A DNA stretch of 64,000 nt. Origin: an uncultured Gammaproteobacteria bacterium (GTDB taxonomy: Bacteria; Patescibacteriota; Microgenomatia; Levybacterales; GWA1-39-11). Within the stretch, counting starts at the first letter, position 1. Each line of letters starts with the position of its first letter. Under the pieces are notes generated by a model. The model saw only the letters and a list, made by a program, of their open reading frames with translations. It ran no database searches and had not been told where the DNA came from. The stretch is from positions 33,208 to 97,207 of the forward strand of contig CAZHDZ010000003.1 of assembly GCA_964531275.1 (NCBI GenBank). The letters are read 5' to 3'. This document shows positions 1 to 64,000 of this stretch, piece by piece. Made by a program: the position numbers and the translations under genes.

Positions 1-333
1 GTAAGGCCTCTTATCTCTATTGGAGATCCTAAATTAATGCTTGCCGCATTTAAAAAGATACTTGTAGAGGGGATAAGCGTTAGAGGTGCTGAGGATGTAG
101 CAAGACAAGTTAAAGCTGAAATACAAAAGAAAGAGCCTCAGAAGAAGAGCGATAAGATTTATATTCCAGAGCAGGATGAAATGGCCAAGACTTTAGGTGA
201 AAAATATGGCTGGAACGTAAAATTTGATCAGTCCAGAGCCTTAGGTAAAATAGTTATTACCATAAAAGGTTCTGAGGATAGAACAGGCGAAGAGTTAAAA
301 AGAATTTATTCTAGACTATTAGAGATCGAGTAA
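1..333 (+). CDS. parB: ParB/Spo0J-like chromosome partitioning protein, C-terminal fragment; the 5' end lies outside the window and the frame is open from nt 1
   Basis: The frame is open from position 1. A GISVRGAEDVARQV segment resembles the ParB helix-turn-helix flank (LSVRxTExLV), and the C-terminal GKIVITIKGSEDRTGEELKRIYSRL resembles the ParB dimerisation end. Assignment is by memory of the family, not by search. Confidence 0.5.
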   Translation, partial: VRPLISIGDPKLMLAAFKKILVEGISVRGAEDVARQVKAEIQKKEPQKKSDKIYIPEQDEMAKTLGEKYGWNVKFDQSRALGKIVITIKGSEDRTGEELKRIYSRLLEIE

Positions 334-443
334 TACCCTCTGTGGGGCTTAAAATCGCCCCAAAATGCGCTTTTTTCTTCAAATCTGCATGAGAATCCTT
401 CTTAGTACTTTCTATTGATCAAAAACGCAGATTTATTCGCCTT

Positions 444-563
444 GCCTAGCGTAGCCAAGCTTTGCTTAGCGCAGCCAAGCTCTGCTTATCTTGAAGCTCT
501 GCTTAGCGTAGCCAAGCTCTGCTTAGCGCAGCCAAGCTCTGCTTATCTTGAAGCTCCGCTTAT
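444..563. repeat. Tandem direct repeat, 57-bp period x about 2.1, built from 20-bp subunits GCTTAGCG(T/C)AGCCAAGCTCT plus a 17-bp GCTTATCTTGAAGCTCT subunit
   Basis: Read directly from the sequence. Units lie at 444-463, 464-483, 484-500, 501-520, 521-540, 541-557 and 558-563. The array abuts the lepB stop codon. Confidence 0.85.
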
Positions 564-1120
564 ATTTCGGTGTGTCTGACCACCCTCATGTGATTTAGGG
601 GCCAATACACGAAGAAGGATTTACCAATTACAGCCTGTTTTGTTACAAATCCCCATTCTCTTGAATCAGAGCTAAATTCTCTATTATCTCCCATCGTAAA
701 GTATTGACCTTCTGGAACCACGACTTCATCACCTTCTCCTAAAAAAGAACCACTATTTGTTCTGACTGTAGCAGGAAGAAATGATGATTGATCAACTTTA
801 GTTCCATTAACATAAACTTGTCCTTCTAATATTTTGACCCTATCGCCGGGTAGTCCTATAATTCTTTTAATATAATCTTTTTCTTTGTCTGGGGGAGCAT
901 GAAATACAATAATGTCACCTCTCTTGAGTTCTTCAAGACGAAGGGACACAAGATTTGTTAATACATATTCTCCATTTTGAAACGTAGGATCCATGGAATG
1001 GCCATTTACTTGATAGGGTCTGAAAAGAAAAGCATAGATAACGACAAAAATTGCTCCCGCTATCACGAGTGTCTGAATTAGATCGAAAATTATGTAGTAA
1101 AATTTTCTGAAAAGTTCCAT
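560..1120 (-). CDS. lepB: Signal peptidase I
   Basis: N-terminal TM helix, then GHSMDPT (the catalytic Ser box SM.PT), KRIIGLPGD (the Lys box) and a GDNR..SSDSR box. 186 aa. Confidence 0.9.
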   Translation of the reverse strand: MELFRKFYYIIFDLIQTLVIAGAIFVVIYAFLFRPYQVNGHSMDPTFQNGEYVLTNLVSLRLEELKRGDIIVFHAPPDKEKDYIKRIIGLPGDRVKILEGQVYVNGTKVDQSSFLPATVRTNSGSFLGEGDEVVVPEGQYFTMGDNREFSSDSREWGFVTKQAVIGKSFFVYWPLNHMRVVRHTEI

Positions 1121-1337
1121 TTTTTATTAATATGTTATTCCAATTGTGGGACGCTAAGCATTTTTTGTCAATTTAGTAATATGTTTTCTGTTACAATACT
1201 AAAAATCAATTGCCCTAAAGCCATTTTGTCACTCGCTATAGTAGAGTGCTAAATTGAATCTGGATTTAAAATGGCCCGTCAAATCAATCCAAAGTGAAAT
1301 ATTTTAAGTATATCGAACTAGTATTAAATATATCAAA

Positions 1338-2363
1338 TTGAAACAGAAGCAAACAATCCTTTTCTTAACTAGATTATACCACCCACACATAGGAGGTGTC
1401 GAGAAGCACGTCTACATGGTTGCTCAGTCACTTTTAAATAGGGGCTATAAGGTTGTTGTTGTTACTGAGCAATTTGACTCAAGGCTTCCTCTTACTGAAG
1501 TAGCAGACAATGTTATCATTCATCGCATTCCGATAGCTAAAAAGGAAAAGCTTAAGAAATTTTGGATTTGGAGTTGGGTCATTATGAATAGGGATGTCTT
1601 TTTTAAAGCGCGTGTTATACATGTTCATGACGTTTTTTTCTGGCTTTTGCCCCTTAGGCCCTTCCTCTCTAAAAGGAATATATTTACAACCTTTCATGGT
1701 TATGAAGATTATCCTATAAAACGACGTTGGATCATTATGAGAAAGATAATTGAGAAATTATCTTATGGCACAATTTGCATTGGAGACTTCATGAAAAAAT
1801 GGTATAAGTCTTCTCCTAGCTACGTAAGTTATGGCGCCGTAGAAATGGCAAAAGCTAATGTAGATTACACAGATTCATCAGCGATATTTTTTGGTAGGCT
1901 TGAGCAACAGACAGGCATTCTAGAATACATATCAGCCTATAAAATTATAAAAAAGAAACATCCCAGGTTTAAATTGACGGTGATAGGTGATGGTCCTTTA
2001 AGAGAGATGCTCCCGAAAGGCGTAATTCATATGGGTTTTGAGGCTAATATTGAAAAATTCATAGCACCACACCGATTTATATTTGTTTCTCGTTATCTGT
2101 CAATGTTTGAGGCTATTATTCAAAAAAAAGAAGTTGTAGCAGTATTTTCTGACCCTGTGAAAAAGGATTATTTGGAAATGTCTCCTTTTAAGGATTATGT
2201 ATTCATTACTAAAAGCCCTGCTGAGATTGCTAAATATGTCGATATGAGTCTAAAAGAAGGTCAAAATAGAAAATTAATTGAAGATGCATATGTATGGGCA
2301 AGGCAGAATACGTGGAGAAAATTAGTTAATACCTACCTCAATCTATGGGGAATTGCTAAATAG
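1338..2363 (+). CDS. Glycosyltransferase, GT4-like; probable TTG start
   Basis: The N-terminus ILFLTRLYHPHIGGVEKHVYMVAQSLLNRGYKVVVVT matches the Glyco_transf_4 Rossmann N-domain pattern. The C-terminal half has a degenerate E..(A)..G motif. Confidence 0.5.
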   Translation: MKQKQTILFLTRLYHPHIGGVEKHVYMVAQSLLNRGYKVVVVTEQFDSRLPLTEVADNVIIHRIPIAKKEKLKKFWIWSWVIMNRDVFFKARVIHVHDVFFWLLPLRPFLSKRNIFTTFHGYEDYPIKRRWIIMRKIIEKLSYGTICIGDFMKKWYKSSPSYVSYGAVEMAKANVDYTDSSAIFFGRLEQQTGILEYISAYKIIKKKHPRFKLTVIGDGPLREMLPKGVIHMGFEANIEKFIAPHRFIFVSRYLSMFEAIIQKKEVVAVFSDPVKKDYLEMSPFKDYVFITKSPAEIAKYVDMSLKEGQNRKLIEDAYVWARQNTWRKLVNTYLNLWGIAK

Positions 2364-4078
2364 GCAACTACAAGTATAAGTCCGAGGATGCTGAGAATAT
2401 TTGCAAAGGTAACTATTGGGGTAGCCTCAAAAGAGAGAAGTGCGTCATACGTACCAGGGGAAAGTGAAAAACGAATTTTATTGGACTTTTGAGCATCGAT
2501 GAAGCTAAAAGGATAGTTTTTTCCATTTATGTATAGATTCCATCCCGGAAAATAATACGTATTCTCAACGAATTCAGATTTTTGTACCACATTGAGCCTA
2601 TATTTATGCCTTGTTGGCGTTTTTGAGAGCACACTAATGGTTGATTGACCGTTTACTACTTCAAGGGAGCTTTCAGGTGGAATTTTTTCCCATATATTGT
2701 TTATGTCTCTACTTATTGGAGCTGCAGGTTGTAGGCCTTCAGCCTCAGCTGTAGCAAGAGGTGCGTGATGCATGAGGTAGGAATCATTAATATCGGGAAG
2801 CATAGCTCTTGTTCCCCAATTGAGAATTGTAGAAAGCATGGCAATTGTGGCTATTCCATAAATAATTTTAGGTTTTCTTACCTTGTTGATCGATATTGCT
2901 CCAATTATGGCTAAAACAAACGCAACTGGTAGCATCATACGATAGGAAAATTGGAAATTAGTTAAAAAGGGAATTGTTTTCCAAACAAATTCAGAAAATG
3001 GAAAAAGGAGAAATAGCAGAAAAGTAAATATAGTAAGAAGAATTATGGATGTTTTTTTAAGTTTCTTTTCTATTTTGCCTCGAAATAGTGAAATTAGCAA
3101 AAATACCAGTAGCGCCAGTTGTACAAATCCCATAGGAAAAGAGAGTTGGCCGATTGGACCCTGATAAAGAAAGCCCATTCTCCAAGGCGAGATAAAATAA
3201 AGAGTGGGATTCTCAAAAGATATATGTTTTGAGAATTCGACTTGTAAGGTATGCGCAGTTCCCTCAACTACGGGTAGCCAGTAAAAACTAGTAGCAAGAA
3301 ATGCACAAAAGAGAGATATGTATATAGGTATTACCTTCCAAGCCTCTTTTTTCCAAAAAGTACCTGATAAGCCTTTCAGCCTAATTAATATGAAAAGAGG
3401 GAATAGTATTATGAATGGAGTTGCTATAAGCGTAATCGCTTGATGCGAAAGCACTAGGCAGGAGTAAGTAAAGAATAGAAGGGCGACATATCGTTTTATG
3501 GGTCTACTAGATATTCTTAACATCGAATAAAATATCAAAGGAAGGAAAGCAAAAGCAAACAGCTCTCCAAGCGCAACACGAAAATGCAAATCAACTAAGT
3601 GATATGGAGCAAACAAATATAAGATAGCACCCAACGCGCTGCTATTTTTATTTAAGAATTGTTTTAGGAGAAGATACATTCCAACTCCTGAAAGTACAAA
3701 AACTAAGGCTATAGAAAATTTTTCAGAGGCTATAAATGATATTCCAATAAATTTAGGAATTGCAATTGCATAGTATGGAAGTGGATATGTAAAGAGAAAC
3801 AACGGGTATCCATATGTTGCATTTAGTATCGAAGCCCAGTGAACAGGGAAAATTCCGAACGAAAGAGAATTCCAAAGATCATATGCCTTAGCTATATTTA
3901 TTGCAAAGTCACCACTTTGGTGTACGCCTCTTTTAAGTAGTGAAAGTAAGGGTAGTAAAGATGCAAGTAATACGAAATAAAAACTAAACTTTTCTCTTCT
4001 TCTAATAAAAAAAATCGTTATTAAGAAAATAAGAAACGCAATAAGGCTTGTTGTAACCAGTTTTTGAGGGTCTAACAT
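2333..4078 (-). CDS. Polytopic membrane protein, YfhO/GT-C-like putative lipid-linked-sugar glycosyltransferase
   Basis: About 12 predicted TM helices. The C-terminal extracytoplasmic domain carries YYFPGWNLYINGK followed by a final TM helix, the Y.PGW...(V/I)(D/N)G signature typical of YfhO-type GT-C proteins. Confidence 0.5.
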   Translation of the reverse strand: MLDPQKLVTTSLIAFLIFLITIFFIRRREKFSFYFVLLASLLPLLSLLKRGVHQSGDFAINIAKAYDLWNSLSFGIFPVHWASILNATYGYPLFLFTYPLPYYAIAIPKFIGISFIASEKFSIALVFVLSGVGMYLLLKQFLNKNSSALGAILYLFAPYHLVDLHFRVALGELFAFAFLPLIFYSMLRISSRPIKRYVALLFFTYSCLVLSHQAITLIATPFIILFPLFILIRLKGLSGTFWKKEAWKVIPIYISLFCAFLATSFYWLPVVEGTAHTLQVEFSKHISFENPTLYFISPWRMGFLYQGPIGQLSFPMGFVQLALLVFLLISLFRGKIEKKLKKTSIILLTIFTFLLFLLFPFSEFVWKTIPFLTNFQFSYRMMLPVAFVLAIIGAISINKVRKPKIIYGIATIAMLSTILNWGTRAMLPDINDSYLMHHAPLATAEAEGLQPAAPISRDINNIWEKIPPESSLEVVNGQSTISVLSKTPTRHKYRLNVVQKSEFVENTYYFPGWNLYINGKNYPFSFIDAQKSNKIRFSLSPGTYDALLSFEATPIVTFANILSILGLILVVAYLAIPHRLR

Positions 4079-4105
4079 TGGTGGTATTATATACTAACAA
4101 AATTT
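4079..4105. promoter_or_regulatory. 27-bp divergent intergenic region with overlapping face-to-face -10 boxes (minus strand TATAAT 4091-4086, plus strand TATACT 4090-4095), implying leaderless or near-leaderless divergent transcripts
   Basis: Only 27 bp separate two divergent start codons (ATG 4078 on the minus strand, ATG 4106 on the plus strand). TATAAT ends 7 nt before the minus-strand ATG and TATACT ends 10 nt before the plus-strand ATG. Neither gene has a Shine-Dalgarno sequence. Confidence 0.35.
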
Positions 4106-5032
4106 ATGAAGGCCGCACTTATTACAACAGTACTTAATGAAGAAGATTCTATTGGAAAATTTTTGGATTCCATTGTTTCCCAAACGCTAATTCCATCCGA
4201 AATAATTATCGTTGATGCCGGCTCGAAGGATAACACGATTTCTATAATTAAAAAATACTCCAAAAAACTTCCTCTAAAACTGTTTATACATAAAGGTAAC
4301 CGTTCTACCGGAAGAAATTTTGCGATTAAAAAGACAACGAGTGAATATATTGCTGTAACTGATGTTGGATGTACTCTTGATAAATTTTGGTTTGAGAGAA
4401 TTACTACTCCCCTTGCTAATAATTGTGATGTTGTCGCAGGTTTTTATAAGCCAATAACGCTCAATGTTTTTGAAAAATCATTAGCCACTTATACCTGTGT
4501 GCCAATTGATAAAGTAACACAAGATTTTCTTCCCTCATCTCGTTCTGTCTCTTTTTCAAAAAAAGCATGGACTAAAGTGGGTGGTTATCCGGAGCATCTT
4601 GATACTTGTGAGGATTTGGTTTTCGCGTCGGCGTTAAAAGCAGCAGGATTGAGATTTTCAGTAGCCAAGAACGCTCTTGTGTATTGGCAGCAGCGGAAAA
4701 ACATCATTGAGGCTTCTTGGCAATTTTATAGTTATGCGCTTGGTGATGGAATGGCAGGATACTATAGAATCCAAACCCCGTTTCTTTTTGGTAGATATAT
4801 TTTATTGGCCATAATATTATTGGCTTTTGCACATGTAAAAGATGTGATGATATTTTGGATAATTTGTCTATTAGCCGTTGGATATCTATCTTGGTCAATT
4901 AAAAAAAATTATAGGTATGTTAGGCATCCATACGCTTTTGTGTATCTGCCAATACTGCAAGTTACGTCAGATATTTTTGTTATTGCAGGTACTACTAATG
5001 GGACTCTCAAGAGGATTTTGAAAGCGATTTAA
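4106..5032 (+). CDS. GT2 glycosyltransferase with two C-terminal TM helices, GtrB/DPM1-like polyprenyl-phosphate sugar transferase
   Basis: LITTVLNEEDSIGKFLDSIVSQT...IIVDAGSKDNT matches the GT2 N-terminal motifs (DxD region). A C-terminal hydrophobic hairpin is present as in GtrB. Confidence 0.7.
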   Translation: MKAALITTVLNEEDSIGKFLDSIVSQTLIPSEIIIVDAGSKDNTISIIKKYSKKLPLKLFIHKGNRSTGRNFAIKKTTSEYIAVTDVGCTLDKFWFERITTPLANNCDVVAGFYKPITLNVFEKSLATYTCVPIDKVTQDFLPSSRSVSFSKKAWTKVGGYPEHLDTCEDLVFASALKAAGLRFSVAKNALVYWQQRKNIIEASWQFYSYALGDGMAGYYRIQTPFLFGRYILLAIILLAFAHVKDVMIFWIICLLAVGYLSWSIKKNYRYVRHPYAFVYLPILQVTSDIFVIAGTTNGTLKRILKAI

Positions 5033-5855
5033 TATTTTTCATAGTGCAGATAAATGCCCATCCGAAAAGTATATTAAGCGGAAAATATTTGGAGAAAGGA
5101 TAAAGGGCACTTATAAGATTATATAAAGCATGCTTAGTACTTTTCTTATTCTTTATGTATCCCACTTTTGTTTTTATGGTTCCAGCAAAACCATACTCAT
5201 TAAAAAGGCTTTTTAAATAGAAAAATGTTGGTTCATTAATATGTTGTATATGTTCTGCATCTGTACGCGGATCTTTAGGGAGTGCATCATAGATTTTGTT
5301 AAAAAAAATTCGATCAAAAGCACGAATAATATTATTTATGGGTCTTATATACATCGGGTATGTATAGTTATGTAGAATTTTATTGGTTCCGGTATGAGCA
5401 AAGAATATCCCATTTGGCTTTAGGACTCTTTTTACTTCTTGCATCATTTTTTTCATTTCCTGCTTGTTGAGATGCTCTATAACATCTAGTGCTATAACCT
5501 TGTCGAAGAAATTGTCATCAAAATCAAGCTTCGTAGCATTCATCTCATAAAATTCTATTTTCTTTTTAATAGTATCGGGGAAAGTTTTCTTTGCTCTATT
5601 TGCAAGGGTAATGCCATCTTTTGAATAATCAATTCCAATAGCCATTTTTGCTCTTTTGCCTAAATTAATTGTTATATCGCCTCGGCCACATCCAATATCA
5701 AGAATAGTGTCGTTTTTTCGTACATCAATTATGGATAGTAGCTCCTTAACCTCTCCAGCAAGATTTTTTCCATGCGTTTGGTTAAATTCAGATGAGCCTA
5801 GGCAAACTTTCGTGTAGTAGTCTTTGTCATATACAGTTGAGGGAATGGTTTTCAT
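5007..5855 (-). CDS. Class I SAM-dependent methyltransferase
   Basis: ILDIGCGRGDIT (motif I GxGxG), ALDVIEHL (motif II) and VLKPNGIFF (motif III). Confidence 0.75.
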   Translation of the reverse strand: MKTIPSTVYDKDYYTKVCLGSSEFNQTHGKNLAGEVKELLSIIDVRKNDTILDIGCGRGDITINLGKRAKMAIGIDYSKDGITLANRAKKTFPDTIKKKIEFYEMNATKLDFDDNFFDKVIALDVIEHLNKQEMKKMMQEVKRVLKPNGIFFAHTGTNKILHNYTYPMYIRPINNIIRAFDRIFFNKIYDALPKDPRTDAEHIQHINEPTFFYLKSLFNEYGFAGTIKTKVGYIKNKKSTKHALYNLISALYPFSKYFPLNILFGWAFICTMKNIKSLSKSS

Positions 5856-7072
5856 TTAGAAAATAGTTTAAATAATCTGTAGAGATAATAAGGAGTAATT
5901 ATTACATAAGAAATTGTAATTGCGCTAGCAGCACCGGTTATTTGAAATGTAAAGACAGACGGAATTATTAAGATAAGGAGAACAACTAAATGAATAAAAT
6001 TAACCTTGGCTAAAGTGTGTGGTATGCCAACGGATAAAAATAATGGACCTATTGGGCCAATAGAGGCTCTTAGAAATCCATATATTGCAAGTATTCTCAG
6101 AACACCTGAAGCATCTACCCATTTCGGTCCAAAAAGGATAGTAATTATTTCTTTAGGAAAAAGCAGCAGGGGAATGTTTATGAGTAAGGCAAAGATTGTC
6201 GTAAAGAGTATATGTTTTAGGAACAGTCTTTTTAAGCGTTTTTTATCTGTGTGAATTTTTGAGTATACAGGAAACATTATTTGCGACAGGACATTTGTTA
6301 TTTCATTAAAGGCCGTTGAGCCTGTTTTAAAAGCAAGATCATAAAGGCCAAGTGATGTAGGCCCTAAGATTTTTCCAACAACAATAGTGTCCAGTTGCGT
6401 TGTAAGATACGTTGATAATCCACCTGCTGTTATCCATTTTCCGTACGAAACTAGTTTTTTAAAGTACTTTTTGCTGAAAGGCTTTGAAAAATCACGAGTT
6501 GTCATTGCATACGATGTTATTAGTTCTGCTACAGTGCCAAGTAAAAGACCCATAACAAGCGCTAGCGAACTCTTGAAATAGAATGACAGTAGGATTGTTG
6601 AAAAAGTAAGAACCGCAACAGGAATTAAGCGGAAAATAAATTCTTTTTCGAATTTTAAATCTTTTTGAAAGCCTATTACATAGGGGTTCTGTAAACCTTT
6701 CAATATAGGTATTAACGCTGCAATTAGCAGAAGACCAGTAATAGAAGAATTTTGGAAAAAGGTCGCTACGAAAGGAATGGATATGATTGTTGCCAAACTT
6801 AGGAGCATTCCTCTAAGCATTGTTACCATGAGAAATGTTTTTGCTATTTTTTTCATGTCAATCTGCATATGAATTACGGCATATGAAAATCCTAGATCTG
6901 TTACTGTGTCAAATATTGTAATAATTGACACAACGATTGCGAAAGCTCCGAAGTCTGCAGGTGTTAACAATCTTGTTACTACAATTAACTTAAGTATTAC
7001 CAATCCTTGAGTGGCAATTCGAAGTGCCATCATCCAGGCAGTGCTTTTAAAAATTAGATTTCTGTAGCTCAT
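5852..7072 (-). CDS. Polysaccharide/oligosaccharide flippase, MOP superfamily, Wzx-like
   Basis: 406 aa with about 12 TM helices. The N-terminal pattern ALRIATQGLVILKLIVVTRLLTPADFGAFAIV is typical of the Polysacc_synt (PST) family. Confidence 0.65.
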   Translation of the reverse strand: MSYRNLIFKSTAWMMALRIATQGLVILKLIVVTRLLTPADFGAFAIVVSIITIFDTVTDLGFSYAVIHMQIDMKKIAKTFLMVTMLRGMLLSLATIISIPFVATFFQNSSITGLLLIAALIPILKGLQNPYVIGFQKDLKFEKEFIFRLIPVAVLTFSTILLSFYFKSSLALVMGLLLGTVAELITSYAMTTRDFSKPFSKKYFKKLVSYGKWITAGGLSTYLTTQLDTIVVGKILGPTSLGLYDLAFKTGSTAFNEITNVLSQIMFPVYSKIHTDKKRLKRLFLKHILFTTIFALLINIPLLLFPKEIITILFGPKWVDASGVLRILAIYGFLRASIGPIGPLFLSVGIPHTLAKVNFIHLVVLLILIIPSVFTFQITGAASAITISYVIITPYYLYRLFKLFSK

Positions 7073-7169
7073 ATTTCGATTATCTTGTATGCTAGTTTTA
7101 ATTGCAAATAAGGGCTAATTCGATCTGAATTTCATTTGAAATTAGTATATAATTACCCAATCAAAAGGC

Positions 7170-8198
7170 ATGAAAAAGACTGTATTAATCACTGGGGGAG
7201 CGGGTTTTATAGGTATTAATACGGCAGCATATTACATTAGGAAAAAATACAATGTCATACTTCTCGATAACCTTTCACGAAAAGGAGTGGAAAAGAATAT
7301 TAAGTGGCTGACCAAAACTCATAAAAATAATTTCAAACTGGTAAAGTACGATTTAAAAGATACTTCAAGAAAATTAGAAAACATAGTATCCAAAGCTGAC
7401 ATAATTTTTCATTTAGCTGGGCAAGTTGCAGTGACAACATCAGTTCTTGATCCCATGGCGGACTTTAGAGCAAATGCCGTTGGGACCATGAATATGCTTG
7501 AAGCAGCGCGAAAGAGTAAGAAAAATCCCATATTCATTTTTAGCTCGACAAATAAAGTCTATGGCGATTTAGAAAATATAAAAATTCAGGAAGAAAAGAC
7601 TAGATATTCTTTTAAGAATTTACCTAAGGGAATTAATGAGATGCAGGGATTAGATTTTCATTCTCCATACGGTTGTAGTAAGGGGGCGTCGGATCAGTAT
7701 GTTAGAGATTACAGCCGGATTTATGGAATGAGGACAGTAGTTTTTAGACAATCATGTATTTATGGTCCACATCAATACGGATTTGAAGATCAGGGATGGG
7801 TTGCCTGGTTCATGATTGCAGTTCATTTGAATAAAGAAATTACCATTTATGGCAATGGTAAGCAGGTTAGAGATTTATTGTATGTAGGCGATCTCATTGA
7901 AGCATATGATTTGGCAATACAGAATATAAAGACAACATCGGGGAGAGTTTATAACTTAGGAGGAGGATTAAAAAATTCAATATCGGTGTGGCTCGAATTC
8001 GGGCCAATTCTCCAAAAATTATTCAGGAAAGACATCACTATCAAGAAGGACAATCCAAGACCGGGTGACCAGTTCATATTTATTGCTGATACTAGTCGTG
8101 CAAAGAAAGATTTCGGATGGGTACCAAAAACCAATCTTCCTGCCGGCCTAAAAAAGCTGTTCACATGGATACAAGAAAATGAAAAAGAATTTAGTTAA
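7170..8198 (+). CDS. NAD-dependent sugar epimerase/dehydratase (extended SDR), CDP-paratose/tyvelose 2-epimerase-like
   Basis: TGGAGFIG Rossmann motif; YGCSKGASDQY (the catalytic YxxxK); GWVAWF, as in tyvelose-epimerase-like SDRs. Confidence 0.75.
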   Translation: MKKTVLITGGAGFIGINTAAYYIRKKYNVILLDNLSRKGVEKNIKWLTKTHKNNFKLVKYDLKDTSRKLENIVSKADIIFHLAGQVAVTTSVLDPMADFRANAVGTMNMLEAARKSKKNPIFIFSSTNKVYGDLENIKIQEEKTRYSFKNLPKGINEMQGLDFHSPYGCSKGASDQYVRDYSRIYGMRTVVFRQSCIYGPHQYGFEDQGWVAWFMIAVHLNKEITIYGNGKQVRDLLYVGDLIEAYDLAIQNIKTTSGRVYNLGGGLKNSISVWLEFGPILQKLFRKDITIKKDNPRPGDQFIFIADTSRAKKDFGWVPKTNLPAGLKKLFTWIQENEKEFS

Positions 8199-9300
8199 AA
8201 AACGTGTAGCTTTTTTCCATGAACTAGATAAGGGTGGAGCAAGGAGATCGTCCAACGAATTTTCAAAGAATATTCTACGCGAATTCGATGTTGACCTTTT
8301 TATTGTCGATGACAAACGTGATCATGCAGAAGATTTGTATTATTCAAAAGTGCACTTCTTCAAATTCAAGCCTAAATTGTGGAAAGGGAATGATTGGAAA
8401 ATAAGGCTCTATAAAGATACAATTGAGCTTATTCGATTGTATTTTCTCCATCGAAAAATTGCTAAGGTAATCAACAAAGAAGATTATGAAGCGGTATTTG
8501 TACTGCCGTCAAAATATACGCAGGCACCTTTTATTCTAAATTTTCTGGTAAAGCCCATTATATATTATTGTCAGGAGCCCTTACGTATGGTATACGAACC
8601 ATTATTTCAGGTAGGAAGAGAGGTAGGTATGGGTAGATATTATTACGAGAAGGTAAATAGATTCTTTCGAAAGCTCATTGATAAAAATAACATACAACAA
8701 GCAAACGTAATTCTTTCAAATTCCGACTATACAGGCAGAAATATCAAAAAATCATATGGGCTAAAAAGTAAGACAGTCTATATGGGTGTTGATGTCGATT
8801 TCTTTACCCCGCTTACGCGGGGCAAGAAGACATATGACATTCTTTACATTGGAGCATATGATAAATCAGAAAATTATGAATTTCTAAAAAAAGGACTTGA
8901 GGTATATGGTATAAAACCCGAAAAAGTTAGACTTGTTTTTAAAGAAAAGGAATGGATATCTAAAAATACTGGCATGAGAGACCTTTACAGGAGCGCAAAA
9001 ATTATAGTATGCCTAGGCTATAAAGAACCCTTTGGCCTGATGCCAATAGAGGCAATGTCGTGCGGGCTCCCGATTGTTGCACTAAATGACGGTGGATACA
9101 AAGAAACAGTTACTAAGCAAATAGGATATCTTGTAGATAAAAAAACTTCTCAGCTTGTTGAAGCCTTTAAAAAAGTCCTTAATGAAAATAATTACAAAAA
9201 AATGTCAAAGCAAGCTCGCGTAGAAGCCGAATCTCGTTGGTCCTGGAAACATTCCGGGGATGAACTAATAAAAATTATCAACTCAACTATTAAGTTATGA
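8179..9300 (+). CDS. GT1/GT4-family glycosyltransferase
   Basis: EPFGLMPIEAMSCGLPIVALNDGG is the classic Glycos_transf_1 E.FG...EAM..G.P motif. Confidence 0.8.
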   Translation: MKKNLVKKRVAFFHELDKGGARRSSNEFSKNILREFDVDLFIVDDKRDHAEDLYYSKVHFFKFKPKLWKGNDWKIRLYKDTIELIRLYFLHRKIAKVINKEDYEAVFVLPSKYTQAPFILNFLVKPIIYYCQEPLRMVYEPLFQVGREVGMGRYYYEKVNRFFRKLIDKNNIQQANVILSNSDYTGRNIKKSYGLKSKTVYMGVDVDFFTPLTRGKKTYDILYIGAYDKSENYEFLKKGLEVYGIKPEKVRLVFKEKEWISKNTGMRDLYRSAKIIVCLGYKEPFGLMPIEAMSCGLPIVALNDGGYKETVTKQIGYLVDKKTSQLVEAFKKVLNENNYKKMSKQARVEAESRWSWKHSGDELIKIINSTIKL

Positions 9301-11498
9301 AGCTATCAATTATATATGTCCACTACAATGCCGAAACCGAGATATTAGATTCCATTAAAAGCATTTATAAAAATCCACCAAGTGAAAGTTTTGAAATAAT
9401 TGTCGTTGACAATAATGGAAGTCGAGAATTAATGGAGGCTCTACAAAAATACACAGTAATTTATATAAAAAGTAAAAATATTGGGTTTGGTTCAGGATGT
9501 AATCTTGGTGCAAAAAAAGCTTCTGGTAAATTTTTACTTTTCCTTAACCCAGATACAAGAGTAAAAATTGGAGCGATTGATTCAATGCTTTCATTTATCA
9601 AAAAAAACCCTACTGTGGGTGTTTTGGGTCCCCGAATGTATGATGGGGCTAAACATCTGCTTCCTACCATAAATTCAAAGATTAGTCCTTTGAATGCATT
9701 GGTTGCATACTCTTTTTTAAATAGTCTTTTAAGGAATACCTCTATTGCAAGAAAATTTTGGATGATTGGAGTAAATAGAAACCAAACCCAGTTCGTGGAT
9801 GTAGTTAGTGGTGCTTGCATGTTAATTCCGGCACAAATATTTAAGCTTGTTAAAGGTTTTGATGAGAGATTTTTTCTATATTTTGAAGAGCAGGATATCT
9901 GTATAAGAATTAAAAATGAAGGATATGAGATTGTTTTCTTACCAAAAGCACAAATTGTACATTTAGGTGGAAAGAGTTTGTCAGACAAAGAACAAATAAA
10001 AAAATACTTTGAAAGAAGTAGATATCTGTACTTCCAAAAACACTTTGGATTGACAACAGCCATTTTTATCGAAGTGTTTCTTCGAAAGATTACTGTTAAT
10101 TTCTTTCTTGGCATATGTCTAATTTTAATTTCCTCTATGGTAAATACTTACGCGCAGGACAGACTGATGCTTTTTATTGGGGATGCTGCCAGAGATTACA
10201 ATGCGGCAAAGGAAATGATAGTTAGTGGTGTACCGGTGCTTGTAGGTATTCCTTCCTCTGTATCATGGCTGCATCAAGGGCCAATCTCGGTTTGGTTAAT
10301 TGCGCTTGCCCTGAAGATCTCTAACTTTAATCCGGTGGCACCGGCCTATCTCTTTGGAGTTCTTGGCGGATTAACAACTGGTCTGGTTTTTTATCTAGGT
10401 AATAAGTTATTTGGAAGAGCAGTGGGTATGGTAGCTGGTATCTTTTATGCATTCTCGCCAATGACAGTTGTCAATGCCAGGATGCCCTATCATACATCGT
10501 TGGTGCCATTATTCACGATAATCTTTTTTGTGCTTCTCTATAAGTCAAAAAAAAACATACATCTCCTTCCAGCGCTTACAATTTCCTTGGGGGCATTATT
10601 ACTCGTTGAGCTTTCGAATATCGTAGCAGCTCTGGTTGCATTTTTTTTCCTTTTTCCGCAAAGAAAATATATATCTAAAAAATTGGCTATTGCTTCGATT
10701 GCGACATTTCTAATTGGTATCTTCCCTTTTATACTGAGCGATTTTCTTAATGGACCCAGTTATTTGAAGTTTCCCCTATGGATCGTAAATAGGATTCGAT
10801 ACTTTTTCGTAGGTATGCCTACAGAAAGAGGAGTTTCAACAGTGGCAGGTATTTGGGATACTTATTATCAACAACTCTCTGGTGTTGTCATTCCACATAT
10901 TCCGGTACTGAGCATGGCGTTTTTTTGCTTGGTTATGGCAATTTCTTTGTATTCATACTACAAAGGAAGAATTAACCAGTTGCAGCTATTATTGCTTTGG
11001 TTTTTGGTACCCATAGTTTCATTCACTTTTCATAAATCTCCAGGGACGGCTTATTTTGGTCTTCTATATCCGGTAATAGCTTTGCTGTCAGCATTTGTAT
11101 TAGTGAAGTTATTTACTGCAAGACGAGCGCTCATGCTAGTCTTTGCGTACGCCTTTATAAATGGAATGCTTCTTTTAGCAAATGATTTTTTTGTGAGTAC
11201 TGAATATGCAGCAAATCCTATGCCGCCAACCTTTTACAGCTTTGGGACCACATGGAGGGTTGCAGATGAAGCAGCTCTTTCTATTGTAAATGATGCGAAA
11301 GGCTCGTTTATTACTCTTATTCCTGAAGGAACAATTTCCTTATATAAAACAGGCATAGAGCCTTATAAATATTTAATTTTTTATCATGAGGGTAAATTTT
11401 CGAATGATGGTGTAAAGTATTTGATTTCGGATAAGTTAACGGGTTCAGGCAAAATTTTATATGACAGCAGTTACGTAGTAGCAGAAAAACATGAATAA
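9297..11498 (+). CDS. Fusion protein: N-terminal GT2 (WbbL/rhamnosyltransferase-like) domain plus a C-terminal polytopic ArnT/PMT-like GT-C membrane domain
   Basis: Residues 1-260 carry IIVVDNNGS, NIGFGSGCNLG and FLNPDT (GT2). Residues 270-733 form about 11 TM helices plus a C-terminal soluble domain, with an N-terminal YAQDRL..GDAARDY loop like PMT_2/ArnT. Confidence 0.55.
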   Translation: MKLSIIYVHYNAETEILDSIKSIYKNPPSESFEIIVVDNNGSRELMEALQKYTVIYIKSKNIGFGSGCNLGAKKASGKFLLFLNPDTRVKIGAIDSMLSFIKKNPTVGVLGPRMYDGAKHLLPTINSKISPLNALVAYSFLNSLLRNTSIARKFWMIGVNRNQTQFVDVVSGACMLIPAQIFKLVKGFDERFFLYFEEQDICIRIKNEGYEIVFLPKAQIVHLGGKSLSDKEQIKKYFERSRYLYFQKHFGLTTAIFIEVFLRKITVNFFLGICLILISSMVNTYAQDRLMLFIGDAARDYNAAKEMIVSGVPVLVGIPSSVSWLHQGPISVWLIALALKISNFNPVAPAYLFGVLGGLTTGLVFYLGNKLFGRAVGMVAGIFYAFSPMTVVNARMPYHTSLVPLFTIIFFVLLYKSKKNIHLLPALTISLGALLLVELSNIVAALVAFFFLFPQRKYISKKLAIASIATFLIGIFPFILSDFLNGPSYLKFPLWIVNRIRYFFVGMPTERGVSTVAGIWDTYYQQLSGVVIPHIPVLSMAFFCLVMAISLYSYYKGRINQLQLLLLWFLVPIVSFTFHKSPGTAYFGLLYPVIALLSAFVLVKLFTARRALMLVFAYAFINGMLLLANDFFVSTEYAANPMPPTFYSFGTTWRVADEAALSIVNDAKGSFITLIPEGTISLYKTGIEPYKYLIFYHEGKFSNDGVKYLISDKLTGSGKILYDSSYVVAEKHE

Positions 11499-14199
11499 AT
11501 TTTTGGGTATTTTCTTAATAGTAATTGCCTTCATTTTTGTTTTGCATTTTTTCGGAAAAATCTTCTTACCTACAGACATACTAAATTATTTTCCATCGTT
11601 CTCGCAAAGCTCCTGGACAAAACCCCACAACTCATTACTTGCAGATCCCGTTTTTCAATTTGAACCTTGGAGAATTTTTGCAAAAGAAGAGCTACTTCGT
11701 GGAAAAATTCCTATTTGGAACAATCTTAATGCAACGGGAGTTCCTTTCCTAGCTAACATGCAGAACGCAGTATTTTTTCCTCTTAATTTCTTTTATTATG
11801 TTTTTCCCCCATCAATATCTTTATTTTTGATAGCATCTTTAAAATATGTTCTTTTTGTATTGTTCTCAATTCTATATTTAAGACAGCTTAAAATTTCTAA
11901 GTTTTCAGCAGTACTTTCTTCCCTAATTGCATCCTCAAGCTATATGGTTATTTGGTTGCAGTGGCCCCAGACAAACGTTTTTCTTTGTCTACCACTAATA
12001 CTTTTGCTTATTGAAAAGCTATCTGTATCAAAAAACAAATTTCATTATTTAGCGTTACTTTCTGTTACGTATTTTATTGCAATTACTGGAGGTCATCCAG
12101 AAACTTTTTTTAATATCTTTTTAATTGCATGTATTTATATTTTGGTCGTAATTAAAAAGAGGAATATATTTCTTATTCATGCACTGGCAGTTTTTTGGGG
12201 GTGTGTGCTAGGTTCTTTCCTGCTAGTTCCATTTATAGAATATTTGGTAAATAGTTATGCTGCTTACGCTAGATCCATTTCGAAGCATGCTGAATTGCCG
12301 TTATGGTCATTTGTTTCCTTGCTGAATCCAATTGTACTGGGAGGTCCCCAATTTTCTTTGTATAAACCATTTTCGGCATTAACGAATTTTGCCGAAACAA
12401 GCGTAGTGTTTGTTGGCCCTATTGCTGCTATTTTAGCTATTCGCATGCTTAAGTTGAAATCGTTTGGAATAAAATTTATATTTCTTGCTTTTATTTGCTT
12501 TCTCTTAGCATACTTTCCGATCTTGTCAGTTATTCCAATAGTGCATTTAAATGCAAGCAGTAGATTCGCGATATTTATACCTTTCTTTCTTTCAATAGCG
12601 GCGGGTTTCTCAATTGATCAGTTGGACAAAAAAAGTTACGCAATTAAATTTAAGCAAACATATGGTATAGGTATTTTAGGATTATCTATGATTGCTCTTT
12701 TGTTTGTGCCCACCGCAACAAATACAGAATCATTTTTCATATTCTCGGTTTCTTATATACTATTTCTCTTATTTACTTCATTTCTCTTCTTCTTGGTGTT
12801 GAGTCATTCCATCAAATTCAAGCGACTCATATTGACTACTATTATTACTTTGCAGATTATCTTCCCAGTAATAAGCTATAACGGTTTTAATAATACTGAG
12901 TCCTATTACCCCAGAAACAGTTTTATTAATTCTTTAACCAGGATAAATGATGCAAGGGTAATACAAGTCGGGAACATAAATCTTCCAGCAGATATAAACA
13001 TGGCTTATGGAATTGAAAGCGCAGAGAATTACGACGCTTTGGATATAAAAAATTACAAGGATAATTTTGATAAGGCTTTTCCATTAAAAAATCACATGGG
13101 AATAGTTGATGAAGTTTCCCCATATGCTCTCAAAAAATTTGGAATAAATACCGTCATATCTGACTACGATATTAATTTAAGGAAAATTACAGTTCAAAAA
13201 AATATTGATCAAAGGATTAGTCTCAGAAAACCTCTTGTTGTCTATTTTGAAAATAAGGAAGGAAATTTAAAGGAAATACGGTTAATAACTCAAAATTTTA
13301 ATAGATCTAATAAATGCAAAGTGCGAATCCAGTTGCTCAATGGCAAACAACTTCTTTCTTCGACATTGTTCAATTGTTTAGATGCTCGAGACAATATGTA
13401 TATTACTGTTCCAATTAGTGGCTTAAGAATAGATAGTGCTAAAAAGTATCAACTAAGATTGGAGCCAGTAGGTTTTAATTCTACTAACGAAATTGCGTTG
13501 CGAGGATCAGGTGGTATTCCTTACGTAGACTTGTTGATTGAACAAAATCAACATGAATACAAACTTCTTTATAAAGGTACCAATGTAAGTATTTTTACAG
13601 TTAATTACTCAAGTAAGATTGATTATGGAGGTACTTCTTCTATTCTTGAAAATGAGACTAATAAGATTTCAATTGTAACGAATAGTAGTAACAATTCAAA
13701 ACTAACTCTCAAAAATTCTTTTTATCCTGGCTGGGAGGCTTATATAAATAATCGCAAAGTTATTATTATTGATAGAAATCCTTTCATGTCAGTTCAGGTT
13801 CCAAAAGGAGAAAATTTAGTGGAATTTATTTATAAGCCGAAGTCGCTATACTTAGGTTCAATAGTATCTTTTATTGGTTTTTTGGTTTTGACTACTTATT
13901 TTTTGAGAAAAATTATAAAGAACAAGAAGTTCTTCGGAATTAGGAAAAAAGTTTTTTTTGAAAAGCATGCAAAATATTTTTTTTCCGGAGCTATTATTTC
14001 CGAAATCATATTGGTGACTGGACTTAAAATCTTCTCATTTGAATTTTACTATCCTATGACAACTGCAATTAATTGGTTTACTGTTCATAAATATCCTCGA
14101 CAACAAGAATACTTTTTCTTTTTACTTTTATTCTTTATCCCACTTTTTTTCGGAATTTTAAGCTGGTTAATCCTAGTAAGAAGGGGATCAAGTAAATGA
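11491..14199 (+). CDS. Large (902 aa) YfhO-like GT-C membrane protein
   Basis: N-terminal LLADPVFQFEPW...GKIPIWNNLNATGVPFLANMQNAVFFP resembles the YfhO N-region. Many TM helices. A C-terminal FYPGWEAYINNRKV precedes a final TM helix. Confidence 0.5.
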   Translation: MNKFLGIFLIVIAFIFVLHFFGKIFLPTDILNYFPSFSQSSWTKPHNSLLADPVFQFEPWRIFAKEELLRGKIPIWNNLNATGVPFLANMQNAVFFPLNFFYYVFPPSISLFLIASLKYVLFVLFSILYLRQLKISKFSAVLSSLIASSSYMVIWLQWPQTNVFLCLPLILLLIEKLSVSKNKFHYLALLSVTYFIAITGGHPETFFNIFLIACIYILVVIKKRNIFLIHALAVFWGCVLGSFLLVPFIEYLVNSYAAYARSISKHAELPLWSFVSLLNPIVLGGPQFSLYKPFSALTNFAETSVVFVGPIAAILAIRMLKLKSFGIKFIFLAFICFLLAYFPILSVIPIVHLNASSRFAIFIPFFLSIAAGFSIDQLDKKSYAIKFKQTYGIGILGLSMIALLFVPTATNTESFFIFSVSYILFLLFTSFLFFLVLSHSIKFKRLILTTIITLQIIFPVISYNGFNNTESYYPRNSFINSLTRINDARVIQVGNINLPADINMAYGIESAENYDALDIKNYKDNFDKAFPLKNHMGIVDEVSPYALKKFGINTVISDYDINLRKITVQKNIDQRISLRKPLVVYFENKEGNLKEIRLITQNFNRSNKCKVRIQLLNGKQLLSSTLFNCLDARDNMYITVPISGLRIDSAKKYQLRLEPVGFNSTNEIALRGSGGIPYVDLLIEQNQHEYKLLYKGTNVSIFTVNYSSKIDYGGTSSILENETNKISIVTNSSNNSKLTLKNSFYPGWEAYINNRKVIIIDRNPFMSVQVPKGENLVEFIYKPKSLYLGSIVSFIGFLVLTTYFLRKIIKNKKFFGIRKKVFFEKHAKYFFSGAIISEIILVTGLKIFSFEFYYPMTTAINWFTVHKYPRQQEYFFFLLLFFIPLFFGILSWLILVRRGSSK

Positions 14200-15734
14200 A
14201 AAGATATATTTGGATATTAATTGCAGCATTTTTCCTACTGTTAGTAGGTTCAGGATTGGTAATAAGCCCATTTTATGGCGACATAAATGTAATTGATGAA
14301 GGCCAATTTGGAGGTTGGATTACTCACATGTTGCATGGCCAAAAACTATATGTTGACACTTATGCCGCGTATGGACCTCTTTATATTTACCCCTTATATT
14401 TTGCCTCAAAGCTGTTCGGACCTTCAGTTTTTTTGATAAGGATTATTTATTTAGTAATAGGAACTCTTGGAGCATTGATAATCGCGAAATGGGCAATGCA
14501 GCGATTGAAAATTAAGGAATATATCCAATATATGGTATTGTCTTTGCTTATTATTATTCCTGGATTTGGCATGAGACAAGGAATGGGACTTATTGCTCTT
14601 CTTGCTTTGGATAAGGGAATTGCGAAAAATAACCCAAAATGGTGGATGATAACAGGTGCTACTGTTTGTATTACTTTTCTCGTAAGTTCTGACATGGGCA
14701 TATTTGTAGGGATCATAAGTGCTCTGTCTGTATTCATAGCTTCGATCCATGCTGAGAAGCTTAAAAGCGTGTTAATTAACACTGCTGGCTACCTAGTGGG
14801 AATAGTTGTGCCTTTTTTGATATTTTCAATTCTAGCTTACCAAGATGGATGGCTAACAGCATATATCCAAACTGTAGTTGACGATTACATCTCTTATTCC
14901 GGAATGGGTCTTCCCAATGGTCAGGCATTTCCGAATCTCTTAACGCTCTTTTTTGAAGCTAATAGTCCATGGGCCATGGTAAAAGTTATTTTGTCACGCG
15001 AAGCAATCTTATATTGGAATTATTTGTTGTACTTCTGCCTAGTTGCATTTATCGTTATAAAATTTTTATTAAAAGGTAGACTCGTTGATACTTATCTTTC
15101 CTTCATTACAATTTTCGGCTTTATGTTGTCTATGATTCTTCTTGGAAGATTTGGCCATATTCCATTTGTTATACCAATTTCTTTTATACTTATGGGATAT
15201 TTATGTTCACGTGTCCTGCTGCTTCCAAAGGGCAAACTTAAAATAGTAATTATTGTTGCAATGGTGATTTTTTCTCTTCGGTTTGTCAGCCTATATAGGC
15301 CTCATTTCGGTAGAATATTAGAAATTCCATCCAATTTTTTTCAGAATACAGCAAGTGCGTCATATATAGGTCCCATATCTATTTCTCGTGAACAAGATGA
15401 GCAGTTTTTATTTGTTCAAAAATTTGTACATGAAAATGTGGAGAAAAATGAATCTATATTTTTTCTTGGAAATGAGCCAGTAATGTATCTTGTGGCAAAT
15501 AGGACAAATCCTTCACGATTTGATCTTCCGGAGGTAATTAATTCAAAAGCAAAACGTTATGAATTGATTGAATCCTTGGAAAAAAAAGAGACTAAATATA
15601 TCCTTTATAATAAATCTTCGTGGGATGTAGATGGAGTTTCTAACGCTCAAAGATTGCCCGAGCTTATGGAATATATAGGGCAAAAATATACGAGTTCTGA
15701 GCAGCAAGGATTTGTTATTTATAAGAGGCGTTAA
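14196..15734 (+). CDS. Polytopic membrane protein with a C-terminal soluble domain, possible GT-C-type transferase
   Basis: About 10 TM helices plus a roughly 130-aa C-terminal hydrophilic domain. The architecture parallels the other GT-C-like genes in the island, but no diagnostic motif was recognised. Confidence 0.35.
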   Translation: MKRYIWILIAAFFLLLVGSGLVISPFYGDINVIDEGQFGGWITHMLHGQKLYVDTYAAYGPLYIYPLYFASKLFGPSVFLIRIIYLVIGTLGALIIAKWAMQRLKIKEYIQYMVLSLLIIIPGFGMRQGMGLIALLALDKGIAKNNPKWWMITGATVCITFLVSSDMGIFVGIISALSVFIASIHAEKLKSVLINTAGYLVGIVVPFLIFSILAYQDGWLTAYIQTVVDDYISYSGMGLPNGQAFPNLLTLFFEANSPWAMVKVILSREAILYWNYLLYFCLVAFIVIKFLLKGRLVDTYLSFITIFGFMLSMILLGRFGHIPFVIPISFILMGYLCSRVLLLPKGKLKIVIIVAMVIFSLRFVSLYRPHFGRILEIPSNFFQNTASASYIGPISISREQDEQFLFVQKFVHENVEKNESIFFLGNEPVMYLVANRTNPSRFDLPEVINSKAKRYELIESLEKKETKYILYNKSSWDVDGVSNAQRLPELMEYIGQKYTSSEQQGFVIYKRR

Positions 15735-17015
15735 TTATTTAATTGAACTTCCTTTTATAATTTTTGGTATCGGAAGAGGTATTATAAAATCTCCCTTGTA
15801 GCCTTTACTTACTAATTTAGGTATAAGCTCATCTGCAATATGCCATGAAAAAAGAAGAGCATATTCTGGCTGGTTCTTAAATAAGAGTCCCTCATCCAGT
15901 ACTGGGATGAGAGTTCCTGGCATATATTTTCCAGTTTTGTATGAACCTTTAACTTCAACGATGCAATCTAGAATAGAGTCGTCGAGTCCAGCATAGCTTG
16001 CCAGAGTTGTACCTCTTGAGGGAGCACTTATCCCATAGATTCTCTTACCCTTCTTTTTAATAGATGTAAGTAGCGTGTTAAGTTCAAGCTTGGAGATAAC
16101 AACTTTCCTTTTAAAACTCTCAAATGATTTTATGTCTGCAACCACACTCTTTTCTTTTTCTAGCAATTTCTTTACTGTTGGCTTCACCTCATATTTACCT
16201 TTCAAAGCAGCATATACGCGTATTGAGCCGCCATGTGAAGGAATTTCCTTCGCATGAAATACTTCAAGATCATGTTGTTTTAGTAGGTTGATAATACTAA
16301 TTAACGAATAGTACCTGATGTGCTCATGATAAATGGTGTCATACTGCACAGTTTTTATGAGTGGCATTAGATAATGAGATTCCGAAATAAAAACTCCATC
16401 TGGTGTTAGTAAATTCTTAATATTGTTTGTTAACTCATGAACATGTTCAATATGTGCATAAGCGTTTGTTAGTGTGACAATTTTAGCCTTTCCATATTTC
16501 TTAATGACATTCTTAGAAACTTGGGTTGTAAAGTAGTCGATAATTGTAGGTATCCCTTTCTCAATTGCGAGTTTTCCAATTTCCTCTGGTGTAATACCAA
16601 GAACTTTGTGTTTATCTTTGAAATTGCTAAGAAGATTTCCGTCGTTCGAGCCAATATCAATAATTAAATCGTTTTTAGAAAGTGATATAAGTTTTGACGA
16701 TTCTTCATATAATTCAGCGAAATTTTCTCTAAGAACTTTCGTGGTACTGCTAGTGTATGGGTAGCTTTTTGGAAATAAGATAGTTGGATCTACGATTAGA
16801 CCCATCTGCACTAAGTGGCATTTCTTGCAATAAAGTAAGTTTGCCGGAAAGCTAGGAGAGACTGTTGGAACCGTACCTATTACGGGCATTGTATTAACAG
16901 GAGGAAGATACCCTAAAAATAGTATTGAATAAAGTTTGTTATATCCGCATGACTGGCAAGAAGTTACGGGTAGACTTTGTCCTGTATTGATAGTCTTTTT
17001 AAGAGCGTCCTGCAT
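15735..17015 (-). CDS. NDP-sugar C-methyltransferase-like (TylCIII family: Zn-ribbon Methyltransf_13 plus Methyltransf_14 architecture)
   Basis: N-terminal CQSCGYNKLYSILFLGYLPPVNTMP...CKKCHLVQ Cys4 pattern. IIDIGSNDGNLLSNFK is the SAM motif I. Length 426 aa is typical of the family. Confidence 0.6.
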   Translation of the reverse strand: MQDALKKTINTGQSLPVTSCQSCGYNKLYSILFLGYLPPVNTMPVIGTVPTVSPSFPANLLYCKKCHLVQMGLIVDPTILFPKSYPYTSSTTKVLRENFAELYEESSKLISLSKNDLIIDIGSNDGNLLSNFKDKHKVLGITPEEIGKLAIEKGIPTIIDYFTTQVSKNVIKKYGKAKIVTLTNAYAHIEHVHELTNNIKNLLTPDGVFISESHYLMPLIKTVQYDTIYHEHIRYYSLISIINLLKQHDLEVFHAKEIPSHGGSIRVYAALKGKYEVKPTVKKLLEKEKSVVADIKSFESFKRKVVISKLELNTLLTSIKKKGKRIYGISAPSRGTTLASYAGLDDSILDCIVEVKGSYKTGKYMPGTLIPVLDEGLLFKNQPEYALLFSWHIADELIPKLVSKGYKGDFIIPLPIPKIIKGSSIK

Positions 17016-17052
17016 TTAAGAAAAATATTGTATAACATTGAAGGCACTATAT

Positions 17053-18003
17053 CTATAGCAACTTCTTATACCATTCGCCTGTTTTAGAAAGGCCATCGTC
17101 TAAAGACATTTGTTGCCTATATCCCAATTTTTTTATTTTGGTAATGTCAGGGCACCTTCTTGGTGTACTGCCTTTTTTTAGTTCGCCTGTTACTATTTCT
17201 ATCTCCTTGTTAAGTATCTTTGCAATTTTCTTTGTAAGATTAAGGGAACTAATTTCGTCATCATTTCCTATGTTAAATGTACTTAAATTTTTTGACTTTG
17301 TAAAAACTTCAAAGAAAGCATGCGCAAAGTCATCTATGTACATATAAGATCGTGTTTCTGAGCCCTTTCCTTGTATTCTAAATTTGGTTTTTTTGTTGCC
17401 AATCTTTAACATCCGAAGAATTAATTCGGGAATTGCATGTTCAGTGCCCATGTCCGGTCCATATATATTGTGAGGGCGGAATATGACGGTCTTTTTAAGA
17501 TATTTTGATGCCACATGTATAGCAAGAAGTTCTGAAAGTATCTTTCCGCCTCCATACGAAAAACGTGGATTATATGGATCAGGAACCACCAGTGGAATTT
17601 CTTCTGGCGTGGGTACAATAGAGGGATTTTGATAGACCTCGGAACTTGATGCAAGGAATAATTCTTCCACATTATCAAGCTTGCAGGCTTCAATTACCGA
17701 GAGCATACCATTAACCCCAATATCAAGTACTAGATCGGGGTTTGAATAAAAAAACTTTGTTCCATTCACGTATGCAAGATGAATTATTGATGTGCAGTCT
17801 TTTGCTGCACTAACCACTTTTTTCGTATTACGAATATCACACTCTATAAAATCAAAATTGCCCTCTACATTTTTGAGCTTTGATAATTTTCCACGTTGGA
17901 GATTATCCAAAACCTTAATGTCGTAACCTTGCTGAATAAGACTCTCAACGATAGATGCGCCAATAAATCCAGCACCACCAGTTATCAATATTTTCTTTTT
18001 CAT
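17053..18003 (-). CDS. Extended-SDR NAD-dependent enzyme, UDP-glucuronate decarboxylase (UXS/ArnA C-domain)-like. The ORF-track N-terminal extension to 18099 is a translation of the repeat array and is rejected.
   Basis: ILITGGAGFIGAS motif; SSSEVY; PRFSYGGGK (YxxxK); IFRPHNIYGP. These align in order with ArnA decarboxylase-domain motifs (FPSTSEVYG, RWIYSVSK, LFRPFNWMGP) recalled from memory. Confidence 0.65.
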   Translation of the reverse strand: MKKKILITGGAGFIGASIVESLIQQGYDIKVLDNLQRGKLSKLKNVEGNFDFIECDIRNTKKVVSAAKDCTSIIHLAYVNGTKFFYSNPDLVLDIGVNGMLSVIEACKLDNVEELFLASSSEVYQNPSIVPTPEEIPLVVPDPYNPRFSYGGGKILSELLAIHVASKYLKKTVIFRPHNIYGPDMGTEHAIPELILRMLKIGNKKTKFRIQGKGSETRSYMYIDDFAHAFFEVFTKSKNLSTFNIGNDDEISSLNLTKKIAKILNKEIEIVTGELKKGSTPRRCPDITKIKKLGYRQQMSLDDGLSKTGEWYKKLL

Positions 18004-18049
18004 TTGACCATTATAGACACGGGAATATTTTTCTGCAAATAAGTCGTGT

Positions 18050-18273
18050 GGAAGTTTTAGCGCAGCCAAAACCGACGCAGGAAGTTTTAGCGCAGCCAAG
18101 GTTCTGCGAAGCAGGTTCTTATCATAGCCAAAAGCAGCCCAGGAAGTTTTAGCGCAGCCAAAACCGACGCAGGAAGTTTTAGCGCAGCCAAGGTTCTGCG
18201 AAGCAGGTTCTTATCATAGCCAAAAGCAGCCCAGGAAGTTTTAGCGCAGCCAAAACCGACGCAGGAAGTTTTA
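18050..18273. repeat. Tandem direct repeat, 92-bp period x about 2.4; each period contains two copies of the 20-mer GGAAGTTTTAGCGCAGCCAA
   Basis: Read directly. Periods start at 18050, 18142 and 18234. The array lies in the divergent intergenic region between the SDR gene (minus strand) and the dehydrogenase gene (plus strand). Confidence 0.85.
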
Positions 18274-18288
18274 CTTTGTTTTCTAAAT

Positions 18289-19596
18289 ATGGTATATGTT
18301 AACGATTACATTGGCAACACTATGCAAACAAAAAAACTTATTAACACTTCTGTAATTGGAATAGGTCGCGTAGGATTGCCGCTCGCATTAGTACTTGCAG
18401 ATAGTGGCCTAAACGTTTTTGGCATAGGGAGAAATGAAGAAAAGTGTGTACAAATTAATAAAGGGGAAATGCCCTTTATGGAGGATGGTGCTTCTAAGAT
18501 TCTTAAGAAAGTTGTTGGAAAGAATTTTGTAGCCACAACAGACTATTCATTTGTAAAAAAATCAGAGTATATTATCCTAACACTGGGCACCCCGATTGAC
18601 TCCAACATGAACCCGGTTTTATCGCAGATAGAAGCGGCGCTTGCAGAAATGAAGCCCTACTTAAAGAAAGGGCAAACTTTAATTTTAAGAAGTACAGTTT
18701 CTCCTGGAACGACACAGTACGTAAAATCAATAATTAACGGTATAAGAGAATTGTCTGTTGGTGTCAATTTTTTCGTAGCATTCTGTCCGGAAAGGATAGT
18801 GGAGGGTAAAGCTATTGACGAAATAAGACTTATCCCACAAATTATTGGCGGAGTTGATCTCAAAAGCACAAAAAAAGCTGAAAAACTATTTTCGCTTATT
18901 GGATGCACAACACTTAATAGCGATGATGTGTCAGCAGAGCTCGCAAAATTGTTTACAAATATGTATAGATATATTAACTTTGCTATTGCGAATGAATTTA
19001 TGGTTGTTGCAGACAACCACGGGAAGAATATCTACAGTATCATTGACTTGGTAAACTCAAGATACAAGAGGGGAGGACTAGCAAGTCCAGGTATGACCGC
19101 GGGTCCATGCCTATTTAAAGACGGATTTTTCCTTGTGTCAGATCTTCCCTACAATGATCTTATCACGACAAGCTGGAAGATAAATGAGTCGATCCCTCTG
19201 TTCTTAGTTAAAAAGTTGAAGAATCAAATCGATCTTGATGGAAAGAAGGCTGCAATCCTGGGGATGGCTTTTAAGGCAGAAATTGATGATATACGAGAGT
19301 CATTAAGTTTTAAAGTCCGAAAGGCTCTAATGCGAGAGAATATGAAAGTCGAGCTTCATGATCCGTATGTTAAGGAATATGCCTACCAAGAAATACGGAC
19401 TGATGTTTATGACGCATGCAAAGGAGCAGACTTGATATTTGTTGCAACAAATCACCTTGAATATAAATCCTTAGATATAGCAAAACTTAGAAAGGTAGTG
19501 AAGAAGAACTGCTACGTCTGCGATATTTGGAATGTTTTTGGAACTGGTAATATTTTCTTTAATATAAAAGATCTTAAAGTTTCGCGTAAGAGTTAA
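18289..19596 (+). CDS. Nucleotide-sugar dehydrogenase (UDP-glucose / UDP-ManNAc 6-dehydrogenase family); an alternative start lies at 18322
   Basis: VIGIGRVGLPLALVLA NAD-binding motif. The central catalytic Cys region is GGLASPGMTAGPC. The C-terminal UDPG_MGDP_dh_C-like region contains GMAFKAE..DIRES. Confidence 0.8.
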   Translation: MVYVNDYIGNTMQTKKLINTSVIGIGRVGLPLALVLADSGLNVFGIGRNEEKCVQINKGEMPFMEDGASKILKKVVGKNFVATTDYSFVKKSEYIILTLGTPIDSNMNPVLSQIEAALAEMKPYLKKGQTLILRSTVSPGTTQYVKSIINGIRELSVGVNFFVAFCPERIVEGKAIDEIRLIPQIIGGVDLKSTKKAEKLFSLIGCTTLNSDDVSAELAKLFTNMYRYINFAIANEFMVVADNHGKNIYSIIDLVNSRYKRGGLASPGMTAGPCLFKDGFFLVSDLPYNDLITTSWKINESIPLFLVKKLKNQIDLDGKKAAILGMAFKAEIDDIRESLSFKVRKALMRENMKVELHDPYVKEYAYQEIRTDVYDACKGADLIFVATNHLEYKSLDIAKLRKVVKKNCYVCDIWNVFGTGNIFFNIKDLKVSRKS

Positions 19597-20366
19597 GATG
19601 CAGTTACTTTTGGTATTTTAATCCTTAACTTCTTTTTTTCACTATTGTGAAGATGTCGCATCCCGTAAAAAAACCATTTTAGATATTCTTGAAACCAAGG
19701 TCCAAGAAAGAATGTTGATTTGCCTCCATACAATCTGTCAATAGAAATGATAGGCACTTCGCCGAGTCGAAATCCTTGAGCTTGTGCTTTAACGGCTAGT
19801 TCAAATACTACTGCCCACCCAATCGGCCTAGATTCAAGGTTAATTTTTTCAAATATGTCTCGGCGAAACATTTTAAATCCAGTTGTAGAGTCGGTAAAAA
19901 CAGATCCGCAAATCTTCTGAAACAATTTATTTCCAATATTTGAAACTATGCTTTCAACCATTGAGCCGCCCAATCTTCTTCCACCATGCGCATATCTAGT
20001 GCAGCTAATTAGGTCGCATCCCTTATCCATAAGATAAACCATATCTTCAATAGCCAGTGTTGGTCCTACATCATCAACAGCAAGAAGTAAAATATACTTA
20101 CCTTGGGATTTTGAAACCCCTGCTTTGATTGCATTGATAACGCCCCGACCCAATTTATTATGCACAGGTCTTACATGCATTTTTTTCTTCATAAGAGATT
20201 TAATGACTGGTAGGGAGTCGTCATCCGGGTGATCATATATGAAAAGAATTTCATGACTTACTGTTAATACGGCAGACAAAATTTTTACCATTAGTTCAAT
20301 GTTGATGCCTTCATTGCGTACGGGAAGAAGTATAGATAATGTAGGGATATTATTTTTTGTAACCAT
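19593..20366 (-). CDS. GT2 DPM1/ArnC-like polyprenyl-phosphate sugar transferase (soluble, 257 aa)
   Basis: LSILLPVRNEGINI...YDHPDDDS...AVDDVGPT (GT2 D..D motifs). It overlaps the upstream aminotransferase by 17 nt, implying the same operon. Confidence 0.7.
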   Translation of the reverse strand: MVTKNNIPTLSILLPVRNEGINIELMVKILSAVLTVSHEILFIYDHPDDDSLPVIKSLMKKKMHVRPVHNKLGRGVINAIKAGVSKSQGKYILLLAVDDVGPTLAIEDMVYLMDKGCDLISCTRYAHGGRRLGGSMVESIVSNIGNKLFQKICGSVFTDSTTGFKMFRRDIFEKINLESRPIGWAVVFELAVKAQAQGFRLGEVPIISIDRLYGGKSTFFLGPWFQEYLKWFFYGMRHLHNSEKKKLRIKIPKVTAS

Positions 20367-21450
20367 AGAATGTTTTGATAAGAGCTATTACTTTTAAAAT
20401 GTCCTTATCGGTTAATGTGAAGGCTGAGGGAAGCCATAGTGTTTTTGGGGAGAGCAGGGAGGCATTGGTAAAATTGCCTTTGTAATTCTTATAGTATTTT
20501 TGTTTATGAATGGGGAACCAAAAACGCCTACAGTCCGCACCGTTCTTCTTTAAGAAATCATCTAGAGCATTTCTCTGTTCGCATACTGCATCCGTCCATA
20601 GTGGCAATTCTTCATTTGCGATATCAAACGGGAGAATTTCAATCTCCTTAACATCTTTCAATTTTTCCTTATATAGTATGTGATTCTTTTTCATCTTTTT
20701 TATTCTTGCAGAAAGCATAGTGAGTTGTCCAAGTCCAACGGCGGCCTGCAGGTCAGTAAACTTAAAATTGTAGCCAATGCCAGTATGAATATCATCCCCA
20801 CCCGTACCTCTTTTATCTCGGCCCTGATCTTTTAGCTCTACTATTTTTTTATAGATAGATTTATCGTCGGTAACTATAATTCCTCCTTGACCTGTAGTGA
20901 TTATTTTTGCCGGAGAAAATGAAAAACAACCTGTAACTCCAAACGTACCAAGGTATTTATTGCCCTTTTTTGACATTAGTGCTTCGGCAGCATCTTCAAT
21001 GACTGAAATATTATATTTTTTGGAAAGTCTTAATATCGTCTTCATATCTGCACCTCTGCCACTAACATGAACTGGAATAATTGCCCTTGTTTTTTTAGTG
21101 ATAACTTTTTCACAAGCGGAGATGTTGATGGTGAGAGTTGATGGATCGACATCGCAAAGTACAGCTCTTGCTCCGGTCATTTCGACTGCATTGGCCGTAG
21201 CGATAAAGGTAAGATCCGGCACAATTACTTCGTCCCCTGGCCCTATTCCAATAGCTTTCATTGATAAAAACATTGCGCTTGTTGCGTTAGGTACGGCAAG
21301 TGCATATTTTGCTCCAACTAGGTCAGCTATCTTATTTTGGAACTCAATAGTTAAAGGTCCCTCATTGGGAAATGCACTATTCAAGACTTTCTTTATATAT
21401 TTATACTCCTGTTTGCCGATTACCGGCTCCCACCATGCTATTTTTTTCAT
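20350..21450 (-). CDS. DegT/DnrJ/EryC1/StrS-family PLP-dependent sugar aminotransferase (ArnB-like); start taken at the internal MKKIAWWEP Met
   Basis: ALAVPNATSAMFLSMKAIGIGPGDEVIVPDLTFIATANAV and a later SFS.AK lysine region, typical of the DegT family. Confidence 0.85.
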   Translation of the reverse strand: MKKIAWWEPVIGKQEYKYIKKVLNSAFPNEGPLTIEFQNKIADLVGAKYALAVPNATSAMFLSMKAIGIGPGDEVIVPDLTFIATANAVEMTGARAVLCDVDPSTLTINISACEKVITKKTRAIIPVHVSGRGADMKTILRLSKKYNISVIEDAAEALMSKKGNKYLGTFGVTGCFSFSPAKIITTGQGGIIVTDDKSIYKKIVELKDQGRDKRGTGGDDIHTGIGYNFKFTDLQAAVGLGQLTMLSARIKKMKKNHILYKEKLKDVKEIEILPFDIANEELPLWTDAVCEQRNALDDFLKKNGADCRRFWFPIHKQKYYKNYKGNFTNASLLSPKTLWLPSAFTLTDKDILKVIALIKTFYGYKK

Positions 21451-21451
21451 A

Positions 21452-22237
21452 TTATTTGAACCCCTTGAAATACTTCTCTTCGACAATAACCATTTTCTTT
21501 TTCCCTATGTAAAAACTTGCAGGAGGAAATGGCTCGAATGTCATGGACCGTATAAAGTTGTATATCTTTTTTCCTTTCCAATTCCAATCAATCTCACCTC
21601 CATTGGGTAATCCCTTAGGAAAGTAGGATGCGCCTCTTTTATTTTGCGGTTGGGATTTTGGAATTGTGTTGTTTATCCAGCTGTCTATAAATTCGTTAAA
21701 AATTTCAGTTCCAAGTCTAGTAAAGTTGTCATAAACACTTTTTGCTGTATCAAAAGGCTCAACCTTAAATTTTTTCTGTATGATAATTGGTCCTGTATCT
21801 ATGCCCATGTCCATCCAATGCGCTGTTACTCCAATGTGCTTTTCGTTATTAAATAAGGCGTGCACTGTTGAATAGCGGCCTCTATATTTGGGAAGTAAAG
21901 CTGGGTGTATATTGAAGCACCCAAGTTTTGGAATCTTTAGTATTTGCTCCGGAATTAAATGTGTCCCACCAATGCTAAATATAATATCTGGATGTAAATC
22001 TATTATTTGGTTCTGAAGTTTTTTATCATTTAGTCGAGCACCCTGTATTAGTGGCAGTTTTCTTTTCTTTGCAAACTTAACAAGAGAGTCGTGCCAGGTA
22101 TCTACTCCCTTATCATCAAGATTTGCTATTACGAGATTTGGTTTGACACCCTTTTTTAAAAGTATTTTTAAGCAATCTACGCCAATTTGTTTGCCTCCTA
22201 TATATATTATCTTTTTACTTACCATATGATATCCCAA
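21452..22237 (-). CDS. Standalone sugar N-formyltransferase (Fmt/ArnA N-domain family)
   Basis: PDIIFSIGGTHLIPEQIL...CFNIHPALLPKYRGRYSTVHALFNNEKHIGVTAHWMDMGIDTGPII aligns with the Formyl_trans_N catalytic region (N..H..LLPKYRG, D.G). A C-terminal Formyl_trans_C-like segment follows. Confidence 0.8.
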   Translation of the reverse strand: MGYHMVSKKIIYIGGKQIGVDCLKILLKKGVKPNLVIANLDDKGVDTWHDSLVKFAKKRKLPLIQGARLNDKKLQNQIIDLHPDIIFSIGGTHLIPEQILKIPKLGCFNIHPALLPKYRGRYSTVHALFNNEKHIGVTAHWMDMGIDTGPIIIQKKFKVEPFDTAKSVYDNFTRLGTEIFNEFIDSWINNTIPKSQPQNKRGASYFPKGLPNGGEIDWNWKGKKIYNFIRSMTFEPFPPASFYIGKKKMVIVEEKYFKGFK

Positions 22238-22355
22238 TTAACAGCGAGTTATGGTTCTTGCAATGTCATAGTATAAACTATTGTTGCCAAACACAAGCTT
22301 TTATAGACAGTAATCTTGCTGAATTATATAGCCTTAATCCATACTATTTCAATTA

Positions 22356-23345
22356 GTGTATAATCGTATGAACATGTTGGCGAATAGCTATACCCAAAGC
22401 GATCGAGTATTTTTTAAAGGAAAAAATATTTTGCTAACTGGTGGAAATGGCTTTCTAGGAAGATACGTCAAAGAACAACTCATCCAACTTAAGCCTCGAT
22501 CTATTTTAATTCCGGATTCCAAGAAAGATGATTTAAGAATTGTTAAAAATGTAAAAAGACTTTTAAAGGACATTGATATTGTAATTCACCTAGCAGCAAA
22601 CGTGGGTGGGATAGAATATAACAAGAACTATCCGGGAACGCTTTTCTATGAGAACCTCATAATGGGTACTCAGCTGATGGAGGAAGCAAGAAAAGCTAGT
22701 GTGATTAAATTCGTTGCTCTTGGCACTATATGCGCATATCCAAAATTTGCGCCTATACCATTCAAAGAAGAGGATATCTGGAATGGTTATCCAGAAGAGA
22801 CAAATGCCCCTTATGGATTAGCAAAGAAAATGCTTCTTGTCCAATCACAGGCTTATCGTGCTCAGTTCAATTTCAATTCAATTTATCTCTTGCCCGTTAA
22901 TTTATATGGACCTGGTGACAACTTTAATGAGAAATCTTCACATGTAATTCCGGCATTAATCAAGAAGATCGAATTAGCAAAAAATAATAACATTCCTGTT
23001 GTTGAAGTCTGGGGAACTGGTAATGCAACGAGAGAATTCTTGTATGTGGAGGATTGTGCTCGCGCAATAGTTTTGGCTACTGCAAGATATGAGAGTTCGG
23101 AGCCAGTTAATTTAGGGGCCGGTTTTGAAATTTCAATTAAGGAACTTGCCTTAAAGATAAAAAAAATATGCAATTACAAAGGTGAATTGAAGTTTGATGC
23201 TAAGATGCCTGACGGACAACCAAGAAGGATGCTTGATACAAAAAGAGCTGTTAAAGGATTTGGATTTAAGGCTGTAACACCATTTTCAACTGGGCTTAAA
23301 AATACTGTGGAATGGTATAAGAAGAATTACAAGAAATTAGCTTAA
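22356..23345 (+). CDS. GDP-L-fucose synthase-like NDP-4-keto-6-deoxy-sugar 3,5-epimerase/4-reductase (SDR). The track start is GTG 22356; ATG 22368 or 22374 is more likely.
   Basis: HLAANVGGI; ALGTICAYPK; NAPYGLAKK (YxxxK); LPVNLYGPGDNF; SHVIPALIKK. These match the Fcl/WcaG pattern from memory. Confidence 0.6.
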   Translation: MYNRMNMLANSYTQSDRVFFKGKNILLTGGNGFLGRYVKEQLIQLKPRSILIPDSKKDDLRIVKNVKRLLKDIDIVIHLAANVGGIEYNKNYPGTLFYENLIMGTQLMEEARKASVIKFVALGTICAYPKFAPIPFKEEDIWNGYPEETNAPYGLAKKMLLVQSQAYRAQFNFNSIYLLPVNLYGPGDNFNEKSSHVIPALIKKIELAKNNNIPVVEVWGTGNATREFLYVEDCARAIVLATARYESSEPVNLGAGFEISIKELALKIKKICNYKGELKFDAKMPDGQPRRMLDTKRAVKGFGFKAVTPFSTGLKNTVEWYKKNYKKLA

Positions 23346-24059
23346 TTTCGCTGTGCCTGCCTTTATTATAGACTGCAATATTAGCGCCCCGTCTTTTATT
23401 GGCGAAACTTGAGAGTGGCCAGTATTTCTTCTCGTATAGCTTACCGGTACTTCTACTAGCTTGTATTTAAGTCTTACGCTTTTTATAACAGTTTCTGCTT
23501 CGTATCCGAAATGACGTTCTTTTATTTTAAGTTTAGTGAATTTATTTCTTCTAATAGCTTTAAATCCGGCAAGAGAATCTGTAATGTATCTACCGCATGC
23601 AATTGATGTTGCAACCGAAAGTAAAAAATTTCCTAGAGTTCTGACAAATGGTGCATCCGCTTGGTTTTTTCGTTTTCCAATGGCTATGTCAGCTCCTTTA
23701 TCAAGAGCGTTGACTAAAAGTTGGATTTCAGTTGGTCTGAATTGGTAATCAGCATCTATTTGAACAATATATTCACCATTTGATTTAAGAGCTGCATCGC
23801 GGAAGTCAATTCCTTTACCTCTTTTTTTACCAAATTCAAAAACAATAGCTTTTTCTTTCTTTGCAATTTCTACAGTTCTATCTTGTGAACCACCATCAGC
23901 AACAACAATTTCATATGTGTAATTTTTTTTCATAGTATTAATTTGGCGAATCATCTTGCCAATACTTTTTTCTTCGTTGTAGGTGGGGAGTATGATGCTA
24001 ACTTTAGGAATAATTTTTTTACCTGTTTTCATCTGTAAGATTTTACTATAATATACCAT
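23337..24059 (-). CDS. GT2 DPM1/GtrB-like glycosyltransferase (soluble); an alternative start lies at 24032
   Basis: VSIILPTYNEEKSIGKMI...VVADGGSQDRT...IDADYQ (GT2 motifs). Confidence 0.7.
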   Translation of the reverse strand: MVYYSKILQMKTGKKIIPKVSIILPTYNEEKSIGKMIRQINTMKKNYTYEIVVADGGSQDRTVEIAKKEKAIVFEFGKKRGKGIDFRDAALKSNGEYIVQIDADYQFRPTEIQLLVNALDKGADIAIGKRKNQADAPFVRTLGNFLLSVATSIACGRYITDSLAGFKAIRRNKFTKLKIKERHFGYEAETVIKSVRLKYKLVEVPVSYTRRNTGHSQVSPIKDGALILQSIIKAGTAKLS

Positions 24060-24077
24060 ACACTTCTAATTGCAAGA

Positions 24078-24992
24078 ATGAAAAGAATTATAGTTACCGG
24101 AGGCTCAGGATATGTGGGGGCAGAGGTTGTAGAGTTGCTTATTAAAAAAAAGTATTCAGTTTTGGTTGTTGATAAGCAATCTATCTACAAAAATTCAAAA
24201 GCCACATTTCTAAAAAAAGACCTTTTATCTGAGAAAGGCTTAGCGCGTGTTTTTCAACAAACTGATTCAGTAATACACTTAGCTGCAGAAGTCGGTGGTG
24301 TTTCTTTTGCTAATAATTATCCTGCAACAATCATTCACAACAATGCATTAATTGATTTGAACTGCATCAAAGCTGCGGCTGCTGCACATGTTAGAAAATA
24401 TTTGTATGTTTCGAGCTCTCTTGTCTATGAACAAGCAATAAAATTTCCGCTAAAGGAAGCTGATACTTTACATATTCCGCCCCCACACTTGTCCTACGGT
24501 GCAGAAAAGCTTTTTGGGGAGTCGTTATGTGAAGCTTTTTTTCAAGAGTTTGATTTGCAATATGCTGTATGTAGGCTTTTTAATGTATATGGAATAAATG
24601 CTGCGGGTTTTGGAGATCCCAATGGACATGTTATCCCAGATATCATTAGCAAGGTGAAAGAGTCATCTGGAAAGGTTGAGATCTGGGGGAGAAAAAATAT
24701 AAGAAGAAATTTCACACATGTTTCGGACATTGCACGGGGAATTGTAGCGGCACTCGAGAATGAAAATAAAAATGAAGTATTTAATATTGCAGATAAAAAT
24801 GAGTACTCAATTGAAGATGTGACATTGACTTTATGGAAACTTTTAAGAAAGCCTGGATTGCCAAATTTTTATTATGTTAAGAAAAACAAACAAGACGTAT
24901 TAAGAAATTTTGCATCAGTTAATAAAGCAATGAAGATACTAAATTGGAGAACTAAAACGTCCTTGCAAGATGGATTAAAAGCTATGATTTAA
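24078..24992 (+). CDS. NAD-dependent epimerase/dehydratase (SDR)
   Basis: VTGGSGYVGAEV Rossmann motif; YVSSSLVY; LSYGAEK (YxxxK). Confidence 0.7.
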   Translation: MKRIIVTGGSGYVGAEVVELLIKKKYSVLVVDKQSIYKNSKATFLKKDLLSEKGLARVFQQTDSVIHLAAEVGGVSFANNYPATIIHNNALIDLNCIKAAAAAHVRKYLYVSSSLVYEQAIKFPLKEADTLHIPPPHLSYGAEKLFGESLCEAFFQEFDLQYAVCRLFNVYGINAAGFGDPNGHVIPDIISKVKESSGKVEIWGRKNIRRNFTHVSDIARGIVAALENENKNEVFNIADKNEYSIEDVTLTLWKLLRKPGLPNFYYVKKNKQDVLRNFASVNKAMKILNWRTKTSLQDGLKAMI

Positions 24993-25885
24993 TTTGTCTT
25001 CGCGATAACTGCAAACTCATCCTTGGGTAAAAAAGACATCCGAATTTTAGTAAGTAGTTTTAGTGATGACATTTTTTTAAATTGATTTTTAAATAAAGGT
25101 GAATTTTCGGATAACCGATCAAGAAAATATGAAAGAGGGTAATCACGTCTATAAAGATATATTTCCACTATCTTAAATCCTGCTTTTTCTAAAAGTAATG
25201 AAAGATTTTCTGGAGTAAAAAGTGTTATATGCATTCTCACAAAAAATGGATGACGATCGCCGAGAATTCTAACCAGAAAGTTACTAATGTTGGGTGTGCC
25301 AAGTATTAATAGGCCATCTTTATTAAGAATTTTTTTTGCCAAAAGAATCTCACTCATGGGGTCTGGCACATGTTCAATGACATCCCACATAGTCACAATA
25401 TCGAATTTCTTGTTTTTTATATCTGAAAGCGTTTTTCCGTATATAGGAAAACCTTTTTTCTTAACATAACTTGTCGCCCATCTGCTTGGGTCAAGCCCTG
25501 CAACTTTAAAACCGTTTTTAGAAGCAGCCTCAATAAAAAAACCACAAAAACACCCCACGTCTAGAAGTGTTCCTTTCTTTCTATGCGTCTTTAGTTTTTT
25601 TACATGTTTTTTGATGAGATGCATTCTATATTTTTTAGTTTTCAAATAATCGGGATCTTCGACAGCTTCATATCCTTCCATAAATTTATCCAAATTTTCA
25701 CGGGGATTTGTAAAGATAGTTTTGCAGTCTTTACATTCAACTATCCTTGCATGTTTTTTAATGCCGGTAAGAGTATTCCTTAGATCATTCTGGATTATAT
25801 CTGGATTAAGATCACCTGTTTTAAGTGTGCTTTTAAAAAGTATTCTTTTTCTACTTGAATTGCAAACTGGACATTCTTTTTTCAT
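24989..25885 (-). CDS. SAM-dependent methyltransferase with an N-terminal Cys4 zinc ribbon
   Basis: CPVCNSS...CKDCKTIF; LLDVGCFCGFF (motif I); DIVTMWDVIEHV. Confidence 0.7.
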   Translation of the reverse strand: MKKECPVCNSSRKRILFKSTLKTGDLNPDIIQNDLRNTLTGIKKHARIVECKDCKTIFTNPRENLDKFMEGYEAVEDPDYLKTKKYRMHLIKKHVKKLKTHRKKGTLLDVGCFCGFFIEAASKNGFKVAGLDPSRWATSYVKKKGFPIYGKTLSDIKNKKFDIVTMWDVIEHVPDPMSEILLAKKILNKDGLLILGTPNISNFLVRILGDRHPFFVRMHITLFTPENLSLLLEKAGFKIVEIYLYRRDYPLSYFLDRLSENSPLFKNQFKKMSSLKLLTKIRMSFLPKDEFAVIAKTN

Positions 25886-25927
25886 AATACTGATGTTTAT
25901 TGATGCTATAATAGCGTATCTTCATTC

Positions 25928-27424
25928 ATGGCAGTAGGCAAAACAGTTATTATCGTTTTTCTTTTATTTATTGTCTCAATACTAACTCGAATCCCGTTGG
26001 TTGAGAATATGCATTCTCATACCGACAGCTCTTCTATTACCTTGGCCCTTGTTAATTACGACTTAAATCAAGAAACTCCTGCGCCACCTGGCTATCCACT
26101 GTATTTAACATTCGGAAAACTCATCTATTATATAGTAAGAGATCCTCATCAGGCTTTAATTATAGTAAGCATTATATCAACTGCATTAGGTGCCCTTGGC
26201 TTTTACTTTTTGGGGAAATATTTAGACCATGAAAACACCGGAATTATAAGTGCAATTGTTTTCTTGTCTTCACCCGCAATCTTTTTCTTTGGTCTAACTA
26301 TTTATCCTTACTTGTTCATGATAGGAATCGAAGTTTTATTCGTTTTCTTTGCCTACATTACAATTTTTAAGAAAAGAAATACAGCTATTTTTATTGGCGT
26401 CTTTTATGCTTTACTTTTGGGAATAAGGCCTCAGGAGATTCTTTTAACCCTCCCCCTAGCCGTATATGTAATCTATAAATTGTCAAATAAAGCGAAGCTT
26501 CATGCTCTTGTTGCATTTGGAGTCATAACCATAGCATGGTTAATGCCCTTCATTTTTGTAAATGGTGGAGTAAGGAATTACTATTATATTCTAAGCAATG
26601 GAGCTTCTGAAGCATTGCCATTACCATCTTTTAATCCACTTATTTATAAACGTTTTGAGCTTCTGAACGGGGCATTTGTAACCCTGGGTGTTTCAAGTAT
26701 TTTCGCCATTTATCAGCTTATAAAAATGCTGATTGGGAATAAAAAAACTAATTATCTTATTCTCCTTGCATTATGGGCAATACCTTCGCTTCTGTTTAAT
26801 TTATTCATCAGAACGGAGCACGCTGGTTATCAACAAGGTTATTTAATGCCATGTATTTTATTAGCAAGTATTGCATTGAGGAGGGTATATTCTGTTAGGA
26901 AAATTCTGGCAATCGTATGCATTGCAATTGTTGTTCTGATCAATCTTTATATATTTTTTTACAACAGGGACCCTCTCTATCAAAAGCCTTATAGGCAGTC
27001 CTCATTTCACTATACAGACATTGTGAGAAACGATTATGTTCTCTCCGAAAAATTTAAATATATCAAGAGTAACTTTGCGCCTGATAAGACCATTATATTT
27101 GCAGGACCCTATTTCTGGAGACATGTAAGGTACTATTTACCTGAATTCGAAATATATATGATAGGGCGATTATTTGAAGAAGAAGATTCTAACCTGCTTA
27201 TAAAAGCATATGGATTGCGCTTTGAAAAAATTTGGAATACCAACAGAACTCTAGATTTACCAGATAAGGTAACAAGCATAGTCATTTTTGATGATGAGGG
27301 AAGTAGTTTTGAAATAAATAAAAAACGAATTGTAAAATTTAAAGGCATAACTAGTTTGACAATTGTTCCGGTTTCAAGGGCAATGCAGATTGGATATCAT
27401 AAAATTTATACAGTTATTAAATGA
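25928..27424 (+). CDS. Polytopic membrane protein (about 11 TM helices) with a C-terminal soluble domain, possible PMT/ArnT-like GT-C
   Basis: Hydrophobicity pattern. An N-terminal periplasmic loop carries PPGYPLYL. No firm motif was found. Confidence 0.35.
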   Translation: MAVGKTVIIVFLLFIVSILTRIPLVENMHSHTDSSSITLALVNYDLNQETPAPPGYPLYLTFGKLIYYIVRDPHQALIIVSIISTALGALGFYFLGKYLDHENTGIISAIVFLSSPAIFFFGLTIYPYLFMIGIEVLFVFFAYITIFKKRNTAIFIGVFYALLLGIRPQEILLTLPLAVYVIYKLSNKAKLHALVAFGVITIAWLMPFIFVNGGVRNYYYILSNGASEALPLPSFNPLIYKRFELLNGAFVTLGVSSIFAIYQLIKMLIGNKKTNYLILLALWAIPSLLFNLFIRTEHAGYQQGYLMPCILLASIALRRVYSVRKILAIVCIAIVVLINLYIFFYNRDPLYQKPYRQSSFHYTDIVRNDYVLSEKFKYIKSNFAPDKTIIFAGPYFWRHVRYYLPEFEIYMIGRLFEEEDSNLLIKAYGLRFEKIWNTNRTLDLPDKVTSIVIFDDEGSSFEINKKRIVKFKGITSLTIVPVSRAMQIGYHKIYTVIK

Positions 27425-27867
27425 GAAAAATAGTTCTTATTCTTTTTGTCAGCACCTTGTACTTATGGTTTGGGATAAGTATTGTTAGGACTTTTATTAA
27501 TCTGGGAAAATTTGTTGTGTCAGAAATGCATCTTGTGCTGTCTTCCGAAGAGCAAAGGAGGCGCGAAACATACGGGGAACTCTATGATTTCTGCATTTTC
27601 GTGAATGATAATACAACAGAAAGGTCTACAATATATTTTTTGACAAGTGATGTGCATGCTTTTTATTTTTGTAGATACGAGGTTTATCCTCGGAAAATGT
27701 TTTTAATAAAAGATCTTAATAGTACTAGTGCATATACAATAAAAGAAAATGATTATCTACTCGTACTTCAGTCGAATAATATACAGTTAATTAATGATGC
27801 ATATGGTTTTGGGCTTATAAAAAAGTATAAGCCTAGTTCTTTAGTTGGGGCTCTTTACAGAAAATGA
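27421..27867 (+). CDS. Hypothetical protein, one N-terminal TM helix plus a soluble domain
   Basis: ORF translationally coupled to both neighbours (4-nt overlaps). No recognisable motif. Confidence 0.3.
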   Translation: MRKIVLILFVSTLYLWFGISIVRTFINLGKFVVSEMHLVLSSEEQRRRETYGELYDFCIFVNDNTTERSTIYFLTSDVHAFYFCRYEVYPRKMFLIKDLNSTSAYTIKENDYLLVLQSNNIQLINDAYGFGLIKKYKPSSLVGALYRK

Positions 27868-29186
27868 ATACATTAATAGTTTTACTCACGCTTTTTTTTA
27901 CTGGATTACTTGGATTTAGCGTATTGCATCTCCTGGGTATCTTCGGAAAAGGAGGATTACGTGAAAGAATTTTATTTTCTTTTGGTGTAGGTGTTGGCAT
28001 TATGATGCTGCAAATGTACTTCTATTCGCGAGCGGGAATTGTTTGGGATCCTAATAACATCGTTGTTCCCTGGGGAATTCTTTATATTGCTGCCTTACTG
28101 AAACATTCTATATCCTTGCCAAACTCTAGAATAGTTGTTCCAAAATCAAGAAAAGTAAAAGCTTTATTCATTTTGGTGGTGTTATTAGGCGGCTTTACTT
28201 TAATTGAATCAATATTGCGACCTCTTAATGCATGGGATGGTTATGCGAGTTGGCTATTTAGATCCAAAATGTATTTTGTTGAAGGCTCAATAGACCCGTC
28301 ACTCGTTACCTATCTGCCTACAGAATACCCCCCCTTAGTTAGTATGATGGGAACGTTTCTATACACATTCCTTGGCCAAATTGATGACAGGTCGATATTG
28401 GTAACCTATGCGGTGTTTTATATAAGTTTGGGTGCAATTTTTTATAATTCATTAAAAACAAAATCTGGCAATTTTTTAGCCATACTCTTTACCTTCCTTC
28501 TTCTGTCGACTCAAAATCTAATACGTCACAGTGGACGTTTTGAAGCAGGACAAGCCGACGTTATTCTAGGTTATTATATTTTCTTGTCATTCTTGCTATT
28601 TATTAGAGTATTGAAGGATATTTCTTCTAAAAACTTACTTATTTTACACTTCATGCTTTTGATATCTGCATTAATAAAGAATGATAGTGTGCCACTCGTT
28701 TTGATTACAGAGTTTGTTGTGCTAGTTGTTACAATTTTCCGGTTTGGTTTTAAAAAAGTACTGTTATCGCTAGTATTTTTTGTACCTTTCCTTGATTGGC
28801 AATATTTCAAGCATCTTGAGGGTGTACCTTCCTCACCTGAATATATTAGTACGATCGTTCATCCAGAACGAATTCCTGTTGTTCTTAAGGAATTCACTAA
28901 AGAGCTCGTAAATATAAAGAATTGGAATTTGCTGTGGATAGCATTTGTTTTAAGCATGATTCTTGTTACTTTTAGAAAATTAAATACCGAGGTTTTCATT
29001 GCTTTTGCGATCATAATAATTGACATTATTGTTTTAGCTTCTGTTTTTTTTGTTACGACGCCAAATCCGTCTGAGCACATACCTAATGTCCTCAATCGCG
29101 CCCTTTTACACATAGCACCTGTTGGAGTTTATGCTATATGTATGTGTTCTGCTTTGTTAAAATTAAAACTGATACATGAAAAGTAA
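27864..29186 (+). CDS. Polytopic membrane protein (about 12 TM helices), function unknown (glycan-island membrane component)
   Basis: Hydrophobicity only. Confidence 0.35.
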   Translation: MNTLIVLLTLFFTGLLGFSVLHLLGIFGKGGLRERILFSFGVGVGIMMLQMYFYSRAGIVWDPNNIVVPWGILYIAALLKHSISLPNSRIVVPKSRKVKALFILVVLLGGFTLIESILRPLNAWDGYASWLFRSKMYFVEGSIDPSLVTYLPTEYPPLVSMMGTFLYTFLGQIDDRSILVTYAVFYISLGAIFYNSLKTKSGNFLAILFTFLLLSTQNLIRHSGRFEAGQADVILGYYIFLSFLLFIRVLKDISSKNLLILHFMLLISALIKNDSVPLVLITEFVVLVVTIFRFGFKKVLLSLVFFVPFLDWQYFKHLEGVPSSPEYISTIVHPERIPVVLKEFTKELVNIKNWNLLWIAFVLSMILVTFRKLNTEVFIAFAIIIIDIIVLASVFFVTTPNPSEHIPNVLNRALLHIAPVGVYAICMCSALLKLKLIHEK

Positions 29187-29883
29187 AAAAGCATACATGG
29201 GTGTAAAGACTCTCGAGGTTCTTGAAGGAGCAGATAACTATAATGCGTGGATCGCTTCAAGAATTCTTCCACACATTCAAAGCCCAGCCTTAGAAATAGG
29301 AGCAGGAACAGGTAATATTTCTGATTTTCTGTCCTCCGTAGAGGATCTTACCCTAACTGACATAGATGAAGAGCTCGTTAAGCACCTAAGAGGTCGTTTT
29401 AAAGGTAAAGGAAATATTACAACAGAAATATTTGATATCACAAGGAAATTTTACAAAATTACCAATAAATTTAAGACTATATACAGTGTGAATGTTCTTG
29501 AGCATATTAAAGACGACAATTTAGCTTTGAAAAATATGCACAGGCTCTTAGAGCATGACGGTAGAGTTATTATTCTGGTACCAGCCAAAAAAAGAGCGTA
29601 TAAAACTTTAGATAAGCACCTGGGACATTATAGGAGATATGAAAAGACTGAACTATCAGCCTTGATGCAACAGGCCGGTTTTGAGTTGGAGTATATAAAT
29701 TACTTTAACGTTGTTGGTCTCTTGAGTTGGATAGTAAGAGATTATATTGGTGGAAGTCAAGCTCATTTAAAAAAAGAGCATGTAAAATTATTTGATGCAA
29801 TTGTACCAATCCTCAGAATTGTGGAGCCAAAATCAAATTTACCTTTCGGAATATCTCTTATTGCAGTGGGAAAAAAGATATAA
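29176..29883 (+). CDS. Class I SAM-dependent methyltransferase
   Basis: ALEIGAGTGNISDFL (motif I); SVNVLEHIKDD; LLEHDGRVIILVP. Confidence 0.7.
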   Translation: MKSKKAYMGVKTLEVLEGADNYNAWIASRILPHIQSPALEIGAGTGNISDFLSSVEDLTLTDIDEELVKHLRGRFKGKGNITTEIFDITRKFYKITNKFKTIYSVNVLEHIKDDNLALKNMHRLLEHDGRVIILVPAKKRAYKTLDKHLGHYRRYEKTELSALMQQAGFELEYINYFNVVGLLSWIVRDYIGGSQAHLKKEHVKLFDAIVPILRIVEPKSNLPFGISLIAVGKKI

Positions 29884-29890
29884 TAAGCAA

Positions 29891-30634
29891 ATGGATAACT
29901 CTCTTACAATAGTTGTGCTTACCCATAACGATGAACTTAAGATTGTCGACTGTCTAGAATCTTTAGTATTTGCTGACGAGCTTGTAATAGTTGATGATAA
30001 TTCCACAGACAGAACAACAGAACTATGCAAGCAATTTACTAAAAACATATTTACCCACTCTCTTAGTTCAAATTTTGCAAATCAAAGAAATTTTGCCTTG
30101 AACCGAGCTAAAAGTAAGTGGGTATTTTTTGTAGACTCTGATGAAATTGTATCTAAGGCACTTAGGGATCAGATTCTTAAAGCCATTAAGTTAAAGGATT
30201 TCGCCGGATATTATATAAAAAGAATAGATCGCATGTGGGGAAAAAATCTGACCCATGGTGAGGTAGGAAAAGTAAGATTATTAAGACTTGGAAGACGTGA
30301 GAGTGGGAAGTGGCATGGCAAGGTGCACGAAACCTGGAGAATAATCGGCAGAACAGGGGAGCTTTCAGAGCCGTTGCTGCATATACCGCACGCAACTGTC
30401 TTTGACTTTGTAGAAGATGTCGACGAATATTCCTCCTTGCGCGCAGAAGAACTCATTGAGAAGGGTGTTAAGTCATCCGCATTTGATGTTATTGCATATC
30501 CTTCAGCAAAATTTATCCAAAATTACGTTTTAAGGAAGGGTTACAAAGATGGGATTCCTGGCTTTATTTACGCAATGCTTATGAGCTTCCATTCCTTTCT
30601 AGTTAGAGGTAAAATCTACTTAAGAAAGAGGTAA
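29891..30634 (+). CDS. GT2 glycosyltransferase. Start taken at MDNSLTIVV; the track start 29792 overlaps the previous gene and is rejected.
   Basis: LTIVVLTHNDE...ELVIVDDNSTDRT...FFVDSDE (GT2 DxD motifs). Confidence 0.7.
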   Translation: MDNSLTIVVLTHNDELKIVDCLESLVFADELVIVDDNSTDRTTELCKQFTKNIFTHSLSSNFANQRNFALNRAKSKWVFFVDSDEIVSKALRDQILKAIKLKDFAGYYIKRIDRMWGKNLTHGEVGKVRLLRLGRRESGKWHGKVHETWRIIGRTGELSEPLLHIPHATVFDFVEDVDEYSSLRAEELIEKGVKSSAFDVIAYPSAKFIQNYVLRKGYKDGIPGFIYAMLMSFHSFLVRGKIYLRKR

Positions 30635-30685
30635 CGTCCTGCCTCACTGTCCCCAACTCTGCATGAGATATAAATTAGTATTTGT

Positions 30686-32281
30686 TTGTTGGATTACGTT
30701 TGTAATTCTTTTATATTTTTATCATTTATTTTGCCGAAGGGGTATATGTTTGCAATAGCACTTCTTATAGGAGGTTACTCCTACGCAATATTATTTCTTG
30801 GACTTTTCCATTGGTTGTCTTTTATTCCCGTCTTATTAACAACTTTTATTTTTGTCGTGCTTGTTTTAAAAAATTTTAGATTACCTAGGATAGATCTTGA
30901 TAGATCAGAAATGATTATCATTTCCATAATAGTGGTTCTTGCAATAGTTAATTTAATAGGAGCGCTTGGGCCTGAGTTGGCGTTTGACGCACTTTGGTAT
31001 CATCTCCCAATTCCTCAGCTTTTTATAAATAATAACTCTGTCTATTTTATTGAAGGTAATCTTTTTTACTATTCCTTGATGCCAAAATTGGTAGAAATGT
31101 TGTATATACCAGCCCTTCTTCTTGCCAATGAAATACCTGCAAAATTGATTCATTATATATTTGGGATTTTATGCTGTGTTGCTACGTATAAGATTTCTAG
31201 ATTATACCTGGGAAGAAAAGAAAGTCTCTTGTGCGTGTTAGCTTTCTATTCCAATTTAGTTATTTCCTGGCTTTCAATTACTGCATACTCAGATCTTGCA
31301 CGAGTTTTCTTCGAAGCAACAGGCTTCTACTATTTGCTACTCTTTCTAAAAAATAGAACCCAAAAAACACTGTTGGCAAGTGGGTTAATTTTTGGATTGG
31401 CTATATGCACAAAAATACTGTCTGCAAGTTCTTTAGTAGTTGTTATCCCGATTTTCTTAAAGAATTTTTGGAAGAATAAGAGATGGGGAATCGAAAGCTA
31501 TATTGTTTTTGTTAGCGTTGCAGTTGCCTTAAGCATGCCTTGGTTAATAATAGCCTATTTCTATACGGGTAACCCATTTTACCCACTATTTACCCATTTA
31601 GGACTAAGAAACTTCTCGTTAGACCTTTTAAGCCCGTATGTATTTTTACAAACCTTTGTAAAAGCATTGTTGTTTGCTGATGATCCCATAAGTCCTCTTT
31701 ATCTCATTACTTTGCCGCTTATTTTTTACAAAAGAGTAATTCTTTACAAAAAATATGCGCCATTACTTATGTATGTAGTTTTTTCTGCTCTTGTTTGGTA
31801 TTTCTTTACACAAAGTGGCGGAGCTCGGTTTTTAAGCCTTCTATTGCCAGTTCTTACGGTACTATGCTACCTCTCGGTTAAAGAATTGGGGTGGGAATTT
31901 GCAAGGAGAGCAATCACTGCAACAATAATCATAATTTCATTTGCCACAATTTTATATAGAGGTGCTGCAAACGCTAAATATACCCCTGTAATATTGGGAC
32001 ATCAGACAAGGCAAGATTTTTTAATGGCTAACTTGAATTTTAATTTTGGGGATTTTTATGATGAAAATAGTGAAATAAGAGACATTGTTGGGAATGATTT
32101 GGTCCTTATTTCAGGAGTTCACAATTTATATTATGTAGATTTTAATTACACACTTTCAGAGTGGGATAATGCGTACAAAGCAAAGTATATATTAATTCAG
32201 GGTAATGTACCCCCTGTTTATAATCAGCTGTTAAGTATTTATAAGAATGATAAGACAAATGTAACATTATACAAATTATGA
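30686..32281 (+). CDS. Polytopic membrane protein, ArnT/PMT_2-like GT-C candidate
   Basis: About 12 TM helices. The first periplasmic loop carries FDALWYH...YFIEGNLFYYSLMPK, reminiscent of GT39/GT83 loop-1 acidic motifs. The C-terminal soluble domain is about 150 aa. Confidence 0.4.
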   Translation: MLDYVCNSFIFLSFILPKGYMFAIALLIGGYSYAILFLGLFHWLSFIPVLLTTFIFVVLVLKNFRLPRIDLDRSEMIIISIIVVLAIVNLIGALGPELAFDALWYHLPIPQLFINNNSVYFIEGNLFYYSLMPKLVEMLYIPALLLANEIPAKLIHYIFGILCCVATYKISRLYLGRKESLLCVLAFYSNLVISWLSITAYSDLARVFFEATGFYYLLLFLKNRTQKTLLASGLIFGLAICTKILSASSLVVVIPIFLKNFWKNKRWGIESYIVFVSVAVALSMPWLIIAYFYTGNPFYPLFTHLGLRNFSLDLLSPYVFLQTFVKALLFADDPISPLYLITLPLIFYKRVILYKKYAPLLMYVVFSALVWYFFTQSGGARFLSLLLPVLTVLCYLSVKELGWEFARRAITATIIIISFATILYRGAANAKYTPVILGHQTRQDFLMANLNFNFGDFYDENSEIRDIVGNDLVLISGVHNLYYVDFNYTLSEWDNAYKAKYILIQGNVPPVYNQLLSIYKNDKTNVTLYKL

Positions 32282-33471
32282 AACAAATAATAGTTTTTCT
32301 TACATATGTATATATATTTCTTTTGCCATTTGGTAATTTATTTAGAATAAAAGTAACCAATGGGGTTCAGATTGTTCCACAAGATATTATCGTAGGCCTA
32401 ATTGCCTTACTCATAAGTTCCTTTCTTCTTGTAACTAAAAAAGAGTTATTTACCCACAGATTTATTAAATATCAGCTCTTATTTTTGGGAGTCGGGACCG
32501 TCAGTCTGTTTTTGAACTTTATATTACATAGAGATGTCTCCCTAATTGTTTCTTTGCTTTACTCCGTACGCTATTTTTCGTACTTAATGCTTTTTTTTGT
32601 AGGAGTATATTTTCTCAAAGCAGATCTTTTATCAAAGTTATTGTATGGGGCATTGATAGTTTTTCTTATATTAGGCTTTGTGCAATATTTTTTCTTTTAC
32701 GATTTAAGGCCACTTTTCTATCTTGGTTGGGATAATCATCTCTATAGATTAACTTCGACCCTATATGATCCAAATTTCACTGGAATTTTTCTAAGTATAT
32801 TATTTTGGTTAAGCATTTTTTTCTCCACAACATTGTCTTACAGAAAAGCATTGCCTCATATTTTTATTGGGTTTGCTTCAGTTGTTGGAATATATCTTAC
32901 TTTCTCAAGAACCTCGCTTGTGGGATTGGTTGTAGGAATATTAGTATATGGTCTTTTAAAAAAACAATATAAAACGCTTACGGTAACTATAGCTGTACTT
33001 TCCGTATTAGTTCTATTCCTTTCAGACACACACATAGAAGGCCTCAATCCATTTAGGGTAGCATCTACTAACCAGCGCTTAACAAGCATTTCTCAAACAA
33101 TCACTATTATTGAAAAAAACCCAATACTTGGAGTAGGCTTTAATGCATATAGGTATGCTCAGTTGAGGTATGGGTTGAGGGAGCCTGTTGGTGCATCGGT
33201 TAGTAACTCTGATGCGGGTGCCGATAATAGTCTGCTTTTTGCAGTAGCTACCACTGGTTTTATTGGAATTGTAATATATCTGTTGTCATTTATTTCGCTT
33301 TTTAAGGATTATTTTTCGAACAAGAGTACTTTTTCATATATTCTCATTGCTATCCTTTCAGGTTTAATTATGGGAAGTTTTTTTACGAATATACTGTTCT
33401 TTACTCCCATAATTGGAGTGCTTTTTATGCTTATTCCCTTGAAGTTAGGTAAAATTAAGGTTGATAAGTAA
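32278..33471 (+). CDS. O-antigen ligase/polymerase-like (Wzy_C domain) membrane protein
   Basis: GIYLTFSRTSLVGLVVGIL and GVGFNAYRY...GADNSLLFAVATTGFIGIVIYL match the Wzy_C pattern (SR(T/G)..; G.G.G..; HNsyL...e.G..G). Confidence 0.6.
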   Translation: MKQIIVFLTYVYIFLLPFGNLFRIKVTNGVQIVPQDIIVGLIALLISSFLLVTKKELFTHRFIKYQLLFLGVGTVSLFLNFILHRDVSLIVSLLYSVRYFSYLMLFFVGVYFLKADLLSKLLYGALIVFLILGFVQYFFFYDLRPLFYLGWDNHLYRLTSTLYDPNFTGIFLSILFWLSIFFSTTLSYRKALPHIFIGFASVVGIYLTFSRTSLVGLVVGILVYGLLKKQYKTLTVTIAVLSVLVLFLSDTHIEGLNPFRVASTNQRLTSISQTITIIEKNPILGVGFNAYRYAQLRYGLREPVGASVSNSDAGADNSLLFAVATTGFIGIVIYLLSFISLFKDYFSNKSTFSYILIAILSGLIMGSFFTNILFFTPIIGVLFMLIPLKLGKIKVDK

Positions 33472-34180
33472 CTTTGATGTTTTTTTGAGTAGAAATGCCT
33501 GCAGGATTTCTTGCCTCAATAACTATTTGATTTTCACCATCATTAAGTTGGAGTTGATACTCAAATTCTCCGGTTGAATCTACTATCGCACGAAAGGAAT
33601 TTACCGTAACCGTATTGTCTGCATCAGTATTGCCTTTAATTTGAATGCTTTTATCTGCCTTAGTAAATGTTGCATTGTCGATAGGATTTAAAATTTCCAA
33701 CTTAGGTTTTTCGGTGATATAGCTTACAGTAAAATCGGGCGTGAATGGACTTGTTTTGTCATTTAGGACATACCGAGCCTTCACAGAATTAGAACCCTTT
33801 TTAATGGCCAAATTCTGGACATTAAAGTCAGATTTGTTATTGAGTTCTATTTCGTCTTCCAAGTCGTCGTTTACATATATTTCAATGATTCCCTTAGAGT
33901 CTGGTGCAGTGCCGCTAAATGATATATTGGCGCTTTGTGTTGCTTCAGGAATACCTGAAAGCGATGGGGGCTGAAGAAGCTCTTTGCCGGTAATAGGGGT
34001 GTCGTTAGAATCACCACCTCGGAGTGTATACACCGCATTTCCGAAGAGGTTGATCAAGAGAGGTCCAAACTGAATCAGTATAACAATTAATGCAACTGAA
34101 GCTATCCCAAATACCAATGCTTGGCGTTTGTTCTGCTTTTCGCTGGTCCGTGAGAGTCGTGAGGATCTTTTTGGTCGCAT
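33455..34180 (-). CDS. Hypothetical membrane-anchored extracytoplasmic beta-rich protein (Ig-like fold suspected)
   Basis: Basic N-terminus, one TM helix, then a Ser/Thr/Asn-rich beta-strand-pattern ectodomain. It lies 1 nt downstream of atpC on the same strand. Confidence 0.4.
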   Translation of the reverse strand: MRPKRSSRLSRTSEKQNKRQALVFGIASVALIVILIQFGPLLINLFGNAVYTLRGGDSNDTPITGKELLQPPSLSGIPEATQSANISFSGTAPDSKGIIEIYVNDDLEDEIELNNKSDFNVQNLAIKKGSNSVKARYVLNDKTSPFTPDFTVSYITEKPKLEILNPIDNATFTKADKSIQIKGNTDADNTVTVNSFRAIVDSTGEFEYQLQLNDGENQIVIEARNPAGISTQKNIKVTYQP

Positions 34181-34181
34181 A

Positions 34182-34586
34182 TTATGCGTGATGCTTTATT
34201 TTATCAGCGACTTTAAGTTCGAGCAAGGATTTTTGAAGTTCTTTTTCAGCCATTATGAGATCTGCTGTGCTTTGTTTGTTCTGAATGAAATCTTCTGCTC
34301 TTTTTTTAGCCTCAAGGGCTTTGGCGGTTTGTATATCCTCAGCCTTGATTGCGAAGTCAGAAAGAACAGTTACTTTCTCGCCAACTTCAAGAAATCCACC
34401 AACGAGAGCAATCATCTGTTTTTTGCCATTCTTGCTGATTGTCATAATTCCTTCTGCTAATTTAGAAAAGAGGGGAGTGTGATGGGGAAGTATTGAGATA
34501 TCGCCTTTTTCTGTGGGAAGTGTAACCTCATCAACTGAGTCGTTATAGATTTGCCCTAAAGGCGAGAGAATAACCAGTTGAAACAT
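34182..34586 (-). CDS. atpC: F1 ATP synthase epsilon subunit
   Basis: Position at the end of the atp operon. An N-terminal beta-sandwich pattern (LVILSPLGQIY..VDEVTLPTEKGDISILPHHTP) and a C-terminal helical hairpin. Confidence 0.85.
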   Translation of the reverse strand: MFQLVILSPLGQIYNDSVDEVTLPTEKGDISILPHHTPLFSKLAEGIMTISKNGKKQMIALVGGFLEVGEKVTVLSDFAIKAEDIQTAKALEAKKRAEDFIQNKQSTADLIMAEKELQKSLLELKVADKIKHHA

Positions 34587-34591
34587 AAGAA

Positions 34592-35983
<1,392 letters not shown>

Positions 35984-36835
35984 TTAGATTTGTGCGCTGT
36001 TAGCAAGATCGAGAATCTCATTTGTGATTCTTTCTTGACGAGACTTATTATAAACAAGGTTCAAGTATTCGGCAATATCAAAAGCGTTATTCTTGGCATT
36101 TTGCATCGCAACCATTTGAGCGGCTTGCTCTGACGTAAATGCTTGAATGAGTGAATTATAGAGTTGTATCTCCAAGTAATATGGAAGTAATTCTGTAAGC
36201 ATTTCTTCCTTTCCAGGTTCAAATATAGAAGATTCATTTGGATCTAGAGAAATTTCTGTATTAAAAGTAAGTGGAAGCAGGTGTTTTATGGTTGGTGTCT
36301 GAAGGAAAAATGAAACAAAATCTGCATATAGGACCTCAACTACATTTACACTATTCTCATTCATTTGCTCATCAATTATCGTCTTTAATTGATACACAAG
36401 CGAGTAATCAGGCAAGGAACTGCCCATAGGATATGAAGCAAGCAATTCAAAGCTTAATTTAGAAGCAAACATCCCGGCTTTTTTACCAACAGTTACAACC
36501 TTTACTTTTGAGCTGTCACATTCAATCATTTTCTTATAGAGATTGGTATTTAAAGACCCACAAAGACCTCTATCTGGGCTAATTATGATAAGGAGCTTGT
36601 TCTCATTCTTCTCATTGCTTCCTAAATATTTATGAGAGAAAGTTTTTTTATTTACAGACACCGCAATTTTCGAGGTTGTTTCAGTAATACTATCTGCGTA
36701 AGGTTTGTTGTTAGCGGAAGCAATTTGGGCCTTCTTAATCTTAGAAGCCGCAATCATTTCTAACGCTTTTGCAATTTGGGCAATATTTTTAGAAGTTTTG
36801 ATTCTTCTTTTCAGAAGTTGGAGATTTTGGGCCAT
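35984..36835 (-). CDS. atpG: F1 ATP synthase gamma subunit
   Basis: Operon position between atpA and atpD. The C-terminus ITNEILD is typical of gamma. 283 aa. Confidence 0.85.
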   Translation of the reverse strand: MAQNLQLLKRRIKTSKNIAQIAKALEMIAASKIKKAQIASANNKPYADSITETTSKIAVSVNKKTFSHKYLGSNEKNENKLLIIISPDRGLCGSLNTNLYKKMIECDSSKVKVVTVGKKAGMFASKLSFELLASYPMGSSLPDYSLVYQLKTIIDEQMNENSVNVVEVLYADFVSFFLQTPTIKHLLPLTFNTEISLDPNESSIFEPGKEEMLTELLPYYLEIQLYNSLIQAFTSEQAAQMVAMQNAKNNAFDIAEYLNLVYNKSRQERITNEILDLANSAQI

Positions 36836-36838
36836 GAC

Positions 36839-38353
36839 TTACTTGAATGTTTTTTTAAAGCTTTCGATAACTGATTTTAGCTCTGCAATAGTTTTTTCAT
36901 CCATTTTGTCTCCTTTTTCTAGTTTTTGAATGAGTTTCTTGTTCTTAACTTTAATGAAATCGAATACTTTTTCTTCAAATGTGCGAATTTTATCAAGAGG
37001 GAAATCGTCTAAGAGCCCTGTTGCTGCAGAGTAAATGCTTACAACCTGCTGATATTCTGACATTGGAGTATATTGTGGTTGTTTTAGGATCTCATTAACC
37101 CTTTTGCCCCTTTCAATTTTTTGAAGAGTTGCATCGTCAAGGTCTGATCCAAATTGAGCAAATGCAGCTAGTTCTCTAAATTGTGCACTTTCAAGCCTAA
37201 GAGGACCGGCGATCTGTTTCATGATTTTTGTTTGTGCAGCACCGCCAACCCTCGATACTGACTGTCCGGTGTTAATAGCTGGTCTTACTCCAGAATTGAA
37301 GAGATCATTCTCAAGGTAAATCTGTCCGTCGGTTATGGAGATAACATTGGTTGGAATGTATGCTGAGTTATCAGCAGCCTGAGTTTCAATGATGGGAAGT
37401 GCAGTAAGTGACCCCCCACCAAGGGTATCTGCCATTCTCGATGATCTTTCAAGAATTCTGGAATGGAGATAGAAGATGTCTCCAGGATAGGCTTCGCGTC
37501 CAGCTGGTCTCTTAAGAAGAAGGGATAATTGTCTGTATGCCCAAGCGTGTTTTGAGAAATCGTCGAATACAACGAGGACATCTTCGCCCTTGTCCATGAA
37601 ATATTCACCAATTGCTGTTGCAGCGAATGGGGCAAGGTACTGAAGAGCTGCCGAATCAGAAGCTGACGCAGCAACTACAATTGTGTAGTCCATGGCTCCT
37701 TCTTCAGTGAGTTTTCCGATAATCCTTGCGATATTACTTCTTTTTTGTCCGATTGCGCAATATATACAAATAACTCTTTTAAGTCCTAAATCATTTTTCT
37801 TTTGATTGATGATAGTATCAATGGCGATTGCTGTTTTCCCAGTGTTTCTATCTCCAATAATAAGTTCTCTTTGGCCACGTCCAATTGGGGTCATTGCATC
37901 AATAGCCTTAATTCCGGTTTTAAGAGGGGTATCTACTGGTTGTCTATCTACTACGCCGGGTGCAATTTTTTCAAGTGGGTATAGTGGTCCTTTTGTTGAT
38001 AGTTTTTTCTCATCAAGGGGATTTTGAAGGGGGTCCATGACGCGTCCGATCATTTCTTCATTCCCATTGATTCCAAGAATTCTTCCTGTCGTTTTAATTT
38101 TATCTCCTTCTTTTATGTTCTCGCCTTCTGAGAGAAGGATAATCGAGGTATAGTCTTCATTAAGATTGAACGAAAGACCTCGAGCCCCATTCTCAAATTC
38201 GACTTCTTCTCCAAAGCCGACTTTTGAAAGACCTGTTGCTTGTACAATCCCGTCACCAACGCTATCAACGATTCCAACATTCTCCATTTTAGGATCAAAA
38301 TGGACTGTTGAAAGTCTTTTTTCAATTTGTTTTATTAAATCGTCATTTTTCAT
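36839..38353 (-). CDS. atpA: F1 ATP synthase alpha subunit
   Basis: GDRNTGKTAIAIDTIINQ Walker A motif and 504 aa. Confidence 0.95.
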   Translation of the reverse strand: MKNDDLIKQIEKRLSTVHFDPKMENVGIVDSVGDGIVQATGLSKVGFGEEVEFENGARGLSFNLNEDYTSIILLSEGENIKEGDKIKTTGRILGINGNEEMIGRVMDPLQNPLDEKKLSTKGPLYPLEKIAPGVVDRQPVDTPLKTGIKAIDAMTPIGRGQRELIIGDRNTGKTAIAIDTIINQKKNDLGLKRVICIYCAIGQKRSNIARIIGKLTEEGAMDYTIVVAASASDSAALQYLAPFAATAIGEYFMDKGEDVLVVFDDFSKHAWAYRQLSLLLKRPAGREAYPGDIFYLHSRILERSSRMADTLGGGSLTALPIIETQAADNSAYIPTNVISITDGQIYLENDLFNSGVRPAINTGQSVSRVGGAAQTKIMKQIAGPLRLESAQFRELAAFAQFGSDLDDATLQKIERGKRVNEILKQPQYTPMSEYQQVVSIYSAATGLLDDFPLDKIRTFEEKVFDFIKVKNKKLIQKLEKGDKMDEKTIAELKSVIESFKKTFK

Positions 38354-38363
38354 ATAATTTTCC

Positions 38364-38714
38364 TCAATTTTTCAACTTTTCTATTGTGTCATTTATATAT
38401 TTTTTAAACGTAAAGTCAACTACCATGTCGTCATTTACTATCTTTAGTCCCGCACCAAGACTTTCGTCATGAAGCTCAACTATTTCTTTATCATTATATA
38501 TCCCTTTTAGCATTTTTAGTGCCTCAGTGGACAGTTTGTCAGAAGAGCTTACGTAAATTCTCTTCTTATTCAAAGCATTTTTATAGAAAGCCAAGAATGT
38601 TTTCAGTTCCTGCTTTCCTAAATATTCTAATACAAATTGTTCTATATCTGCTGGGATAGTTTTACTATCAGCAGCTATATGGGCAAGTTTTCTAATTTTT
38701 TGTTTGTTTATCAT
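38364..38714 (-). CDS. atpH: ATP synthase delta (OSCP) subunit, unusually short (116 aa)
   Basis: Operon position. The C-terminal half (VSSSDKLSTEAL...ESLGAGLKIVNDDMVVDFTFKKYIND) fits the OSCP C-domain pattern. The N-terminal domain is reduced. Confidence 0.7.
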   Translation of the reverse strand: MINKQKIRKLAHIAADSKTIPADIEQFVLEYLGKQELKTFLAFYKNALNKKRIYVSSSDKLSTEALKMLKGIYNDKEIVELHDESLGAGLKIVNDDMVVDFTFKKYINDTIEKLKN

Positions 38715-39207
38715 GGTTAATTTTAGACAAACCCTTTTTAAGCAGAGCGTCCCGGTCTTTCTTGTCGAAAAGATCTACAAGAACTGACTCTAGAATTTGT
38801 CTTGAGATTTCTAGGGAAACGTCTCTTGCTTCCTTTTTAAAATTCTCTCGTTCTAGAGCAATTTGTTCCTTAGTAGATTCCATCATTTTATCAAGATCAG
38901 ATTTTGTCTGAGCCATCATGCTGTCGCGAGACTCTTGTGCCTCTTTACGTGCTTCAGCTATGATGTTCTCAGCTTCTTTTCCAGCCTTATTTAGAATCTC
39001 TTCTTTTGATTCTTCAGCCTTTTCTAAGGCCATAGTTGCTGCTTCGGCATCCTTTAGGCCTTTCTTGATTGCTGCTTTTCTTTTTTGGAGCGTATCTAGA
39101 ATCGGTTTGTATAAAAACTTCTTAAAGATAAAAGCGATTACCAAAAAATTAACTATTTGTGCAGCAAATAGCTTTAAATCAAATCCAAATTGCTCAAATA
39201 TTTCCAT
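38692..39207 (-). CDS. atpF: Fo ATP synthase subunit b
   Basis: A single N-terminal TM helix followed by a long charged helical region with EA/KK repeats. Operon position. Confidence 0.85.
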   Translation of the reverse strand: MEIFEQFGFDLKLFAAQIVNFLVIAFIFKKFLYKPILDTLQKRKAAIKKGLKDAEAATMALEKAEESKEEILNKAGKEAENIIAEARKEAQESRDSMMAQTKSDLDKMMESTKEQIALERENFKKEARDVSLEISRQILESVLVDLFDKKDRDALLKKGLSKINHDKQTKN

Positions 39208-39245
39208 ACTTTAATAGAAGTATATTTCTACTGTTGCAGAAATAA

Positions 39246-39464
39246 CTATTTAATAAAGGCCAAAATCAGTGAATAAATAGCGATAGCCTCAGCAAACGCC
39301 ATTCCCAAAAGCATGGCAGGAAGGATTTTAGTAGAAGCTTCGGGATTTCTTCCGATAGCTTCCATAGCTTTGTAACCAATGATTGCAATTGCAAGAGCTG
39401 GAAGTACACCTCCAAGCGCAATTGTTGCACCACCTGTTAATGCAAACTCCATATTAATGACCAC
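39246..39464 (-). CDS. atpE: Fo ATP synthase subunit c
   Basis: Two-helix hairpin with GRNPE loop and the carboxylate in AFAEAIAIY. About 70 aa. Confidence 0.9.
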   Translation of the reverse strand: MVINMEFALTGGATIALGGVLPALAIAIIGYKAMEAIGRNPEASTKILPAMLLGMAFAEAIAIYSLILAFIK

Positions 39465-40413
39465 CTCCTTCCGAAGATGTTGTCGCGAGTAATGACATAA
39501 ATACCATAGTTAGCATAGCAAATACTAGTGCTTGCACTAGTGCCACAATCACTTCAAGCAGTAAAAATGGGATTGGTGCTAGAAATGCTGAGTAGGCAGC
39601 AAGACCAGCTACTGTAACAAGAACTACCTCTCCTGCAAATATATTACCAAAAAGCCTAAATGAAAGTGAAAATATTTTAACACCTTCAAGGAGGAATTCA
39701 AGTAGTCCAATTGCGAGATTGATAGGATTTTTAGAAAGGAACTTTTTTGCGTAACCCACTAAGCCATTGTAGCGGAAAGCAATAATATGTGTCATAACAA
39801 CTGATATTGTGGCAAGTGCAAGTGTTAAATTGAAGTCACTAGTTGCTCCTCTTAAGATTGGAAGTAGATGTTTTGAGCTTTCTGTTGTTGCGTGTGCTGG
39901 CTCCTCATGCGCAGTATCACTTGCAGAAGTTGTTGTCGCATGATTATTAGATGATGTTGCTTCATGAGGTGCCGTTTCATGAAGATCTATCTCATGGGCT
40001 GTACTTGGTGTTTCATTACCGTTTTCAGTTGCTGCCGGTGCTGTTGTTGTCGCTTTCTCGGTAGAATGTTGTGCAGTACTCTCATGCGCAGGACCTTTTT
40101 CCCAAATGCCAATTGTTCCAAATCCCGGGAGTAGGGCGATAAAGTTTGCAATGAGAATGAAAAAGAAAAAAGATGCAAACCAGGGAAATATTGTTTTGGC
40201 TTTTGTACCCGCGATTGACTCTGTTAGATCATAAAGATAGTCTATTGCGGGCTCAAAAATAGATTGAAGGCCTGTAGGGACAATTCTAATTCTTTTATAA
40301 ACCACAAATACTAATGCCACTATAACAACATCCACAAGAAGGGTTGCGATTAAAGTATTCGTGACGGGAAATCCGCCAATTTCAGTGATAAGTTCTGGTC
40401 TTAGTGAGGCCAT
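39454..40413 (-). CDS. atpB: Fo ATP synthase subunit a, carrying an atypical His/Thr/Ala/Glu-rich insertion of about 85 aa
   Basis: The C-terminal helices carry the conserved LSFRLFGNIFAGE and LVQALVFAMLTMVF motifs. The insertion HESTAQHSTEKATTT...AHEEPAHATTESSKH lies between predicted TM2 and TM3. Confidence 0.85.
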   Translation of the reverse strand: MASLRPELITEIGGFPVTNTLIATLLVDVVIVALVFVVYKRIRIVPTGLQSIFEPAIDYLYDLTESIAGTKAKTIFPWFASFFFFILIANFIALLPGFGTIGIWEKGPAHESTAQHSTEKATTTAPAATENGNETPSTAHEIDLHETAPHEATSSNNHATTTSASDTAHEEPAHATTESSKHLLPILRGATSDFNLTLALATISVVMTHIIAFRYNGLVGYAKKFLSKNPINLAIGLLEFLLEGVKIFSLSFRLFGNIFAGEVVLVTVAGLAAYSAFLAPIPFLLLEVIVALVQALVFAMLTMVFMSLLATTSSEGGGH

Positions 40414-40425
40414 TTACAGTTTTCA

Positions 40426-40454
40426 ATTTTAAGTGAGTGCAGAATTTAAGTCAA
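40426..40454 (-). promoter_or_regulatory. Sigma70-like promoter candidate for the atp operon (-35 TTGACT, 16-nt spacer, -10 TAAAAT), ending about 12 nt before the atpB ATG
   Basis: Minus-strand reading: TTGACTtaaattctgcactcacTTAAAAT. The genome is AT-rich, so chance matches are likely. Confidence 0.3.
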
Positions 40455-40478
40455 GCGTAATATACGTTGACAAGAATA

Positions 40479-43400
40479 CTAATTTAATATTCTAACTCCA
40501 TCAACAATAATAACCGGAAGGTCTTCTTTAAAGTCTAGCTTTCCTTCGATAATGACAATAGCATCTTTTACAAGATAAATTTTTGAACGTTCAAAAATCT
40601 TAGGAAAAACAACACATTCGATACTCACTCCTAAATGGTCCTCGAGTGTTATAAAGGCCATTTCTTCATTTGAACGTTTGGTAAAAATCTTTTTAATAGT
40701 TGACACTAGTCCTCCAATTTTTACTTTCGTGCCATTTTTAACTTCAGGAAGATCTGATATTTTGTGTGTTGCAAATGTAAAAAGAGAATTAAGCTTGTGA
40801 TTTAAGGGATGATCAGACAAGAAAAAACCGAGCAATTCTCTCTCAAACATTAATTTTTCACTTTCGGTAAAGTCTTCAATTTCTTCAAGATCTGTATTTA
40901 TAGTAGGTGTAATTTCCGGAAGATCTCCGAAAAGACTAATCTGATTTAAATCCTTCTTAGAGGGTTTTTTAGTAATAGCGCTTACTGCGTTTGCTGCTGC
41001 CGAGAGGAGACCTGCTCTTTTACCAAAATCATCAAATGCTCCAGCTTTAATAAGACTTTCCATTGTTTTTTTATTTACCTTTGAGAGATCAACTCTGCTA
41101 CAAAAATCGGAAAGACTTTTGAATTCACCGTTGCCCCTGGCTTCTAAGATCGTAGAAATAGCTGCAGTGCCAACATTTTTAACAGCAGAAAGGCCAAAAC
41201 GGACTTTATTTTCTTCAATTGAAAAGTCTGCCAATGAAGCATTAACATTAGGTCCTAGCACATCAATCTTAAGTCTTTTGCATTCGGCAACTGCAATTGA
41301 TATCTTTTCATTCTTTAGTGGTCCTGTTGATCCACGAGACTCAGCAGTAAGTAGGGCAGTCATAAATTCTACTGGGTAATGAGCCTTAAGATATGCGGTT
41401 CTGAAAGCTATAGTTGCATAGCAAGAAGCATGAGCTTTATTGAATCCATAGCCAGCAAATGGAGCTATTAGTTCAAATATCTCTTCAGCCTTTTTCTGAG
41501 TAAGACCGTTCTTAACCGCGCCTTGAAGAAATATTTCTTTTTGTTTTTTCATTTCAGCCGGAATTTTTTTACCCATAGCTTTACGGAACTTATCGGCATC
41601 AAGCCATGTGTAGCCTGCTAATGCGATGGTTGTTAGGAGAACGTCATCTTGGTAGGTAAGGATTCCGTACGAATTAGTCAAAATTTCTTTTAAGCGGGGG
41701 TCAGGAAATGAAATCTTCGAAGGATCATGTTTTCGAGCAATAAAATCAGGAATATTTTGCATCGGTCCCGGACGATATAGCGCTACCATTGCCATAACAT
41801 CAAAGATAGTAGTGGGTTTTAATTCTTTTATGTACCTTCTCATTCCAGAAGACTCAAGTTGGAATATTCCAGTCGTTTCACCACTGGCAAGGAGTCTATA
41901 TGTTGGTGGGTCGTCGTATGAAAGTTTTTGGAAATCTATTTCCTGATTTTGATTTTCTTTTATAAATCGCAAAGATTCTTGGATAATAGTTAGATTTCGA
42001 AGACCCAAAAAATCCATCTTAAGAAGTCCCACGCCGTCTTCTCCAACTGTGTACATATCATATTGGGTTACTATCTTGTCACCGTTCGTTTCTTTTTGAA
42101 GCGGTACATATTCAGTAAGGTCTTTATCTGCAATAACAACTCCCGCAGCATGTACTGATGCATGGCGAGCTACGCCATTAAGCTTACTGGCAAGTGTAAG
42201 GAGTCTTTTTGTTTCCGGCTCAGTTGTGTATGCAGCTTTTAGCTCTGGACTTTGTGTTAGTGCAAGGTCAATTGTCATATGGTGGCCTTGCCAGCCTGGG
42301 GGAATCATTTTAGAAATTCTGTCAGGTTGAGCATATGGCATGCCCAATGCACGGCCTGCATCCCTTACGGAGCCCCTTGCTTCCATTGTTCCAAAAGTAA
42401 TAATTTGTGCCACTTTATCTTTTCCATATTTTTGAGTTACGTACTCGATCACTTCATCTCGTCTTGTATCAGCAAAATCAAGATCAATATCGGGAGCCGA
42501 TGGTCTTTCCGGATTTAAGAATCTTTCAAACGGGAGGTTGAAATAGAATGGATCAACGTCAGTAATCCTTAGAATATATGAGACAACAGAGCCCGCAGCA
42601 GATCCTCTTCCAGGTCCAACGCTTATTCCTCGATCTTTCGCCCAATTTACAAAATCTGCAACAGTTAAGAAGTATGTCTCGTAGCCCTTTTTTAAAATGA
42701 CATCTATCTCATAGTCAATACGTTGTCGAATTTCTTCAGTAATATTTTCGTAGCGAAATGGTAGTCGTTCTTCTATAATTTTCTTAAAATATTCAGCGGC
42801 AGTAAGGCCATTAGGAACATCATATTGCGGCATTATCCATTTACCAAGTGTCAATTCCAGGTTACACATTTCCGCAATTTTTACAGTATTTTCAATGACC
42901 TCAGGCATATCCTTAAACGCCTCATTCATTTCCTTTGCAGACTTTAAGTAAAAGTCGGGTGAGTCAAGCATTGTTAATTTTCTATTCTCATCTAAAATTG
43001 TTGTTTGGGTGCCTATGCAAAGTAAGATTTCTTGACCTTCAGCATCATCTTTCTGAATGTAGTGATTATCGTTTGTTGCAACCAATTTAACTTCAAATTC
43101 CTTTCCTAGAACTTGCAACTTTTTGTTAAGTTCTTCTTGTCCCGGAACACTTATATGTCGTTGCACTTCAAGAAAAAGATTTTCTCTTGTGTATATATCG
43201 ATTAATTTTTGAAGCCTTTTTTTTGCTAGTTCTTCCTGTCCCGCAAGTAAAGGTTCGCTGACATATCCGCTTATACAAGCAGTCAAGCATATAAGCCCCT
43301 CGCTGTGTTTTTTGAGTAATTCAAGGTCTGTTCTTGGCTTGTAATAGAAGCCTTCCAAGTGAGAAGTTGTGATTATTTTTATCAAGTTTTTATAACCAGT

Positions 43401-43688
43401 TAAGTTTTTTGCGAGAAGAATAAGGTGGTTGTAATCCTTGTCCACTCCGGCTTCTTTATCATGCAGACTTCTTTTCGCTACGTAAATTTCACATCCTATA
43501 ATTGGTTTAATTCCTTCAGCAAGGCATTTCTTATAGAACTTAATTGTCCCATACATATTTCCGTGATCTGTTATTGCAAGAGAGGTCATTCCAAGCTTTT
43601 TTGCATGTTCAACCATTGGGTCAATACGTGACAATCCGTCGAGTAATGAATATTCCGAGTGATTATGTAGATGAACAAAATCTTTCAT
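40479..43688 (-). CDS. dnaE: DNA polymerase III alpha subunit
   Basis: N-terminal PHP domain (HLHNHSEYSLLDG). Length 1069 aa. Central polymerase core motifs (GVVIADKDLTEYVPLQ) and a C-terminal OB-fold region. Confidence 0.95.
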   Translation of the reverse strand: MKDFVHLHNHSEYSLLDGLSRIDPMVEHAKKLGMTSLAITDHGNMYGTIKFYKKCLAEGIKPIIGCEIYVAKRSLHDKEAGVDKDYNHLILLAKNLTGYKNLIKIITTSHLEGFYYKPRTDLELLKKHSEGLICLTACISGYVSEPLLAGQEELAKKRLQKLIDIYTRENLFLEVQRHISVPGQEELNKKLQVLGKEFEVKLVATNDNHYIQKDDAEGQEILLCIGTQTTILDENRKLTMLDSPDFYLKSAKEMNEAFKDMPEVIENTVKIAEMCNLELTLGKWIMPQYDVPNGLTAAEYFKKIIEERLPFRYENITEEIRQRIDYEIDVILKKGYETYFLTVADFVNWAKDRGISVGPGRGSAAGSVVSYILRITDVDPFYFNLPFERFLNPERPSAPDIDLDFADTRRDEVIEYVTQKYGKDKVAQIITFGTMEARGSVRDAGRALGMPYAQPDRISKMIPPGWQGHHMTIDLALTQSPELKAAYTTEPETKRLLTLASKLNGVARHASVHAAGVVIADKDLTEYVPLQKETNGDKIVTQYDMYTVGEDGVGLLKMDFLGLRNLTIIQESLRFIKENQNQEIDFQKLSYDDPPTYRLLASGETTGIFQLESSGMRRYIKELKPTTIFDVMAMVALYRPGPMQNIPDFIARKHDPSKISFPDPRLKEILTNSYGILTYQDDVLLTTIALAGYTWLDADKFRKAMGKKIPAEMKKQKEIFLQGAVKNGLTQKKAEEIFELIAPFAGYGFNKAHASCYATIAFRTAYLKAHYPVEFMTALLTAESRGSTGPLKNEKISIAVAECKRLKIDVLGPNVNASLADFSIEENKVRFGLSAVKNVGTAAISTILEARGNGEFKSLSDFCSRVDLSKVNKKTMESLIKAGAFDDFGKRAGLLSAAANAVSAITKKPSKKDLNQISLFGDLPEITPTINTDLEEIEDFTESEKLMFERELLGFFLSDHPLNHKLNSLFTFATHKISDLPEVKNGTKVKIGGLVSTIKKIFTKRSNEEMAFITLEDHLGVSIECVVFPKIFERSKIYLVKDAIVIIEGKLDFKEDLPVIIVDGVRILN

Positions 43689-43691
43689 AAA

Positions 43692-44621
43692 TTAGGCAAC
43701 CTGTTGTAATTGTTGAAATGAGAATCGATCTTGATCGGGGACAGCAATAAAAGTCGTATCGCGTCCTGCATTTTTCGCTTCTGCAACTGCAGCACTTGCT
43801 CGGCTTAATAATTGCAAACCGTTTTCCCCTGGTTGTAATTTTGTTGCCCCAAAGCTTAAGGTAACGACTTTGGGAATTCCTTCCTCTGATATCTCATTGT
43901 CTTTTAAAGTGTCTTTTGGGTGCATTTCTTGTAATGCCTTTGCACTCATTTCTTTATAAAGGCGTGAATATCTTCCGGTAATTGATGCTATTTTTTCTTC
44001 ATCTGTTGCTTCCGGTTTTTCTTCTATTCGAACATTGTTAAGATTTATTAACTGTACAAACTCTTCCCCACCAAAACGTGAGATTAATTCGTCATTTCTT
44101 GCCAAATTGCCCATAAGTCTTAAAAGATTGTCACCACCTGTGTGATTGTAGATTGTATTTATGTATTTAAATCTGTCTAGGTCAATAAATACAGCCCATA
44201 AATTACTGTTAGGATCCTGATGTGATGTTTCTACTTGGGAATCTATAGTCTCTTCAAGCCATCTCCGATTTTTCAAACCAGTAAGCTGATCCGTATAGCC
44301 TTGAATTTCTATACCGGCTCTTCGTAATGCATCCTGTTCTGCGAATTTTGATTTACTGACAAAATCTATTCCATTTTCAAGCATTAGATCTTGAACATCC
44401 GCTAGATGTCTCCTGAATATCCCATCATAGTAGTCATCTAGTTCGGCTGGAACTGCTTCTAGTTTATCTAATTGGTCATTTTCTTCACGATCAAAAATAT
44501 TAAGTTTTCCTTTCGTAGGGCCGAACCGATCCCACCATCTGTCAACTATAATTGCTGCCTCAGGGGTTCCTGCTTCGGGTATATGGGGGGGTGTGATTTT
44601 TGCTCCTAAACCTTCAGTCAT
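43692..44621 (-). CDS. GGDEF-domain diguanylate cyclase with an N-terminal domain of unknown function of about 120 aa; no TM helices
   Basis: DQLTGLKNRRWLEE; FIDLDRFKYINTIYNHTGGDNLL; RFGGEEF (a GG[DE]EF active-site motif); SFGATKL...AVAEAKNAGRDT. Confidence 0.8.
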   Translation of the reverse strand: MTEGLGAKITPPHIPEAGTPEAAIIVDRWWDRFGPTKGKLNIFDREENDQLDKLEAVPAELDDYYDGIFRRHLADVQDLMLENGIDFVSKSKFAEQDALRRAGIEIQGYTDQLTGLKNRRWLEETIDSQVETSHQDPNSNLWAVFIDLDRFKYINTIYNHTGGDNLLRLMGNLARNDELISRFGGEEFVQLINLNNVRIEEKPEATDEEKIASITGRYSRLYKEMSAKALQEMHPKDTLKDNEISEEGIPKVVTLSFGATKLQPGENGLQLLSRASAAVAEAKNAGRDTTFIAVPDQDRFSFQQLQQVA

Positions 44622-44625
44622 TGAA

Positions 44626-46020
44626 TCATTCTAGCATCTTAAGAAGGGTTTTTCTAATCTGATCCATGTCTTTGGCTTCTGGTAATGACTTTCTGATAGC
44701 ACCTATCAGATATCCCAACACCTGAACTTTACCTGCTTTGTATTCTGTAACAATCTGTGAATTTTCACTTATAACTTTACTAATTCCTGCGGTAAGTTTG
44801 GCCTCATCAAAACTTTCTATAGTGTTTTCTTCTTTAATTGTAGTAACTAGTGCAGTGGGATCTATCTTTTCCAAATCCGGTTTTTTATTAATAACAAAAT
44901 TTGCTATTGTTTTTGCATCAACATGTAAATTCTTGCCCTCAGAAACTGCAGCTTCAAAGAAATTACAAAGAACAATATCCCTGGTTAAGATCTCAGCATT
45001 GTATTCCGAAAGACCAAATTCGTTAACAAATCGAATAACTCGAGCTTGTGGAAGTTCTGGAAGCGATTGCTTAAGTTCTTCGACTTTACTATCAGAAAAA
45101 TTAATTGGGGGAAGATCTGGCTCTGGAAAATATCTATAGTCATGAGCTTCCTCTTTTGATCTTTGGCTTACTGTTTTGTTTTTGAATTCATTCCAGCCCC
45201 GCGTTTCCTGAAGAGGAACCTCTCCTTTATCAAGAAGCTCTTTATGTCTTTTTTCTTCAAACTTAATAGCATTTTCAACAAATTTAAACGAATTGATATT
45301 TTTTACCTCGACTTTATATTTTGCTAATTCCTTTTGTCCTGGAGGTCTTAGCGAAATATTTGGTTCAAGTCTCATTTGCCCTTTGTCCATATCTGCATCG
45401 CTTACTCCCAGGAAGCGGATGATTTTTTGTAATTCCTGCAGAAATATTCTTGCCTCTTCACCGGTTCTAATGTCAGGTTCTGTGACTATCTCAACGAGAG
45501 GTACACTTGATCTGTTGAAGTCAATGAGGCTTACTTCTTTCCCGTCAACTGTTGCATGGGTAAGTTTACCTGTATCTTCTTCCATATGTACCCTTGTAAT
45601 GCCAATTCTTTTTATTGCTCCGTTAACTTTGATATCAAGATATCCCTTTTCACCAAAAGGATGTAAAAATTGTGACGTCTGAAATCCCTTAGCAAGATCG
45701 GGATAAAAATAATTTTTCCTTTCAAAATATGAGTCTTGATTCACCATGCAATTAAGTGCAAGTCCAATTTGAACACAGGACTCTATTGCTTTTTGATTGG
45801 TGTAGGGGAGGGCACCAGGAAGTCCTAGGCAAATCGGACAAGTTTTGGTATTGGGTTTATCTGACAGATTTGGAACAGGGCAGCTACAGAACATTTTTGT
45901 AGTAGTTGCAAGCTCTACGTGGATTTCCATCCCTACAACTGTTTCGTAATCGCTGACGCTCATAGCGCTGACGCTTAAAATTGGTGGTTGGTGGTTGGTG
46001 TTTGGTGATTGGGAATTCAT
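44626..46020 (-). CDS. gatB: Asp/Glu-tRNA amidotransferase subunit B
   Basis: GMEIHVEL, MEEDTGKL and the C-terminal GatB_Yqey-like tail. The start codon overlaps the gatA stop (ATGA). Confidence 0.9.
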   Translation of the reverse strand: MNSQSPNTNHQPPILSVSAMSVSDYETVVGMEIHVELATTTKMFCSCPVPNLSDKPNTKTCPICLGLPGALPYTNQKAIESCVQIGLALNCMVNQDSYFERKNYFYPDLAKGFQTSQFLHPFGEKGYLDIKVNGAIKRIGITRVHMEEDTGKLTHATVDGKEVSLIDFNRSSVPLVEIVTEPDIRTGEEARIFLQELQKIIRFLGVSDADMDKGQMRLEPNISLRPPGQKELAKYKVEVKNINSFKFVENAIKFEEKRHKELLDKGEVPLQETRGWNEFKNKTVSQRSKEEAHDYRYFPEPDLPPINFSDSKVEELKQSLPELPQARVIRFVNEFGLSEYNAEILTRDIVLCNFFEAAVSEGKNLHVDAKTIANFVINKKPDLEKIDPTALVTTIKEENTIESFDEAKLTAGISKVISENSQIVTEYKAGKVQVLGYLIGAIRKSLPEAKDMDQIRKTLLKMLE

Positions 46021-47420
46021 ATGTTTGGCAATTTCAGATACATCTTTGTTTGTTGTTCAAAGGCGTAACCCGTTTTGAAGAGTAATTCCTCAGAAAAATG
46101 TGGTCCAATAAATTGAATTCCAATTGGTAGTTCGTCTTTGCTAAATCCAGCAGGGACTGATATCCCGGGAACACCAGCAAGATTAATGGTTACTGTTAAT
46201 GCGTCTGATAGATACATAGCAAGCGGGTCATTTGCCTTCTCACCAAATTTCCATGGTGGGGTAGGAGAAACAGGAGATACTATTACGTCAACTTTTTTAT
46301 ATGCGTCCTCAAAGTCTTTAGTTATGAGAGTTCTTACCTGCATAGCCTTTTTATAATAAGCGTCATAATATCCAGAAGAGAGTGTAAAAGTTCCGAGCAT
46401 TATTCTTCTTTTTGCTTCTTTTCCAAAGTGAGATCTATCCGCCCCAAATCTTATGCCATCATATCGAGCTAGGTTGGAGCTTACTTCTGAAGGCTGAATA
46501 ATATAATAGACTGCAATTCCTTCATCCGTATGAGGAAGAGAAATTTCAAGAATCTCAGCTCCGAGATTTTGAAGAATTTTAAGACTATTTTCGAATACTT
46601 CTTTGACGTCAGGACTTAGCCCTGTACCTACATATTCTTTTGGCACTCCAATTCTCATGCCCTTTATATCTTTGCCAATACTTTTTGTATAGTCAGTACT
46701 TTTGCCTTCAGCTAGCGTAGAATCATATCCGTCCTGTCCTGCCGTTGCATTAAGAATTATTGCTGAGTCTTTTACGGTTTTTGAGAAGTGTCCAATTGAG
46801 TCGAGGGAAGAAGCCATCGAAATAACTCCATAGCGACTCACCAATCCATAAGTAGGTTTTAGGCCGACGGTATTGGTGAAGCTTGCAGGAAGTCTAATAG
46901 ACCCTCCTGTATCCGTTCCGGTTGAGAAGGGTACCATGCCAGCAGCAACTGAGGCACTTGAGCCAGAAGAAGATCCTCCAGGAACGTACTCAGTATTCCA
47001 GGGATTGAGTGTATTTCCAAAGTCACTATTTTCACCACTTGATCCATGCGCCCATGCATCGTGATTTAGTTTGCCTAATGATATTGCTCCATTCTCTTCC
47101 AGCCTTGTAATAGCAGTGGACGTGTAGGGTGGAATATAATCTTTCAGAACATTTGATGCGGCAGTTGTCCTGACACCTTTGGTCAAGAACATATCTTTTA
47201 TTCCAAAGGGCACTCCATGTAGAGGATTAATTATATCTTTCCCTTCCAGTAGTGCGGCCTTTTTTTTAGCGTTTTCTTGATCGATAGTAATAAACGCATT
47301 AAGAGATGGATTTAATGCATTAACCCTTTCAAGATATGAGTTAATTATTTCGCTTACGCTGAACTCATGCTTTTTGTATCCCTCAATAATGTCACTGATT
47401 GTTAAATCTTGGATATTCAT
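46017..47420 (-). CDS. gatA: Asp/Glu-tRNA amidotransferase subunit A (amidase)
   Basis: Amidase signature GGSSSGSSASVAAG with the catalytic Ser-cisSer-Lys context. 467 aa. Confidence 0.95.
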   Translation of the reverse strand: MNIQDLTISDIIEGYKKHEFSVSEIINSYLERVNALNPSLNAFITIDQENAKKKAALLEGKDIINPLHGVPFGIKDMFLTKGVRTTAASNVLKDYIPPYTSTAITRLEENGAISLGKLNHDAWAHGSSGENSDFGNTLNPWNTEYVPGGSSSGSSASVAAGMVPFSTGTDTGGSIRLPASFTNTVGLKPTYGLVSRYGVISMASSLDSIGHFSKTVKDSAIILNATAGQDGYDSTLAEGKSTDYTKSIGKDIKGMRIGVPKEYVGTGLSPDVKEVFENSLKILQNLGAEILEISLPHTDEGIAVYYIIQPSEVSSNLARYDGIRFGADRSHFGKEAKRRIMLGTFTLSSGYYDAYYKKAMQVRTLITKDFEDAYKKVDVIVSPVSPTPPWKFGEKANDPLAMYLSDALTVTINLAGVPGISVPAGFSKDELPIGIQFIGPHFSEELLFKTGYAFEQQTKMYLKLPNI

Positions 47421-47423
47421 GCT

Positions 47424-47714
47424 TTAACTTGTTGTATCAACTGTTTGACTAACTACAAACATTTCATTGTGTATGCTTTTCCCTCCAGAAAGTGCTTCTT
47501 CCTGTGAGAGGCTTTGGTGTGAGATTTTATCTTCTCGGGTTTTATTTACAAGACCAGTTACTTGCGCTGTGGGGTTCACTTTTGAGGTGTCAACAGAGTC
47601 TAACTTTTCTATGTAGCCAACAATGTCATTTAGTTGCTTATCAAATTCTTTTTCTTCATCCGTAGTAATAGTCAAGTTGGCGAGTTTTGCTACCTTTGCA
47701 ACATCAATTTTCAT
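47424..47714 (-). CDS. gatC: Asp/Glu-tRNA amidotransferase subunit C
   Basis: 96 aa; MKIDVAKVAKLANLTITTDEEKEF..L..I..YIEKL pattern, lying upstream of gatA. Confidence 0.8.
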   Translation of the reverse strand: MKIDVAKVAKLANLTITTDEEKEFDKQLNDIVGYIEKLDSVDTSKVNPTAQVTGLVNKTREDKISHQSLSQEEALSGGKSIHNEMFVVSQTVDTTS

Positions 47715-47721
47715 GCCTATA

Positions 47722-47750
47722 AGTATACTGTCTTGAGGCTATCGTAGCAA
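47722..47750 (-). promoter_or_regulatory. Promoter candidate for gatCAB (-35 TTGCTA, 17-nt spacer, -10 TATACT), ending 7 nt before the gatC ATG, which implies leaderless mRNA
   Basis: Minus-strand reading: TTGCTAcgatagcctcaagacagTATACTtataggcATG. Confidence 0.3.
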
Positions 47751-47871
47751 TACTCAACTGCGTTTAATCTCGCAAGAGTTAATCAAGAATTTAAGATATA
47801 AATTTTGATGAATATTAAATAGCTCAACTAACGGTATCTTCTGCTACAGTGATCTGGATTACTGCAGTGCG

Positions 47872-48282
47872 TTAGCGTTTTGCATCTGACCGTTTAGCTC
47901 CCGTGTAGACATTCTTTTTATAAACCAATTGTGATCCTCCGACCTTTCTGAATTTCTTTGCCATGTAGTCTTTTTCTGTTTTGTCTTTTCTTTTAAGCAC
48001 AAGTTCAAAACATTTGGGATAGCTTCTTAACTGTCTTGCGACCCAAGCAATAGTTGAAACGCCTACCTTGGAGAGATCAGCTATATCTTTAAAGGTACTT
48101 TCATTAATTAAGCTTTCTGCGATTTGAATTCTTCTGCCGATTCTAATTTTTTCATCTTCGGTAAGCAATCCATTAATTAATTCATTTACCTCAGTGCCAT
48201 CCCTAGCAGCAAGAAAAGCGTCACGAAGACGATTCATTGCGCAATATGTTTCGCTTTTTGTGAGAAAACTATATCTATACAT
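47872..48282 (-). CDS. TrpR-fold YerC/YecD-like DNA-binding protein with a basic C-terminal extension
   Basis: NELINGLLTEDEKIRIGRRIQIAESLINESTFKDIADLSKVGVSTIAWVARQLR aligns with the B. subtilis YerC pattern (NELLSLSQRFEVAKML...ISEKTGASTATISRVNRSL) recalled from memory. Confidence 0.6.
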   Translation of the reverse strand: MYRYSFLTKSETYCAMNRLRDAFLAARDGTEVNELINGLLTEDEKIRIGRRIQIAESLINESTFKDIADLSKVGVSTIAWVARQLRSYPKCFELVLKRKDKTEKDYMAKKFRKVGGSQLVYKKNVYTGAKRSDAKR

Positions 48283-48369
48283 CTTTTGCTCCAGTAATAC
48301 AGATTACCGAAGTGAAATTAACAAATGATTAAAAAAAAGTATGTGGATAGGGTTTAGGGGCCTGGTGGG

Positions 48370-49137
48370 TTATTTGATACCGAGTCTAGAGACAAGAACC
48401 TCTTTAGCTTTTTTGGCAAGGACATCATTGAAAGCAAGCTTTATTTTCTTATCGTATTTATTTTCAATCGCTATTTCCAGAAGCTCTATAGCTAGCTCAG
48501 GGTTAGATGGTAGGATCGGTCCATGCATGTAGGTGCCAATAGAGTTTTTATAGTGTATCCCCTCGGTTTTGTCTTCTCCATTGTTGCCATATCCATGAAT
48601 AACCTTGGCAAATGCCATTGTATTATCTTTTAAATATGTTCTGCCGCCATGGTTTTCAAATCCAACATACGTTTTATTCTTGCGGAGGACAACAATATTG
48701 CCAATAAGTCTTTCCTTCTTTGGATCACTTTCCGTTGACATATCAAAAACGCCTAATCCTGGTATTTCTTTGCCATAAGCATCCTTATAATAATTACCTA
48801 AAAATTGATAAGCTCCACAAATGTAGAGTCCGGGGATTCCATCTTCAACCATTTTTGTAAGAGTAGTGCCCTTTTTTTCAATTAAATCTCGATTTACAAT
48901 TTCCTGCTGGAGGTCCTGTGCACCTCCCATAAACAACATATCACAGGTTTTAAGAACCGTATTGTCAGTATCTTGATCAATCCTCAATATCTCTACGTTT
49001 ATATTATGATCTTCGGCTATTCGTCGCAAAACAATAATATTGCCACGGTCGCCGTACGTAGACATAAGTTCTGGATATAACCATCCAATGGTAATTTTAG
49101 GATTTAAAATATTTATCTTCGTATGTTTTGTGTTCAT
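48370..49137 (-). CDS. gatD: Lipid II isoglutaminyl synthase glutaminase subunit GatD (CobB/CobQ-like class I glutamine amidotransferase)
   Basis: GIPGLYICGAYQFLG (catalytic Cys), GFENHGGRTY and GYGNNGEDKTEGIHYKNSIGTYMHGPILPSN match S. aureus GatD motif by motif. Confidence 0.9.
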   Translation of the reverse strand: MNTKHTKINILNPKITIGWLYPELMSTYGDRGNIIVLRRIAEDHNINVEILRIDQDTDNTVLKTCDMLFMGGAQDLQQEIVNRDLIEKKGTTLTKMVEDGIPGLYICGAYQFLGNYYKDAYGKEIPGLGVFDMSTESDPKKERLIGNIVVLRKNKTYVGFENHGGRTYLKDNTMAFAKVIHGYGNNGEDKTEGIHYKNSIGTYMHGPILPSNPELAIELLEIAIENKYDKKIKLAFNDVLAKKAKEVLVSRLGIK

Positions 49138-49175
49138 ATTTTAGTTTTCGATCACTAACCGCCATTTACTGATCG

Positions 49176-50459
49176 CTAAAGTATCGATTTTCCCGAAATT
49201 AATTTTCTTATTTCAAGCATTGCTGAATATGTCGGAAGAATTGTTAACCTTTGTCCTTCAGGGGTATTATTGAAAGCGTTCTGGTATGATGCGTTAAGAT
49301 TGTCACTCACTTCATGGGTGACACCTGCAAAAAGAAGTCTATTGGCCATATCATAAGCTCTATCTCCCGATACGAATACTTTTATTTTTGTCTTTTTTAA
49401 TACTTCAAAGTCTACATCCCAAATCCATGAAATATCTCTTCCATCGGGTATCCTGTCATTAAGAAGAATTAAAAGATTCGAGCTTTTATTTTCAATAGCT
49501 ACTTTTATACTTTCATTAAATCCTGTTGGATTTTTTGATAACAAATACATTATTCGCCTATTATTTATAGAAACTTCCTCCTGCCTCCCGAAGGCAGGCC
49601 GAAGTGTTATGAGAGAATTGAGAATATCCTTTTCTTTATATTCAAATTCGTGTCTTAGAACGGTAGCTGCAGCGTTAAGGTTATACTGATTATACGTTCC
49701 TAATAATTGAGAAGGGATTTCCAAGTTTTCTGATTTAGGATTTGAGTAAGAGCAGTTTGGGCATATGTAATTTCCGAGATGAGAGTAGGAAATCGTAATG
49801 TAGTCAAGCTGGAAATTGCATTTAGGACAAGTTGTGGAATCAACAGCATGACTGAGCGAGCGATTATTCTTATATTTTGGCGGAACGGTAAAGTAGATGT
49901 GTTTGGGAGCACGCGAGGCTACATACGCTATGAGAGGGTCATCTGCATTTGCTACAACGGTTGTTGACGTGCTCAATTTTTCGAATGAATGTATCCATTT
50001 TTCTGCTGTTGTATTTACTTCCCCGTAACGGTCAAGTTGATCACGGAAAAGGTTGAGAAGAATAATTGCGTTTGGATTTGGAATTTCTTTAAGAATTACA
50101 GGAAGAGAGTTCTCATCTGTTTCAAAAATTATAACTTTTTTACTGAGTTTTCCTGAAAGATTTACGTCGGCAACAAGAGTAGAGGCTAATCCATTTATAA
50201 GATTTGCACCAGAATTATTTGTAAGTACTGAATGCCCAATTTGTTCAAGTGCGTGAGAAAGAGCCTTTGTTGTAGTGGTTTTGCCATTGGTTCCGGCAAC
50301 AAGGATAATTTTCAGATCCGGATTCTTTGATATAACTTTTCTAATGAGCTTTGGATTTATTTTTAAGGCAATGTGGCCGGGCCAGGTTGATCCAGATCCT
50401 AGATTTATTATTTTGCCTATTTTAAGAACAGTTTTACCTAACAGTAGACCATGACGCAT
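49176..50459 (-). CDS. murT: Lipid II isoglutaminyl synthase Mur-ligase-like subunit MurT
   Basis: VAGTNGKTTTTKAL, FRDQLDRYGEV, ADDP, the Cys4 ribbon CPKCNFQLDY...CPNCSY, and the C-terminal DUF1727 motif DGRDISWIWDVDFE. Confidence 0.9.
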   Translation of the reverse strand: MRHGLLLGKTVLKIGKIINLGSGSTWPGHIALKINPKLIRKVISKNPDLKIILVAGTNGKTTTTKALSHALEQIGHSVLTNNSGANLINGLASTLVADVNLSGKLSKKVIIFETDENSLPVILKEIPNPNAIILLNLFRDQLDRYGEVNTTAEKWIHSFEKLSTSTTVVANADDPLIAYVASRAPKHIYFTVPPKYKNNRSLSHAVDSTTCPKCNFQLDYITISYSHLGNYICPNCSYSNPKSENLEIPSQLLGTYNQYNLNAAATVLRHEFEYKEKDILNSLITLRPAFGRQEEVSINNRRIMYLLSKNPTGFNESIKVAIENKSSNLLILLNDRIPDGRDISWIWDVDFEVLKKTKIKVFVSGDRAYDMANRLLFAGVTHEVSDNLNASYQNAFNNTPEGQRLTILPTYSAMLEIRKLISGKSIL

Positions 50460-50477
50460 AACTTTTAGTATACCAAA

Positions 50478-51374
50478 CTACATGCTTCGAAGGATCTTGA
50501 TTCGCTCCTCGGCGGGAGGATGTGTGGAGAATAATTTTAACAAAAAGGAAGACCCTTTTTTGGTATCTGTTTTGAATGGGTTTTCTATATATAAGTGTGC
50601 GGTTGCATTACTTGCTGATTTCAATTGATGCTTATCTAGAGCAATTTTCTCAAGAGCACGAGCCAATGCTTCGGGGTGTCTAGTGAGTAATGCCCCATCC
50701 GCGTCAGCTAAGAATTCACGTCTTCTTGATACAGCAAACTGTATCAGCATGGCAGCGATAGGTGCAAGTATAGCTGCGACAATTCCAAGTATCAAAAATA
50801 GGCCATTATTGCTGCTTCTATTATCATCTCTCCCTCCCCACAAAAGGTTTCTCATGAAAAAATCGGCCAGTATTGCAATTGATCCAGCAAGTATGCTTAC
50901 GACTCCCATAAGCCGTGTATCGTAATTTTTGACATGGGAAAGCTCGTGTCCGATCACACCTTCTAGCTCAGCTTCTGAAAGTATATCCAAAAGACCGGTA
51001 GTTGCAGCAACAACCGCATGCTTTGGGTCGCGACCTGTAGCAAAAGCATTCGGAGCAGGGTCGTTAATAACATAGACTTTTGGCTTTGGTAATCCCGAGG
51101 CAATACTTAAATTTTCTACTGAGTTATAGAGAACTCTGTGTTGGTCTCTTTTCGCTTCAACAGCTCCACTCATTGACAGTACGATCTTGTCTGAATAGTA
51201 ATAAGAAACAAATGACATTACACCTGAAATGATGAGCATAATTCCTACGAAGGACATTCCGTATCCAAGAGCACGTCCTAATAGAATTGATACACCCAGG
51301 AATAAGAGAATAAAAACACCCATCATAAGCAAGGTTTTTAGTTTGTTTGATGAAATTTGGCTGTAAATAGTCAT
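50478..51374 (-). CDS. htpX: Membrane zinc metalloprotease HtpX (M48)
   Basis: HELSHVKNYD (HExxH), N-terminal TM helices and a downstream EFLADADGA motif. Confidence 0.85.
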   Translation of the reverse strand: MTIYSQISSNKLKTLLMMGVFILLFLGVSILLGRALGYGMSFVGIMLIISGVMSFVSYYYSDKIVLSMSGAVEAKRDQHRVLYNSVENLSIASGLPKPKVYVINDPAPNAFATGRDPKHAVVAATTGLLDILSEAELEGVIGHELSHVKNYDTRLMGVVSILAGSIAILADFFMRNLLWGGRDDNRSSNNGLFLILGIVAAILAPIAAMLIQFAVSRRREFLADADGALLTRHPEALARALEKIALDKHQLKSASNATAHLYIENPFKTDTKKGSSFLLKLFSTHPPAEERIKILRSM

Positions 51375-51446
51375 AGTTAAAAATTTATCTAAACAAAAAA
51401 TGTCTTCAATTTTCTCGCTGAGATTTTGTTATAAATTTTCACGATA

Positions 51447-52013
51447 TCAGAAATTTATTTTCGGAGTTTTCTTTTCTTCTTCATCTGCTTCGAAGAATTC
51501 ATAGGCTTTAAAGCCAAATTGTGAAGCAATAAGCGCAGCAGGAAATGTTTGGATCTTGGTGTTGTACGCAAGAACATTTGAATTATAGAATTGTCGTGAA
51601 TAACTTACCTTATCTTCTGTATCAGACAGTTCATCCTGAAGGTCTTTGAAGTTGTCGCTAGCTTTTAGATCGGGATAACTCTCAGCAACTGCAAACAATG
51701 ATTTAAGAGCTCCAGTAAGCATATTGTCGGCCTCTGCTTTTTCGTGTAAAGAGTCGGCTTTCATAAGCATACTTCGAGCTTTGGTCACATTTTCAAATAC
51801 TTCTTTTTCATGCTTGGCATAGCCCTTAACAGTCTCGAGAAGATTTGGGATTAGGTCGGCTCGTCTTTTAAGTTGAACATCAATTCCGCTGAGTGCTTCT
51901 TTTATTCTTTCACGAAGAGTAACTAGTGAATTATACGTAAGCCAAATATAGGCAATGAATGCTAGTACGACAAAAATTATTATTCCGATCCACATGTTCA
52001 TAGTAAGAATCAA
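51447..52013 (-). CDS. lemA: LemA family protein
   Basis: N-terminal TM helix followed by the LemA signature [47 protein letters not shown]. Confidence 0.85.
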
Positions 52014-52042
52014 TTATGACATATTTCAGGTTTGATTTCAAA

Positions 52043-53812
52043 TTAGGAGTTAATCCACTCTTCAAGCTCTTTGTAATCCCATGTGTTGATGATATCTTCT
52101 TTTTCTGCCCATCCCCGTCTTGCTACGGCTACTCCATAAGGCATATTATCCATGTGAGACACTGCATGGCTATCGGTGTCTATAACAAATTTAACTCCAC
52201 AGGTTTTTGCTTCTCGTACAAGTGTGTCTGCAAGATCTAATCGTGTTGGCCAGGAATTAATTTCTAGGGCTTTGTTGTGCTCTTTCGCAAATGCAAATAG
52301 TTCTTTCCAATCAACTTCATAAGGATCTCTTTGGTTGATAAGTCGGCCGGAGGGGTGGGCAAAAATTTTTGCCTTTGGATGCGAGAGTCCACTTAAAATT
52401 CTCTTCATCATCTTGTCTCTTGGAGTTCTGAAGGAAGAGTGGATGCTCACTATTGCCATGTCCAGCAAATCTAAACATCTATCGCTTAGTGCTAATTTGC
52501 CATTAACAAGGATATCAACTTCAAGTAAATTAATTATTCGAATACTTTTAGTACTCTTTTTAAGTTGTTCTATTTTTTTGTTCCTTTTCAAAAGTATAGA
52601 GTAAATTTCTTCCTCAGTATGATTTCCAACGCTAGGATTATGCTCTGAAAAACCGAAATATTTGTAGCCTAGTTTCTCAGCTTTCTTTAGCATGTCTTCC
52701 ATCGTATCTTGACCTAGATCGTGACTTGGTTCTATTGGATAATTTGAGTGAATATGAAAGTCACCTTTTATATCTTCTAGAGTAACGAGTTTCGGTAGTT
52801 TGTTGTTGAGTGCGGCTTCAATTTCTCCCTGGTTTTCACGTATTTCTGGGGGGATCCAAGAAAGACCCAGGAATTTATAGAACTCCTTTTCATCTTCAAA
52901 GGTTTTGAGTGTTCCGTCTTTTAGCTTGATGCCTTTTTCCGAAAGCGAATACCCTTTTTTGAGGGCAAACTCTCGTAGTGCGACATTATGCTCTTTACTA
53001 CCAGAAAAATGTTGTAGAAGTGACCCCAACATATTAGGCTTGAGTACCATAAGATCAACCTGCTTATTTCCAGACAGTATTATTGAAGAAGTGATTTCTC
53101 CTCTTTCAATTATTCTGTCTTTATACGGATAGTTATTGAAATGATCTAATACTGCGTCTGGGTTGTTAGAGCTTACTGCTATGTCTACGTCTCCTATGGT
53201 TGACTTCATTCGCCTGAGGCTACCAAGAGTAAAAGCTTGTAGGACATTTTTATCCTTTTTTAGATAGGCAAGCATTGTGACGGATATTTCTGATGCCACT
53301 GCAAGAACCATTCTTGAGGATTTAGTTTTGCCGAGTCTATACTCATCTATAGCACGCTTAATATCACTCTGAGATTTCTCTCCAAACCCTTCAAGTGCGG
53401 ATATTTTATTCTCTATTGCCAGCTTATACACGTCTTCAATAGCACTTCCGGGATCCGTTAACTTAAAATTCTCAACAAGCTTAAAAGCTTTTTTGGGTCC
53501 AAAGGTGGGAATATCTAGCAGGGGAAATATTGCCGGTGAAACGTTTTTAAGGACAGTATCGAAGTGCTCAACTTCTCCAGTATTAAAAAGCTCAAGAATA
53601 TGATTTCTAATACTTGGTCCTACCCCTGAAAGTTTGTCCAGGGAATTATCTGTAAGGAGGTCCTTTACTTCTGTGACGCTTGACTCAATCGAATCTGCAG
53701 CTTTTTGATAGGCAAGGATTTGAAATTTATATTTTCCTTCGTTTTGGATAGTGTATGCTGCAGCAACTTGTCTTAAAAGCCGAGAAATTTGTTCATTTGT
53801 GAACGAGTGCAT
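52043..53812 (-). CDS. polX: DNA polymerase/3'-5' exonuclease PolX (Pol beta-like N-terminal domain plus PHP C-terminal domain). Start taken at MHSF...; the track start 54007 would run into tRNA-Asp.
   Basis: An HhH/Pol-beta fingers and palm region (GFGEKSQSDIKRAI; DVDIAVSS) and a C-terminal PHP domain (HIHSNYPIEPSHD...DTDSHAV). Confidence 0.8.
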   Translation of the reverse strand: MHSFTNEQISRLLRQVAAAYTIQNEGKYKFQILAYQKAADSIESSVTEVKDLLTDNSLDKLSGVGPSIRNHILELFNTGEVEHFDTVLKNVSPAIFPLLDIPTFGPKKAFKLVENFKLTDPGSAIEDVYKLAIENKISALEGFGEKSQSDIKRAIDEYRLGKTKSSRMVLAVASEISVTMLAYLKKDKNVLQAFTLGSLRRMKSTIGDVDIAVSSNNPDAVLDHFNNYPYKDRIIERGEITSSIILSGNKQVDLMVLKPNMLGSLLQHFSGSKEHNVALREFALKKGYSLSEKGIKLKDGTLKTFEDEKEFYKFLGLSWIPPEIRENQGEIEAALNNKLPKLVTLEDIKGDFHIHSNYPIEPSHDLGQDTMEDMLKKAEKLGYKYFGFSEHNPSVGNHTEEEIYSILLKRNKKIEQLKKSTKSIRIINLLEVDILVNGKLALSDRCLDLLDMAIVSIHSSFRTPRDKMMKRILSGLSHPKAKIFAHPSGRLINQRDPYEVDWKELFAFAKEHNKALEINSWPTRLDLADTLVREAKTCGVKFVIDTDSHAVSHMDNMPYGVAVARRGWAEKEDIINTWDYKELEEWINS

Positions 53813-54013
53813 ATACCAAATAGTACCATAAATCGACCGTTTTGGAAGTCCAAATTGCTCTGTTTGAGGCCATTGACGTATAGGAGCTGAGTTGATAGAA
53901 TAATCAGACCAAAACTGAAGAAAGGTTGGGGGTGATCCATTTACAGCGCTTCGCGTTGGGATGGTAGTCGAAGTCCAATAAAGACTTCTCCTCCACCCCA
54001 AAAACACAGTTTT

Positions 54014-54087
54014 TGGGGTGGTAGCTCAGTTGATTAGAGCGCTTCCCTGTCACGGAAGAGGTCGCGGGTTTGAGTCCCGTTCACCCC
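54014..54087 (+). tRNA. tRNA-Asp (anticodon GTC)
   Basis: Cloverleaf folded by hand: acceptor GGGGTGG/TCACCCC, D-arm GCTC/GAGC, anticodon stem CTTCC/GGAAG with loop CTGTCAC, T-arm GCGGG/CCCGT with loop TTTGAGT, discriminator G. Confidence 0.9.
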
Positions 54088-54187
54088 GCAAATACAATAA
54101 CTTGTAAAGCTCGTCTAATAAAACGATCTACAGGAAAAATAACAATCTGCTCAGTCTGCTCACATCTTCTGCCTGGAAAGGAGTTTT

Positions 54188-54880
54188 ATGCCAAAAAAAT
54201 CTACAAAACAAGAAGAAAATGCTTTTGACATTCAAAAGCTGATGCAAAATTCGGATTCATACAAAAGTCTGATATACGGAATCGTAACCGTCGTTGTGCT
54301 TTTTATCGTAATTGCGCTTGGAGTAAGAACCTTGTCTCAAAATAGAGCAGAGGTTGATAACCAAGCAGCGATGACAGATGAAGCAAAAGACGTTCTTACA
54401 AGTTCTTACACAGTGCAAGAAGGGGAAACTCTTTGGAGCATTGCTGAAAAATCATACGGTGATGGATACGCTTGGGTTGAAATAGCTAAGGCAAACAAAA
54501 TATCCGAAGCTGACTCAATCGAGAAGGGCCAAAAACTTATCATTCCAAAAATTACACCAACAAAAGTAGAAGTTGCAATGGTATCGCCAACTACAGTTCC
54601 AACTGAAGTTGTTAAGCCAACTGCACCATCTACCCCTACGCCTGTTGTTACAAAAGCACCACAAGCTATGGATAATGGTGCACAAAAGGGTATGGAGGAC
54701 GCTAATGTAATGCAAAAAATTACAGCCAATACATACACTGTTGTTGCTGGTGACAATCTTTGGACTATTGCTGTTAGAGCATATGGAGACGGATACAAAT
54801 GGGTAGATATTGCCAAGAATAACAATCTTGATAATCCTAACCTTATTTTCTCCGGAAATGTCCTTAAGCTTTCTCGTTAA
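54188..54880 (+). CDS. Membrane-anchored protein with two LysM domains (peptidoglycan binding)
   Basis: N-terminal TM helix. Two LysM repeats: YTVQEGETLWSIAEKSYGDGYAWVEIAKANKI and YTVVAGDNLWTIAVRAYGDGYKWVDIAKNNNL. An AGGAG ribosome-binding site lies 7 nt upstream. Confidence 0.85.
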   Translation: MPKKSTKQEENAFDIQKLMQNSDSYKSLIYGIVTVVVLFIVIALGVRTLSQNRAEVDNQAAMTDEAKDVLTSSYTVQEGETLWSIAEKSYGDGYAWVEIAKANKISEADSIEKGQKLIIPKITPTKVEVAMVSPTTVPTEVVKPTAPSTPTPVVTKAPQAMDNGAQKGMEDANVMQKITANTYTVVAGDNLWTIAVRAYGDGYKWVDIAKNNNLDNPNLIFSGNVLKLSR

Positions 54881-55056
54881 CCTTGGCTGCGCTAAGCTAA
54901 TCTTGGCTTCGCTAAGCTAATCTTGGCTTCGCTAAGCTAATCTTGGCTGCGCTAAGCTAATCTTGGCTGCGTTAAGCTAATCTTGGCTGCGCTAAGAAAA
55001 TCTTGGCTTCGCTAAGAAAATCTTGGCTTCGCTAAGAAAATCTTGGCTTCGCTAAG
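54881..55056. repeat. Tandem direct repeat, nine copies of a 20-bp unit TCTTGGCT(G/T)CGCTAAG(CT/AA)AA; its reverse complement contains TTAGCGCAGCCAAGA
   Basis: Read directly. It begins one nt after the LysM gene stop codon. Confidence 0.9.
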
Positions 55057-55204
55057 GTAGCTCGGTAATAGGTTGTTCGCTGCAAGGAGCGCAACGCTAC
55101 TTAATCGTGGTGGTGTATACTATTGGAGTCATTGAGACGGCGAGAAGTAAAGTTTTTCGAATATCTATTTTGCTGTGCAAATTAGATTAAGTTCAGTGAA
55201 CGCT

Positions 55205-55223
55205 CGTTAAGCTTCGCTTAACG
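55205..55223. promoter_or_regulatory. Perfect 8-bp inverted repeat with a 3-nt spacer, CGTTAAGC-ttc-GCTTAACG, 13 nt upstream of tRNA-Gly; operator- or hairpin-like
   Basis: Read directly. The half-site resembles the tandem-repeat core (TTAGC..GCYAA). Confidence 0.4.
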
Positions 55224-55235
55224 TGAGATGCTTCC

Positions 55236-55306
55236 GCGGGGTTCGTATACCGGTAGTATACTACCTTCCCAAGGTAGGGAAGCCAGTTCGATTCTGGTAC
55301 CCCGCT
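55236..55306 (+). tRNA. tRNA-Gly (anticodon CCC)
   Basis: Cloverleaf folded by hand: acceptor GCGGGGT/ACCCCGC, D-stem GTAT/GTAT (two G-U wobble pairs) with loop ACCGGTA, anticodon stem CTACC/GGTAG with loop TTCCCAA, T-arm GCCAG/CTGGT with loop TTCGATT, discriminator T. Confidence 0.85.
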
Positions 55307-55316
55307 CACGTATAGT

Positions 55317-55637
55317 ATGAAGAGCCATATAGTAGAAACTCTGACTGGTCTTGGCATATGCTTATTGGGATTTGTCCTCGGATTTTTAAATCTCGTGGAT
55401 ATTACTAATGCATCACTTTTTTCCTCACTTATAGCGCTTTGTCTTATTATCGTAGGAACAATAGTTCTTTTCAAAGCAGGGAGACGAGATAGACACGCCG
55501 TAAAATTACCTCCTGTAAGTTATGACAGAAACGAAAAATCTTTGGTGGACAAGCATAATGAATTTGCGCATCACTACGCTAAGACATCTCAAATGAGAGA
55601 TAAATTAAAAGTTATTAAACACTCAGGACACGATTAA
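55317..55637 (+). CDS. Small two-TM membrane protein, paralogue 1 of a tandem pair
   Basis: Two hydrophobic helices, then KAGRRD...LVDKHNEF...RDKLKVIKHSG. It shares KAGR.D / (V/L)(D/E)KHN / RDKLK with the next ORF. Confidence 0.5.
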   Translation: MKSHIVETLTGLGICLLGFVLGFLNLVDITNASLFSSLIALCLIIVGTIVLFKAGRRDRHAVKLPPVSYDRNEKSLVDKHNEFAHHYAKTSQMRDKLKVIKHSGHD

Positions 55638-55673
55638 TTGCAATAATATTTCCAATTTACTATTCTTGTATGT

Positions 55674-56024
55674 ATGAAGAAAATACTTCTTGGTAGCTTA
55701 ATTGGCCTTCTATTATTGGGAGGAGGGTTTGTTAGTGTTTATTTGGGAATGCAGGGAATTTCTGAAGGAGGTTCACCGATACTCCTAGTTGTCGGACTTA
55801 TTTCATTTTGCGGCGGTCTGGGGGTGTTATATAAGGCTGGAAGAATTGATGCATTTAAATCGAAGTTTGCCGAAACTCCAGCTGTCGCTACGCCTGAAGG
55901 TGAAAGTGTTTTGGAAAAGCACAATAAAATCATATCTGAATGGAATGAGACAAATAATAAAAGAGATAAGCTTAAGATGCTCGAAGCAGCCGGTGCTGCA
56001 GACGAAGGAAAGACATTAAGCTAG
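55674..56024 (+). CDS. Small two-TM membrane protein, paralogue 2 of a tandem pair
   Basis: Same architecture and shared motifs as 55317..55637. Confidence 0.5.
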   Translation: MKKILLGSLIGLLLLGGGFVSVYLGMQGISEGGSPILLVVGLISFCGGLGVLYKAGRIDAFKSKFAETPAVATPEGESVLEKHNKIISEWNETNNKRDKLKMLEAAGAADEGKTLS

Positions 56025-56070
56025 GATTGTGGTAACTTATTAGGTTAGGATTGAGTTTTTAAACCTGTTA

Positions 56071-57594
56071 ATGAATTTATCTAGAATAAAGAGCTTTGCA
56101 TTAGATCATTGGGAAGCCATCCTACTGGTATCTCTTATTGTCATCTCCTTAGTGCTGCGATTTTACAATTTTCCCTTTCGCTATGGTTTGGGGGATGAGC
56201 CGGTTAGGGATGCAGCTGTTGCTATTGAAAGCGTTAGGCAAGTGCAAATTCCACTAACGGGTCCTTTTTCTTCAGCCGGTCAATTTACCTTTGGTCCATG
56301 GTATTATTATCAGCTAATTATGGCGCGGGCACTATTGCCTATCGCATATAGTCCATGGATATTTCTAACCTTCGCGTCGGTTGTTTGTATTTTTCTTCTG
56401 TATAAAATTGGAAATTTTTTCGGAAAAGGACTTGGTCTGCTTCTCGCCTTTTTAGGTGCTATATCTCCATCTCTTATTCTTTCGGGAACTCATTTAACAA
56501 ATCCTAATCTCTCAAATTTGTTTGCATTTTTATCTGTGTACCTATTTCTGAGATTAATAAAAAAGGACAAGTCGTTAAAGACCAGTATTGCATTCGGTCT
56601 TTCGTTGGGAATTGCAATTAATATACATTACCAAATGATGGGGCTATTAATACTTCCTGTTCTTTTTGCTCTGCTCAATTATAAAAAATATAAGCAAATT
56701 CTTTTAATTGGCTTTGGACTTTTTATTGCTTTTATTCCACTTCTAATTTTTGATTTACTTAATCACTGGTTCAATTTCAGTCATATTTTTTATTACTACA
56801 CAGAGGGAAAGAATTTAATTTATGTACCAAATAGATGGTTATTTTACGTACGAGACTTTTGGCCATCATACATAGAGGAAGTAACGGGTTTTCCACCGCT
56901 TGCAGGAATTATTGGAGCGCTACTGTTTATTGCTGTTACTGCGCTCTCTATATATCAGCGTAAAATTACAAAGCCAATGGTTCTTCTGCTTGTGGCATTT
57001 GCGGTAAATTTCTTGCTACTTAGATATTATTGGGGTGAAAGATTTTTTGGGTATTTGAATTATATTCGTCCATTCGTGATACTTTTTGAGGGGTATTTGC
57101 TATATGCACTTGTCCAATTTATTCCAGCAAGAAAGATAAAGGTACTCGTTTTTTCAGGAATTGTTGTTGTAATACTTGCTATCAATGCTCCAAAAGTTGG
57201 TCAGCTTTTTGAAAAAGACAAGTTTTCAATATCTGTACACGAAGCGAAACAGGAACTATACAGTAATTACCCAAATGAAAAATTTGATCTCTATATTTGT
57301 CCAGGGCCAGGAAATACTTATTATTCATCACGATCTCATTCTTTAGTTTTTCTTCTAGATGATGAAAAGATGCTATCTGAAAAAGGGAAGCCGGTTGCGT
57401 ACTTTAATAGTGACTGTTATCCAACAGGAATAGATAATGTAGAAGAGGCAAATTTTGTTAGAATAAAAAATACCGATTTGGTCGATCTTTCTTACCACAC
57501 AACAGCATCTATAAGCGCTATGAAGTGGCAAAGACATTCGTTAAGGCTCATTAGTGATACAACGACAAGATGGTGGTTTAATGAACAACCATAG
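56071..57594 (+). CDS. ArnT/PMT_2-like GT-C membrane glycosyltransferase candidate
   Basis: About 11 TM helices. The first loop RFYNFPFRYGLGDEPVRDAAVA...GPFSSAGQFTFGPWYYY is ArnT-like (acidic loop plus aromatic patch). The C-terminal soluble domain is about 130 aa. Confidence 0.5.
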   Translation: MNLSRIKSFALDHWEAILLVSLIVISLVLRFYNFPFRYGLGDEPVRDAAVAIESVRQVQIPLTGPFSSAGQFTFGPWYYYQLIMARALLPIAYSPWIFLTFASVVCIFLLYKIGNFFGKGLGLLLAFLGAISPSLILSGTHLTNPNLSNLFAFLSVYLFLRLIKKDKSLKTSIAFGLSLGIAINIHYQMMGLLILPVLFALLNYKKYKQILLIGFGLFIAFIPLLIFDLLNHWFNFSHIFYYYTEGKNLIYVPNRWLFYVRDFWPSYIEEVTGFPPLAGIIGALLFIAVTALSIYQRKITKPMVLLLVAFAVNFLLLRYYWGERFFGYLNYIRPFVILFEGYLLYALVQFIPARKIKVLVFSGIVVVILAINAPKVGQLFEKDKFSISVHEAKQELYSNYPNEKFDLYICPGPGNTYYSSRSHSLVFLLDDEKMLSEKGKPVAYFNSDCYPTGIDNVEEANFVRIKNTDLVDLSYHTTASISAMKWQRHSLRLISDTTTRWWFNEQP

Positions 57595-57625
57595 ACGCTA
57601 GTATAGGATGCAATCAAATTCCTCG

Positions 57626-57654
57626 TTGACACGATTTGGCCTATTTGATAATAT
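57626..57654 (+). promoter_or_regulatory. Strong sigma70-like promoter candidate for pyrG (-35 TTGACA, 17-nt spacer, -10 TAATAT). The predicted start site coincides with the GTG start codon at 57660, implying leaderless mRNA.
   Basis: TTGACAcgatttggcctatttgaTAATATaaatcGTG. An in-frame TAA at 57654-57656 fixes the start codon at 57660. Confidence 0.4.
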
Positions 57655-57659
57655 AAATC

Positions 57660-59324
57660 GTGCCGCTCAAGAAATTAAATACTAAATACATTTTCGTGTC
57701 TGGAGGAGTAATCTCCGGAATCGGAAAAGGACTCACTGCCTCATCGATATCTTTTCTTCTCAAATCAGCAGGATACAAAGTAGCTCCAATTAAATTCGAG
57801 AATTATCTTAATCTTGATGCCGGAACAATAAATCCAATAGAGCATGGTGATCCATTTCTTTGCGAAGATGGAACCGAAGCGGATATGGATATAGGTTCTT
57901 ACGAAAAATTCCTCTCAGAGGATATGGGTAAAGAAAATTTCGTAACAATGGGTCGTATTTACCAAACAGTTATTGATCGAGAAAGAAGGTTTGAATATAA
58001 CGGGGAAGACGTAGAAGCAATCCCGCATATTACAGATGAAATCATATCTCGGATTAAGCATGTTGCTAAGGTTAAAGACGCAGATATCGTTGTTATAGAG
58101 CTTGGCGGAACTGCAGGAGAATATCAGAATCTCTTTTACTATGAAGCTTCACGCATCCTTACCTTAAAAAATCCTGGTGATGTTATTCATGTGCATGTGA
58201 GTTATGTACCAACACCCTCCCATCTTGGAGAGCCTAAGACGAAACCAACACAGCTTTCGGTAAGAACTCTCAATTCTATGGGAATTCAGCCAGACTTCAT
58301 AATTGCACGTTCTGCAAGATATTTAGATCAAAGAAGAAGAGATCGTTTTGCGCTTTTCTGCAACATGCATCCTGAGGATATTATTTCAAATCCAGATGTT
58401 GATAGTGTGTATGAAATTCCATTGGTTTTGACTAAGCAGGGTCTTGAAAAGCGTATCTTTATGAAGCTTGGACTTCCTCAGAAAACACCGGCTCTTGCTT
58501 CTTGGGAAAAGTTAGTTGAGAAAATAAAATCTAAGAAAAGCAAGACGGTTGAAATCGCTATTGTCGGCAAATATTTTGGCACTGGAGAATATCAGTTGAG
58601 GGATTCATACGCTGCATTGCTGGATGCTATAGAGCATGCTTCGTGGAGCGCTGATGTGGAGGTTGTTACTCGATGGGTTAATGCAGAAAAAGTTGAGAAA
58701 GAAGGAGCTGAGGCAGTTATCGGAAAGCCAGATGGGATCATTGTTCCAATTGGATGGGGCGAGCGCGGCTCAGAAGGGATGATAAAAGCAGTAGAGTATT
58801 CTCTTGATAAAAAAATACCTTATCTTGGACTTTGCTACGGTATGCAACTTGCTGTTGTTGGATTTGCTCGTCATGTTCTGGGATGGAGAGATGCCAATAC
58901 AACTGAGAATGACCAAAAAACAAAACACCCAGTTATTCATATGATAGAAAATCAAAAAGAGCTTATGGAACGAAGAGCCTACGGAGGAACGATGAGATTG
59001 GGAGCATGGGACGCTTTGGTAAAAGAAGGTACAAGAGCATATGATATTTACGGAAAAGCAGGCCAATTCATAAAAGGAAAGAAGGGTTTGACTTCCGAAA
59101 GACATAGGCATCGTTACGAATTCAATAATGCATTCGCTAAAGAAATCGAAGAAAAGGGCCTTATTATATCTGCAAGATCAGTTGTCGAGAATTTAGTTGA
59201 AATTATTGAGCTTCCTAAGAGTGACCATCCATTCTTCATGGGTACCCAGGGTCACCCAGAATATAAGAGTAGACCTCAGAGTCCACATCCGCTGTTTGTA
59301 GAGTTCCTCAAAGCAACTAAGTAA
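57660..59324 (+). CDS. pyrG: CTP synthase (GTG start)
   Basis: N-terminal KYIFVSGGVISGIGKG (synthetase P-loop-like) and a C-terminal GATase domain with GLCYGMQ (the catalytic Cys). 554 aa. Confidence 0.95.
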   Translation: MPLKKLNTKYIFVSGGVISGIGKGLTASSISFLLKSAGYKVAPIKFENYLNLDAGTINPIEHGDPFLCEDGTEADMDIGSYEKFLSEDMGKENFVTMGRIYQTVIDRERRFEYNGEDVEAIPHITDEIISRIKHVAKVKDADIVVIELGGTAGEYQNLFYYEASRILTLKNPGDVIHVHVSYVPTPSHLGEPKTKPTQLSVRTLNSMGIQPDFIIARSARYLDQRRRDRFALFCNMHPEDIISNPDVDSVYEIPLVLTKQGLEKRIFMKLGLPQKTPALASWEKLVEKIKSKKSKTVEIAIVGKYFGTGEYQLRDSYAALLDAIEHASWSADVEVVTRWVNAEKVEKEGAEAVIGKPDGIIVPIGWGERGSEGMIKAVEYSLDKKIPYLGLCYGMQLAVVGFARHVLGWRDANTTENDQKTKHPVIHMIENQKELMERRAYGGTMRLGAWDALVKEGTRAYDIYGKAGQFIKGKKGLTSERHRHRYEFNNAFAKEIEEKGLIISARSVVENLVEIIELPKSDHPFFMGTQGHPEYKSRPQSPHPLFVEFLKATK

Positions 59325-59342
59325 CTTTTTCGCACGAAAAAG
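59325..59342. terminator. Short AT-rich hairpin CTTTTTC-gcac-GAAAAAG between the convergent pyrG and rplS genes; weak bidirectional terminator candidate
   Basis: Read directly. The stem is entirely A-T and the flanking runs are A/T-rich rather than clean T-runs. Confidence 0.2.
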
Positions 59343-59408
59343 AATTATTAAATTAAATTCGGGAAATTAAAAAAATCGGGTTTTTAGTGTGAAAAAGCAG
59401 CAAGCTTG

Positions 59409-59750
59409 TTATTTACTTGCTTTTGCAGCCTTTGCTTTAAGAATCTTTTTTGACACTTTTACAGTCTTTTTAGTAGCTTTCTTTCTGGTCTTTTTCTTCT
59501 TAATCTCAATATTTTCAAGCTTTACAATCGAAGGAGAATTAACAGCAAAGAGTCTGTCGACGTCAACTCCATCAATAAATTGTCTTACGGTAACCATTTT
59601 ATTTTCTAGAGATCCTCTAGATTTCACGATTTTACCTTGGAAAGCTACAATTCTTTCTTTTTTTCCTTCAACAATTTTTTGAAATACTTTAACAGCATTT
59701 CCGGTTCGTAGATCTAGTTCTACTGGTGTTTGGTCGGCTTGCTTTTCCAT
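59409..59750 (-). CDS. rplS: Ribosomal protein bL19 with a Lys-rich C-terminal extension of about 30 aa
   Basis: GNAVKVFQKIVEGKKERIVAFQGKIVKSRGSLENKMVTVRQFIDGVDVDRLFAVNSPSI aligns with E. coli bL19 ([33 protein letters not shown]...). The tail is KKKKTRKKATKKTVKVSKKILKAKAAKASK. Confidence 0.75.
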   Translation of the reverse strand: MEKQADQTPVELDLRTGNAVKVFQKIVEGKKERIVAFQGKIVKSRGSLENKMVTVRQFIDGVDVDRLFAVNSPSIVKLENIEIKKKKTRKKATKKTVKVSKKILKAKAAKASK

Positions 59751-59814
59751 AGAGTCATATTATACAGCAATTGGTGTGCCTATTTCAACTCAAATACGCT
59801 CAACATTATTATTG

Positions 59815-61119
59815 CTATTCTTCGATGTCATCCTCAGGGTCGTATGGCTGATCATTCACAGGCTTTATGAGGAAATCTTTCATGTCACGGTGACCTACAA
59901 TGACGGGATATTTGAGGTTAGATCTGTCTACAATTGAAGCTACAGTATTGATTTTCTTGCCTCCAAGCACAAATGACGCCTTAACTGTTGGTCGAAAACT
60001 CTCACCGCTTGCTGATTTTACGAAAACCTTTTCCTCAAGAGATTTTAGTCCCAAAAGTTCGGCAAATTTTTTATCAACAGATGTTCTAAAGGCTCCTGTA
60101 TCAAGTTTTGCCTTAACGGTAATTGGCTCGCCATTTCTGTAAAATGTCACTTCTTGAATGATTGTTAATATTCTTGGAGTTATACTTACCTTTTCTGAGA
60201 ACGACTCAGTAAATAAGTTCTTTGCAATCTCAACACCTCTTTCAAATGTAGGTGTATTCATGTTTTCAACCCGCTCTAGTCTCGATCTGAGGGATGCTTT
60301 ATTGGCATTCTGAATAGAAAGGCCAGGACGCGCATTTACCTCAAGCACCATTGGTCCCTCATGACCATCAAAGACTACGTCAATTCCTGCGTATCCTAGT
60401 CCGGTAGTTTCTTGGGTTTTTGAGGACAGAAGTAGAACCTCATCCCAATGAGGAATCTTTATTCCACGTGTTTTTATCTTAGTATTTGGAATTACATTTA
60501 CCTCTTGGTCGTATAGGATGGCATGGGTTGTGATTCCTGTTCTGATATCAATGCCAAATCCAATAGCTCCCTGATGTAGGTTTGCTTTCCCGTGAGACTC
60601 TTGAGTTGACAGTCTCATCATCGCCATAACCGGGATACGATTAAAAACAATAACTCGAATGTCAGGAATACCATAGCCAGTCAATTTTTTAAAGAAAGGG
60701 TGGGGGTGAAGCCTTTCTTCTATGAAAGCGTTATCGGGAAGAAATTTTAATGAATACGCGCCTTCAAGAATATCGAGGATATGGGATTCCAGCTGTTTTA
60801 TGGTATACGTTTGACCATCGGCAGTTGTTGCAATATTATCTTCCCATTTTCTGATGGGAAGTATTCCAGATCCCGCATATCCGCGAGCGGGCTTTATGAC
60901 AAATCCCCGGGCAGGAAGATTTGACCAGTCATAGCTTGTGATGGAATCACGATCATAAAAGATATTGAACATGTTGGGGGATTTAATGCCATTTTGAATA
61001 AGGACACTTTTCATCAATAACTTATCATCCGCAATTTTTTTCGCCTCTGCGGAGTTATATTTACGGATATATAGGAAATTGCGGGCATTCATGCCCAAGA
61101 TGTCTCTACTTACTGGCAT
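59815..61119 (-). CDS. Fusion: RimK-related ATP-grasp (alpha-L-glutamate-ligase-like) N-terminal domain of about 320 aa plus a C-terminal retropepsin-like aspartic protease domain (DTGA motif)
   Basis: N-terminal GMNARNFLYIRKYN...DDKLLMKSVL resembles the rimK-related-ligase family N-region. ATP-grasp central motifs are present (GSGILPI; DIRVIVFN; EVNARPG). The C-terminal VKAKLDTGAFRTSVD carries the D-T-G-A aspartyl protease signature. Confidence 0.6.
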   Translation of the reverse strand: MPVSRDILGMNARNFLYIRKYNSAEAKKIADDKLLMKSVLIQNGIKSPNMFNIFYDRDSITSYDWSNLPARGFVIKPARGYAGSGILPIRKWEDNIATTADGQTYTIKQLESHILDILEGAYSLKFLPDNAFIEERLHPHPFFKKLTGYGIPDIRVIVFNRIPVMAMMRLSTQESHGKANLHQGAIGFGIDIRTGITTHAILYDQEVNVIPNTKIKTRGIKIPHWDEVLLLSSKTQETTGLGYAGIDVVFDGHEGPMVLEVNARPGLSIQNANKASLRSRLERVENMNTPTFERGVEIAKNLFTESFSEKVSITPRILTIIQEVTFYRNGEPITVKAKLDTGAFRTSVDKKFAELLGLKSLEEKVFVKSASGESFRPTVKASFVLGGKKINTVASIVDRSNLKYPVIVGHRDMKDFLIKPVNDQPYDPEDDIEE

Positions 61120-62023
61120 GGCGCATTATTGAGGAAAACCTAAAATATTCCATTAGTCTAAGTCCGAAATACCTACCAATGATTATATTAAGAGGGATTA
61201 ATAATAGAGTGAATTCCGGGTAGAGCAGGATTGTATTTCTTAAGTAGATTGATGACAAGAGAAGGAATCCAAGTATTCCGATAGCAAAGGTCACCATTGA
61301 AATAATTATCATTTCTTGGGCACTTCTTTCTTGCTGTACCGAAATAATTTGCTCAGACAAAAGGATGAGAAGAAGAACAGGAAAAATAGATAGCTGTTTT
61401 ACAACCAAAATTCCTCCCATAGCACTGACTGTTAGAACTAAGAAAAGGAAAAAAGACACGATGAACATTGAAAATGCCATCTTAGGAAGCTGCATGATAC
61501 GTAATTTTTTAAGTAATATTCTTGCGACTGTTGAGCCAAAAATGATTGTGGCAAGCAGAATTAGTCCTGCCGTAATACCGGTAGAAAGAAGAGTTATAGA
61601 AAGCGCAACAGGTACAAGCATTCCAATACTTGGAAGGCCAACTACATGTCTGATGAACGCTATTATCGTAGCGAGCATAGGGAGTAATAGAATAAGTATT
61701 ATTGTTCTTGAAGGGACACCTGATTTTACGGATGCCTGAACCAAGAAAGCCATTATGTTTGTGACTGATAGCTGATCTGCAGGACGTTGCTTAAATAGTA
61801 GGAGAGCCTGATCGTCCTCAGGTCCTTCAGGTCGCGTGACGTCTTCTTGCTTTATTTTGGCAATCGCCTCAGCTTCTCTAGCTGATTCGGATGCGGTGGC
61901 AGAGTCGGTTGCAACAGGCTCTAATGAGTCTGGAATCGTATTAAAAAAATCCTGAGCATGTGCTCTTGAAGGTATAGCAAAAAATGTGAAACAAAGAAGG
62001 AAGGCAAGGAGAAGGTGTTTCAT
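61106..62023 (-). CDS. Signal-peptide protein with a low-complexity ectodomain of about 75 aa plus seven TM helices (7TM_transglut-like partner of the ATP-grasp/protease module)
   Basis: An N-terminal signal peptide with AHA cleavage context. Seven hydrophobic segments counted by eye. It overlaps the downstream ATP-grasp gene by 14 nt, implying an operon. Confidence 0.5.
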   Translation of the reverse strand: MKHLLLAFLLCFTFFAIPSRAHAQDFFNTIPDSLEPVATDSATASESAREAEAIAKIKQEDVTRPEGPEDDQALLLFKQRPADQLSVTNIMAFLVQASVKSGVPSRTIILILLLPMLATIIAFIRHVVGLPSIGMLVPVALSITLLSTGITAGLILLATIIFGSTVARILLKKLRIMQLPKMAFSMFIVSFFLFLVLTVSAMGGILVVKQLSIFPVLLLILLSEQIISVQQERSAQEMIIISMVTFAIGILGFLLLSSIYLRNTILLYPEFTLLLIPLNIIIGRYFGLRLMEYFRFSSIMRHASK

Positions 62024-62059
62024 ATGTCTATGGTATCAAATTGACCTGATTGCTTCAAC

Positions 62060-63895
62060 TTAACCTTTTCGTGAGTTAATCTTTCTTTCAGTTGCAGATA
62101 GCCATTTCTTTCTCATGCGAATATTTTGAGGGGTAACCTCCAGCAATTCGTCGCTATTTATAAAATCCAAAGCCTGTTCTAGGCTCATTTCCGTAGGAGT
62201 ATCGATCTGAACAGACATATCAGACGTTGAAGATCTAATATTTGTCATTTTTTTGCCTTTTGTAACGTTGATTTCCATATCCTGTTCTCTCGTTGATATT
62301 CCAATAAGCATACCCTCATATACAGGAGTATTAGGTCTTATGAATAACGTTCCACGCTCTTGAGCATTTTCGAGCCCATATGAAAGAGCTGTTCCTGAAT
62401 CAAATGATATGAGTACTCCTGGACGAGCCTCTTCTATTGCTGATTCTTCTTTTGGAAAATATCCTAAAAAGAATGTATTGAGCTCTACAGTCCCACGAGT
62501 TTTTGTAAGCAGGATATTTCGTACACCAAGAAGGTTCTTGCTTGACACTTTGTAGACAAATCTTGTTATTTCTCCTGGTTCTTGCGTCATATTGATCATG
62601 TTTGCCTTTCTTTTTGCAAACTCTTCAGTGATTGCACCTATGTAGTCAGCTGCTACATCAATAGTCACTTCTTCAAAAGGCTCACATACCTTCCCATCAA
62701 TAGTTTTGTAAATAACTTGAGGTTTTGAAATTTCCATTTCAAATCCTTCGCGTCTCATGTTCTCAATAAGAACAGCTAAATGAAGTTCTCCACGACCTGA
62801 CACTGCAAAATTCGACGTAGCTTCGTCTGGTTCTATTTTCAGACCAAGATTTGTCTCCTTTTCCTTCATGAGCCTATCCTTGATCTGTGATGAGGAGAAT
62901 AATTTACCTTCTTTTCCAAGGAAAGGGCTAGTGTTTGGACCAATGGTAATTCTGATAGTTGGATCATCAACATGAATTTTAGGAAGACTCTTAGGAGAGG
63001 ACGGATCAGTAACAGTTTGGCCAATGGTTAGATTTGGAATTCCTGCTATAGCAACAATATCCCCGGCATAAACAGCCTCAACCTCAACTCTATCAAGTCC
63101 TATGCTTGTAAATAATTTCTGAACCCTGCTTGTCCCGATAACCTTATCTTCATCAACTAATGAGACCATATCTCCTTTTTTGAGTTGTCCCTTCGTTACC
63201 TTACCGATACAAATTTTCCCTACATGTGGATCTGAATCGAGAGTTGAGATAAGCATTTGAAATGGTTGATCTTCATTTTTGACGCTATTGGGAATTTCGC
63301 TTACGATTGCTTCAAAAAGAGGGGAAAGATCTCCGGGCATTTCACTCGTGTAGTTAGTGGGCAAAGTGTCAAAAGCTTTTCCGTCACGTCCTACTGCAAA
63401 AAGAGTTTTGAAGTTAAGATGGTCATCGTGAGTTGCAAGATCCAAGAAAAGTCCTTCAACTTCTTGAATAATCTCATTTGGTCGTGCATCTTTCTTGTCG
63501 ATCTTATTGATAAGAAGAATTATCTTAAGGTGTTGCTCGAGGGCTTTTTTAAGTACAAATTTTGTTTGAGGAAGTGGACCTTCAACAGCATCAACAAGAA
63601 GGATAGCACCATCCGCCATATTAAGGATGCGCTCAACTTCTCCTCCAAAGTCAGCATGGCCTGGTGTATCGATGATATTGATCTTTACATCTTTGTACTT
63701 AACTGAATTGTTCTTTGAAAGAATTGTAATACCCTTTTCTTTTTCTAGATCGTTAGAATCCATGATAAGGGTCTCAGTCATTTCCTTTTGGTTGTCTCGG
63801 AAAGTGTGAGTTTGCTTAAGCAAAGAGTCCACAAGAGTGGTCTTGCCGTGGTCAACGTGAGCGATTATTGCGATATTTCTAATTTGTTGGTCCAT
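62060..63895 (-). CDS. typA: Translational GTPase TypA/BipA
   Basis: IRNIAIIAHVDHGKTTLVDSLL (G1 motif), DTPGH and NKID G-motifs, EF-G-like domain II and the TypA-specific C-terminal domain. 611 aa. Confidence 0.95.
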   Translation of the reverse strand: MDQQIRNIAIIAHVDHGKTTLVDSLLKQTHTFRDNQKEMTETLIMDSNDLEKEKGITILSKNNSVKYKDVKINIIDTPGHADFGGEVERILNMADGAILLVDAVEGPLPQTKFVLKKALEQHLKIILLINKIDKKDARPNEIIQEVEGLFLDLATHDDHLNFKTLFAVGRDGKAFDTLPTNYTSEMPGDLSPLFEAIVSEIPNSVKNEDQPFQMLISTLDSDPHVGKICIGKVTKGQLKKGDMVSLVDEDKVIGTSRVQKLFTSIGLDRVEVEAVYAGDIVAIAGIPNLTIGQTVTDPSSPKSLPKIHVDDPTIRITIGPNTSPFLGKEGKLFSSSQIKDRLMKEKETNLGLKIEPDEATSNFAVSGRGELHLAVLIENMRREGFEMEISKPQVIYKTIDGKVCEPFEEVTIDVAADYIGAITEEFAKRKANMINMTQEPGEITRFVYKVSSKNLLGVRNILLTKTRGTVELNTFFLGYFPKEESAIEEARPGVLISFDSGTALSYGLENAQERGTLFIRPNTPVYEGMLIGISTREQDMEINVTKGKKMTNIRSSTSDMSVQIDTPTEMSLEQALDFINSDELLEVTPQNIRMRKKWLSATERKINSRKG

Positions 63896-63900
63896 TAATC

Positions 63901-63926
63901 AAAAAAAGACACGACCTTGCCGTGTC
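63901..63926 (-). terminator. Intrinsic-terminator-like element (hairpin GACACG-N7-CGTGTC followed by U7 on the minus strand) whose U-tract ends 6 nt before the typA start codon; candidate attenuator or 5'-leader structure
   Basis: Read directly. A TATAAT box lies about 7 nt upstream of the hairpin on the minus strand (plus-strand ATTATA at 63940-63945). Confidence 0.35.
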
Positions 63927-64000
63927 CTGTAGTTTGTATTATAGCAAAAAAAACGTATAATTTACAGCATGAAGACAATAAAGCGAATTCCTATAACAAA

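Follow-up and report, generated by a model that had tools for sequence, protein, structure and literature searches.

What are the tandem repeat arrays that occupy three separate intergenic gaps in the genome of this Patescibacterium (CPR)? We analyzed a 64-kb stretch of its DNA (the window) for which a first-pass annotation had proposed three such arrays sharing a 13-mer, TTAGCGCAGCCAA, or a 1-nt variant of it. That annotation had offered three readings: iteron-like binding sites for a dimeric protein, a fast-evolving minisatellite family, or remnants of miniature inverted-repeat transposable elements (MITEs). We judge it somewhat better than an even chance that the arrays are a lineage-specific interspersed family of hairpin-cored minisatellites in this CPR clade, a functional counterpart of REP/BIME and MIRU-type repeats.

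Arrays and hairpin core in the window

All three arrays were found, with ends no more than 3 nt from those proposed (443–563, 18050–18273, and 54878–55056). At up to one mismatch, TTAGCGCAGCCAA matches the window 17 times, compared with 0.06 matches expected from shuffles, and 17 of 17 lie inside the arrays; at up to two mismatches, one further in-array copy (446) and one coding match (17801) are added, with 1.28 expected by chance. An nhmmer profile of the unit returned 18 units at these three loci, all of them non-coding, and its next match had E=0.87. The sequence TTAGCGNAGCCAA is common to all 18 units and occurs nowhere else in the window. Because the 13-mer is not comparably frequent in coding DNA, the observation of a family stands.

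Array 1 (443–563, plus strand) lies between the convergent genes lepB (minus) and parB (plus). It comprises approximately six 20-bp subunits in a 57-bp higher-order unit (TRF, 443–562, period 57 × 2.1, 95% match), and four of the subunits carry the core (C/T)TAGCG(T/C)AGCCAA on the plus strand. The array had been described as abutting both genes, which holds for lepB, in whose stop codon it starts, but not for parB, whose stop (333) is ~110 nt away. Array 2 (18050–18273, plus strand) consists of 30-bp subunits within a 92-bp higher-order unit (TRF, period 92 × 2.4, 100% match), with core copies starting at 18057, 18087, 18149, 18179, and 18241. It also holds two copies (18100–18118 and 18192–18210, plus strand) of a second hairpin module, GGTTCTGCGAAGCAGGTTC, which includes GCGAAGC. 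This array sits in the gap of a divergent Arn-like pair, an epimerase gene (ATG 18003, minus) and a nucleotide-sugar dehydrogenase gene (ATG 18289 or 18322, plus). An ORF at 17053–18099 that seems to overlap the array is an artefact of a TTG start; ATG 18003 is the epimerase start, with the Pfam domain beginning at residue 5 and an ortholog of 316 aa. Array 3 (54878–55056, minus strand) has 8.9 20-bp units (TRF, period 20 × 8.9, 94% match) between a LysM gene and tRNA-Gly, with the core TTAGCG(C/A)AGCCAA on the minus strand; the plus strand, which is the LysM mRNA sense, reads TCTTGGCTKCGCTAAG(CTAA/AAAA), and its first three bases (54878–54880) are the LysM stop codon. The gene contexts given earlier for the three loci were correct. 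Within any one array, the units are homogenized.

The description of the core as an imperfect inverted repeat was also borne out: GCTTAGC-GNA-GCCAAGC can form a 7-bp stem with one A·C position, which becomes G·U on the other strand. Each unit is built around the imperfect palindrome (C)TTAGC-GNA-GCCAA(G), centered on GCGNAGC. Polymorphism among the 18 copies is confined to the central N (C, A, or T) and two singleton changes; GCGNAGC is present in 17, and the remaining unit has ACGCAGC. DNA of the sequence GCGNAGC forms a mini-hairpin with any N, through a sheared G·A pair, and melts at 70–76°C (PMC13037366). Outer stems vary by array yet stay complementary (GC..GC, GTT..AAC, ATAGG..CCTAT). 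In predicted RNA folds, the strand complementary to the core is better by 10–29 kcal/mol in three of three arrays because G·U pairs replace A·C mismatches, and array 3 in mRNA sense has a folding z of −5 to −8. By the GNA rule, the strand that matters may be the core strand as ssDNA; by G·U pairing, it may be the complementary strand as RNA.

Searches for another identity gave no Rfam family match for the arrays and no viral contig match. CRISPR arrays, which have 23–47-bp repeats, unique spacers of similar length, and usually cas genes, had been dismissed earlier, and we concur: the units abut, unique spacers and a cas gene are absent, and no CRISPR-DR match was significant. The MITE reading found no support. 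Units run head to tail, the arrays have no terminal inverted repeats (TIRs), comparison of 18 array flanks revealed no shared terminal modules, and the 64-kb window encodes no transposase, its annotated genes all being housekeeping genes. A literature text search turned up no paper in which the 13-mer figures as a repeat, nor any about intergenic tandem repeats of Patescibacteria.

Array positions at gene ends

Arrays occupy non-coding gaps, both in the window and in related genomes (below), and in most cases they immediately follow a stop codon or separate convergent genes. Elsewhere than in the window, arrays lie near the 3′ ends of lepA (L004, 10 nt), an integrase gene (L018, 0–2 nt), and a further gene (L013, 12 nt), and the L024 array occupies the entire gap of two convergent genes. 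Stop codons fall in or at the first unit for lepB, for the LysM gene in both the window organism and its sister species, and for the L018 integrase gene. At lepB the stop codon (TAA, 560–562, minus strand) is donated by the first, degenerate unit of array 1 (ATAAGC), and the LepB C-terminus reads HTEI* compared with HTEIK* in the closest relative. No unit overlaps a start codon among the arrays examined, with L017 as a possible exception. Array 2 and L017 are the two cases in which a divergent promoter gap is occupied.

This distribution fits the make-up of the unit, in which one strand reads TAA and the other TAG; at a 20-bp period, stops are present in all three frames. An array landing in a gene end would thus truncate the gene cleanly and donate its stop codon, so gene 3′ ends would be where arrays are tolerated.

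Alternatively, the arrays could be selected RNA elements, transcribed as 3′ UTRs (for array 2, as a leader), with stem-loops of the form CUUGGC-UNC-GCUAAG maintained for termination, insulation of convergent genes, or protection of mRNA 3′ ends in place of U-tract terminators. The better-folding strand is indeed the mRNA sense of lepB and the LysM gene, and most co-directional arrays directly follow stop codons with the same polarity; the mRNA reads the core-complementary strand in ~6/7 arrays in co-directional contexts, a bias that is not significant and is suggestive at most. The window shows no excess of consensus intrinsic terminators (14 versus 12.2 expected; 14 versus 15.2), and no terminator-like hairpin apart from array 3 separates the LysM stop from the tRNA-Gly promoter. 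However, no U-tract follows the unit hairpins, and only CTGCGAAGCAG with TTCTTATCAT in array 2 weakly fits a terminator scan. At L006, L019, L023, and L024, it is the opposite strand that runs in sense with the nearest gene, array 2 and L017 are upstream of divergent genes, and the 5-bp inner stem shows no compensatory changes. Together with the turnover of arrays described below, this makes the RNA reading an unlikely one. Intrinsic terminators in the usual sense, a GC-rich hairpin followed by a U-tract, do not describe the units, which lack the T-run.

Relatives and turnover of the arrays

Array units recur in other metagenome-assembled genomes (MAGs) of the lineage, where the family is dispersed across unrelated housekeeping loci in several species. 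The exact 20-bp unit of array 1, GCTCTGCTTAGCGTAGCCAA, is present in L006 and L018 and, with one substitution (GCTTTGC...), in L013. In four contig ends (L003, L004, L014, and L016), cores alternate with exact copies of the array 2 19-mer, GGTTCTGCGAAGCAGGTTC. These contigs belong to CAZEEU, a syntenic sister species whose dehydrogenase is 90% identical and whose DNA is ~72–80% identical; at least four contig ends of the sister MAG fall in arrays. Core-bearing arrays have periods of 18, 20, 30, 32, 42, or 43 bp, and L024 has three 13–14-bp cores with differing 18–19-bp spacers.

Assembly errors, or a compositional k-mer of no common origin, might be suspected since repeats break these assemblies and 10 of 19 loci in the genome scan are unrelated coding repeats that merely hold the 13-mer, mostly with 15-bp pentapeptide-type periods. 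We consider this reading effectively refuted. Array 3 recurs without a single base change, at 9 units, in ERZ15185891 (L020) and ERZ28614207 (L031), and array 1 units also appear in the Logan assembly of ERR8482638 (L021), samples that may share the window's source; artefactual assembly of the arrays is therefore unlikely. Four sister-species assemblies carry orthologous arrays, the 19-mer and the 20-mer extend the likeness to relatives beyond the core, and the excess of 13-mer matches over shuffles is large.

Comparison with relatives also exposed gain, decay, and copy-number change. Array 1 is absent from relatives with LepB identities of 90%, 85%, 83%, and 76%, whose lepB–parB spacers are 0–48 bp and have their own palindrome followed by T's. 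What these spacers lack is a 183-bp segment (387–569, with boundaries uncertain by a few bases) made up of array 1 and a 56-bp non-repeat tail, which is therefore a lineage-specific insertion. An inverted repeat marks the tail (AAATCTGCA, 381–389, and CGCAGATTT, 426–434), its left arm running beyond the segment boundary; alignment with relatives showed no clear TIR or target-site duplication at this insert. Arrays at the positions of arrays 2 and 3 are retained in the sister species, with diverged units and degenerate cores. At its LysM stop, a 21-bp unit is repeated 3.9 times, the core has decayed to TTATCGTAGTCAA, and folding shows no excess (z −0.3). Its counterpart of array 2 has a 33-bp unit, present in three copies in NCBI and JGI assemblies (L035 and L038) and in two copies in two ENA assemblies (L036 and L037) with identical flanks; other contigs break inside this array or terminate in arrays. 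Array 1 has two 57-bp units in the window and one in L021, where k-mer assembly may have collapsed the repeat, and array 3 is invariant in three assemblies. The arrays vary in copy number from assembly to assembly and evolve in concert, and between sister species they are gained, degenerate, and lose their fold.

These observations support the minisatellite reading of the first-pass annotation: copy numbers differ, units are homogenized, array 1 is missing from close relatives, and orthologous arrays have diverged. They count against the RNA reading, given that the relatives lacking array 1 have a palindrome with T's in its place and that the sister-species LysM array has lost its folding potential.

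The same comparison disfavors the iteron-like reading, in which the 13-mer is a putative operator of a DNA-binding protein, dimeric or cooperative on direct repeats, and arrays would recruit many protein copies for regulation, nucleoid organization, or partition. The dyad TTAGC-N3-GCCAA, the regular spacing of clustered copies, the position of array 2 and L017 just upstream of divergent promoters (a promoter-like −35 for the epimerase gene sits 11 bp from array 2), and the presence of parB and a YerC/TrpR-like gene in the window would all suit such a protein. Yet cores are degenerate at both orthologous arrays of the sister species, where flanking promoters and genes are conserved, and array 1 is a recent insertion absent from relatives that keep parB. 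Most arrays sit at the 3′ ends of genes, the two half-sites consistently differ (TTAGC versus TTGGC), spacing ranges from 18 to 62 bp, and the window has no parS-like site. Composite units contain further modules, hairpins that close in C(GNA)G or C(GNNA)G loops, and the GNA loops are all on one strand, which points to a property of single strands (ssDNA or RNA) rather than of a double-stranded dimer site. We regard protein binding of the iteron type as improbable.

Another reading takes the hairpin, with its conserved mismatch, to be the single-stranded target of a dedicated enzyme, an HUH (Y1) transposase or the like, whose gene would lie elsewhere in the genome and which would copy units to new sites and keep the core uniform. 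Consistent with this, the core resembles REPs in being an imperfect palindrome whose mismatch never varies, arrays and species with differing flanks retain the core exactly, the loops share one strand, and insertions carry extra sequence, sometimes a duplicated flank (29-bp direct repeats at L013; copies of the lepA 3′ end at L016). Pfam and NCBIfam scans, however, detected no Y1/HUH or RAYT gene in the window or beside any array examined, nor another transposase; units are head to tail rather than in REPIN-type inverted doublets (PMC3337134, PMC3116915), and the conserved 5′ GTAG is absent. Such a REP-RAYT-like system is quite unlikely here. More broadly, the 13-mer hairpin and its sister C(GNA)G modules could be what a dedicated protein of this lineage recognizes on single strands, so that the arrays would make up a CPR-specific repeat-and-enzyme system and not passive minisatellites; we hold this, too, to be unlikely. 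Such a protein may be a copier of the HUH/RAYT kind, a factor of primase or ssi type, or one that binds RNA, and if a dedicated protein does read the hairpin, this would explain why an exact core survives among unrelated spacers in several species.

Some features sit awkwardly with a minisatellite family. The exact 13-mer is kept across arrays of differing spacers and periods in several species, and neutral minisatellites should not keep an exact core unless a master copy goes on re-seeding it or selection acts on it; our collection scans demanded exact cores, so ascertainment accounts for some of this conservation. Arrays also persist at two orthologous positions across ~20–28% DNA divergence, which could mean that these positions need an array.

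A proposed minisatellite family and its known counterparts

If the arrays are hairpin-cored minisatellites, slipped-strand mispairing or unequal recombination would expand and shrink them, a process that the very stable GCGNAGC mini-hairpin would favor whenever its strand is single-stranded. Some copying step would seed new loci, visible as inserts in which the array comes with a tail and, in some cases, a duplicated flank. Within a 3′ UTR, the G·U-compatible strand would form a run of stem-loops that could impede 3′-exonucleases or polymerase, probably as a REP-like side effect and not as a conserved function of each array.

Interspersed repeat families have barely been described for Patescibacteria/CPR. 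The arrays break MAG assemblies, offer VNTR markers for strain typing of uncultivated cells, and remodel gene 3′ ends through donated stop codons. As natural chromosomal arrays of an unusually stable mini-hairpin, they also provide a test bed for asking if hairpins of this kind promote repeat expansion or serve a protein that reads them. The family does not overturn current understanding.

REP/BIME elements of Enterobacteria and Pseudomonas (REPIN-RAYT) are likewise short (~15–35 nt) imperfect palindromes, extragenic and dispersed, often right after stop codons or between convergent genes; they occur in mosaic clusters mixed with further short motifs, adopt folds at the 3′ ends of mRNAs, and fall into lineage-specific sequence classes (PMC3337134, PMC3116915, PMC3686654), and mRNAs that contain them are structured exonuclease substrates (PMC12320835). 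The units described here differ in being direct repeats with periods of 18–43 bp, in a single orientation within each array, and GTAG is found only in units with N=T, the others having GCAG or GAAG. Moreover, the copies known so far are few (18 units in 3 arrays over 64 kb), the sequence analyzed yielded no RAYT, and the host is a small-genome Patescibacterium.

MIRUs of Mycobacterium tuberculosis are 46–101-bp repeats at 41 loci, 12 of which are variable (PMC3914561, PMC3635867). Our arrays resemble MIRU-VNTRs in that one tandem-repeat sequence family covers dispersed intergenic loci, copy number is polymorphic (three versus two units at the sister-species ortholog of array 2), and the end of a unit can take in the stop codon of the gene before it. 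In contrast to MIRUs, the units are shorter and have a palindromic hairpin core, sequence similarity is absent, and small coupled ORFs inside units are not evident. BOX elements of Streptococcus pneumoniae are modular intergenic repeats with a predicted RNA fold, in which a 45-bp boxB module stands in a variable number of tandem copies between defined boxA and boxC ends. Modularity, a variable tandem module, and predicted RNA folding are common to both, whereas our comparison of flanks found no terminal modules like boxA and boxC.

A further counterpart is the mini-hairpin DNA d(GCGNAGC) or d(GCGNNAGC). GCGNAGC lies at the center of each intact core, as it does in the second module, CTGCGAAGCAG, and related modules occur at L019 (CCGCAGG) and L004 (CCGCAAGG). 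N is the sole freely varying base in the arrays, matching the published rule (PMC13037366). Known settings of the motif are the single-strand origins of phages and plasmids, hairpin promoters, and sequencing artefacts; it is not known as a building block of chromosomal minisatellites. Unlike the bare motif, the core here adds three conserved flanking bases on each side (TTA...CAA).

Arrays in the window and their gene setting

The three tandem arrays proposed in the first-pass annotation are real, as Tandem Repeats Finder, counts of their common 13-mer core (TTAGCGCAGCCAA) and a profile scan of the repeat unit agree. Tandem Repeats Finder placed array 1 at 443-562 (period 57 bp, 2.1 copies, built of 20-bp subunits), array 2 at 18050-18273 (period 92 bp, 2.4 copies, 100% identical, 30-bp subunits) and array 3 at 54878-55056 (period 20 bp, 8.9 copies). 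With at most one mismatch, the core matches the window 17 times against 0.06 expected, and every match falls inside an array, which answers the concern that the 13-mer might be equally frequent elsewhere; when two mismatches are allowed, a further array copy and a single coding match join them, for a chance expectation of 1.28. The profile scan recovered 18 units, the next best match having E = 0.87, and together with shuffles it rules out a chance or compositional k-mer. A coding repeat is likewise ruled out by stops in all frames and unit lengths that are not multiples of 3; the overlap of array 2 with an ORF at 17053..18099 is only apparent, an artefact of a TTG start. Array 3 recurs with identical sequence in two further assemblies, and array 1 units are present in a third, the Logan assembly of ERR8482638.

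Array 1, described earlier as abutting parB and lepB, does lie between these convergent genes, and the overlap seen is with the lepB stop codon, within which the array starts. No parS-like sequence with three or fewer mismatches occurs in the window, ruling out a parS/ParB site. Array 2 fills the gap between two divergent genes, one for an epimerase and one for a nucleotide-sugar dehydrogenase, and ends 11 bp short of a promoter-like site for the epimerase, upstream of that site, consistent with its reported position among Arn-like genes. The first bases of array 3 are the LysM stop codon; beyond the array come the promoter region of tRNA-Gly and the tRNA itself, again as annotated. The core lies on the plus strand in arrays 1 and 2 and on the minus strand in array 3 while GC skew is mostly positive, so the arrays bear no consistent relation to the replication strand. 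The genes of the window, which is part of a 156-kb NCBI contig, are housekeeping in character (a glycan-biosynthesis cluster including the Arn-like set, ATP synthase, DnaE, GatCAB, MurT/GatD, PolX and BipA), with no transposase among those annotated in its 64 kb.

Several features lie outside the arrays. A GGDEF-domain protein (43692-44621, minus strand) is encoded in this reduced genome, as is a PolX-type polymerase with pol beta thumb and PHP domains (52043-54007, minus strand); both genes neighbor DnaE and GatCAB and have no connection with the repeats. A perfect 8-bp hairpin, CGTTAAGC-TTC-GCTTAACG (55205-55223, plus strand), whose central GC-TTC-GC is common to the repeat unit, lies 13 nt upstream of tRNA-Gly(CCC) (55236-55307). 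In the sister species another hairpin, CTTTAGG-TTACG-CCTAAAG (contig L025, ~12950-12931, minus strand), takes this place; structure is thus kept while sequence changes, and the element may serve as a tRNA leader, processing or terminator element. Upstream of it, a -10-like box, TTGTTGTATACT(A), is conserved in both species.

Anatomy of the core palindrome

The core is an imperfect palindrome, (C)TTAGC-GNA-GCCAA(G), with five inner pairs, one of them A.C. Barring two singleton changes, its center (C, A or T) is the sole polymorphic core position in the window. The central heptamer is GCGNAGC, the "mini-hairpin DNA" motif, in which a sheared G-A pair forms, N is free and the Tm is 70-76 °C (PMC13037366); the freedom of N explains the single variable position. 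The A.C pair becomes G.U on the complementary strand, which therefore folds better as RNA, by a predicted 10-29 kcal/mol, in all of arrays 1-3. For array 3 in the sense of the LysM mRNA, predicted folding reaches z scores of -5.1 to -8.0. The GNA rule thus points to the core strand in its ssDNA form, and G.U pairing to the complement as RNA.

Outer stem bases vary by array yet stay complementary (GC..GC in array 1, GTT..AAC in array 2, ATAGG..CCTAT in the array at locus L022). Composite units carry extra hairpins with the same loop type, all on the same strand: CTGC-GAA-GCAG in array 2 and the sister species; AAAAC..C-GNA-G..GTTTT in array 2, its ortholog and a second array in the sister-species contig L004; TTCC-GCA-GGAA at locus L019; and TTCC-GCAA-GGAA in L004. 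One strand of the units has TAA and the opposite strand TAG, and the 20-bp period closes all frames within three units.

The second L004 array (3809-3906) occupies the gap upstream of murJ and has a 44-bp unit, present 2.2 times, that consists of two hairpins, AACAC-GACGAAGGA-GTGTT and ATTCC-GCAA-GGAAT. The GACGAAGGA loop is found in the array 2 ortholog as well. This array suggests a wider superfamily of repeats with GNA or GNNA loop caps.

Related arrays and their turnover

Homologs of LepB and the dehydrogenase at 64-65% identity bear the names Patescibacteria, Levybacteria and Gottesmanbacteria; look-ups of the window species' own dehydrogenase found no entry. The MAG CAZEEU comes from a sister species that is syntenic with the window organism and ~72-80% identical to it in DNA; its contig 1 (L035, CAZEEU010000001.1; GCA_964511305.1) matches window positions 8000-29600 gene for gene. 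Given this synteny and the names of the closest relatives, the title "uncultured Gammaproteobacteria bacterium" is almost certainly a taxonomy-mapping error for CAZEEU, and we reject it as the taxonomy of the related MAGs. CAZEGF, CAZDED and CAYPEN are labeled likewise and share these repeats.

A scan of a genome collection for two cores 5-30 bp apart returned 19 loci. Ten (L001, L002, L005, L007-L012 and L015) were rejected because their repeats include the 13-mer but are otherwise unrelated; most have a 15-bp period (CCTTAGCGGAGCCAA) that translates into coding repeats of the pentapeptide type (NLSGA), so the 13-mer does not by itself identify a family member. The other nine, all from MAGs of low GC content, are non-coding arrays. 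Loci L006 and L018 reproduce the 20-bp unit of array 1 exactly, and L013 differs from it by one substitution; at four CAZEEU contig ends (L003, L004, L014 and L016) the core alternates with a 19-mer identical to that of array 2. Scanning metagenomes yielded three more arrays (periods 18, 32 and 42 bp); a viral scan matched no contigs, ruling out a phage origin. Arrays follow lepA (L004), an integrase-family gene (L018), an unannotated ORF (L013) and a thiol-disulfide protein gene (L006), or lie between a convergent ABC-transporter gene and response-regulator-like gene (L024). That of L017 (7400-7546), like array 2, sits in a divergent gap; in its 43-bp unit the core is fused to the start codon plus the first five codons of a signal-peptide gene that lies downstream (ATGAAAAAAATACTTA...), so the array repeats the 5' end of the gene three times. 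Comparison of flanks ruled out a common module or terminal repeats, the matches between loci being orthologous flanks and two local duplications. One more distant relative, L034, has upstream of lepB (9900-9970) a perfect but unrelated tandem repeat of 29 bp, TAACATGCAAATTAGTTCTCAATTTACAC, in 2.4 copies; this relative has no array of the core type.

Arrays are gained, decay and are lost between close species. Array 1 is absent from relatives with 90%, 85%, 83% and 76% LepB identity, in which the lepB-parB spacer is 0-48 bp; in alignment, the array and a 56-bp tail form a 183-bp insertion in the window that replaces the last lepB codon and supplies the stop. An array also starts in the LysM stop codon of the sister species, with a 21-bp unit present 3.9 times, a decayed core (TTATCGTAGTCAA) and predicted folding no better than shuffles; its unit is closer to that of array 1 than to that of array 3. 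At the array 2 position, the sister species has a 33-bp unit with AAAACCGACGNAGGAGGTTTTAG in common with the window unit and a degenerate core. No canonical core occurs in ~45 kb of syntenic sister-species DNA or in the DNA of two more distant relatives, of which 20 kb each was covered. The copy-number comparison proposed at the outset shows polymorphism at the array 2 ortholog: three copies in two assemblies and two in two others, with identical flanks, and three further contigs break inside it. The Logan assembly has one 57-bp unit of array 1 against two in the window, a difference that k-mer collapse could produce.

Two local observations hint at a copying process. In L013 (6061-6243), an array of 2.7 units and ~75 bp of unique sequence have on either side a perfect direct repeat of 29 bp (TTTTTTTGAAAAGCTTTTGAGGTAT...), which may be an insertion-made duplication or a duplicated promoter. 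In the sister species, parts of the 3' end of lepA are present in two copies (L016 1359-1510 versus L004 73-154; 44 nt at 100% identity, 82 nt at 83%) beside another core array, reflecting either array-mediated duplication of the flank or an assembly chimera at the repeat.

Interpretation and comparison with known repeat systems

The arrays have the properties of a family of interspersed minisatellites or REP-like elements more than those of conserved operators, namely dispersal to unrelated loci, non-coding location at gene ends, homogeneity within arrays, copy-number polymorphism and turnover between close species. The initial suggestion of a fast-evolving minisatellite is supported by the array 1 insertion, the degenerate orthologous cores and the two-versus-three-copy difference; clustered, iteron-like binding sites fit this gain, decay and loss less well. 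Slippage or unequal exchange would lengthen and shorten the arrays, a process that the high stability of the mini-hairpin plausibly assists. Gene ends may tolerate arrays because these close all reading frames, and transcribed arrays would yield runs of stem-loops that, as with REPs, might incidentally stabilize or end transcripts. Persistence of the exact 13-mer among unrelated spacers is partly an ascertainment effect of exact-match scans. We consider it unlikely that a dedicated hairpin-recognizing enzyme or binding protein lies behind the arrays; were there one, they would constitute a CPR-specific repeat system.

The defining features of CRISPR are absent, as originally claimed, and so are those of U-tract terminators and of MITEs, which leaves the proposal of MITE remnants without support. 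Known RNA families are ruled out, Rfam giving no match to the arrays at gathering or E ≤ 10 thresholds. In the literature searched, we found no report of the 13-mer as a repeat and no description of intergenic tandem repeats in Patescibacteria. REPINs differ in having inverted units and a GTAG motif, whereas the units here are direct and without such a motif. The family works in the manner of REP/BIME elements (PMC3337134, PMC3116915, PMC3686654) and of MIRU-VNTR loci (PMC3914561, PMC3635867).

Follow-up and report, generated by a model that had tools for sequence, protein, structure and literature searches.

A surface-glycan locus rich in GT-C membrane enzymes in an uncultured Levybacteria bacterium

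Positions 1338-33471 of the window (the whole stretch of DNA analysed, 64,000 nt) form a GT-C-rich surface-glycan locus. The host lineage is Levybacteria (Patescibacteria/CPR), and the 32-kb stretch is a real surface-glycan locus, the cell-surface sugar-polymer factory of this uncultured, ultra-small bacterium. Every one of its parts is of a kind already known. In particular, the locus is unusually rich in extracytoplasmic GT-C membrane enzymes: it has seven, including two whose families are unclassified, which make up 39% of its length, and an eighth lies outside, at 56071. The extracytoplasmic GT-C toolkit proposed in the initial annotation is upheld, and all ORFs that it listed are present at the coordinates given below. 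Coding sequence takes up 99% of the locus, and many neighbouring genes overlap by 4 bp at start and stop. On balance, we lean towards the reading that it is the main surface-glycan biosynthesis site, in a fixed position between lepB and the atp operon, with a predicted four-step assembly.

Comparison of related genomes indicates that the site is fixed in many Levybacteria, with the signal peptidase gene lepB on one side and the atp operon on the other. The right flank is common to 12 loci and L031, and lepB on the left is also present in L029. A core of an Ig-like protein, a Wzy_C protein, a PMT_2 GT-C, and a GT2 is conserved, whereas the distal content differs among genomes. In the divergent genome L030, nearly all of the gene order is common to this locus, with identities of 58-67% for sugar-nucleotide pathway enzymes and 33-43% for GT-C enzymes. 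The right border of the locus is conserved:

33455..34180, minus strand, N-terminally anchored Ig-like (Glucodextran_B) protein, between the Wzy_C gene and atpC

The Ig-like protein (Pfam Glucodextran_B, 6.9e-14) is syntenic in 12 loci at 36-83% identity and is found at the same place in L031. Its gene may belong to the atp operon, because it lies on the atp strand with a gap of 1 bp to atpC.

The large membrane proteins and one small partner are as follows.

2333..4078, minus strand, PTPS_related/YfhO-like GT-C, 581 aa, ~11 TM, C-terminal YFPGW
9297..11498, plus strand, three-part fusion: GT2 domain at aa ~1-250, PMT_2 GT-C module at aa ~260-630, then a C-terminal domain
11491..14199, plus strand, YfhO-family GT-C, 902 aa, ~14 TM, FYPGW at aa 744
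14196..15734, plus strand, 512-aa GT-C, family unclassified, with I33-D34-E35-G36-Q37 invariant after TM1
25928..27424, plus strand, PMT_2/TMEM260-like GT-C, 498 aa, invariant D33
27421..27867, plus strand, single-TM protein, 148 aa, conserved upstream partner of the GT-C of 27864 type
27864..29186, plus strand, 440-aa GT-C, family unclassified, with R119, P120, D125, and W130 invariant
30686..32281, plus strand, 531-aa PMT_2 GT-C with an FDALWYH loop, core gene
56071..57594, plus strand, stand-alone PMT_2 GT-C outside the locus, ~9 TM

All eight large proteins are polytopic, with ~8-14 hydrophobic segments each, in accordance with the initial count of at least eight. The structure models agree in fold with Aft, Emb, and PimE, and the catalytic-loop Asp is invariant in each GT-C family examined. 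GT-C fold and family are established, while donors and acceptors are predicted. The seven enzymes of the locus are mutually divergent.

The proteins encoded at 2333 and 11491 had been paired as YfhO-type enzymes sharing a C-terminal Y.PGW motif. The family holds for 11491 (YfhO, 29.8 bits vs a cut-off of 28.5), whose counterpart in L030 is a 917-aa YfhO protein at the identical position, but 2333 belongs to PTPS_related (37.8 bits vs 26.4) with YfhO below threshold. The motif is literal in 2333, with YFPGW at aa 509, but not in 11491. The two C-terminal regions nevertheless align with a score of 67, compared with 29.6 +/- 5.6 for shuffled sequences, none of 500 reaching 67, and PGW is absent from all other annotated proteins of the set.

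The ArnT/PMT-like assignment of three proteins is borne out by PMT_2 scores above the gathering score of 26.1 bits: 33.3 for 9297, 31.6 for 30686, and 36.1 for 56071. The core enzyme 30686 has syntenic counterparts in 12 loci, with identities of 37-54%. In 9297, the initial annotation missed the fused GT2 domain (9e-19, aa 4-128), which is cytoplasmic and rhamnosyltransferase/HpsN-like by NCBIfam. The full-length architecture recurs in 100 of the 150 best representative clusters, and thus in at least 100 elsewhere; GT2 motifs and G295-D296 are conserved in the homologues. Three further proteins had been called less certain. One of them, 25928, is a borderline PMT_2 member (25.3 bits vs 26.1), with PMT_2 present in 13 of 30 homologues and a TMEM260 match of its family profile in the PDB (E 0.014). 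The other two, 14196 and 27864, have no match in Pfam or NCBIfam and are GT-C by fold.

Three genomes combine the 14196-type GT-C with the dehydrogenase, the GT2 of the 19593 type, the DegT aminotransferase, the SDR, and the C-methyltransferase. A further homologue (P0016) lies on a fourth contig, which also bears 25928- and 27864-family GT-C homologues. The single-TM protein 27421 has no Pfam match; an ORF of 143-167 aa occupies its position in L002, L013, L030, and L031, with similarity detected in the first three.

The remaining glycosyltransferases, the flippase, and the Wzy_C protein are as follows.

1338..2363, plus strand, soluble GT4
4106..5032, plus strand, GT2 with ~3 C-terminal TM segments, outside the DPMS/GtrB class by sequence
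5852..7072, minus strand, MOP/Wzx-type flippase, 406 aa
8179..9300, plus strand, GT4
19593..20366, minus strand, GT2 of the polyprenyl-phosphate glycosyltransferase class (ArnC/GtrB/DPMS-like), without a strong hydrophobic TM segment
23337..24059, minus strand, soluble GT2 of the polyprenyl-phosphate glycosyltransferase class (DPMS/AglJ-like)
29891..30634, plus strand, GmaR/SunS/LgtF-like GT2, core gene, start ATG at 29891
32278..33471, plus strand, Wzy_C protein (O-antigen ligase/polymerase-like), core gene, ~11 TM

All four GT2 genes had been described as DPM1/GtrB-like. Judged by PDB and NCBIfam matches, only 19593 and 23337 belong to the DPMS/GtrB/ArnC class. The PDB matches of 19593 are solely DPMS (5mlz, 1.5e-10), GtrB (5ekp), and ArnC, its NCBIfam matches are PgfS, ArnC, and AglJ (~1e-10), and its identity in L029 and L030 is 58-64%. 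For 23337, the matches are DPMS (7e-19) and ArnC (3e-14) in the PDB, and AglJ (8e-40) and dolichyl-phosphate hexose transferase (8e-28) in NCBIfam. The class was rejected for 4106 (Pfam GT2, 1.7e-20), whose top PDB matches are chondroitin synthase, GalT1, and TarS. It was also rejected for 29891 (Pfam GT2, 2.6e-18), which matches GmaR (4.6e-15), SunS (3e-11), and LgtF-type enzymes with no DPMS/GtrB match in the PDB. The latter gene is conserved in 11 loci at 47-81% identity, and the annotated start at 29891 is preferable to that of the longest ORF (29792), because the homologues are 246-256 aa long.

Both GT4 genes are supported by Pfam: 1338 by Glyco_transf_4 (5.8e-16) and 8179 by Glycos_transf_1 (2.4e-18). 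A homologue of 1338 (40%) adjoins lepB at the same place in L029. The Wzx-like flippase was called correctly (Polysacc_synt_3, 1.3e-61; MOP flippase, 1.3e-51; TuaB, 1.6e-37), as was the Wzy/WaaL-like protein (Wzy_C, 60.5 bits vs 31.7), which is syntenic in 12 loci. The latter assignment is at the level of the Wzy_C family, with polymerase, ligase, and O-oligosaccharyltransferase as candidate roles.

The initial annotation missed about half of the locus content. The ~17 soluble sugar-pathway and transferase genes that it left out include the two GT4, an Arn-like N-formyl amino sugar route, 6-deoxyhexose enzymes, a C-methyltransferase, and three other methyltransferases. The nucleotide-sugar tailoring set is as follows.

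5007..5855, minus strand, SAM methyltransferase (Methyltransf_11 and Methyltransf_25, ~1e-21, Pfam)
7170..8198, plus strand, NDP-hexose 4,6-dehydratase-like SDR (GDP_Man_Dehyd 1.4e-56, Pfam; dTDP-glucose 4,6-dehydratase model 6e-55, under cut-off, NCBIfam)
15735..17015, minus strand, NDP-sugar C-methyltransferase (Methyltransf_14 1.2e-37 and Methyltransf_13 zinc domain, Pfam; 64-69% identity in L029 and L030)
17053..18099, minus strand, SDR, candidate UDP-uronic acid decarboxylase, UXS/ArnA-C-like (Epimerase 1e-42, Pfam; ArnA C-terminal half 2e-16, NCBIfam; UDP-glucuronate decarboxylase ~1e-29 among the top named PDB matches)
18289..19596, plus strand, NDP-sugar 6-dehydrogenase, Ugd/WecC-like (all three UDPG_MGDP_dh domains, Pfam; NDP-sugar dehydrogenase subfamily 327.8 bits, above cut-off, NCBIfam)
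20350..21486, minus strand, DegT/ArnB/LegC-like sugar aminotransferase (DegT_DnrJ_EryC1 7e-97, Pfam; LegC 5e-79 and ArnB model 3e-60, both under cut-off, NCBIfam)
21452..22237, minus strand, ArnA-N-type sugar N-formyltransferase (Formyl_trans_N 2.6e-26, Pfam; PRK06988 5e-54 and ArnA 1.2e-46, NCBIfam)
22356..23345, plus strand, GDP-L-fucose-synthase-like 3,5-epimerase/4-reductase SDR (GDP-fucose synthase 5e-81, 272 bits vs a cut-off of 500, NCBIfam)
24078..24992, plus strand, SDR epimerase/reductase (Epimerase 1.3e-53, Pfam; GDP-fucose-synthase-like 6e-40, NCBIfam)
24989..25885, minus strand, SAM methyltransferase (Methyltransf_23 4.8e-25, Pfam)
29176..29883, plus strand, SAM methyltransferase (Methyltransf_23 2.2e-13, Pfam), kept in most related loci (8 loci at 55-77% identity)

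Named-equivalog matches of all locus enzymes score under the curated NCBIfam cut-offs.

From these families, a four-step assembly can be proposed. Cytoplasmic enzymes would tailor nucleotide sugars: the 6-dehydrogenase, UXS-like decarboxylase, C-methyltransferase, DegT aminotransferase, and ArnA-type formyltransferase would yield an N-formylated, possibly C-methylated amino sugar by an Arn-like route, the 4,6-dehydratase and GDP-fucose-synthase-like reductases would yield one or more 6-deoxyhexoses, and three further methyltransferases would add methyl groups. The class members 19593 and 23337 would put single sugars, of predicted identity, on polyprenyl phosphate. The GT4 and other GT2 enzymes would lengthen a lipid-linked glycan at the inner membrane face, lipid-linked intermediates would cross via the MOP flippase, and the Wzy_C protein would polymerise or ligate. 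Finally, the seven GT-C enzymes, one of them GT2-fused, would move polyprenyl-phosphate-borne sugars onto the growing glycan at the outer face. Single-sugar carriers, on which the initial annotation based the whole system, would feed the GT-C enzymes at least in part; they are not the sole basis of the locus, which also has two GT4, three other GT2 domains, the flippase, Wzy_C, and nucleotide-sugar tailoring. Several points count against our reading. Two clear polyprenyl-phosphate sugar synthases would have to supply seven or eight GT-C enzymes, and an initiating phosphoglycosyltransferase (Bac_transf or MraY/WecA type), a GtrA- or SMR-type flippase, a chain-length regulator, and an LCP ligase are missing from the window and from the three related loci covered by Pfam tables. 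The sub-cut-off scores against named equivalogs and the family-level assignment of the Wzy_C protein count against it as well.

The proposed route resembles Wzx/Wzy O-antigen, capsule, and S-layer loci in its MOP flippase, Wzy_C, GT2/GT4, and tailoring enzymes, and in a fixed chromosomal site with conserved flanks, variable content, and lower GC. Unlike those loci, it has no initiating phosphoglycosyltransferase or chain-length regulator and is dominated by GT-C enzymes. It follows the Arn system (PmrHFIJKLM, L-Ara4N on lipid A) from dehydrogenase through decarboxylating SDR, aminotransferase, ArnA-type formyltransferase, and ArnC-class GT2 to GT-C. However, the matches are far under equivalog cut-offs, the dehydrogenase is closer to UDP-ManNAc dehydrogenases, a sugar C-methyltransferase is added, the ArnD deformylase and ArnE/F are absent, and the GT-C associated with the route is a member of the 14196 family rather than ArnT. 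Lipid A is not expected as the acceptor, since CPR bacteria are not known to make it. As in the multi-component (three-component) systems GtrA/GtrB/GtrV, CsbB/GtcA/YfhO, GtlA/GtlB, GacI/J/K/L, and lactococcal CsdAB/CD/EF, a GT-A/GT2 enzyme would make the polyprenyl-phosphate sugar and a polytopic YfhO/PMT_2-type GT-C would transfer it outside the membrane (PMC8035078, PMC5836110). The multi-component model permits soluble GT-A enzymes and Wzx-type flippases instead of GtrB and GtrA (PMC8035078); neither donor synthase here has a strong TM segment, and the locus encodes a Wzx-type flippase, in accordance with the GacI/GacK variant. In contrast to these systems, seven GT-C in one locus stand against two donor synthases, a GtrA-type flippase is absent and no GacJ-like membrane partner is recognised, a GT2 domain outside the GtrB class is joined to one GT-C, and two GT-C families are unclassified.

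The mycobacterial arabinogalactan/LAM region (EmbCAB, AftA-D, PimE) is likewise dense in distinct GT-C enzymes, which use polyprenyl-phosphate monosaccharides outside the membrane; Emb/Aft and PimE/Mpt draw on DPA and PPM. By analogy, the polymer here could be built mostly outside the membrane by a linkage-specific GT-C series from one or two such donors, the GT-C enzymes being more than side-chain decorators. We consider this assembly unlikely, though a serious alternative. The locus shares with the mycobacterial region its GT-C density and the fold matches to Aft, Emb, and PimE. It differs in that there is no kinship at the sequence level, DPA/PPM synthesis genes are absent, and Wzx, Wzy_C, and deoxy- and amino-sugar pathways are added. 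Rather improbable is protein O-glycosylation, in which the PMT_2/TMEM260-like GT-C enzymes would modify secreted or surface proteins (S-layer, pilins, the adjacent Ig-like protein) and the Wzy_C protein would be a PglL/WsaB-like O-oligosaccharyltransferase. MIR domains and GT39 membership are absent, Pfam PMT_2 also takes in ArnT-like enzymes that act on lipids and polymers, a Ser/Thr-rich acceptor was not identified, and the Ig-like gene may be an atp-operon member.

The reading of the large membrane proteins as transporters, or as unrelated proteins with chance motifs, is refuted at the fold level and deserves almost no credence: although 14196 and 27864 lack family matches and one source labels a 14196 homologue 'MFS family permease', the models match GT-C folds and the C-terminal motif region outscores all 500 shuffles. 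A horizontally acquired, strain-specific mobile island is largely refuted as well and seems very improbable. The locus has a GC of 0.350 compared with 0.384 in the rest of the window, but reduced GC is common for glycan loci and membrane proteins, and no integrase, transposase, or tRNA gene is found among the locus ORFs. Because the flanks and core are conserved in 12 or more Levybacteria and L030 retains near-full synteny at 33-67% protein identity, the locus is, as judged from these comparisons, inherited within the lineage and not the variable accessory DNA envisaged initially. The variation of the distal genes between genomes suggests that the glycan structure diversifies between strains.

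The glycan locus (1338..33471) contains 27 closely packed genes on both strands, is 99% coding and shows many 4-bp overlaps in the ORF survey. At ~32 kb, it takes up about 3% of a genome of 1.1 Mb (size taken from the scaffold of a related locus, L031). The locus has a GC content of 0.350, compared with 0.384 for the rest of the window. Genes are named here by their start coordinates. The left flank is marked by one gene.

560..1120, S26 signal peptidase gene (lepB)

On the right flank, an N-terminally anchored Ig-like (Glucodextran_B) protein is followed by the F1Fo atp operon and then by dnaE, gatBA, murT/gatD, and other housekeeping genes (window, Pfam). The Ig-like gene (33455..34180, minus strand) lies on the same strand as the atp genes with a 1-bp gap after atpC, and overlaps convergently with the 3' end of the Wzy_C gene. 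The Ig-like protein is kept at the same spot in all related loci, and its gene may be part of either the atp operon or the glycan locus.

By exact match, the sequence is found on a single metagenome contig, a 14-kb Logan contig from run SRR12762304; an NCBI contig of 156 kb carries the same proteins. The nearest genomes by AtpG are Candidatus Levyibacteriota/Levybacteria MAGs, and homologues of the locus proteins also carry Levybacteria labels, indicating that the organism is a member of Patescibacteria (CPR). Related loci L002, L003, L005-L009, L011-L014, L017, and L018 are titled 'uncultured Gammaproteobacteria'. Their gene content, synteny, and identity to Levyibacteriota MAGs place them in Levybacteria (CPR), and these titles seem to be placeholders or taxonomic errors.

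The initial annotation raised the possibility that the locus is accessory DNA. This is contradicted by at least 12 relatives that carry it at this very site and by the lack of any integrase or transposase among the locus ORFs. In 12 Levybacteria loci retrieved via AtpG, atpC, the Ig-like protein, Wzy_C, and a PMT_2 GT-C are fully syntenic. A GT2 of the 29891 type comes next in every locus that reaches far enough, preceded in a few by an extra gene. Identity of this core to the window ranges from 34 to 83%. Beyond the core, the gene sets are genome-specific and drawn from one repertoire of polytopic proteins, GT2–GT-C fusion, Wzx, DPMS-like GT2, and methyltransferases. L031, on a 1.14-Mb scaffold, has the same arrangement adjoining the atp operon. 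L029 shares the left flank, lepB and then a GT4 gene, followed by a different gene mix that includes PTPS_related, a 14196-type GT-C, a dehydrogenase, a 19593-type GT2, DegT, an SDR, and a C-methyltransferase.

L030, a 248-kb metagenome contig, has nearly the entire gene order from 2333 to 29186 in common with the window; its sugar-nucleotide pathway enzymes are 58-67% identical to those of the window, whereas its GT-C enzymes are 33-43% identical. In the closest genome (L002 13371..20849 compared with window 25928..33471), AtpG is 89% identical and the interleaved soluble enzymes 77-83%, whereas the GT-C enzymes and Wzy_C are 49-63%. The identity of GT-C enzymes and Wzy_C is thus well below that of their soluble neighbours and AtpG, indicating that the membrane transferases evolve much faster. 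What emerges is a glycan locus inherited vertically at a fixed site, in which the core is conserved, the distal content varies, and the membrane transferases evolve fast. The fixed site, conserved core, and variable distal content resemble those of O-antigen and capsule loci.

Seven mutually divergent GT-C enzymes (2333, 9297, 11491, 14196, 25928, 27864, and 30686) make up 39% of the locus, and an eighth (56071) lies outside it. As initially annotated, all eight are polytopic, with about 8-14 TM or hydrophobic segments each in a hydropathy scan. In Pfam, 9297, 30686, and 56071 score above the PMT_2 gathering score, and 25928 falls 0.8 bit short of the cut-off. YfhO (PF09586) matches the C-terminal part of 11491 only, at 29.8 bits against a gathering score of 28.5 bits; 2333 reaches 17.5 against 28.5 bits and matches PTPS_related instead. 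Of the C-terminal Y.PGW motifs proposed for these two proteins, that of 2333 is present (YFPGW), whereas 11491 has FYPGW, which is not a literal match. The two C-terminal regions are nevertheless significantly similar (score 67 versus 29.6 +/- 5.6 for shuffles). Thirteen of 30 database homologues of 25928 carry PMT_2 and/or TMEM260-like matches, and the profile of this family has a weak, marginal match to human TMEM260 in the PDB. No Pfam or NCBIfam family matches 14196 or 27864, and no NCBIfam family matches any of the polytopic proteins.

PDB sequence searches with single sequences or family profiles give nothing useful for 14196, 27864, or 30686, and in such searches no GT-C of the locus matches ArnT. 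Therefore, we compared folds instead. The AlphaFold (AF2) models of 14196 (pLDDT 87, pTM 0.87) and 27864 (pLDDT 85, pTM 0.89) are confident, and both are all-helical membrane bundles. The fold of the GT-C models resembles Pmt1, Pmt2, and Pmt4, and the proteins are assigned to the GT-C superfamily by this fold or by membership of a Pfam GT-C family. An indexed search of 5.8 billion proteins, which is of limited sensitivity, finds 25 homologue clusters for 14196 and 27 for 27864. All members found for either family come from metagenome assemblies, and every taxonomic name that they bear is a CPR one.

Conserved acidic residues are located in the expected loop. The 14196 family (alignment A1) has an invariant I33-D34-E35-G36-Q37 with D34/E35 in this loop, the 27864 family (A2) an invariant D125 in the motif AWDG, and the 25928 family (A3) an invariant D33. 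In the family of the fusion 9297, G295-D296 is conserved. Across the four families, conservation of these acidic-loop residues is complete or reaches at least 90%. For 30686 and 56071, the loop motifs FDALWYH and GDEPVRD, respectively, are seen in the single sequences only. In profile–profile comparison, the 14196 family matches the 25928 family with 92% probability (E 8e-7), and D125 of 27864 is aligned to D33 of 25928. The confident models, the invariant loop aspartates, and the profile–profile links rule out that these proteins are transporters with chance motifs. They are not recent paralogues either, because BLASTP detects no pairwise similarity among the polytopic proteins except a weak one between 56071 and the fusion 9297. 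The GT-C proteins are divergent lineages of old standing and not recent duplicates.

The 27864-type GT-C has a small neighbour directly upstream.

27421..27867, single-TM protein of 148 aa with no known domain

Counterparts of 143-167 aa occur in L002 (19096..19542), L013 (18659..19090), L030 (20262..20765), and L031 (9537..10004). Their position immediately upstream of a 27864-type GT-C is constant, often with a 4-bp overlap, and sequence similarity to 27421 is detected in those of L002, L013, and L030. The protein is probably a partner or accessory subunit of the 27864-type GT-C. Two paralogous ~110-aa proteins (55317..55637 and 55674..56024, plus strand) lie directly upstream of the stand-alone PMT_2 GT-C 56071. 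They have two N-terminal TM helices and a common charged C-terminal tail (EKHN...RDKLK), match no Pfam family, and are not GtrA/SMR-like.

The GT2 enzymes fall into two groups. Four of them had been read as DPM1/GtrB-like; PDB and NCBIfam searches uphold this for 19593 and 23337, but not for 4106 and 29891. The PDB matches of 19593 are DPMS, GtrB, and ArnC only. In the PDB, 23337 matches DPMS best (7e-19), with chondroitin synthase second and ArnC (3e-14) behind it; in NCBIfam, it matches AglJ (8e-40) and dolichyl-phosphate hexose transferase. Neither protein has a strong hydrophobic TM segment past the Rossmann-fold N-terminus. At E <= 1e-3, no DPMS, GtrB, or ArnC match is found for 4106, 29891, or the GT2 domain of 9297. 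The best matches of 4106 are polymer-type GT2 enzymes (chondroitin synthase, GalT1, and TarS), while its architecture, in length and C-terminal TM segments, is GtrB-like. Those of the 9297 domain are chondroitin synthase and TarS, and those of 29891, for which the start codon had been chosen correctly, are GmaR and SunS.

The initial annotation did not notice that 9297 is a fusion of an N-terminal GT2 domain (rhamnosyltransferase/HpsN type) to a PMT_2 GT-C module. The fusion is not unique to this genome. When 1.84 billion representatives are searched exhaustively with phmmer, 100 of the 150 top-ranking clusters have a length of 690-780 aa and align over their whole length, and the GT2 acidic motifs are conserved in the family. 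Literature searches on GT2–GT-C fusions returned nothing relevant. This common, uncharacterised architecture lends itself to biochemical study or structure determination. A 217-aa antisense ORF (9461..10114, minus strand) lies entirely within the fusion gene and is probably spurious.

About half of the locus genes encode soluble sugar-pathway enzymes, which were missing from the original inventory. The block 15735..22237 encodes a sugar C-methyltransferase, an SDR, an NDP-sugar 6-dehydrogenase, the ArnC-class GT2 19593, a DegT aminotransferase, and an ArnA-N-type formyltransferase. The SDR is UXS-like, its best named PDB relatives being UDP-glucuronate decarboxylases. The block has the enzyme logic of the Arn (Ara4N) pathway, with homologous domains, but every match scores far below the equivalog cut-off (ArnA 159 of 777, ArnB 204 of 631, and ArnC 39 of 529 bits), and a C-methyltransferase is added. 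No polysaccharide deacetylase (ArnD) or SMR-type protein (ArnE/F) is encoded in the window. The product is best described as a predicted N-formylated, possibly C-methylated, amino sugar on polyprenyl phosphate. In addition, the locus encodes a 4,6-dehydratase-like SDR (7170), two GDP-fucose-synthase-like SDRs (22356 and 24078) on either side of the DPMS-like GT2 23337, and three other methyltransferases, which point to 6-deoxyhexoses and methylated sugars as likely products. In L029 (1..21626), part of the locus is replaced by a WbpA/B/E/D-like set (NDP-sugar dehydrogenase, GFO_IDH_MocA oxidoreductase, DegT, and Hexapep acetyltransferase), together with Acyl_transf_3 and a thiolase/SDR pair, suggesting that this strain may make a different, acylated amino-uronic sugar.

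The rest of the set comprises two GT4 enzymes (1338 and 8179), a MOP/Wzx flippase (5852; Polysacc_synt_3, 1e-61), and a Wzy_C protein (32278; 60.5 bits). A GtrA/SMR (ArnE/F) flippase is found neither as a free-standing small polytopic ORF in the locus, which has the Wzx-type flippase instead, nor in the two 2-TM ORFs upstream of 56071, nor among the genes listed for L029, L030, and L031. The missing GtrA gene is not fatal to multi-component transmembrane glycosylation, because the published model accepts a soluble GT-A enzyme and a Wzx-type flippase (GacI/GacK) in place of GtrB/GtrA (PMC8035078). By the same token, the Wzx gene is no proof of a repeat-unit pathway.

We somewhat favour the reading that the locus as a whole directs the assembly of a surface glycan. 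Family and fold assignments, conservation of catalytic residues, and synteny are observed; we infer the substrates, the order of steps, and the acceptor. Cytoplasmic enzymes would tailor nucleotide sugars, two GT2 enzymes would put single sugars on polyprenyl phosphate, and GT4 and other GT2 enzymes would lengthen a lipid-linked glycan at the inner face. The MOP flippase would carry the lipid-linked intermediates across the membrane, Wzy_C would polymerise or ligate them, and the seven GT-C enzymes would add sugars at the outer face. Two observations weigh against a simple form of this model. No initiating phosphoglycosyltransferase or chain-length regulator (Bac_transf, MraY/WecA, or Wzz) matches an ORF of the window or of L029, L030, and L031, and no LCP ligase is found in the window or related loci; the initiating enzyme and the regulator may be encoded elsewhere in the genome. 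Moreover, just two enzymes are clear donor synthases, whereas seven or eight GT-C enzymes would have to be supplied. This imbalance keeps alive an otherwise unlikely mycobacterium-like reading, in which linkage-specific GT-C enzymes build the polymer outside the membrane. Protein O-glycosylation, with PMT_2/TMEM260-like enzymes and with Wzy_C as an O-oligosaccharyltransferase, is more doubtful still; 9297, 30686, and 56071 have the loop aspartate and the generic PMT_2 match only, with no MIR or PMT_4TMC domain that would mark a protein O-mannosyltransferase (GT39 PMT). The three readings are not mutually exclusive.

A bolder version of surface-glycan assembly, improbable as a whole, is that the main surface glycan of Levybacteria (~1.1-Mb genomes) is built mostly on the outer face of the membrane. 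At least seven mutually unrelated GT-C enzymes would be fed by just two polyprenyl-phosphate sugar synthases with no GtrA-type flippase, and the widespread GT2–GT-C fusion would join cytoplasmic and extracytoplasmic transfer in one polypeptide. If so, the GT-C set (33-63% identity versus 58-83% for its neighbours) would determine the strain-specific surface structure and, with it, the recognition between these presumed epibionts and their hosts or phages.

Patescibacteria probably live attached to the cells of a host, and next to nothing is known of the chemistry of their surface. In a 2024 perspective on Patescibacteria biology, the words glycosyl, glycan, polysaccharide, S-layer, and teichoic do not occur, and no relevant literature turned up on GT-C or glycan loci in CPR/Patescibacteria. 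Every component is of a known kind, both multi-component glycosylation and Arn-like pathways are well documented, and the mechanism is unsurprising. What is new is the concentration of seven divergent GT-C enzymes in a ~1-Mb-genome organism, the two CPR-named metagenomic GT-C families that lack a Pfam model, and the conserved lepB–atp position of the locus. Also new is the putative Arn-like module with its C-methyltransferase, which is consistently tied to one of these two families. The glycan predicted from the locus is complex and contains methylated, formamido, and deoxy sugars. The locus maps out candidate genes for the surface glycan of an epibiotic lineage, and it offers concrete candidates for attachment-mediating molecules and for strain variation.

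Two further features lie outside the locus. A GGDEF-domain protein is encoded between dnaE and gatB (43692..44621, minus strand) in this small-genome CPR bacterium. At 59815..62023 (minus strand), the gene for a 434-aa 'sugar-transfer associated' ATP-grasp protein (ATPgrasp_ST, 2e-70) with an aspartyl-protease-like C-terminus overlaps that for a 305-aa 7TM_transglut membrane protein, forming a two-gene unit.

Follow-up and report, generated by a model that had tools for sequence, protein, structure and literature searches.

About 30% of the operon-first genes in the DNA analyzed here and in related loci very probably sit directly on sigma-70 promoters, and their mRNAs are predicted to be leaderless. 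A sigma-70-type promoter (TTGACA-like, with a 17-nt spacer, often a TG, and a TAtAAT box) ends 5-8 nt before an ATG or GTG, and RNA polymerase would start on the initial base of that codon or no more than 1-2 nt away. A first-pass annotation had proposed leaderless or very short-leader transcripts for a substantial fraction of genes in this organism. The promoter geometry supports that proposal, with the qualification that atpB and a glycosyltransferase gene appear to have very short leaders rather than being strictly leaderless. No report of leaderless expression in Levybacteria was found in the literature.

Source lineage and data sets

The window, that is, the whole stretch of 64,000 nucleotides under study, is assigned by its sequence to a Candidatus Levyibacteriota genome (Microgenomates, CPR/Patescibacteria). 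The titles of pyrG relatives at 75-94% amino-acid identity were mostly Candidatus Levyibacteriota or placeholder, together with a few other Patescibacteria names. The organism is a CPR bacterium whose genome is small and low in GC (about 37%). The pooled sample consisted of 80 related pyrG loci and the window, and gives a clade-wide view of one neighborhood, not of a whole genome. Operon-first genes were counted as one gene per protein family with pyrG excluded (n=334), and operon-internal genes numbered 130.

Enrichment of promoters just before start codons

In the window, full -35/-10 matches ended 5-8 nt before the start in 4 of 33 operon-first genes, compared with 0.19 expected (Poisson p=4.6e-5). 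Six such matches were found at 5-12 nt (0.38 expected; p=3e-6), and there was no excess at 13-40 nt (2 vs 1.33 expected). By reading of the site listing, roughly 9-10 of the 33 operon-first genes fit the abutting-promoter geometry.

The positional test of -10-like hexamers suggested in the first-pass annotation proved strongly positive once the 80 related loci were added, and it was specific. In the pooled loci, TANNNT peaked at 5-8 nt before operon-first starts with a mode at 6 nt (0.116, 0.164, 0.086 and 0.097 at 5, 6, 7 and 8 nt, respectively; about 0.03 elsewhere). The hexamer was present at 5-8 nt in 131 of 334 operon-first families (39%), compared with 36 of 334 at a control offset of 30-33 nt (Fisher p=8.5e-18) and with 19 of 130 operon-internal genes (15%; p=1.5e-7). 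At 5-8 nt, the excess over background corresponds to about 30% of operon-first families; widening the interval to 5-12 nt raises it to about 40%. The peak was still seen when the intergenic gap was 70 nt or longer (strict motif, 0.212 vs about 0.04). When the search was started from promoters, high-scoring sites at 5, 6, 7 and 8 nt amounted to 59, 48, 27 and 37 cases, and the bins from 10 to 60 nt contained 0-7 sites each. There was also a small residual TANNNT signal at 6 nt before internal genes, for which upstream stop codons and internal promoters may account.

Chance matches in AT-rich DNA could be suspected, as promoter-like 9/12 matches were not overrepresented (57 in 20 kb of the window vs 55 +/- 8.5 in shuffles) and the loose TANNNT criterion was not significant in the window alone (11/32 vs 7/32 at the control offset). 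A single 9/12 match is not special; what is special is the position of the matches. The positional enrichment in the window and across families, the conservation of the distance in orthologues and the perfect conservation of a 27-bp intergenic region (both described below) all stand against chance, to which we give almost no credence. The TANNNT profile was flat for sham ORFs defined by the same longest-ORF rule as the gene calls, and a 50-kb Escherichia coli locus passed through the same pipeline displayed no peak (5-6% at 5-8 nt). A set of atpB loci of mixed taxonomy gave only a weak peak.

It should be noted that gene starts were set by a crude longest-ORF rule, which exactly reproduced 27 of 42 annotated E. 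coli genes. The rule over-extends genes; were the real starts to lie downstream, the promoters would drive ordinary leadered mRNAs. The frequent use of TTG as a start in genes not assigned to the leaderless class points in the same direction. However, miscalled starts should dilute the peak, not create it, and sham ORFs lacked one. In the polysaccharide-biosynthesis loci L161-L167, the gene calls given independently in the database also had -10-like boxes a similarly short way before the start (mostly 6-15 nt), and those for L161 orthologues agreed with our own. The protein N-termini also argue against displaced starts. The pyrG start was in frame with KYIFV in 61 of 62 loci, with no stops and with 10 different extension lengths (9 to 39 nt), and the stretch from the GTG to the essential KYIFVSGG motif contained no other start codon. 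The Pfam GT2 domain of the glycosyltransferase begins at residue 6, which leaves no room for a downstream start, and the N-termini of AtpB, GatC and a PTPS-related protein are conserved from residue 1-2. Thus, misplaced start codons are a very unlikely explanation of the peak.

Character of the abutting element

When the sites were aligned on the hexamer, they displayed TAtAAT, a TG at -3/-2 (extended -10) and a TTG 23-21 nt upstream, equivalent to a 17-nt spacer. The abutting element reads as an ordinary sigma-70 housekeeping promoter, with a TTGACA-like -35, a TATAAT-like -10 and an optional TG extended -10. Representatives with the -10 geometry started with ATG in 107 cases (82%), GTG in 11 and TTG in 13.

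The TA-rich hexamer might instead be a translation signal that the ribosome or S1 recognizes, such as a Kozak-like context or an A/U-rich enhancer. Sequence upstream of all genes is A-rich, and T was preferred at position -1 in operon-first and internal genes alike (51% vs 33% in sham ORFs), both of which would suit such a signal. On the other hand, the motif was far less frequent before operon-internal than before operon-first genes, and the accompanying TTG, 17 nt away, and extended -10 TG indicate recognition by RNA polymerase, not binding by the ribosome. A translation signal is therefore extremely improbable, and a promoter remains the preferred reading of the hexamer.

Sites in the window

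The first-pass annotation had reported divergent starts 27 bp apart, with TATAAT and TATACT boxes 7 and 10 nt before the ATGs, and direct reading confirmed these coordinates. The 27-bp intergenic region (4079-4105) has overlapping -10 boxes on both strands and lies between a PTPS-related membrane protein gene (2333-4078, minus strand; ATG at 4078-4076) and a family-2 glycosyltransferase gene (4106-5032, plus strand; ATG at 4106-4108). On the minus strand, 7 nt separate TATAAT (4091-4086) from the ATG at 4078, and the mRNA is predicted to be leaderless. On the plus strand, TATACT (4090-4095), which overlaps the former box by 2 bp, ends 10 nt before the ATG at 4106. For TGgTATTAT (4082-4090), an alternative box on this strand, the distance to the same ATG is 15 nt. 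The glycosyltransferase mRNA is predicted to have a very short leader of about 3-9 nt. The divergent region was identical at 27 of 27 positions in L161/L162, while the loci were about 73.5% identical over 10 kb and the 150-nt flanks were 71% and 77% identical. An in-frame TAG is located five codons upstream of the PTPS-related ATG with no start codon between, and the N-terminus MLDPQK matches MIDPQK in L161.

The gatC promoter, TTGCTA-17-TATACT (47722-47750, minus strand; TTGCTA 47750-47745, TATACT 47727-47722), ends 7 nt before the ATG (47714-47712), exactly as the first-pass annotation had it, and predicts a leaderless mRNA. Most gatC orthologues had TATAAT, TACAAT or TATACT 6-8 nt before the ATG despite differing flanks. 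The extended -10 TGgTATACT of murT (50467-50475, minus strand) ends 7 nt before the ATG at 50459, again with a predicted leaderless mRNA, and murT orthologues keep TATAAT or TATACT at 6-8 nt. The promoter of rplS, encoding ribosomal protein L19 (TTGAAA-18-TATAAT, 59759-59788, minus strand), was the best match in 40-60 kb (11/12) and ends 8 nt before the ATG at 59750; its orthologues keep TGTATAAT at 7-8 nt.

Three further minus-strand promoters end 6 nt before an ATG. TTGCAA-17-GATAAT (7079-7107) precedes the ATG at 7072 of a polysaccharide biosynthesis/flippase gene (5852-7072), and both boxes are kept in L161 at 7 nt from the start. TAGAAA-17-TAGAAT with an extended -10 TG (44628-44656) is embedded in the 3' end of the preceding gene and stands before a GGDEF-domain gene (ATG at 44621). 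TTGAAG-17-(TG)aTACCAT (62030-62058), before a 7TM-transglutaminase-like membrane protein gene (ATG at 62023), is kept in L001, L004 and L007. Among gatC, rplS, murT, pyrG and atpB orthologues, the -10-to-start distance is kept while the surroundings diverge.

In a second, smaller class, to which atpB and the glycosyltransferase gene at 4106 would belong, 9-16 nt separate the -10 box from the start, and the leaders would be about 2-10 nt long. The atp operon promoter, TTGACT-17-TAAAAT (40426-40454, minus strand; TTGACT 40454-40449, TAAAAT 40431-40426), ends 12 nt before the atpB ATG (40413-40411), with a predicted leader of about 5-6 nt. Both boxes and the distance were as first annotated; the spacer, given there as 16 nt, measures 17 nt. 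In related atpB loci, TTGACy-17-TAmAAT is retained, 6-11 nt ahead of an ATG opening the same N-terminus, MxS[LF]. A C-methyltransferase gene (TACAAT, 17027-17032, minus strand, 11 nt before the ATG at 17015) falls in this short-leader class, and the genes at 25928 and 7170 have a -10 box 15-16 nt before the start.

These genes fit a general scheme in which transcription begins a few bases ahead of the start codon, giving leaders of 2-10 nt whose A/U-rich, unstructured 5' ends would enter an SD-independent 30S route instead of the true 5'-terminal start-codon route. Several other observations are in line with it: weighting by family leaves a small shoulder in the profile at 9-12 nt, the strict -10 motif in L161-L167 peaks at 9-16 nt, not 5-8 nt (46 genes, a small and partly redundant set), and the distance in atpB orthologues, which retain the same promoter, is not rigid. 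Moreover, SD-independent initiation must exist anyway, since most genes lack an SD. However, the main peak is confined sharply to 5-8 nt (mode 6 nt), the usual distance from a -10 box to the transcription start site (TSS), which leaves no room for a leader, and it matches the 6-8 nt reported for leaderless genes of Mycobacterium tuberculosis (PMC6028130). As an account of the main class, the short-leader scheme is unlikely, and leaderless transcripts remain the preferred reading.

The pyrG start region

At pyrG, TTGACA-17-(TG)aTAATAT-AAATC-GTG (57626-57662, plus strand) comprises TTGACA at 57626-57631, the extended -10 TG at 57646-57647, TAATAT at 57649-57654, 5 nt, and GTG at 57660, and predicts a leaderless mRNA beginning with GUG. 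This agrees with the first-pass annotation, which had also placed an in-frame TAA upstream; the TAA (57654-57656) is one codon (ATC) ahead of the GTG. The arrangement TTGAC-17-TGnTAnnAT-AAATC-GTG was kept in 62 of 81 pyrG loci, with GTG in 59 of the 62. GTGC was at least 95% conserved across 61 loci, with C at +4 whatever amino acid follows. As the GTG is only 5 nt past the -10 box, its G is as close to the box as a TSS usually lies. Transcription starting 2 nt further downstream would destroy the start codon.

In Bacillus subtilis, pyrG is subject to CTP-sensitive reiterative transcription, with GGGCTC as the initially transcribed region (bioRxiv 10.1101/732214). The pyrG loci studied here likewise have a strongly constrained initially transcribed sequence, with G first and C at +4, but GTGC has no homopolymeric G run, and there is no 5' leader or attenuator. 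Unlike in B. subtilis, the conserved bases at Levybacteria pyrG are the start codon and the first base of codon 2. In the absence of a homopolymeric G run, slippage is not expected, and because the ORF begins at the GTG the mRNA would have no leader. Reiterative transcription of the B. subtilis type, which involves a GGG run followed by C and a downstream attenuator hairpin in a 5' leader, was considered for pyrG and rejected, the sequence being GTGC with no leader.

Shine-Dalgarno use

None of the five genes named in the first-pass annotation as lacking an SD has an SD motif. Among operon-first genes, 8% had an SD 4-mer, compared with a background of 6%; among those with the -10 geometry, the figure was 2%. 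Internal genes had them in 19% vs a background of 10%, a figure that our own start calls under-count (in E. coli, 29% vs 57% with annotated starts). Canonical SD-like motifs (AGGAG, GGAGG and GAGGT at 5-11 nt) formed a weak peak upstream of internal genes. Since SD motifs are rare across the whole clade, their absence is not special to abutting-promoter genes.

A contrast case is the LysM gene, whose Shine-Dalgarno GGAAAGGAG (54175-54183, plus strand) ends 4 nt before the ATG at 54188. The first-pass annotation had concluded from this gene that SD-led and leaderless modes coexist; the SD is indeed present, and that conclusion understates a third class of leadered genes without SD, for example, the divergent pair at 24059/24078. 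The genes outside the two promoter-proximal classes would be mostly leadered or operon-internal and mostly without SD, with a minority, such as LysM, carrying a canonical one.

Comparison with known systems and implications

With a -10 box 5-8 nt before the start, transcription should begin at or near the start codon. We infer from this geometry both where transcription actually starts, for which the -10-to-start distance is the sole predictor, and the mechanism of translation: with neither a 5' leader nor an SD in the mRNA, the ribosome and initiator tRNA would bind the 5'-terminal start codon directly, as in Actinobacteria and Deinococcus. GUG-initiated leaderless mRNAs are also translated in mycobacteria, and the predicted pyrG mRNA would correspond to these.

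In the GeneMarkS-2 classification, group C genomes (Actinobacteria and Deinococcus-Thermus) have a Pribnow box 6-8 nt before the first genes of operons, not before internal ones (Lomsadze et al. 2018, PMC6028130). The share of operons predicted to be leaderless in these genomes is 25-50%, and in M. tuberculosis the remaining operons have an RBS at the same distance as the -10 box of the leaderless genes (PMC6028130). The loci analyzed here resemble group C in the localization of the -10 motif at 5-8 nt, its operon-first position, its share of about 30% and its low occurrence before internal genes. They differ from M. tuberculosis in that the remaining genes appear to be mostly without SD, and from group C as described in that the -35 element and the extended -10 TG are clearly visible. 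By these features, the architecture is identified as the known group C leaderless type in a new lineage; 'Parcubacteria', 'Microgenomates' and 'Saccharibacteria' were not found in the main text of PMC6028130, and no CPR group is named there. Leaderless transcriptomes have been mapped in M. tuberculosis (Cortes et al. 2013) and Deinococcus deserti (de Groot et al. 2014), as cited in PMC6028130 and PMC12641261. In those two species, TSS mapping and proteomics established that the first gene's start codon is where transcripts begin, whereas our evidence consists of sequence geometry and comparison.

Bacteroidota (GeneMarkS-2 group B) are similar in the rarity of SD and the A-rich context upstream of starts, but have one non-SD, non-promoter motif before all genes. 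A Bacteroidota-type promoter (-7 TAnnTTTG/-33 TTTG) with a group B RBS was considered and rejected: the element here is of the TATAAT type, with a 17-nt spacer to TTG, and is restricted to operon-first genes.

A broader and unlikely proposal joins two ideas, namely that leaderless initiation and near-abandonment of SD are the default in Microgenomates, and perhaps in much of the CPR, tied to reduced ribosomes, and that the pyrG start region is an NTP-sensing device. If this were true, the start codon would double as the initiating nucleotide in the leaderless architecture, and TAnnAT-AAATC-GTG-C at pyrG would couple both transcription initiation of the CTP synthase gene and its leaderless translatability to the GTP and CTP pools.

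Promoter boxes adjoining start codons in the window

The window has a GC content of 36-37%, is approximately 95% coding and contains very short intergenic regions. Pfam annotation confirmed gatC, murT, rplS, the atp genes, dnaE, typA and a polysaccharide-biosynthesis cluster, and an Rfam scan of the window matched only two tRNAs. The lineage is the Microgenomates group of Patescibacteria (CPR). Relatives of the window's pyrG (75-94% amino-acid identity) mostly bear the title Candidatus Levyibacteriota or a placeholder, and a few have other Patescibacteria names. The record title of many of the closest relatives (loci L001, L004, L006 and others), 'uncultured Gammaproteobacteria bacterium', looks like a placeholder mislabel; pyrG and neighbouring genes at these loci are 87-94% identical to the window and to the pyrG of L003, a locus titled Candidatus Levyibacteriota.

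The first-pass annotation had proposed, from -10 boxes adjoining the start codons at four sites, that many mRNAs may be leaderless or have very short leaders. The coordinates of the four sites were re-checked against the sequence, and direct reading bore out nearly all of this description. The divergent genes for a PTPS-related membrane protein (2333-4078, minus strand) and a family-2 glycosyltransferase (4106-5032, plus strand) start at 4078 and 4106 with 27 bp between them. On the minus strand, a TATAAT box (4091-4086) ends 7 nt before ATG 4078; on the plus strand, a TATACT box (4090-4095) ends 10 nt before ATG 4106, and an alternative box, TGgTATTAT, ends 15 nt before it. At gatC, TTGCTA-17-TATACT lies 7 nt from ATG 47714. 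The pyrG promoter, TTGACA-17-TAATAT with an extended -10 TG, lies 5 nt from GTG 57660, and an in-frame TAA is found one codon upstream of the GTG. At atpB, the TTGACT and TAAAAT boxes and the 12 nt to ATG 40413 were as described, but the spacer is 17 nt, not 16. No Shine-Dalgarno (SD) sequence precedes any gene at the four sites, and the SD reported for the LysM gene was found as GGAAAGGAG, 4 nt upstream of its ATG.

The total number of promoter matches (9/12 positions) in the window was not enriched (57 per 20 kb vs 55 +/- 8.5 in shuffles), so only their position is informative, and a lone 9/12 match in this AT-rich DNA means little. Loose TANNNT counts in the window alone (11/32 vs 7/32 at a control offset) were not significant and were dropped in favour of full-promoter criteria and pooled loci. 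Among 33 operon-first genes, a full promoter site was located 5-8 nt from the start in 4 (0.19 expected, Poisson p 4.6e-5), 5-12 nt in 6 (0.38 expected, p 3e-6) and 13-40 nt in 2 (1.33 expected, p 0.38).

Enrichment across related loci

The window was pooled with 80 Levybacteria loci (1.26 Mb in total), in which genes were called by a longest-ORF rule and protein families grouped by BLASTP. Genes with a divergent neighbour or a gap of at least 25 nt were classed as operon-first, and those with a gap below 15 nt as internal. The enrichment of -10-like hexamers expected from the first-pass annotation was evident as a sharp TANNNT peak at 5-8 nt (0.116, 0.164, 0.086 and 0.097 for 3' ends at 5, 6, 7 and 8 nt from the start, respectively; approximately 0.03 elsewhere). 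The profile was flat for sham ORFs, which the caller had rejected and which follow the same first-start-after-stop rule, and low at the same distances for internal genes. With one operon-first gene per family and pyrG excluded, 131 of 334 genes had the hexamer at 5-8 nt vs 36 of 334 at the control offset (p=8.5e-18), an excess over background of about 30% of operon-first families; the corresponding number for internal genes was 19 of 130 (p=1.5e-7 vs operon-first). The peak remained for genes with intergenic gaps of at least 70 nt, which excludes coding vs non-coding composition as its cause, and the signal was also present in 19 loci without the pyrG element described below, from more distant Microgenomates-like genomes. 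Across the pooled loci, promoter boxes are phased on start codons, and the arrangement is enriched and conserved.

The reverse approach, starting from high-scoring promoters, placed the next start 5, 6, 7 and 8 nt away in 59, 48, 27 and 37 cases, respectively, and bins from 10 to 60 nt contained 0-7 each. Such a hexamer might instead be read as a translation motif. When sites were aligned on it, they displayed TAtAAT, TG at -3/-2 and TTG 23-21 nt upstream, corresponding to a 17-nt spacer; this -35 TTG, spacer and extended -10 TG identify sigma-70 promoters and rule out a translation motif.

A 50-kb Escherichia coli control locus run through the same pipeline gave 5-6% at 5-8 nt and 57% SD. Only a weak peak could be observed in atpB loci of mixed taxonomy; most matches in this metagenome scan were 30-40% identical and taxonomically mixed, and the set served as a promoter comparison and heterogeneous control rather than a clean replicate. 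Across all loci, the base at -1 of the start codon was T in 51% of real genes vs 33% of sham ORFs, and G in only 6-9% vs 19%. Operon-first and internal genes share this preference, which is thus not specific to the promoter geometry.

SD 4-mers preceded 8% of operon-first genes (background 6%) and 19% of internal genes (background 10%) in the pooled loci, percentages that are lower bounds since longest-ORF start calls under-count SD. This scarcity across the clade indicates that SD absence is a clade property and not a trait of the genes at the four sites. AGGAG, GGAGG, GAGGT and GGTGA were enriched 5-11 nt before internal genes. This fits the finding of Tsurumaki et al. (2022, PMC9297842) that a Parcubacteria subgroup is the only part of CPR with less frequent detection of the anti-SD motif. 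Taken together, the k-mers and that study indirectly suggest a canonical anti-SD that has been kept but sees little use. A search of L001-L080 (the 80 related pyrG loci) for the 16S rRNA 3' end returned two approximate matches, neither of which was rRNA.

Conservation of individual promoters

The element TTGAC-N17-TGnTAnnAT-AAATC-GTG was kept at 62 of 81 pyrG loci, where the start triplet was GTG in 59, ATG in 2 and GTA in 1. The GTG was in frame with the conserved KYIFV at 61 of the 62, with no in-frame stops, although the distance between them varied from 9 to 39 nt, with ten lengths represented. Because element-bearing loci have no alternative start codon before KYIFV, the codon at which pyrG translation begins must be the one 5 nt from the -10 box; where the element is missing, the gene opens directly as ATG-KYIFV. 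The GTG start precedes the canonical MKYIFV by 8-13 codons. The bases AATC after the -10 box, the GTG and the following C are at least 95% conserved (61-62 loci; window 57649-57665), much stronger conservation than at rplS and murT, whose promoters keep just the -10 and -35 elements. Codon 2 always encodes P, H, Q or L, each beginning with C, a pattern that points to constraint on nucleotides rather than amino acids and suggests that it acts on the first four transcribed bases. In Bacillus subtilis, CTP sensing by pyrG relies on GGGC as the initially transcribed region, together with an attenuator (bioRxiv 10.1101/732214), whereas the Levybacteria gene has neither G run nor leader, which rules out reiterative transcription of that type. 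One might speculate that a G-initiated leaderless pyrG transcript senses NTPs.

Orthologues of gatC, rplS and murT kept TATAAT-like boxes 6-8 nt from the ATG, with diverged flanks. Relatives of atpB kept TTGACy-17-TAmAAT 6-11 nt before the same MxS[LF] N-terminus; the 12 nt in the window is at the long end of this range and would imply a leader of ~5-6 nt.

The 27-bp divergent region (4079-4105) was identical at all 27 positions in two polysaccharide-biosynthesis loci of relatives, L161 (4082-4108) and L162 (3332-3358), where identity to the window is about 73.5% across 10 kb and 71% and 77% in the flanking 150 nt. It was the only fully identical 27-nt stretch in the ~330 nt scanned around it. 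In deeper orthologues (P0005, P0006, P0007, P0009 and P0011), the divergent arrangement was lost or had a 107-bp gap (L165); it is limited to close relatives.

Several other promoters were observed. At 24040-24100, divergent genes (23337-24059, minus; 24078-24992, plus) have 18 bp between their ATGs, and each gene has its TATAAT (27 and 25 nt from the start) embedded in the opening codons of its neighbour. The divergent transcripts of this pair would overlap and carry SD-less leaders of ~18-20 nt. A full promoter, TAGAAA-17-(TG)cTAGAAT (44628-44656, minus), is located 6 nt from the ATG of a GGDEF-domain gene (43692-44621); since the 3' end of the preceding gene contains this promoter, leaderless transcription would begin within an apparent operon. 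In the region 55236-56024, two small ORFs (55317-55637 and 55674-56024), paralogous and without Pfam match, lie downstream of tRNA-Gly(CCC), and relatives of this family kept TTGmAA-17-TAyTCT 7 nt before ATG/GTG, a variant -10 in the leaderless position. Upstream of typA/bipA (62060-63895) is an extended -10 promoter, TGCTATAAT (63896-63946, minus), and the 42-nt leader contains a GC-rich hairpin (GGACACG..CGTGTC) and a seven-T run directly before the ATG. The hairpin, also present in L001, might act as an attenuator or terminate transcription of the upstream gene.

Relation to known systems and implications

The distances suggest that RNA polymerase initiates at the first base, A or G, of the start codon, and that the resulting leaderless mRNA would be translated through direct recognition of its 5'-terminal start codon. 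A -10 box 9-16 nt upstream, as at atpB and the glycosyltransferase gene, would give leaders too short for SD pairing. In the group C (leaderless) genome class of GeneMarkS-2, typical of Actinobacteria and Deinococcus-Thermus, the Pribnow box lies 6-8 nt from the starts of first genes and 25-50% of operons are leaderless (PMC6028130). With the -10 box at 5-8 nt in about 30% of operon-first families, Levybacteria resemble this class; it is a known organisation in a new lineage. A literature search turned up no account of leaderless mRNAs for CPR, Patescibacteria, Saccharibacteria, Microgenomates or Parcubacteria.

Annotation of CPR/Patescibacteria genomes depends almost wholly on automatic gene callers. 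Should roughly one in three operon-first genes be leaderless and SD be rare, start calls scored on ribosome-binding sites will be unreliable, and a -10-box rule would correct many N-termini, that of pyrG being one example. The 27-bp bidirectional promoter and the invariant pyrG GUG start offer compact, conserved test objects. If true, our reading would place a lineage with reduced ribosomes alongside Actinobacteria and Deinococcus in having leaderless architecture, and would inform the question of whether leaderless initiation is an ancestral trait or arose repeatedly.
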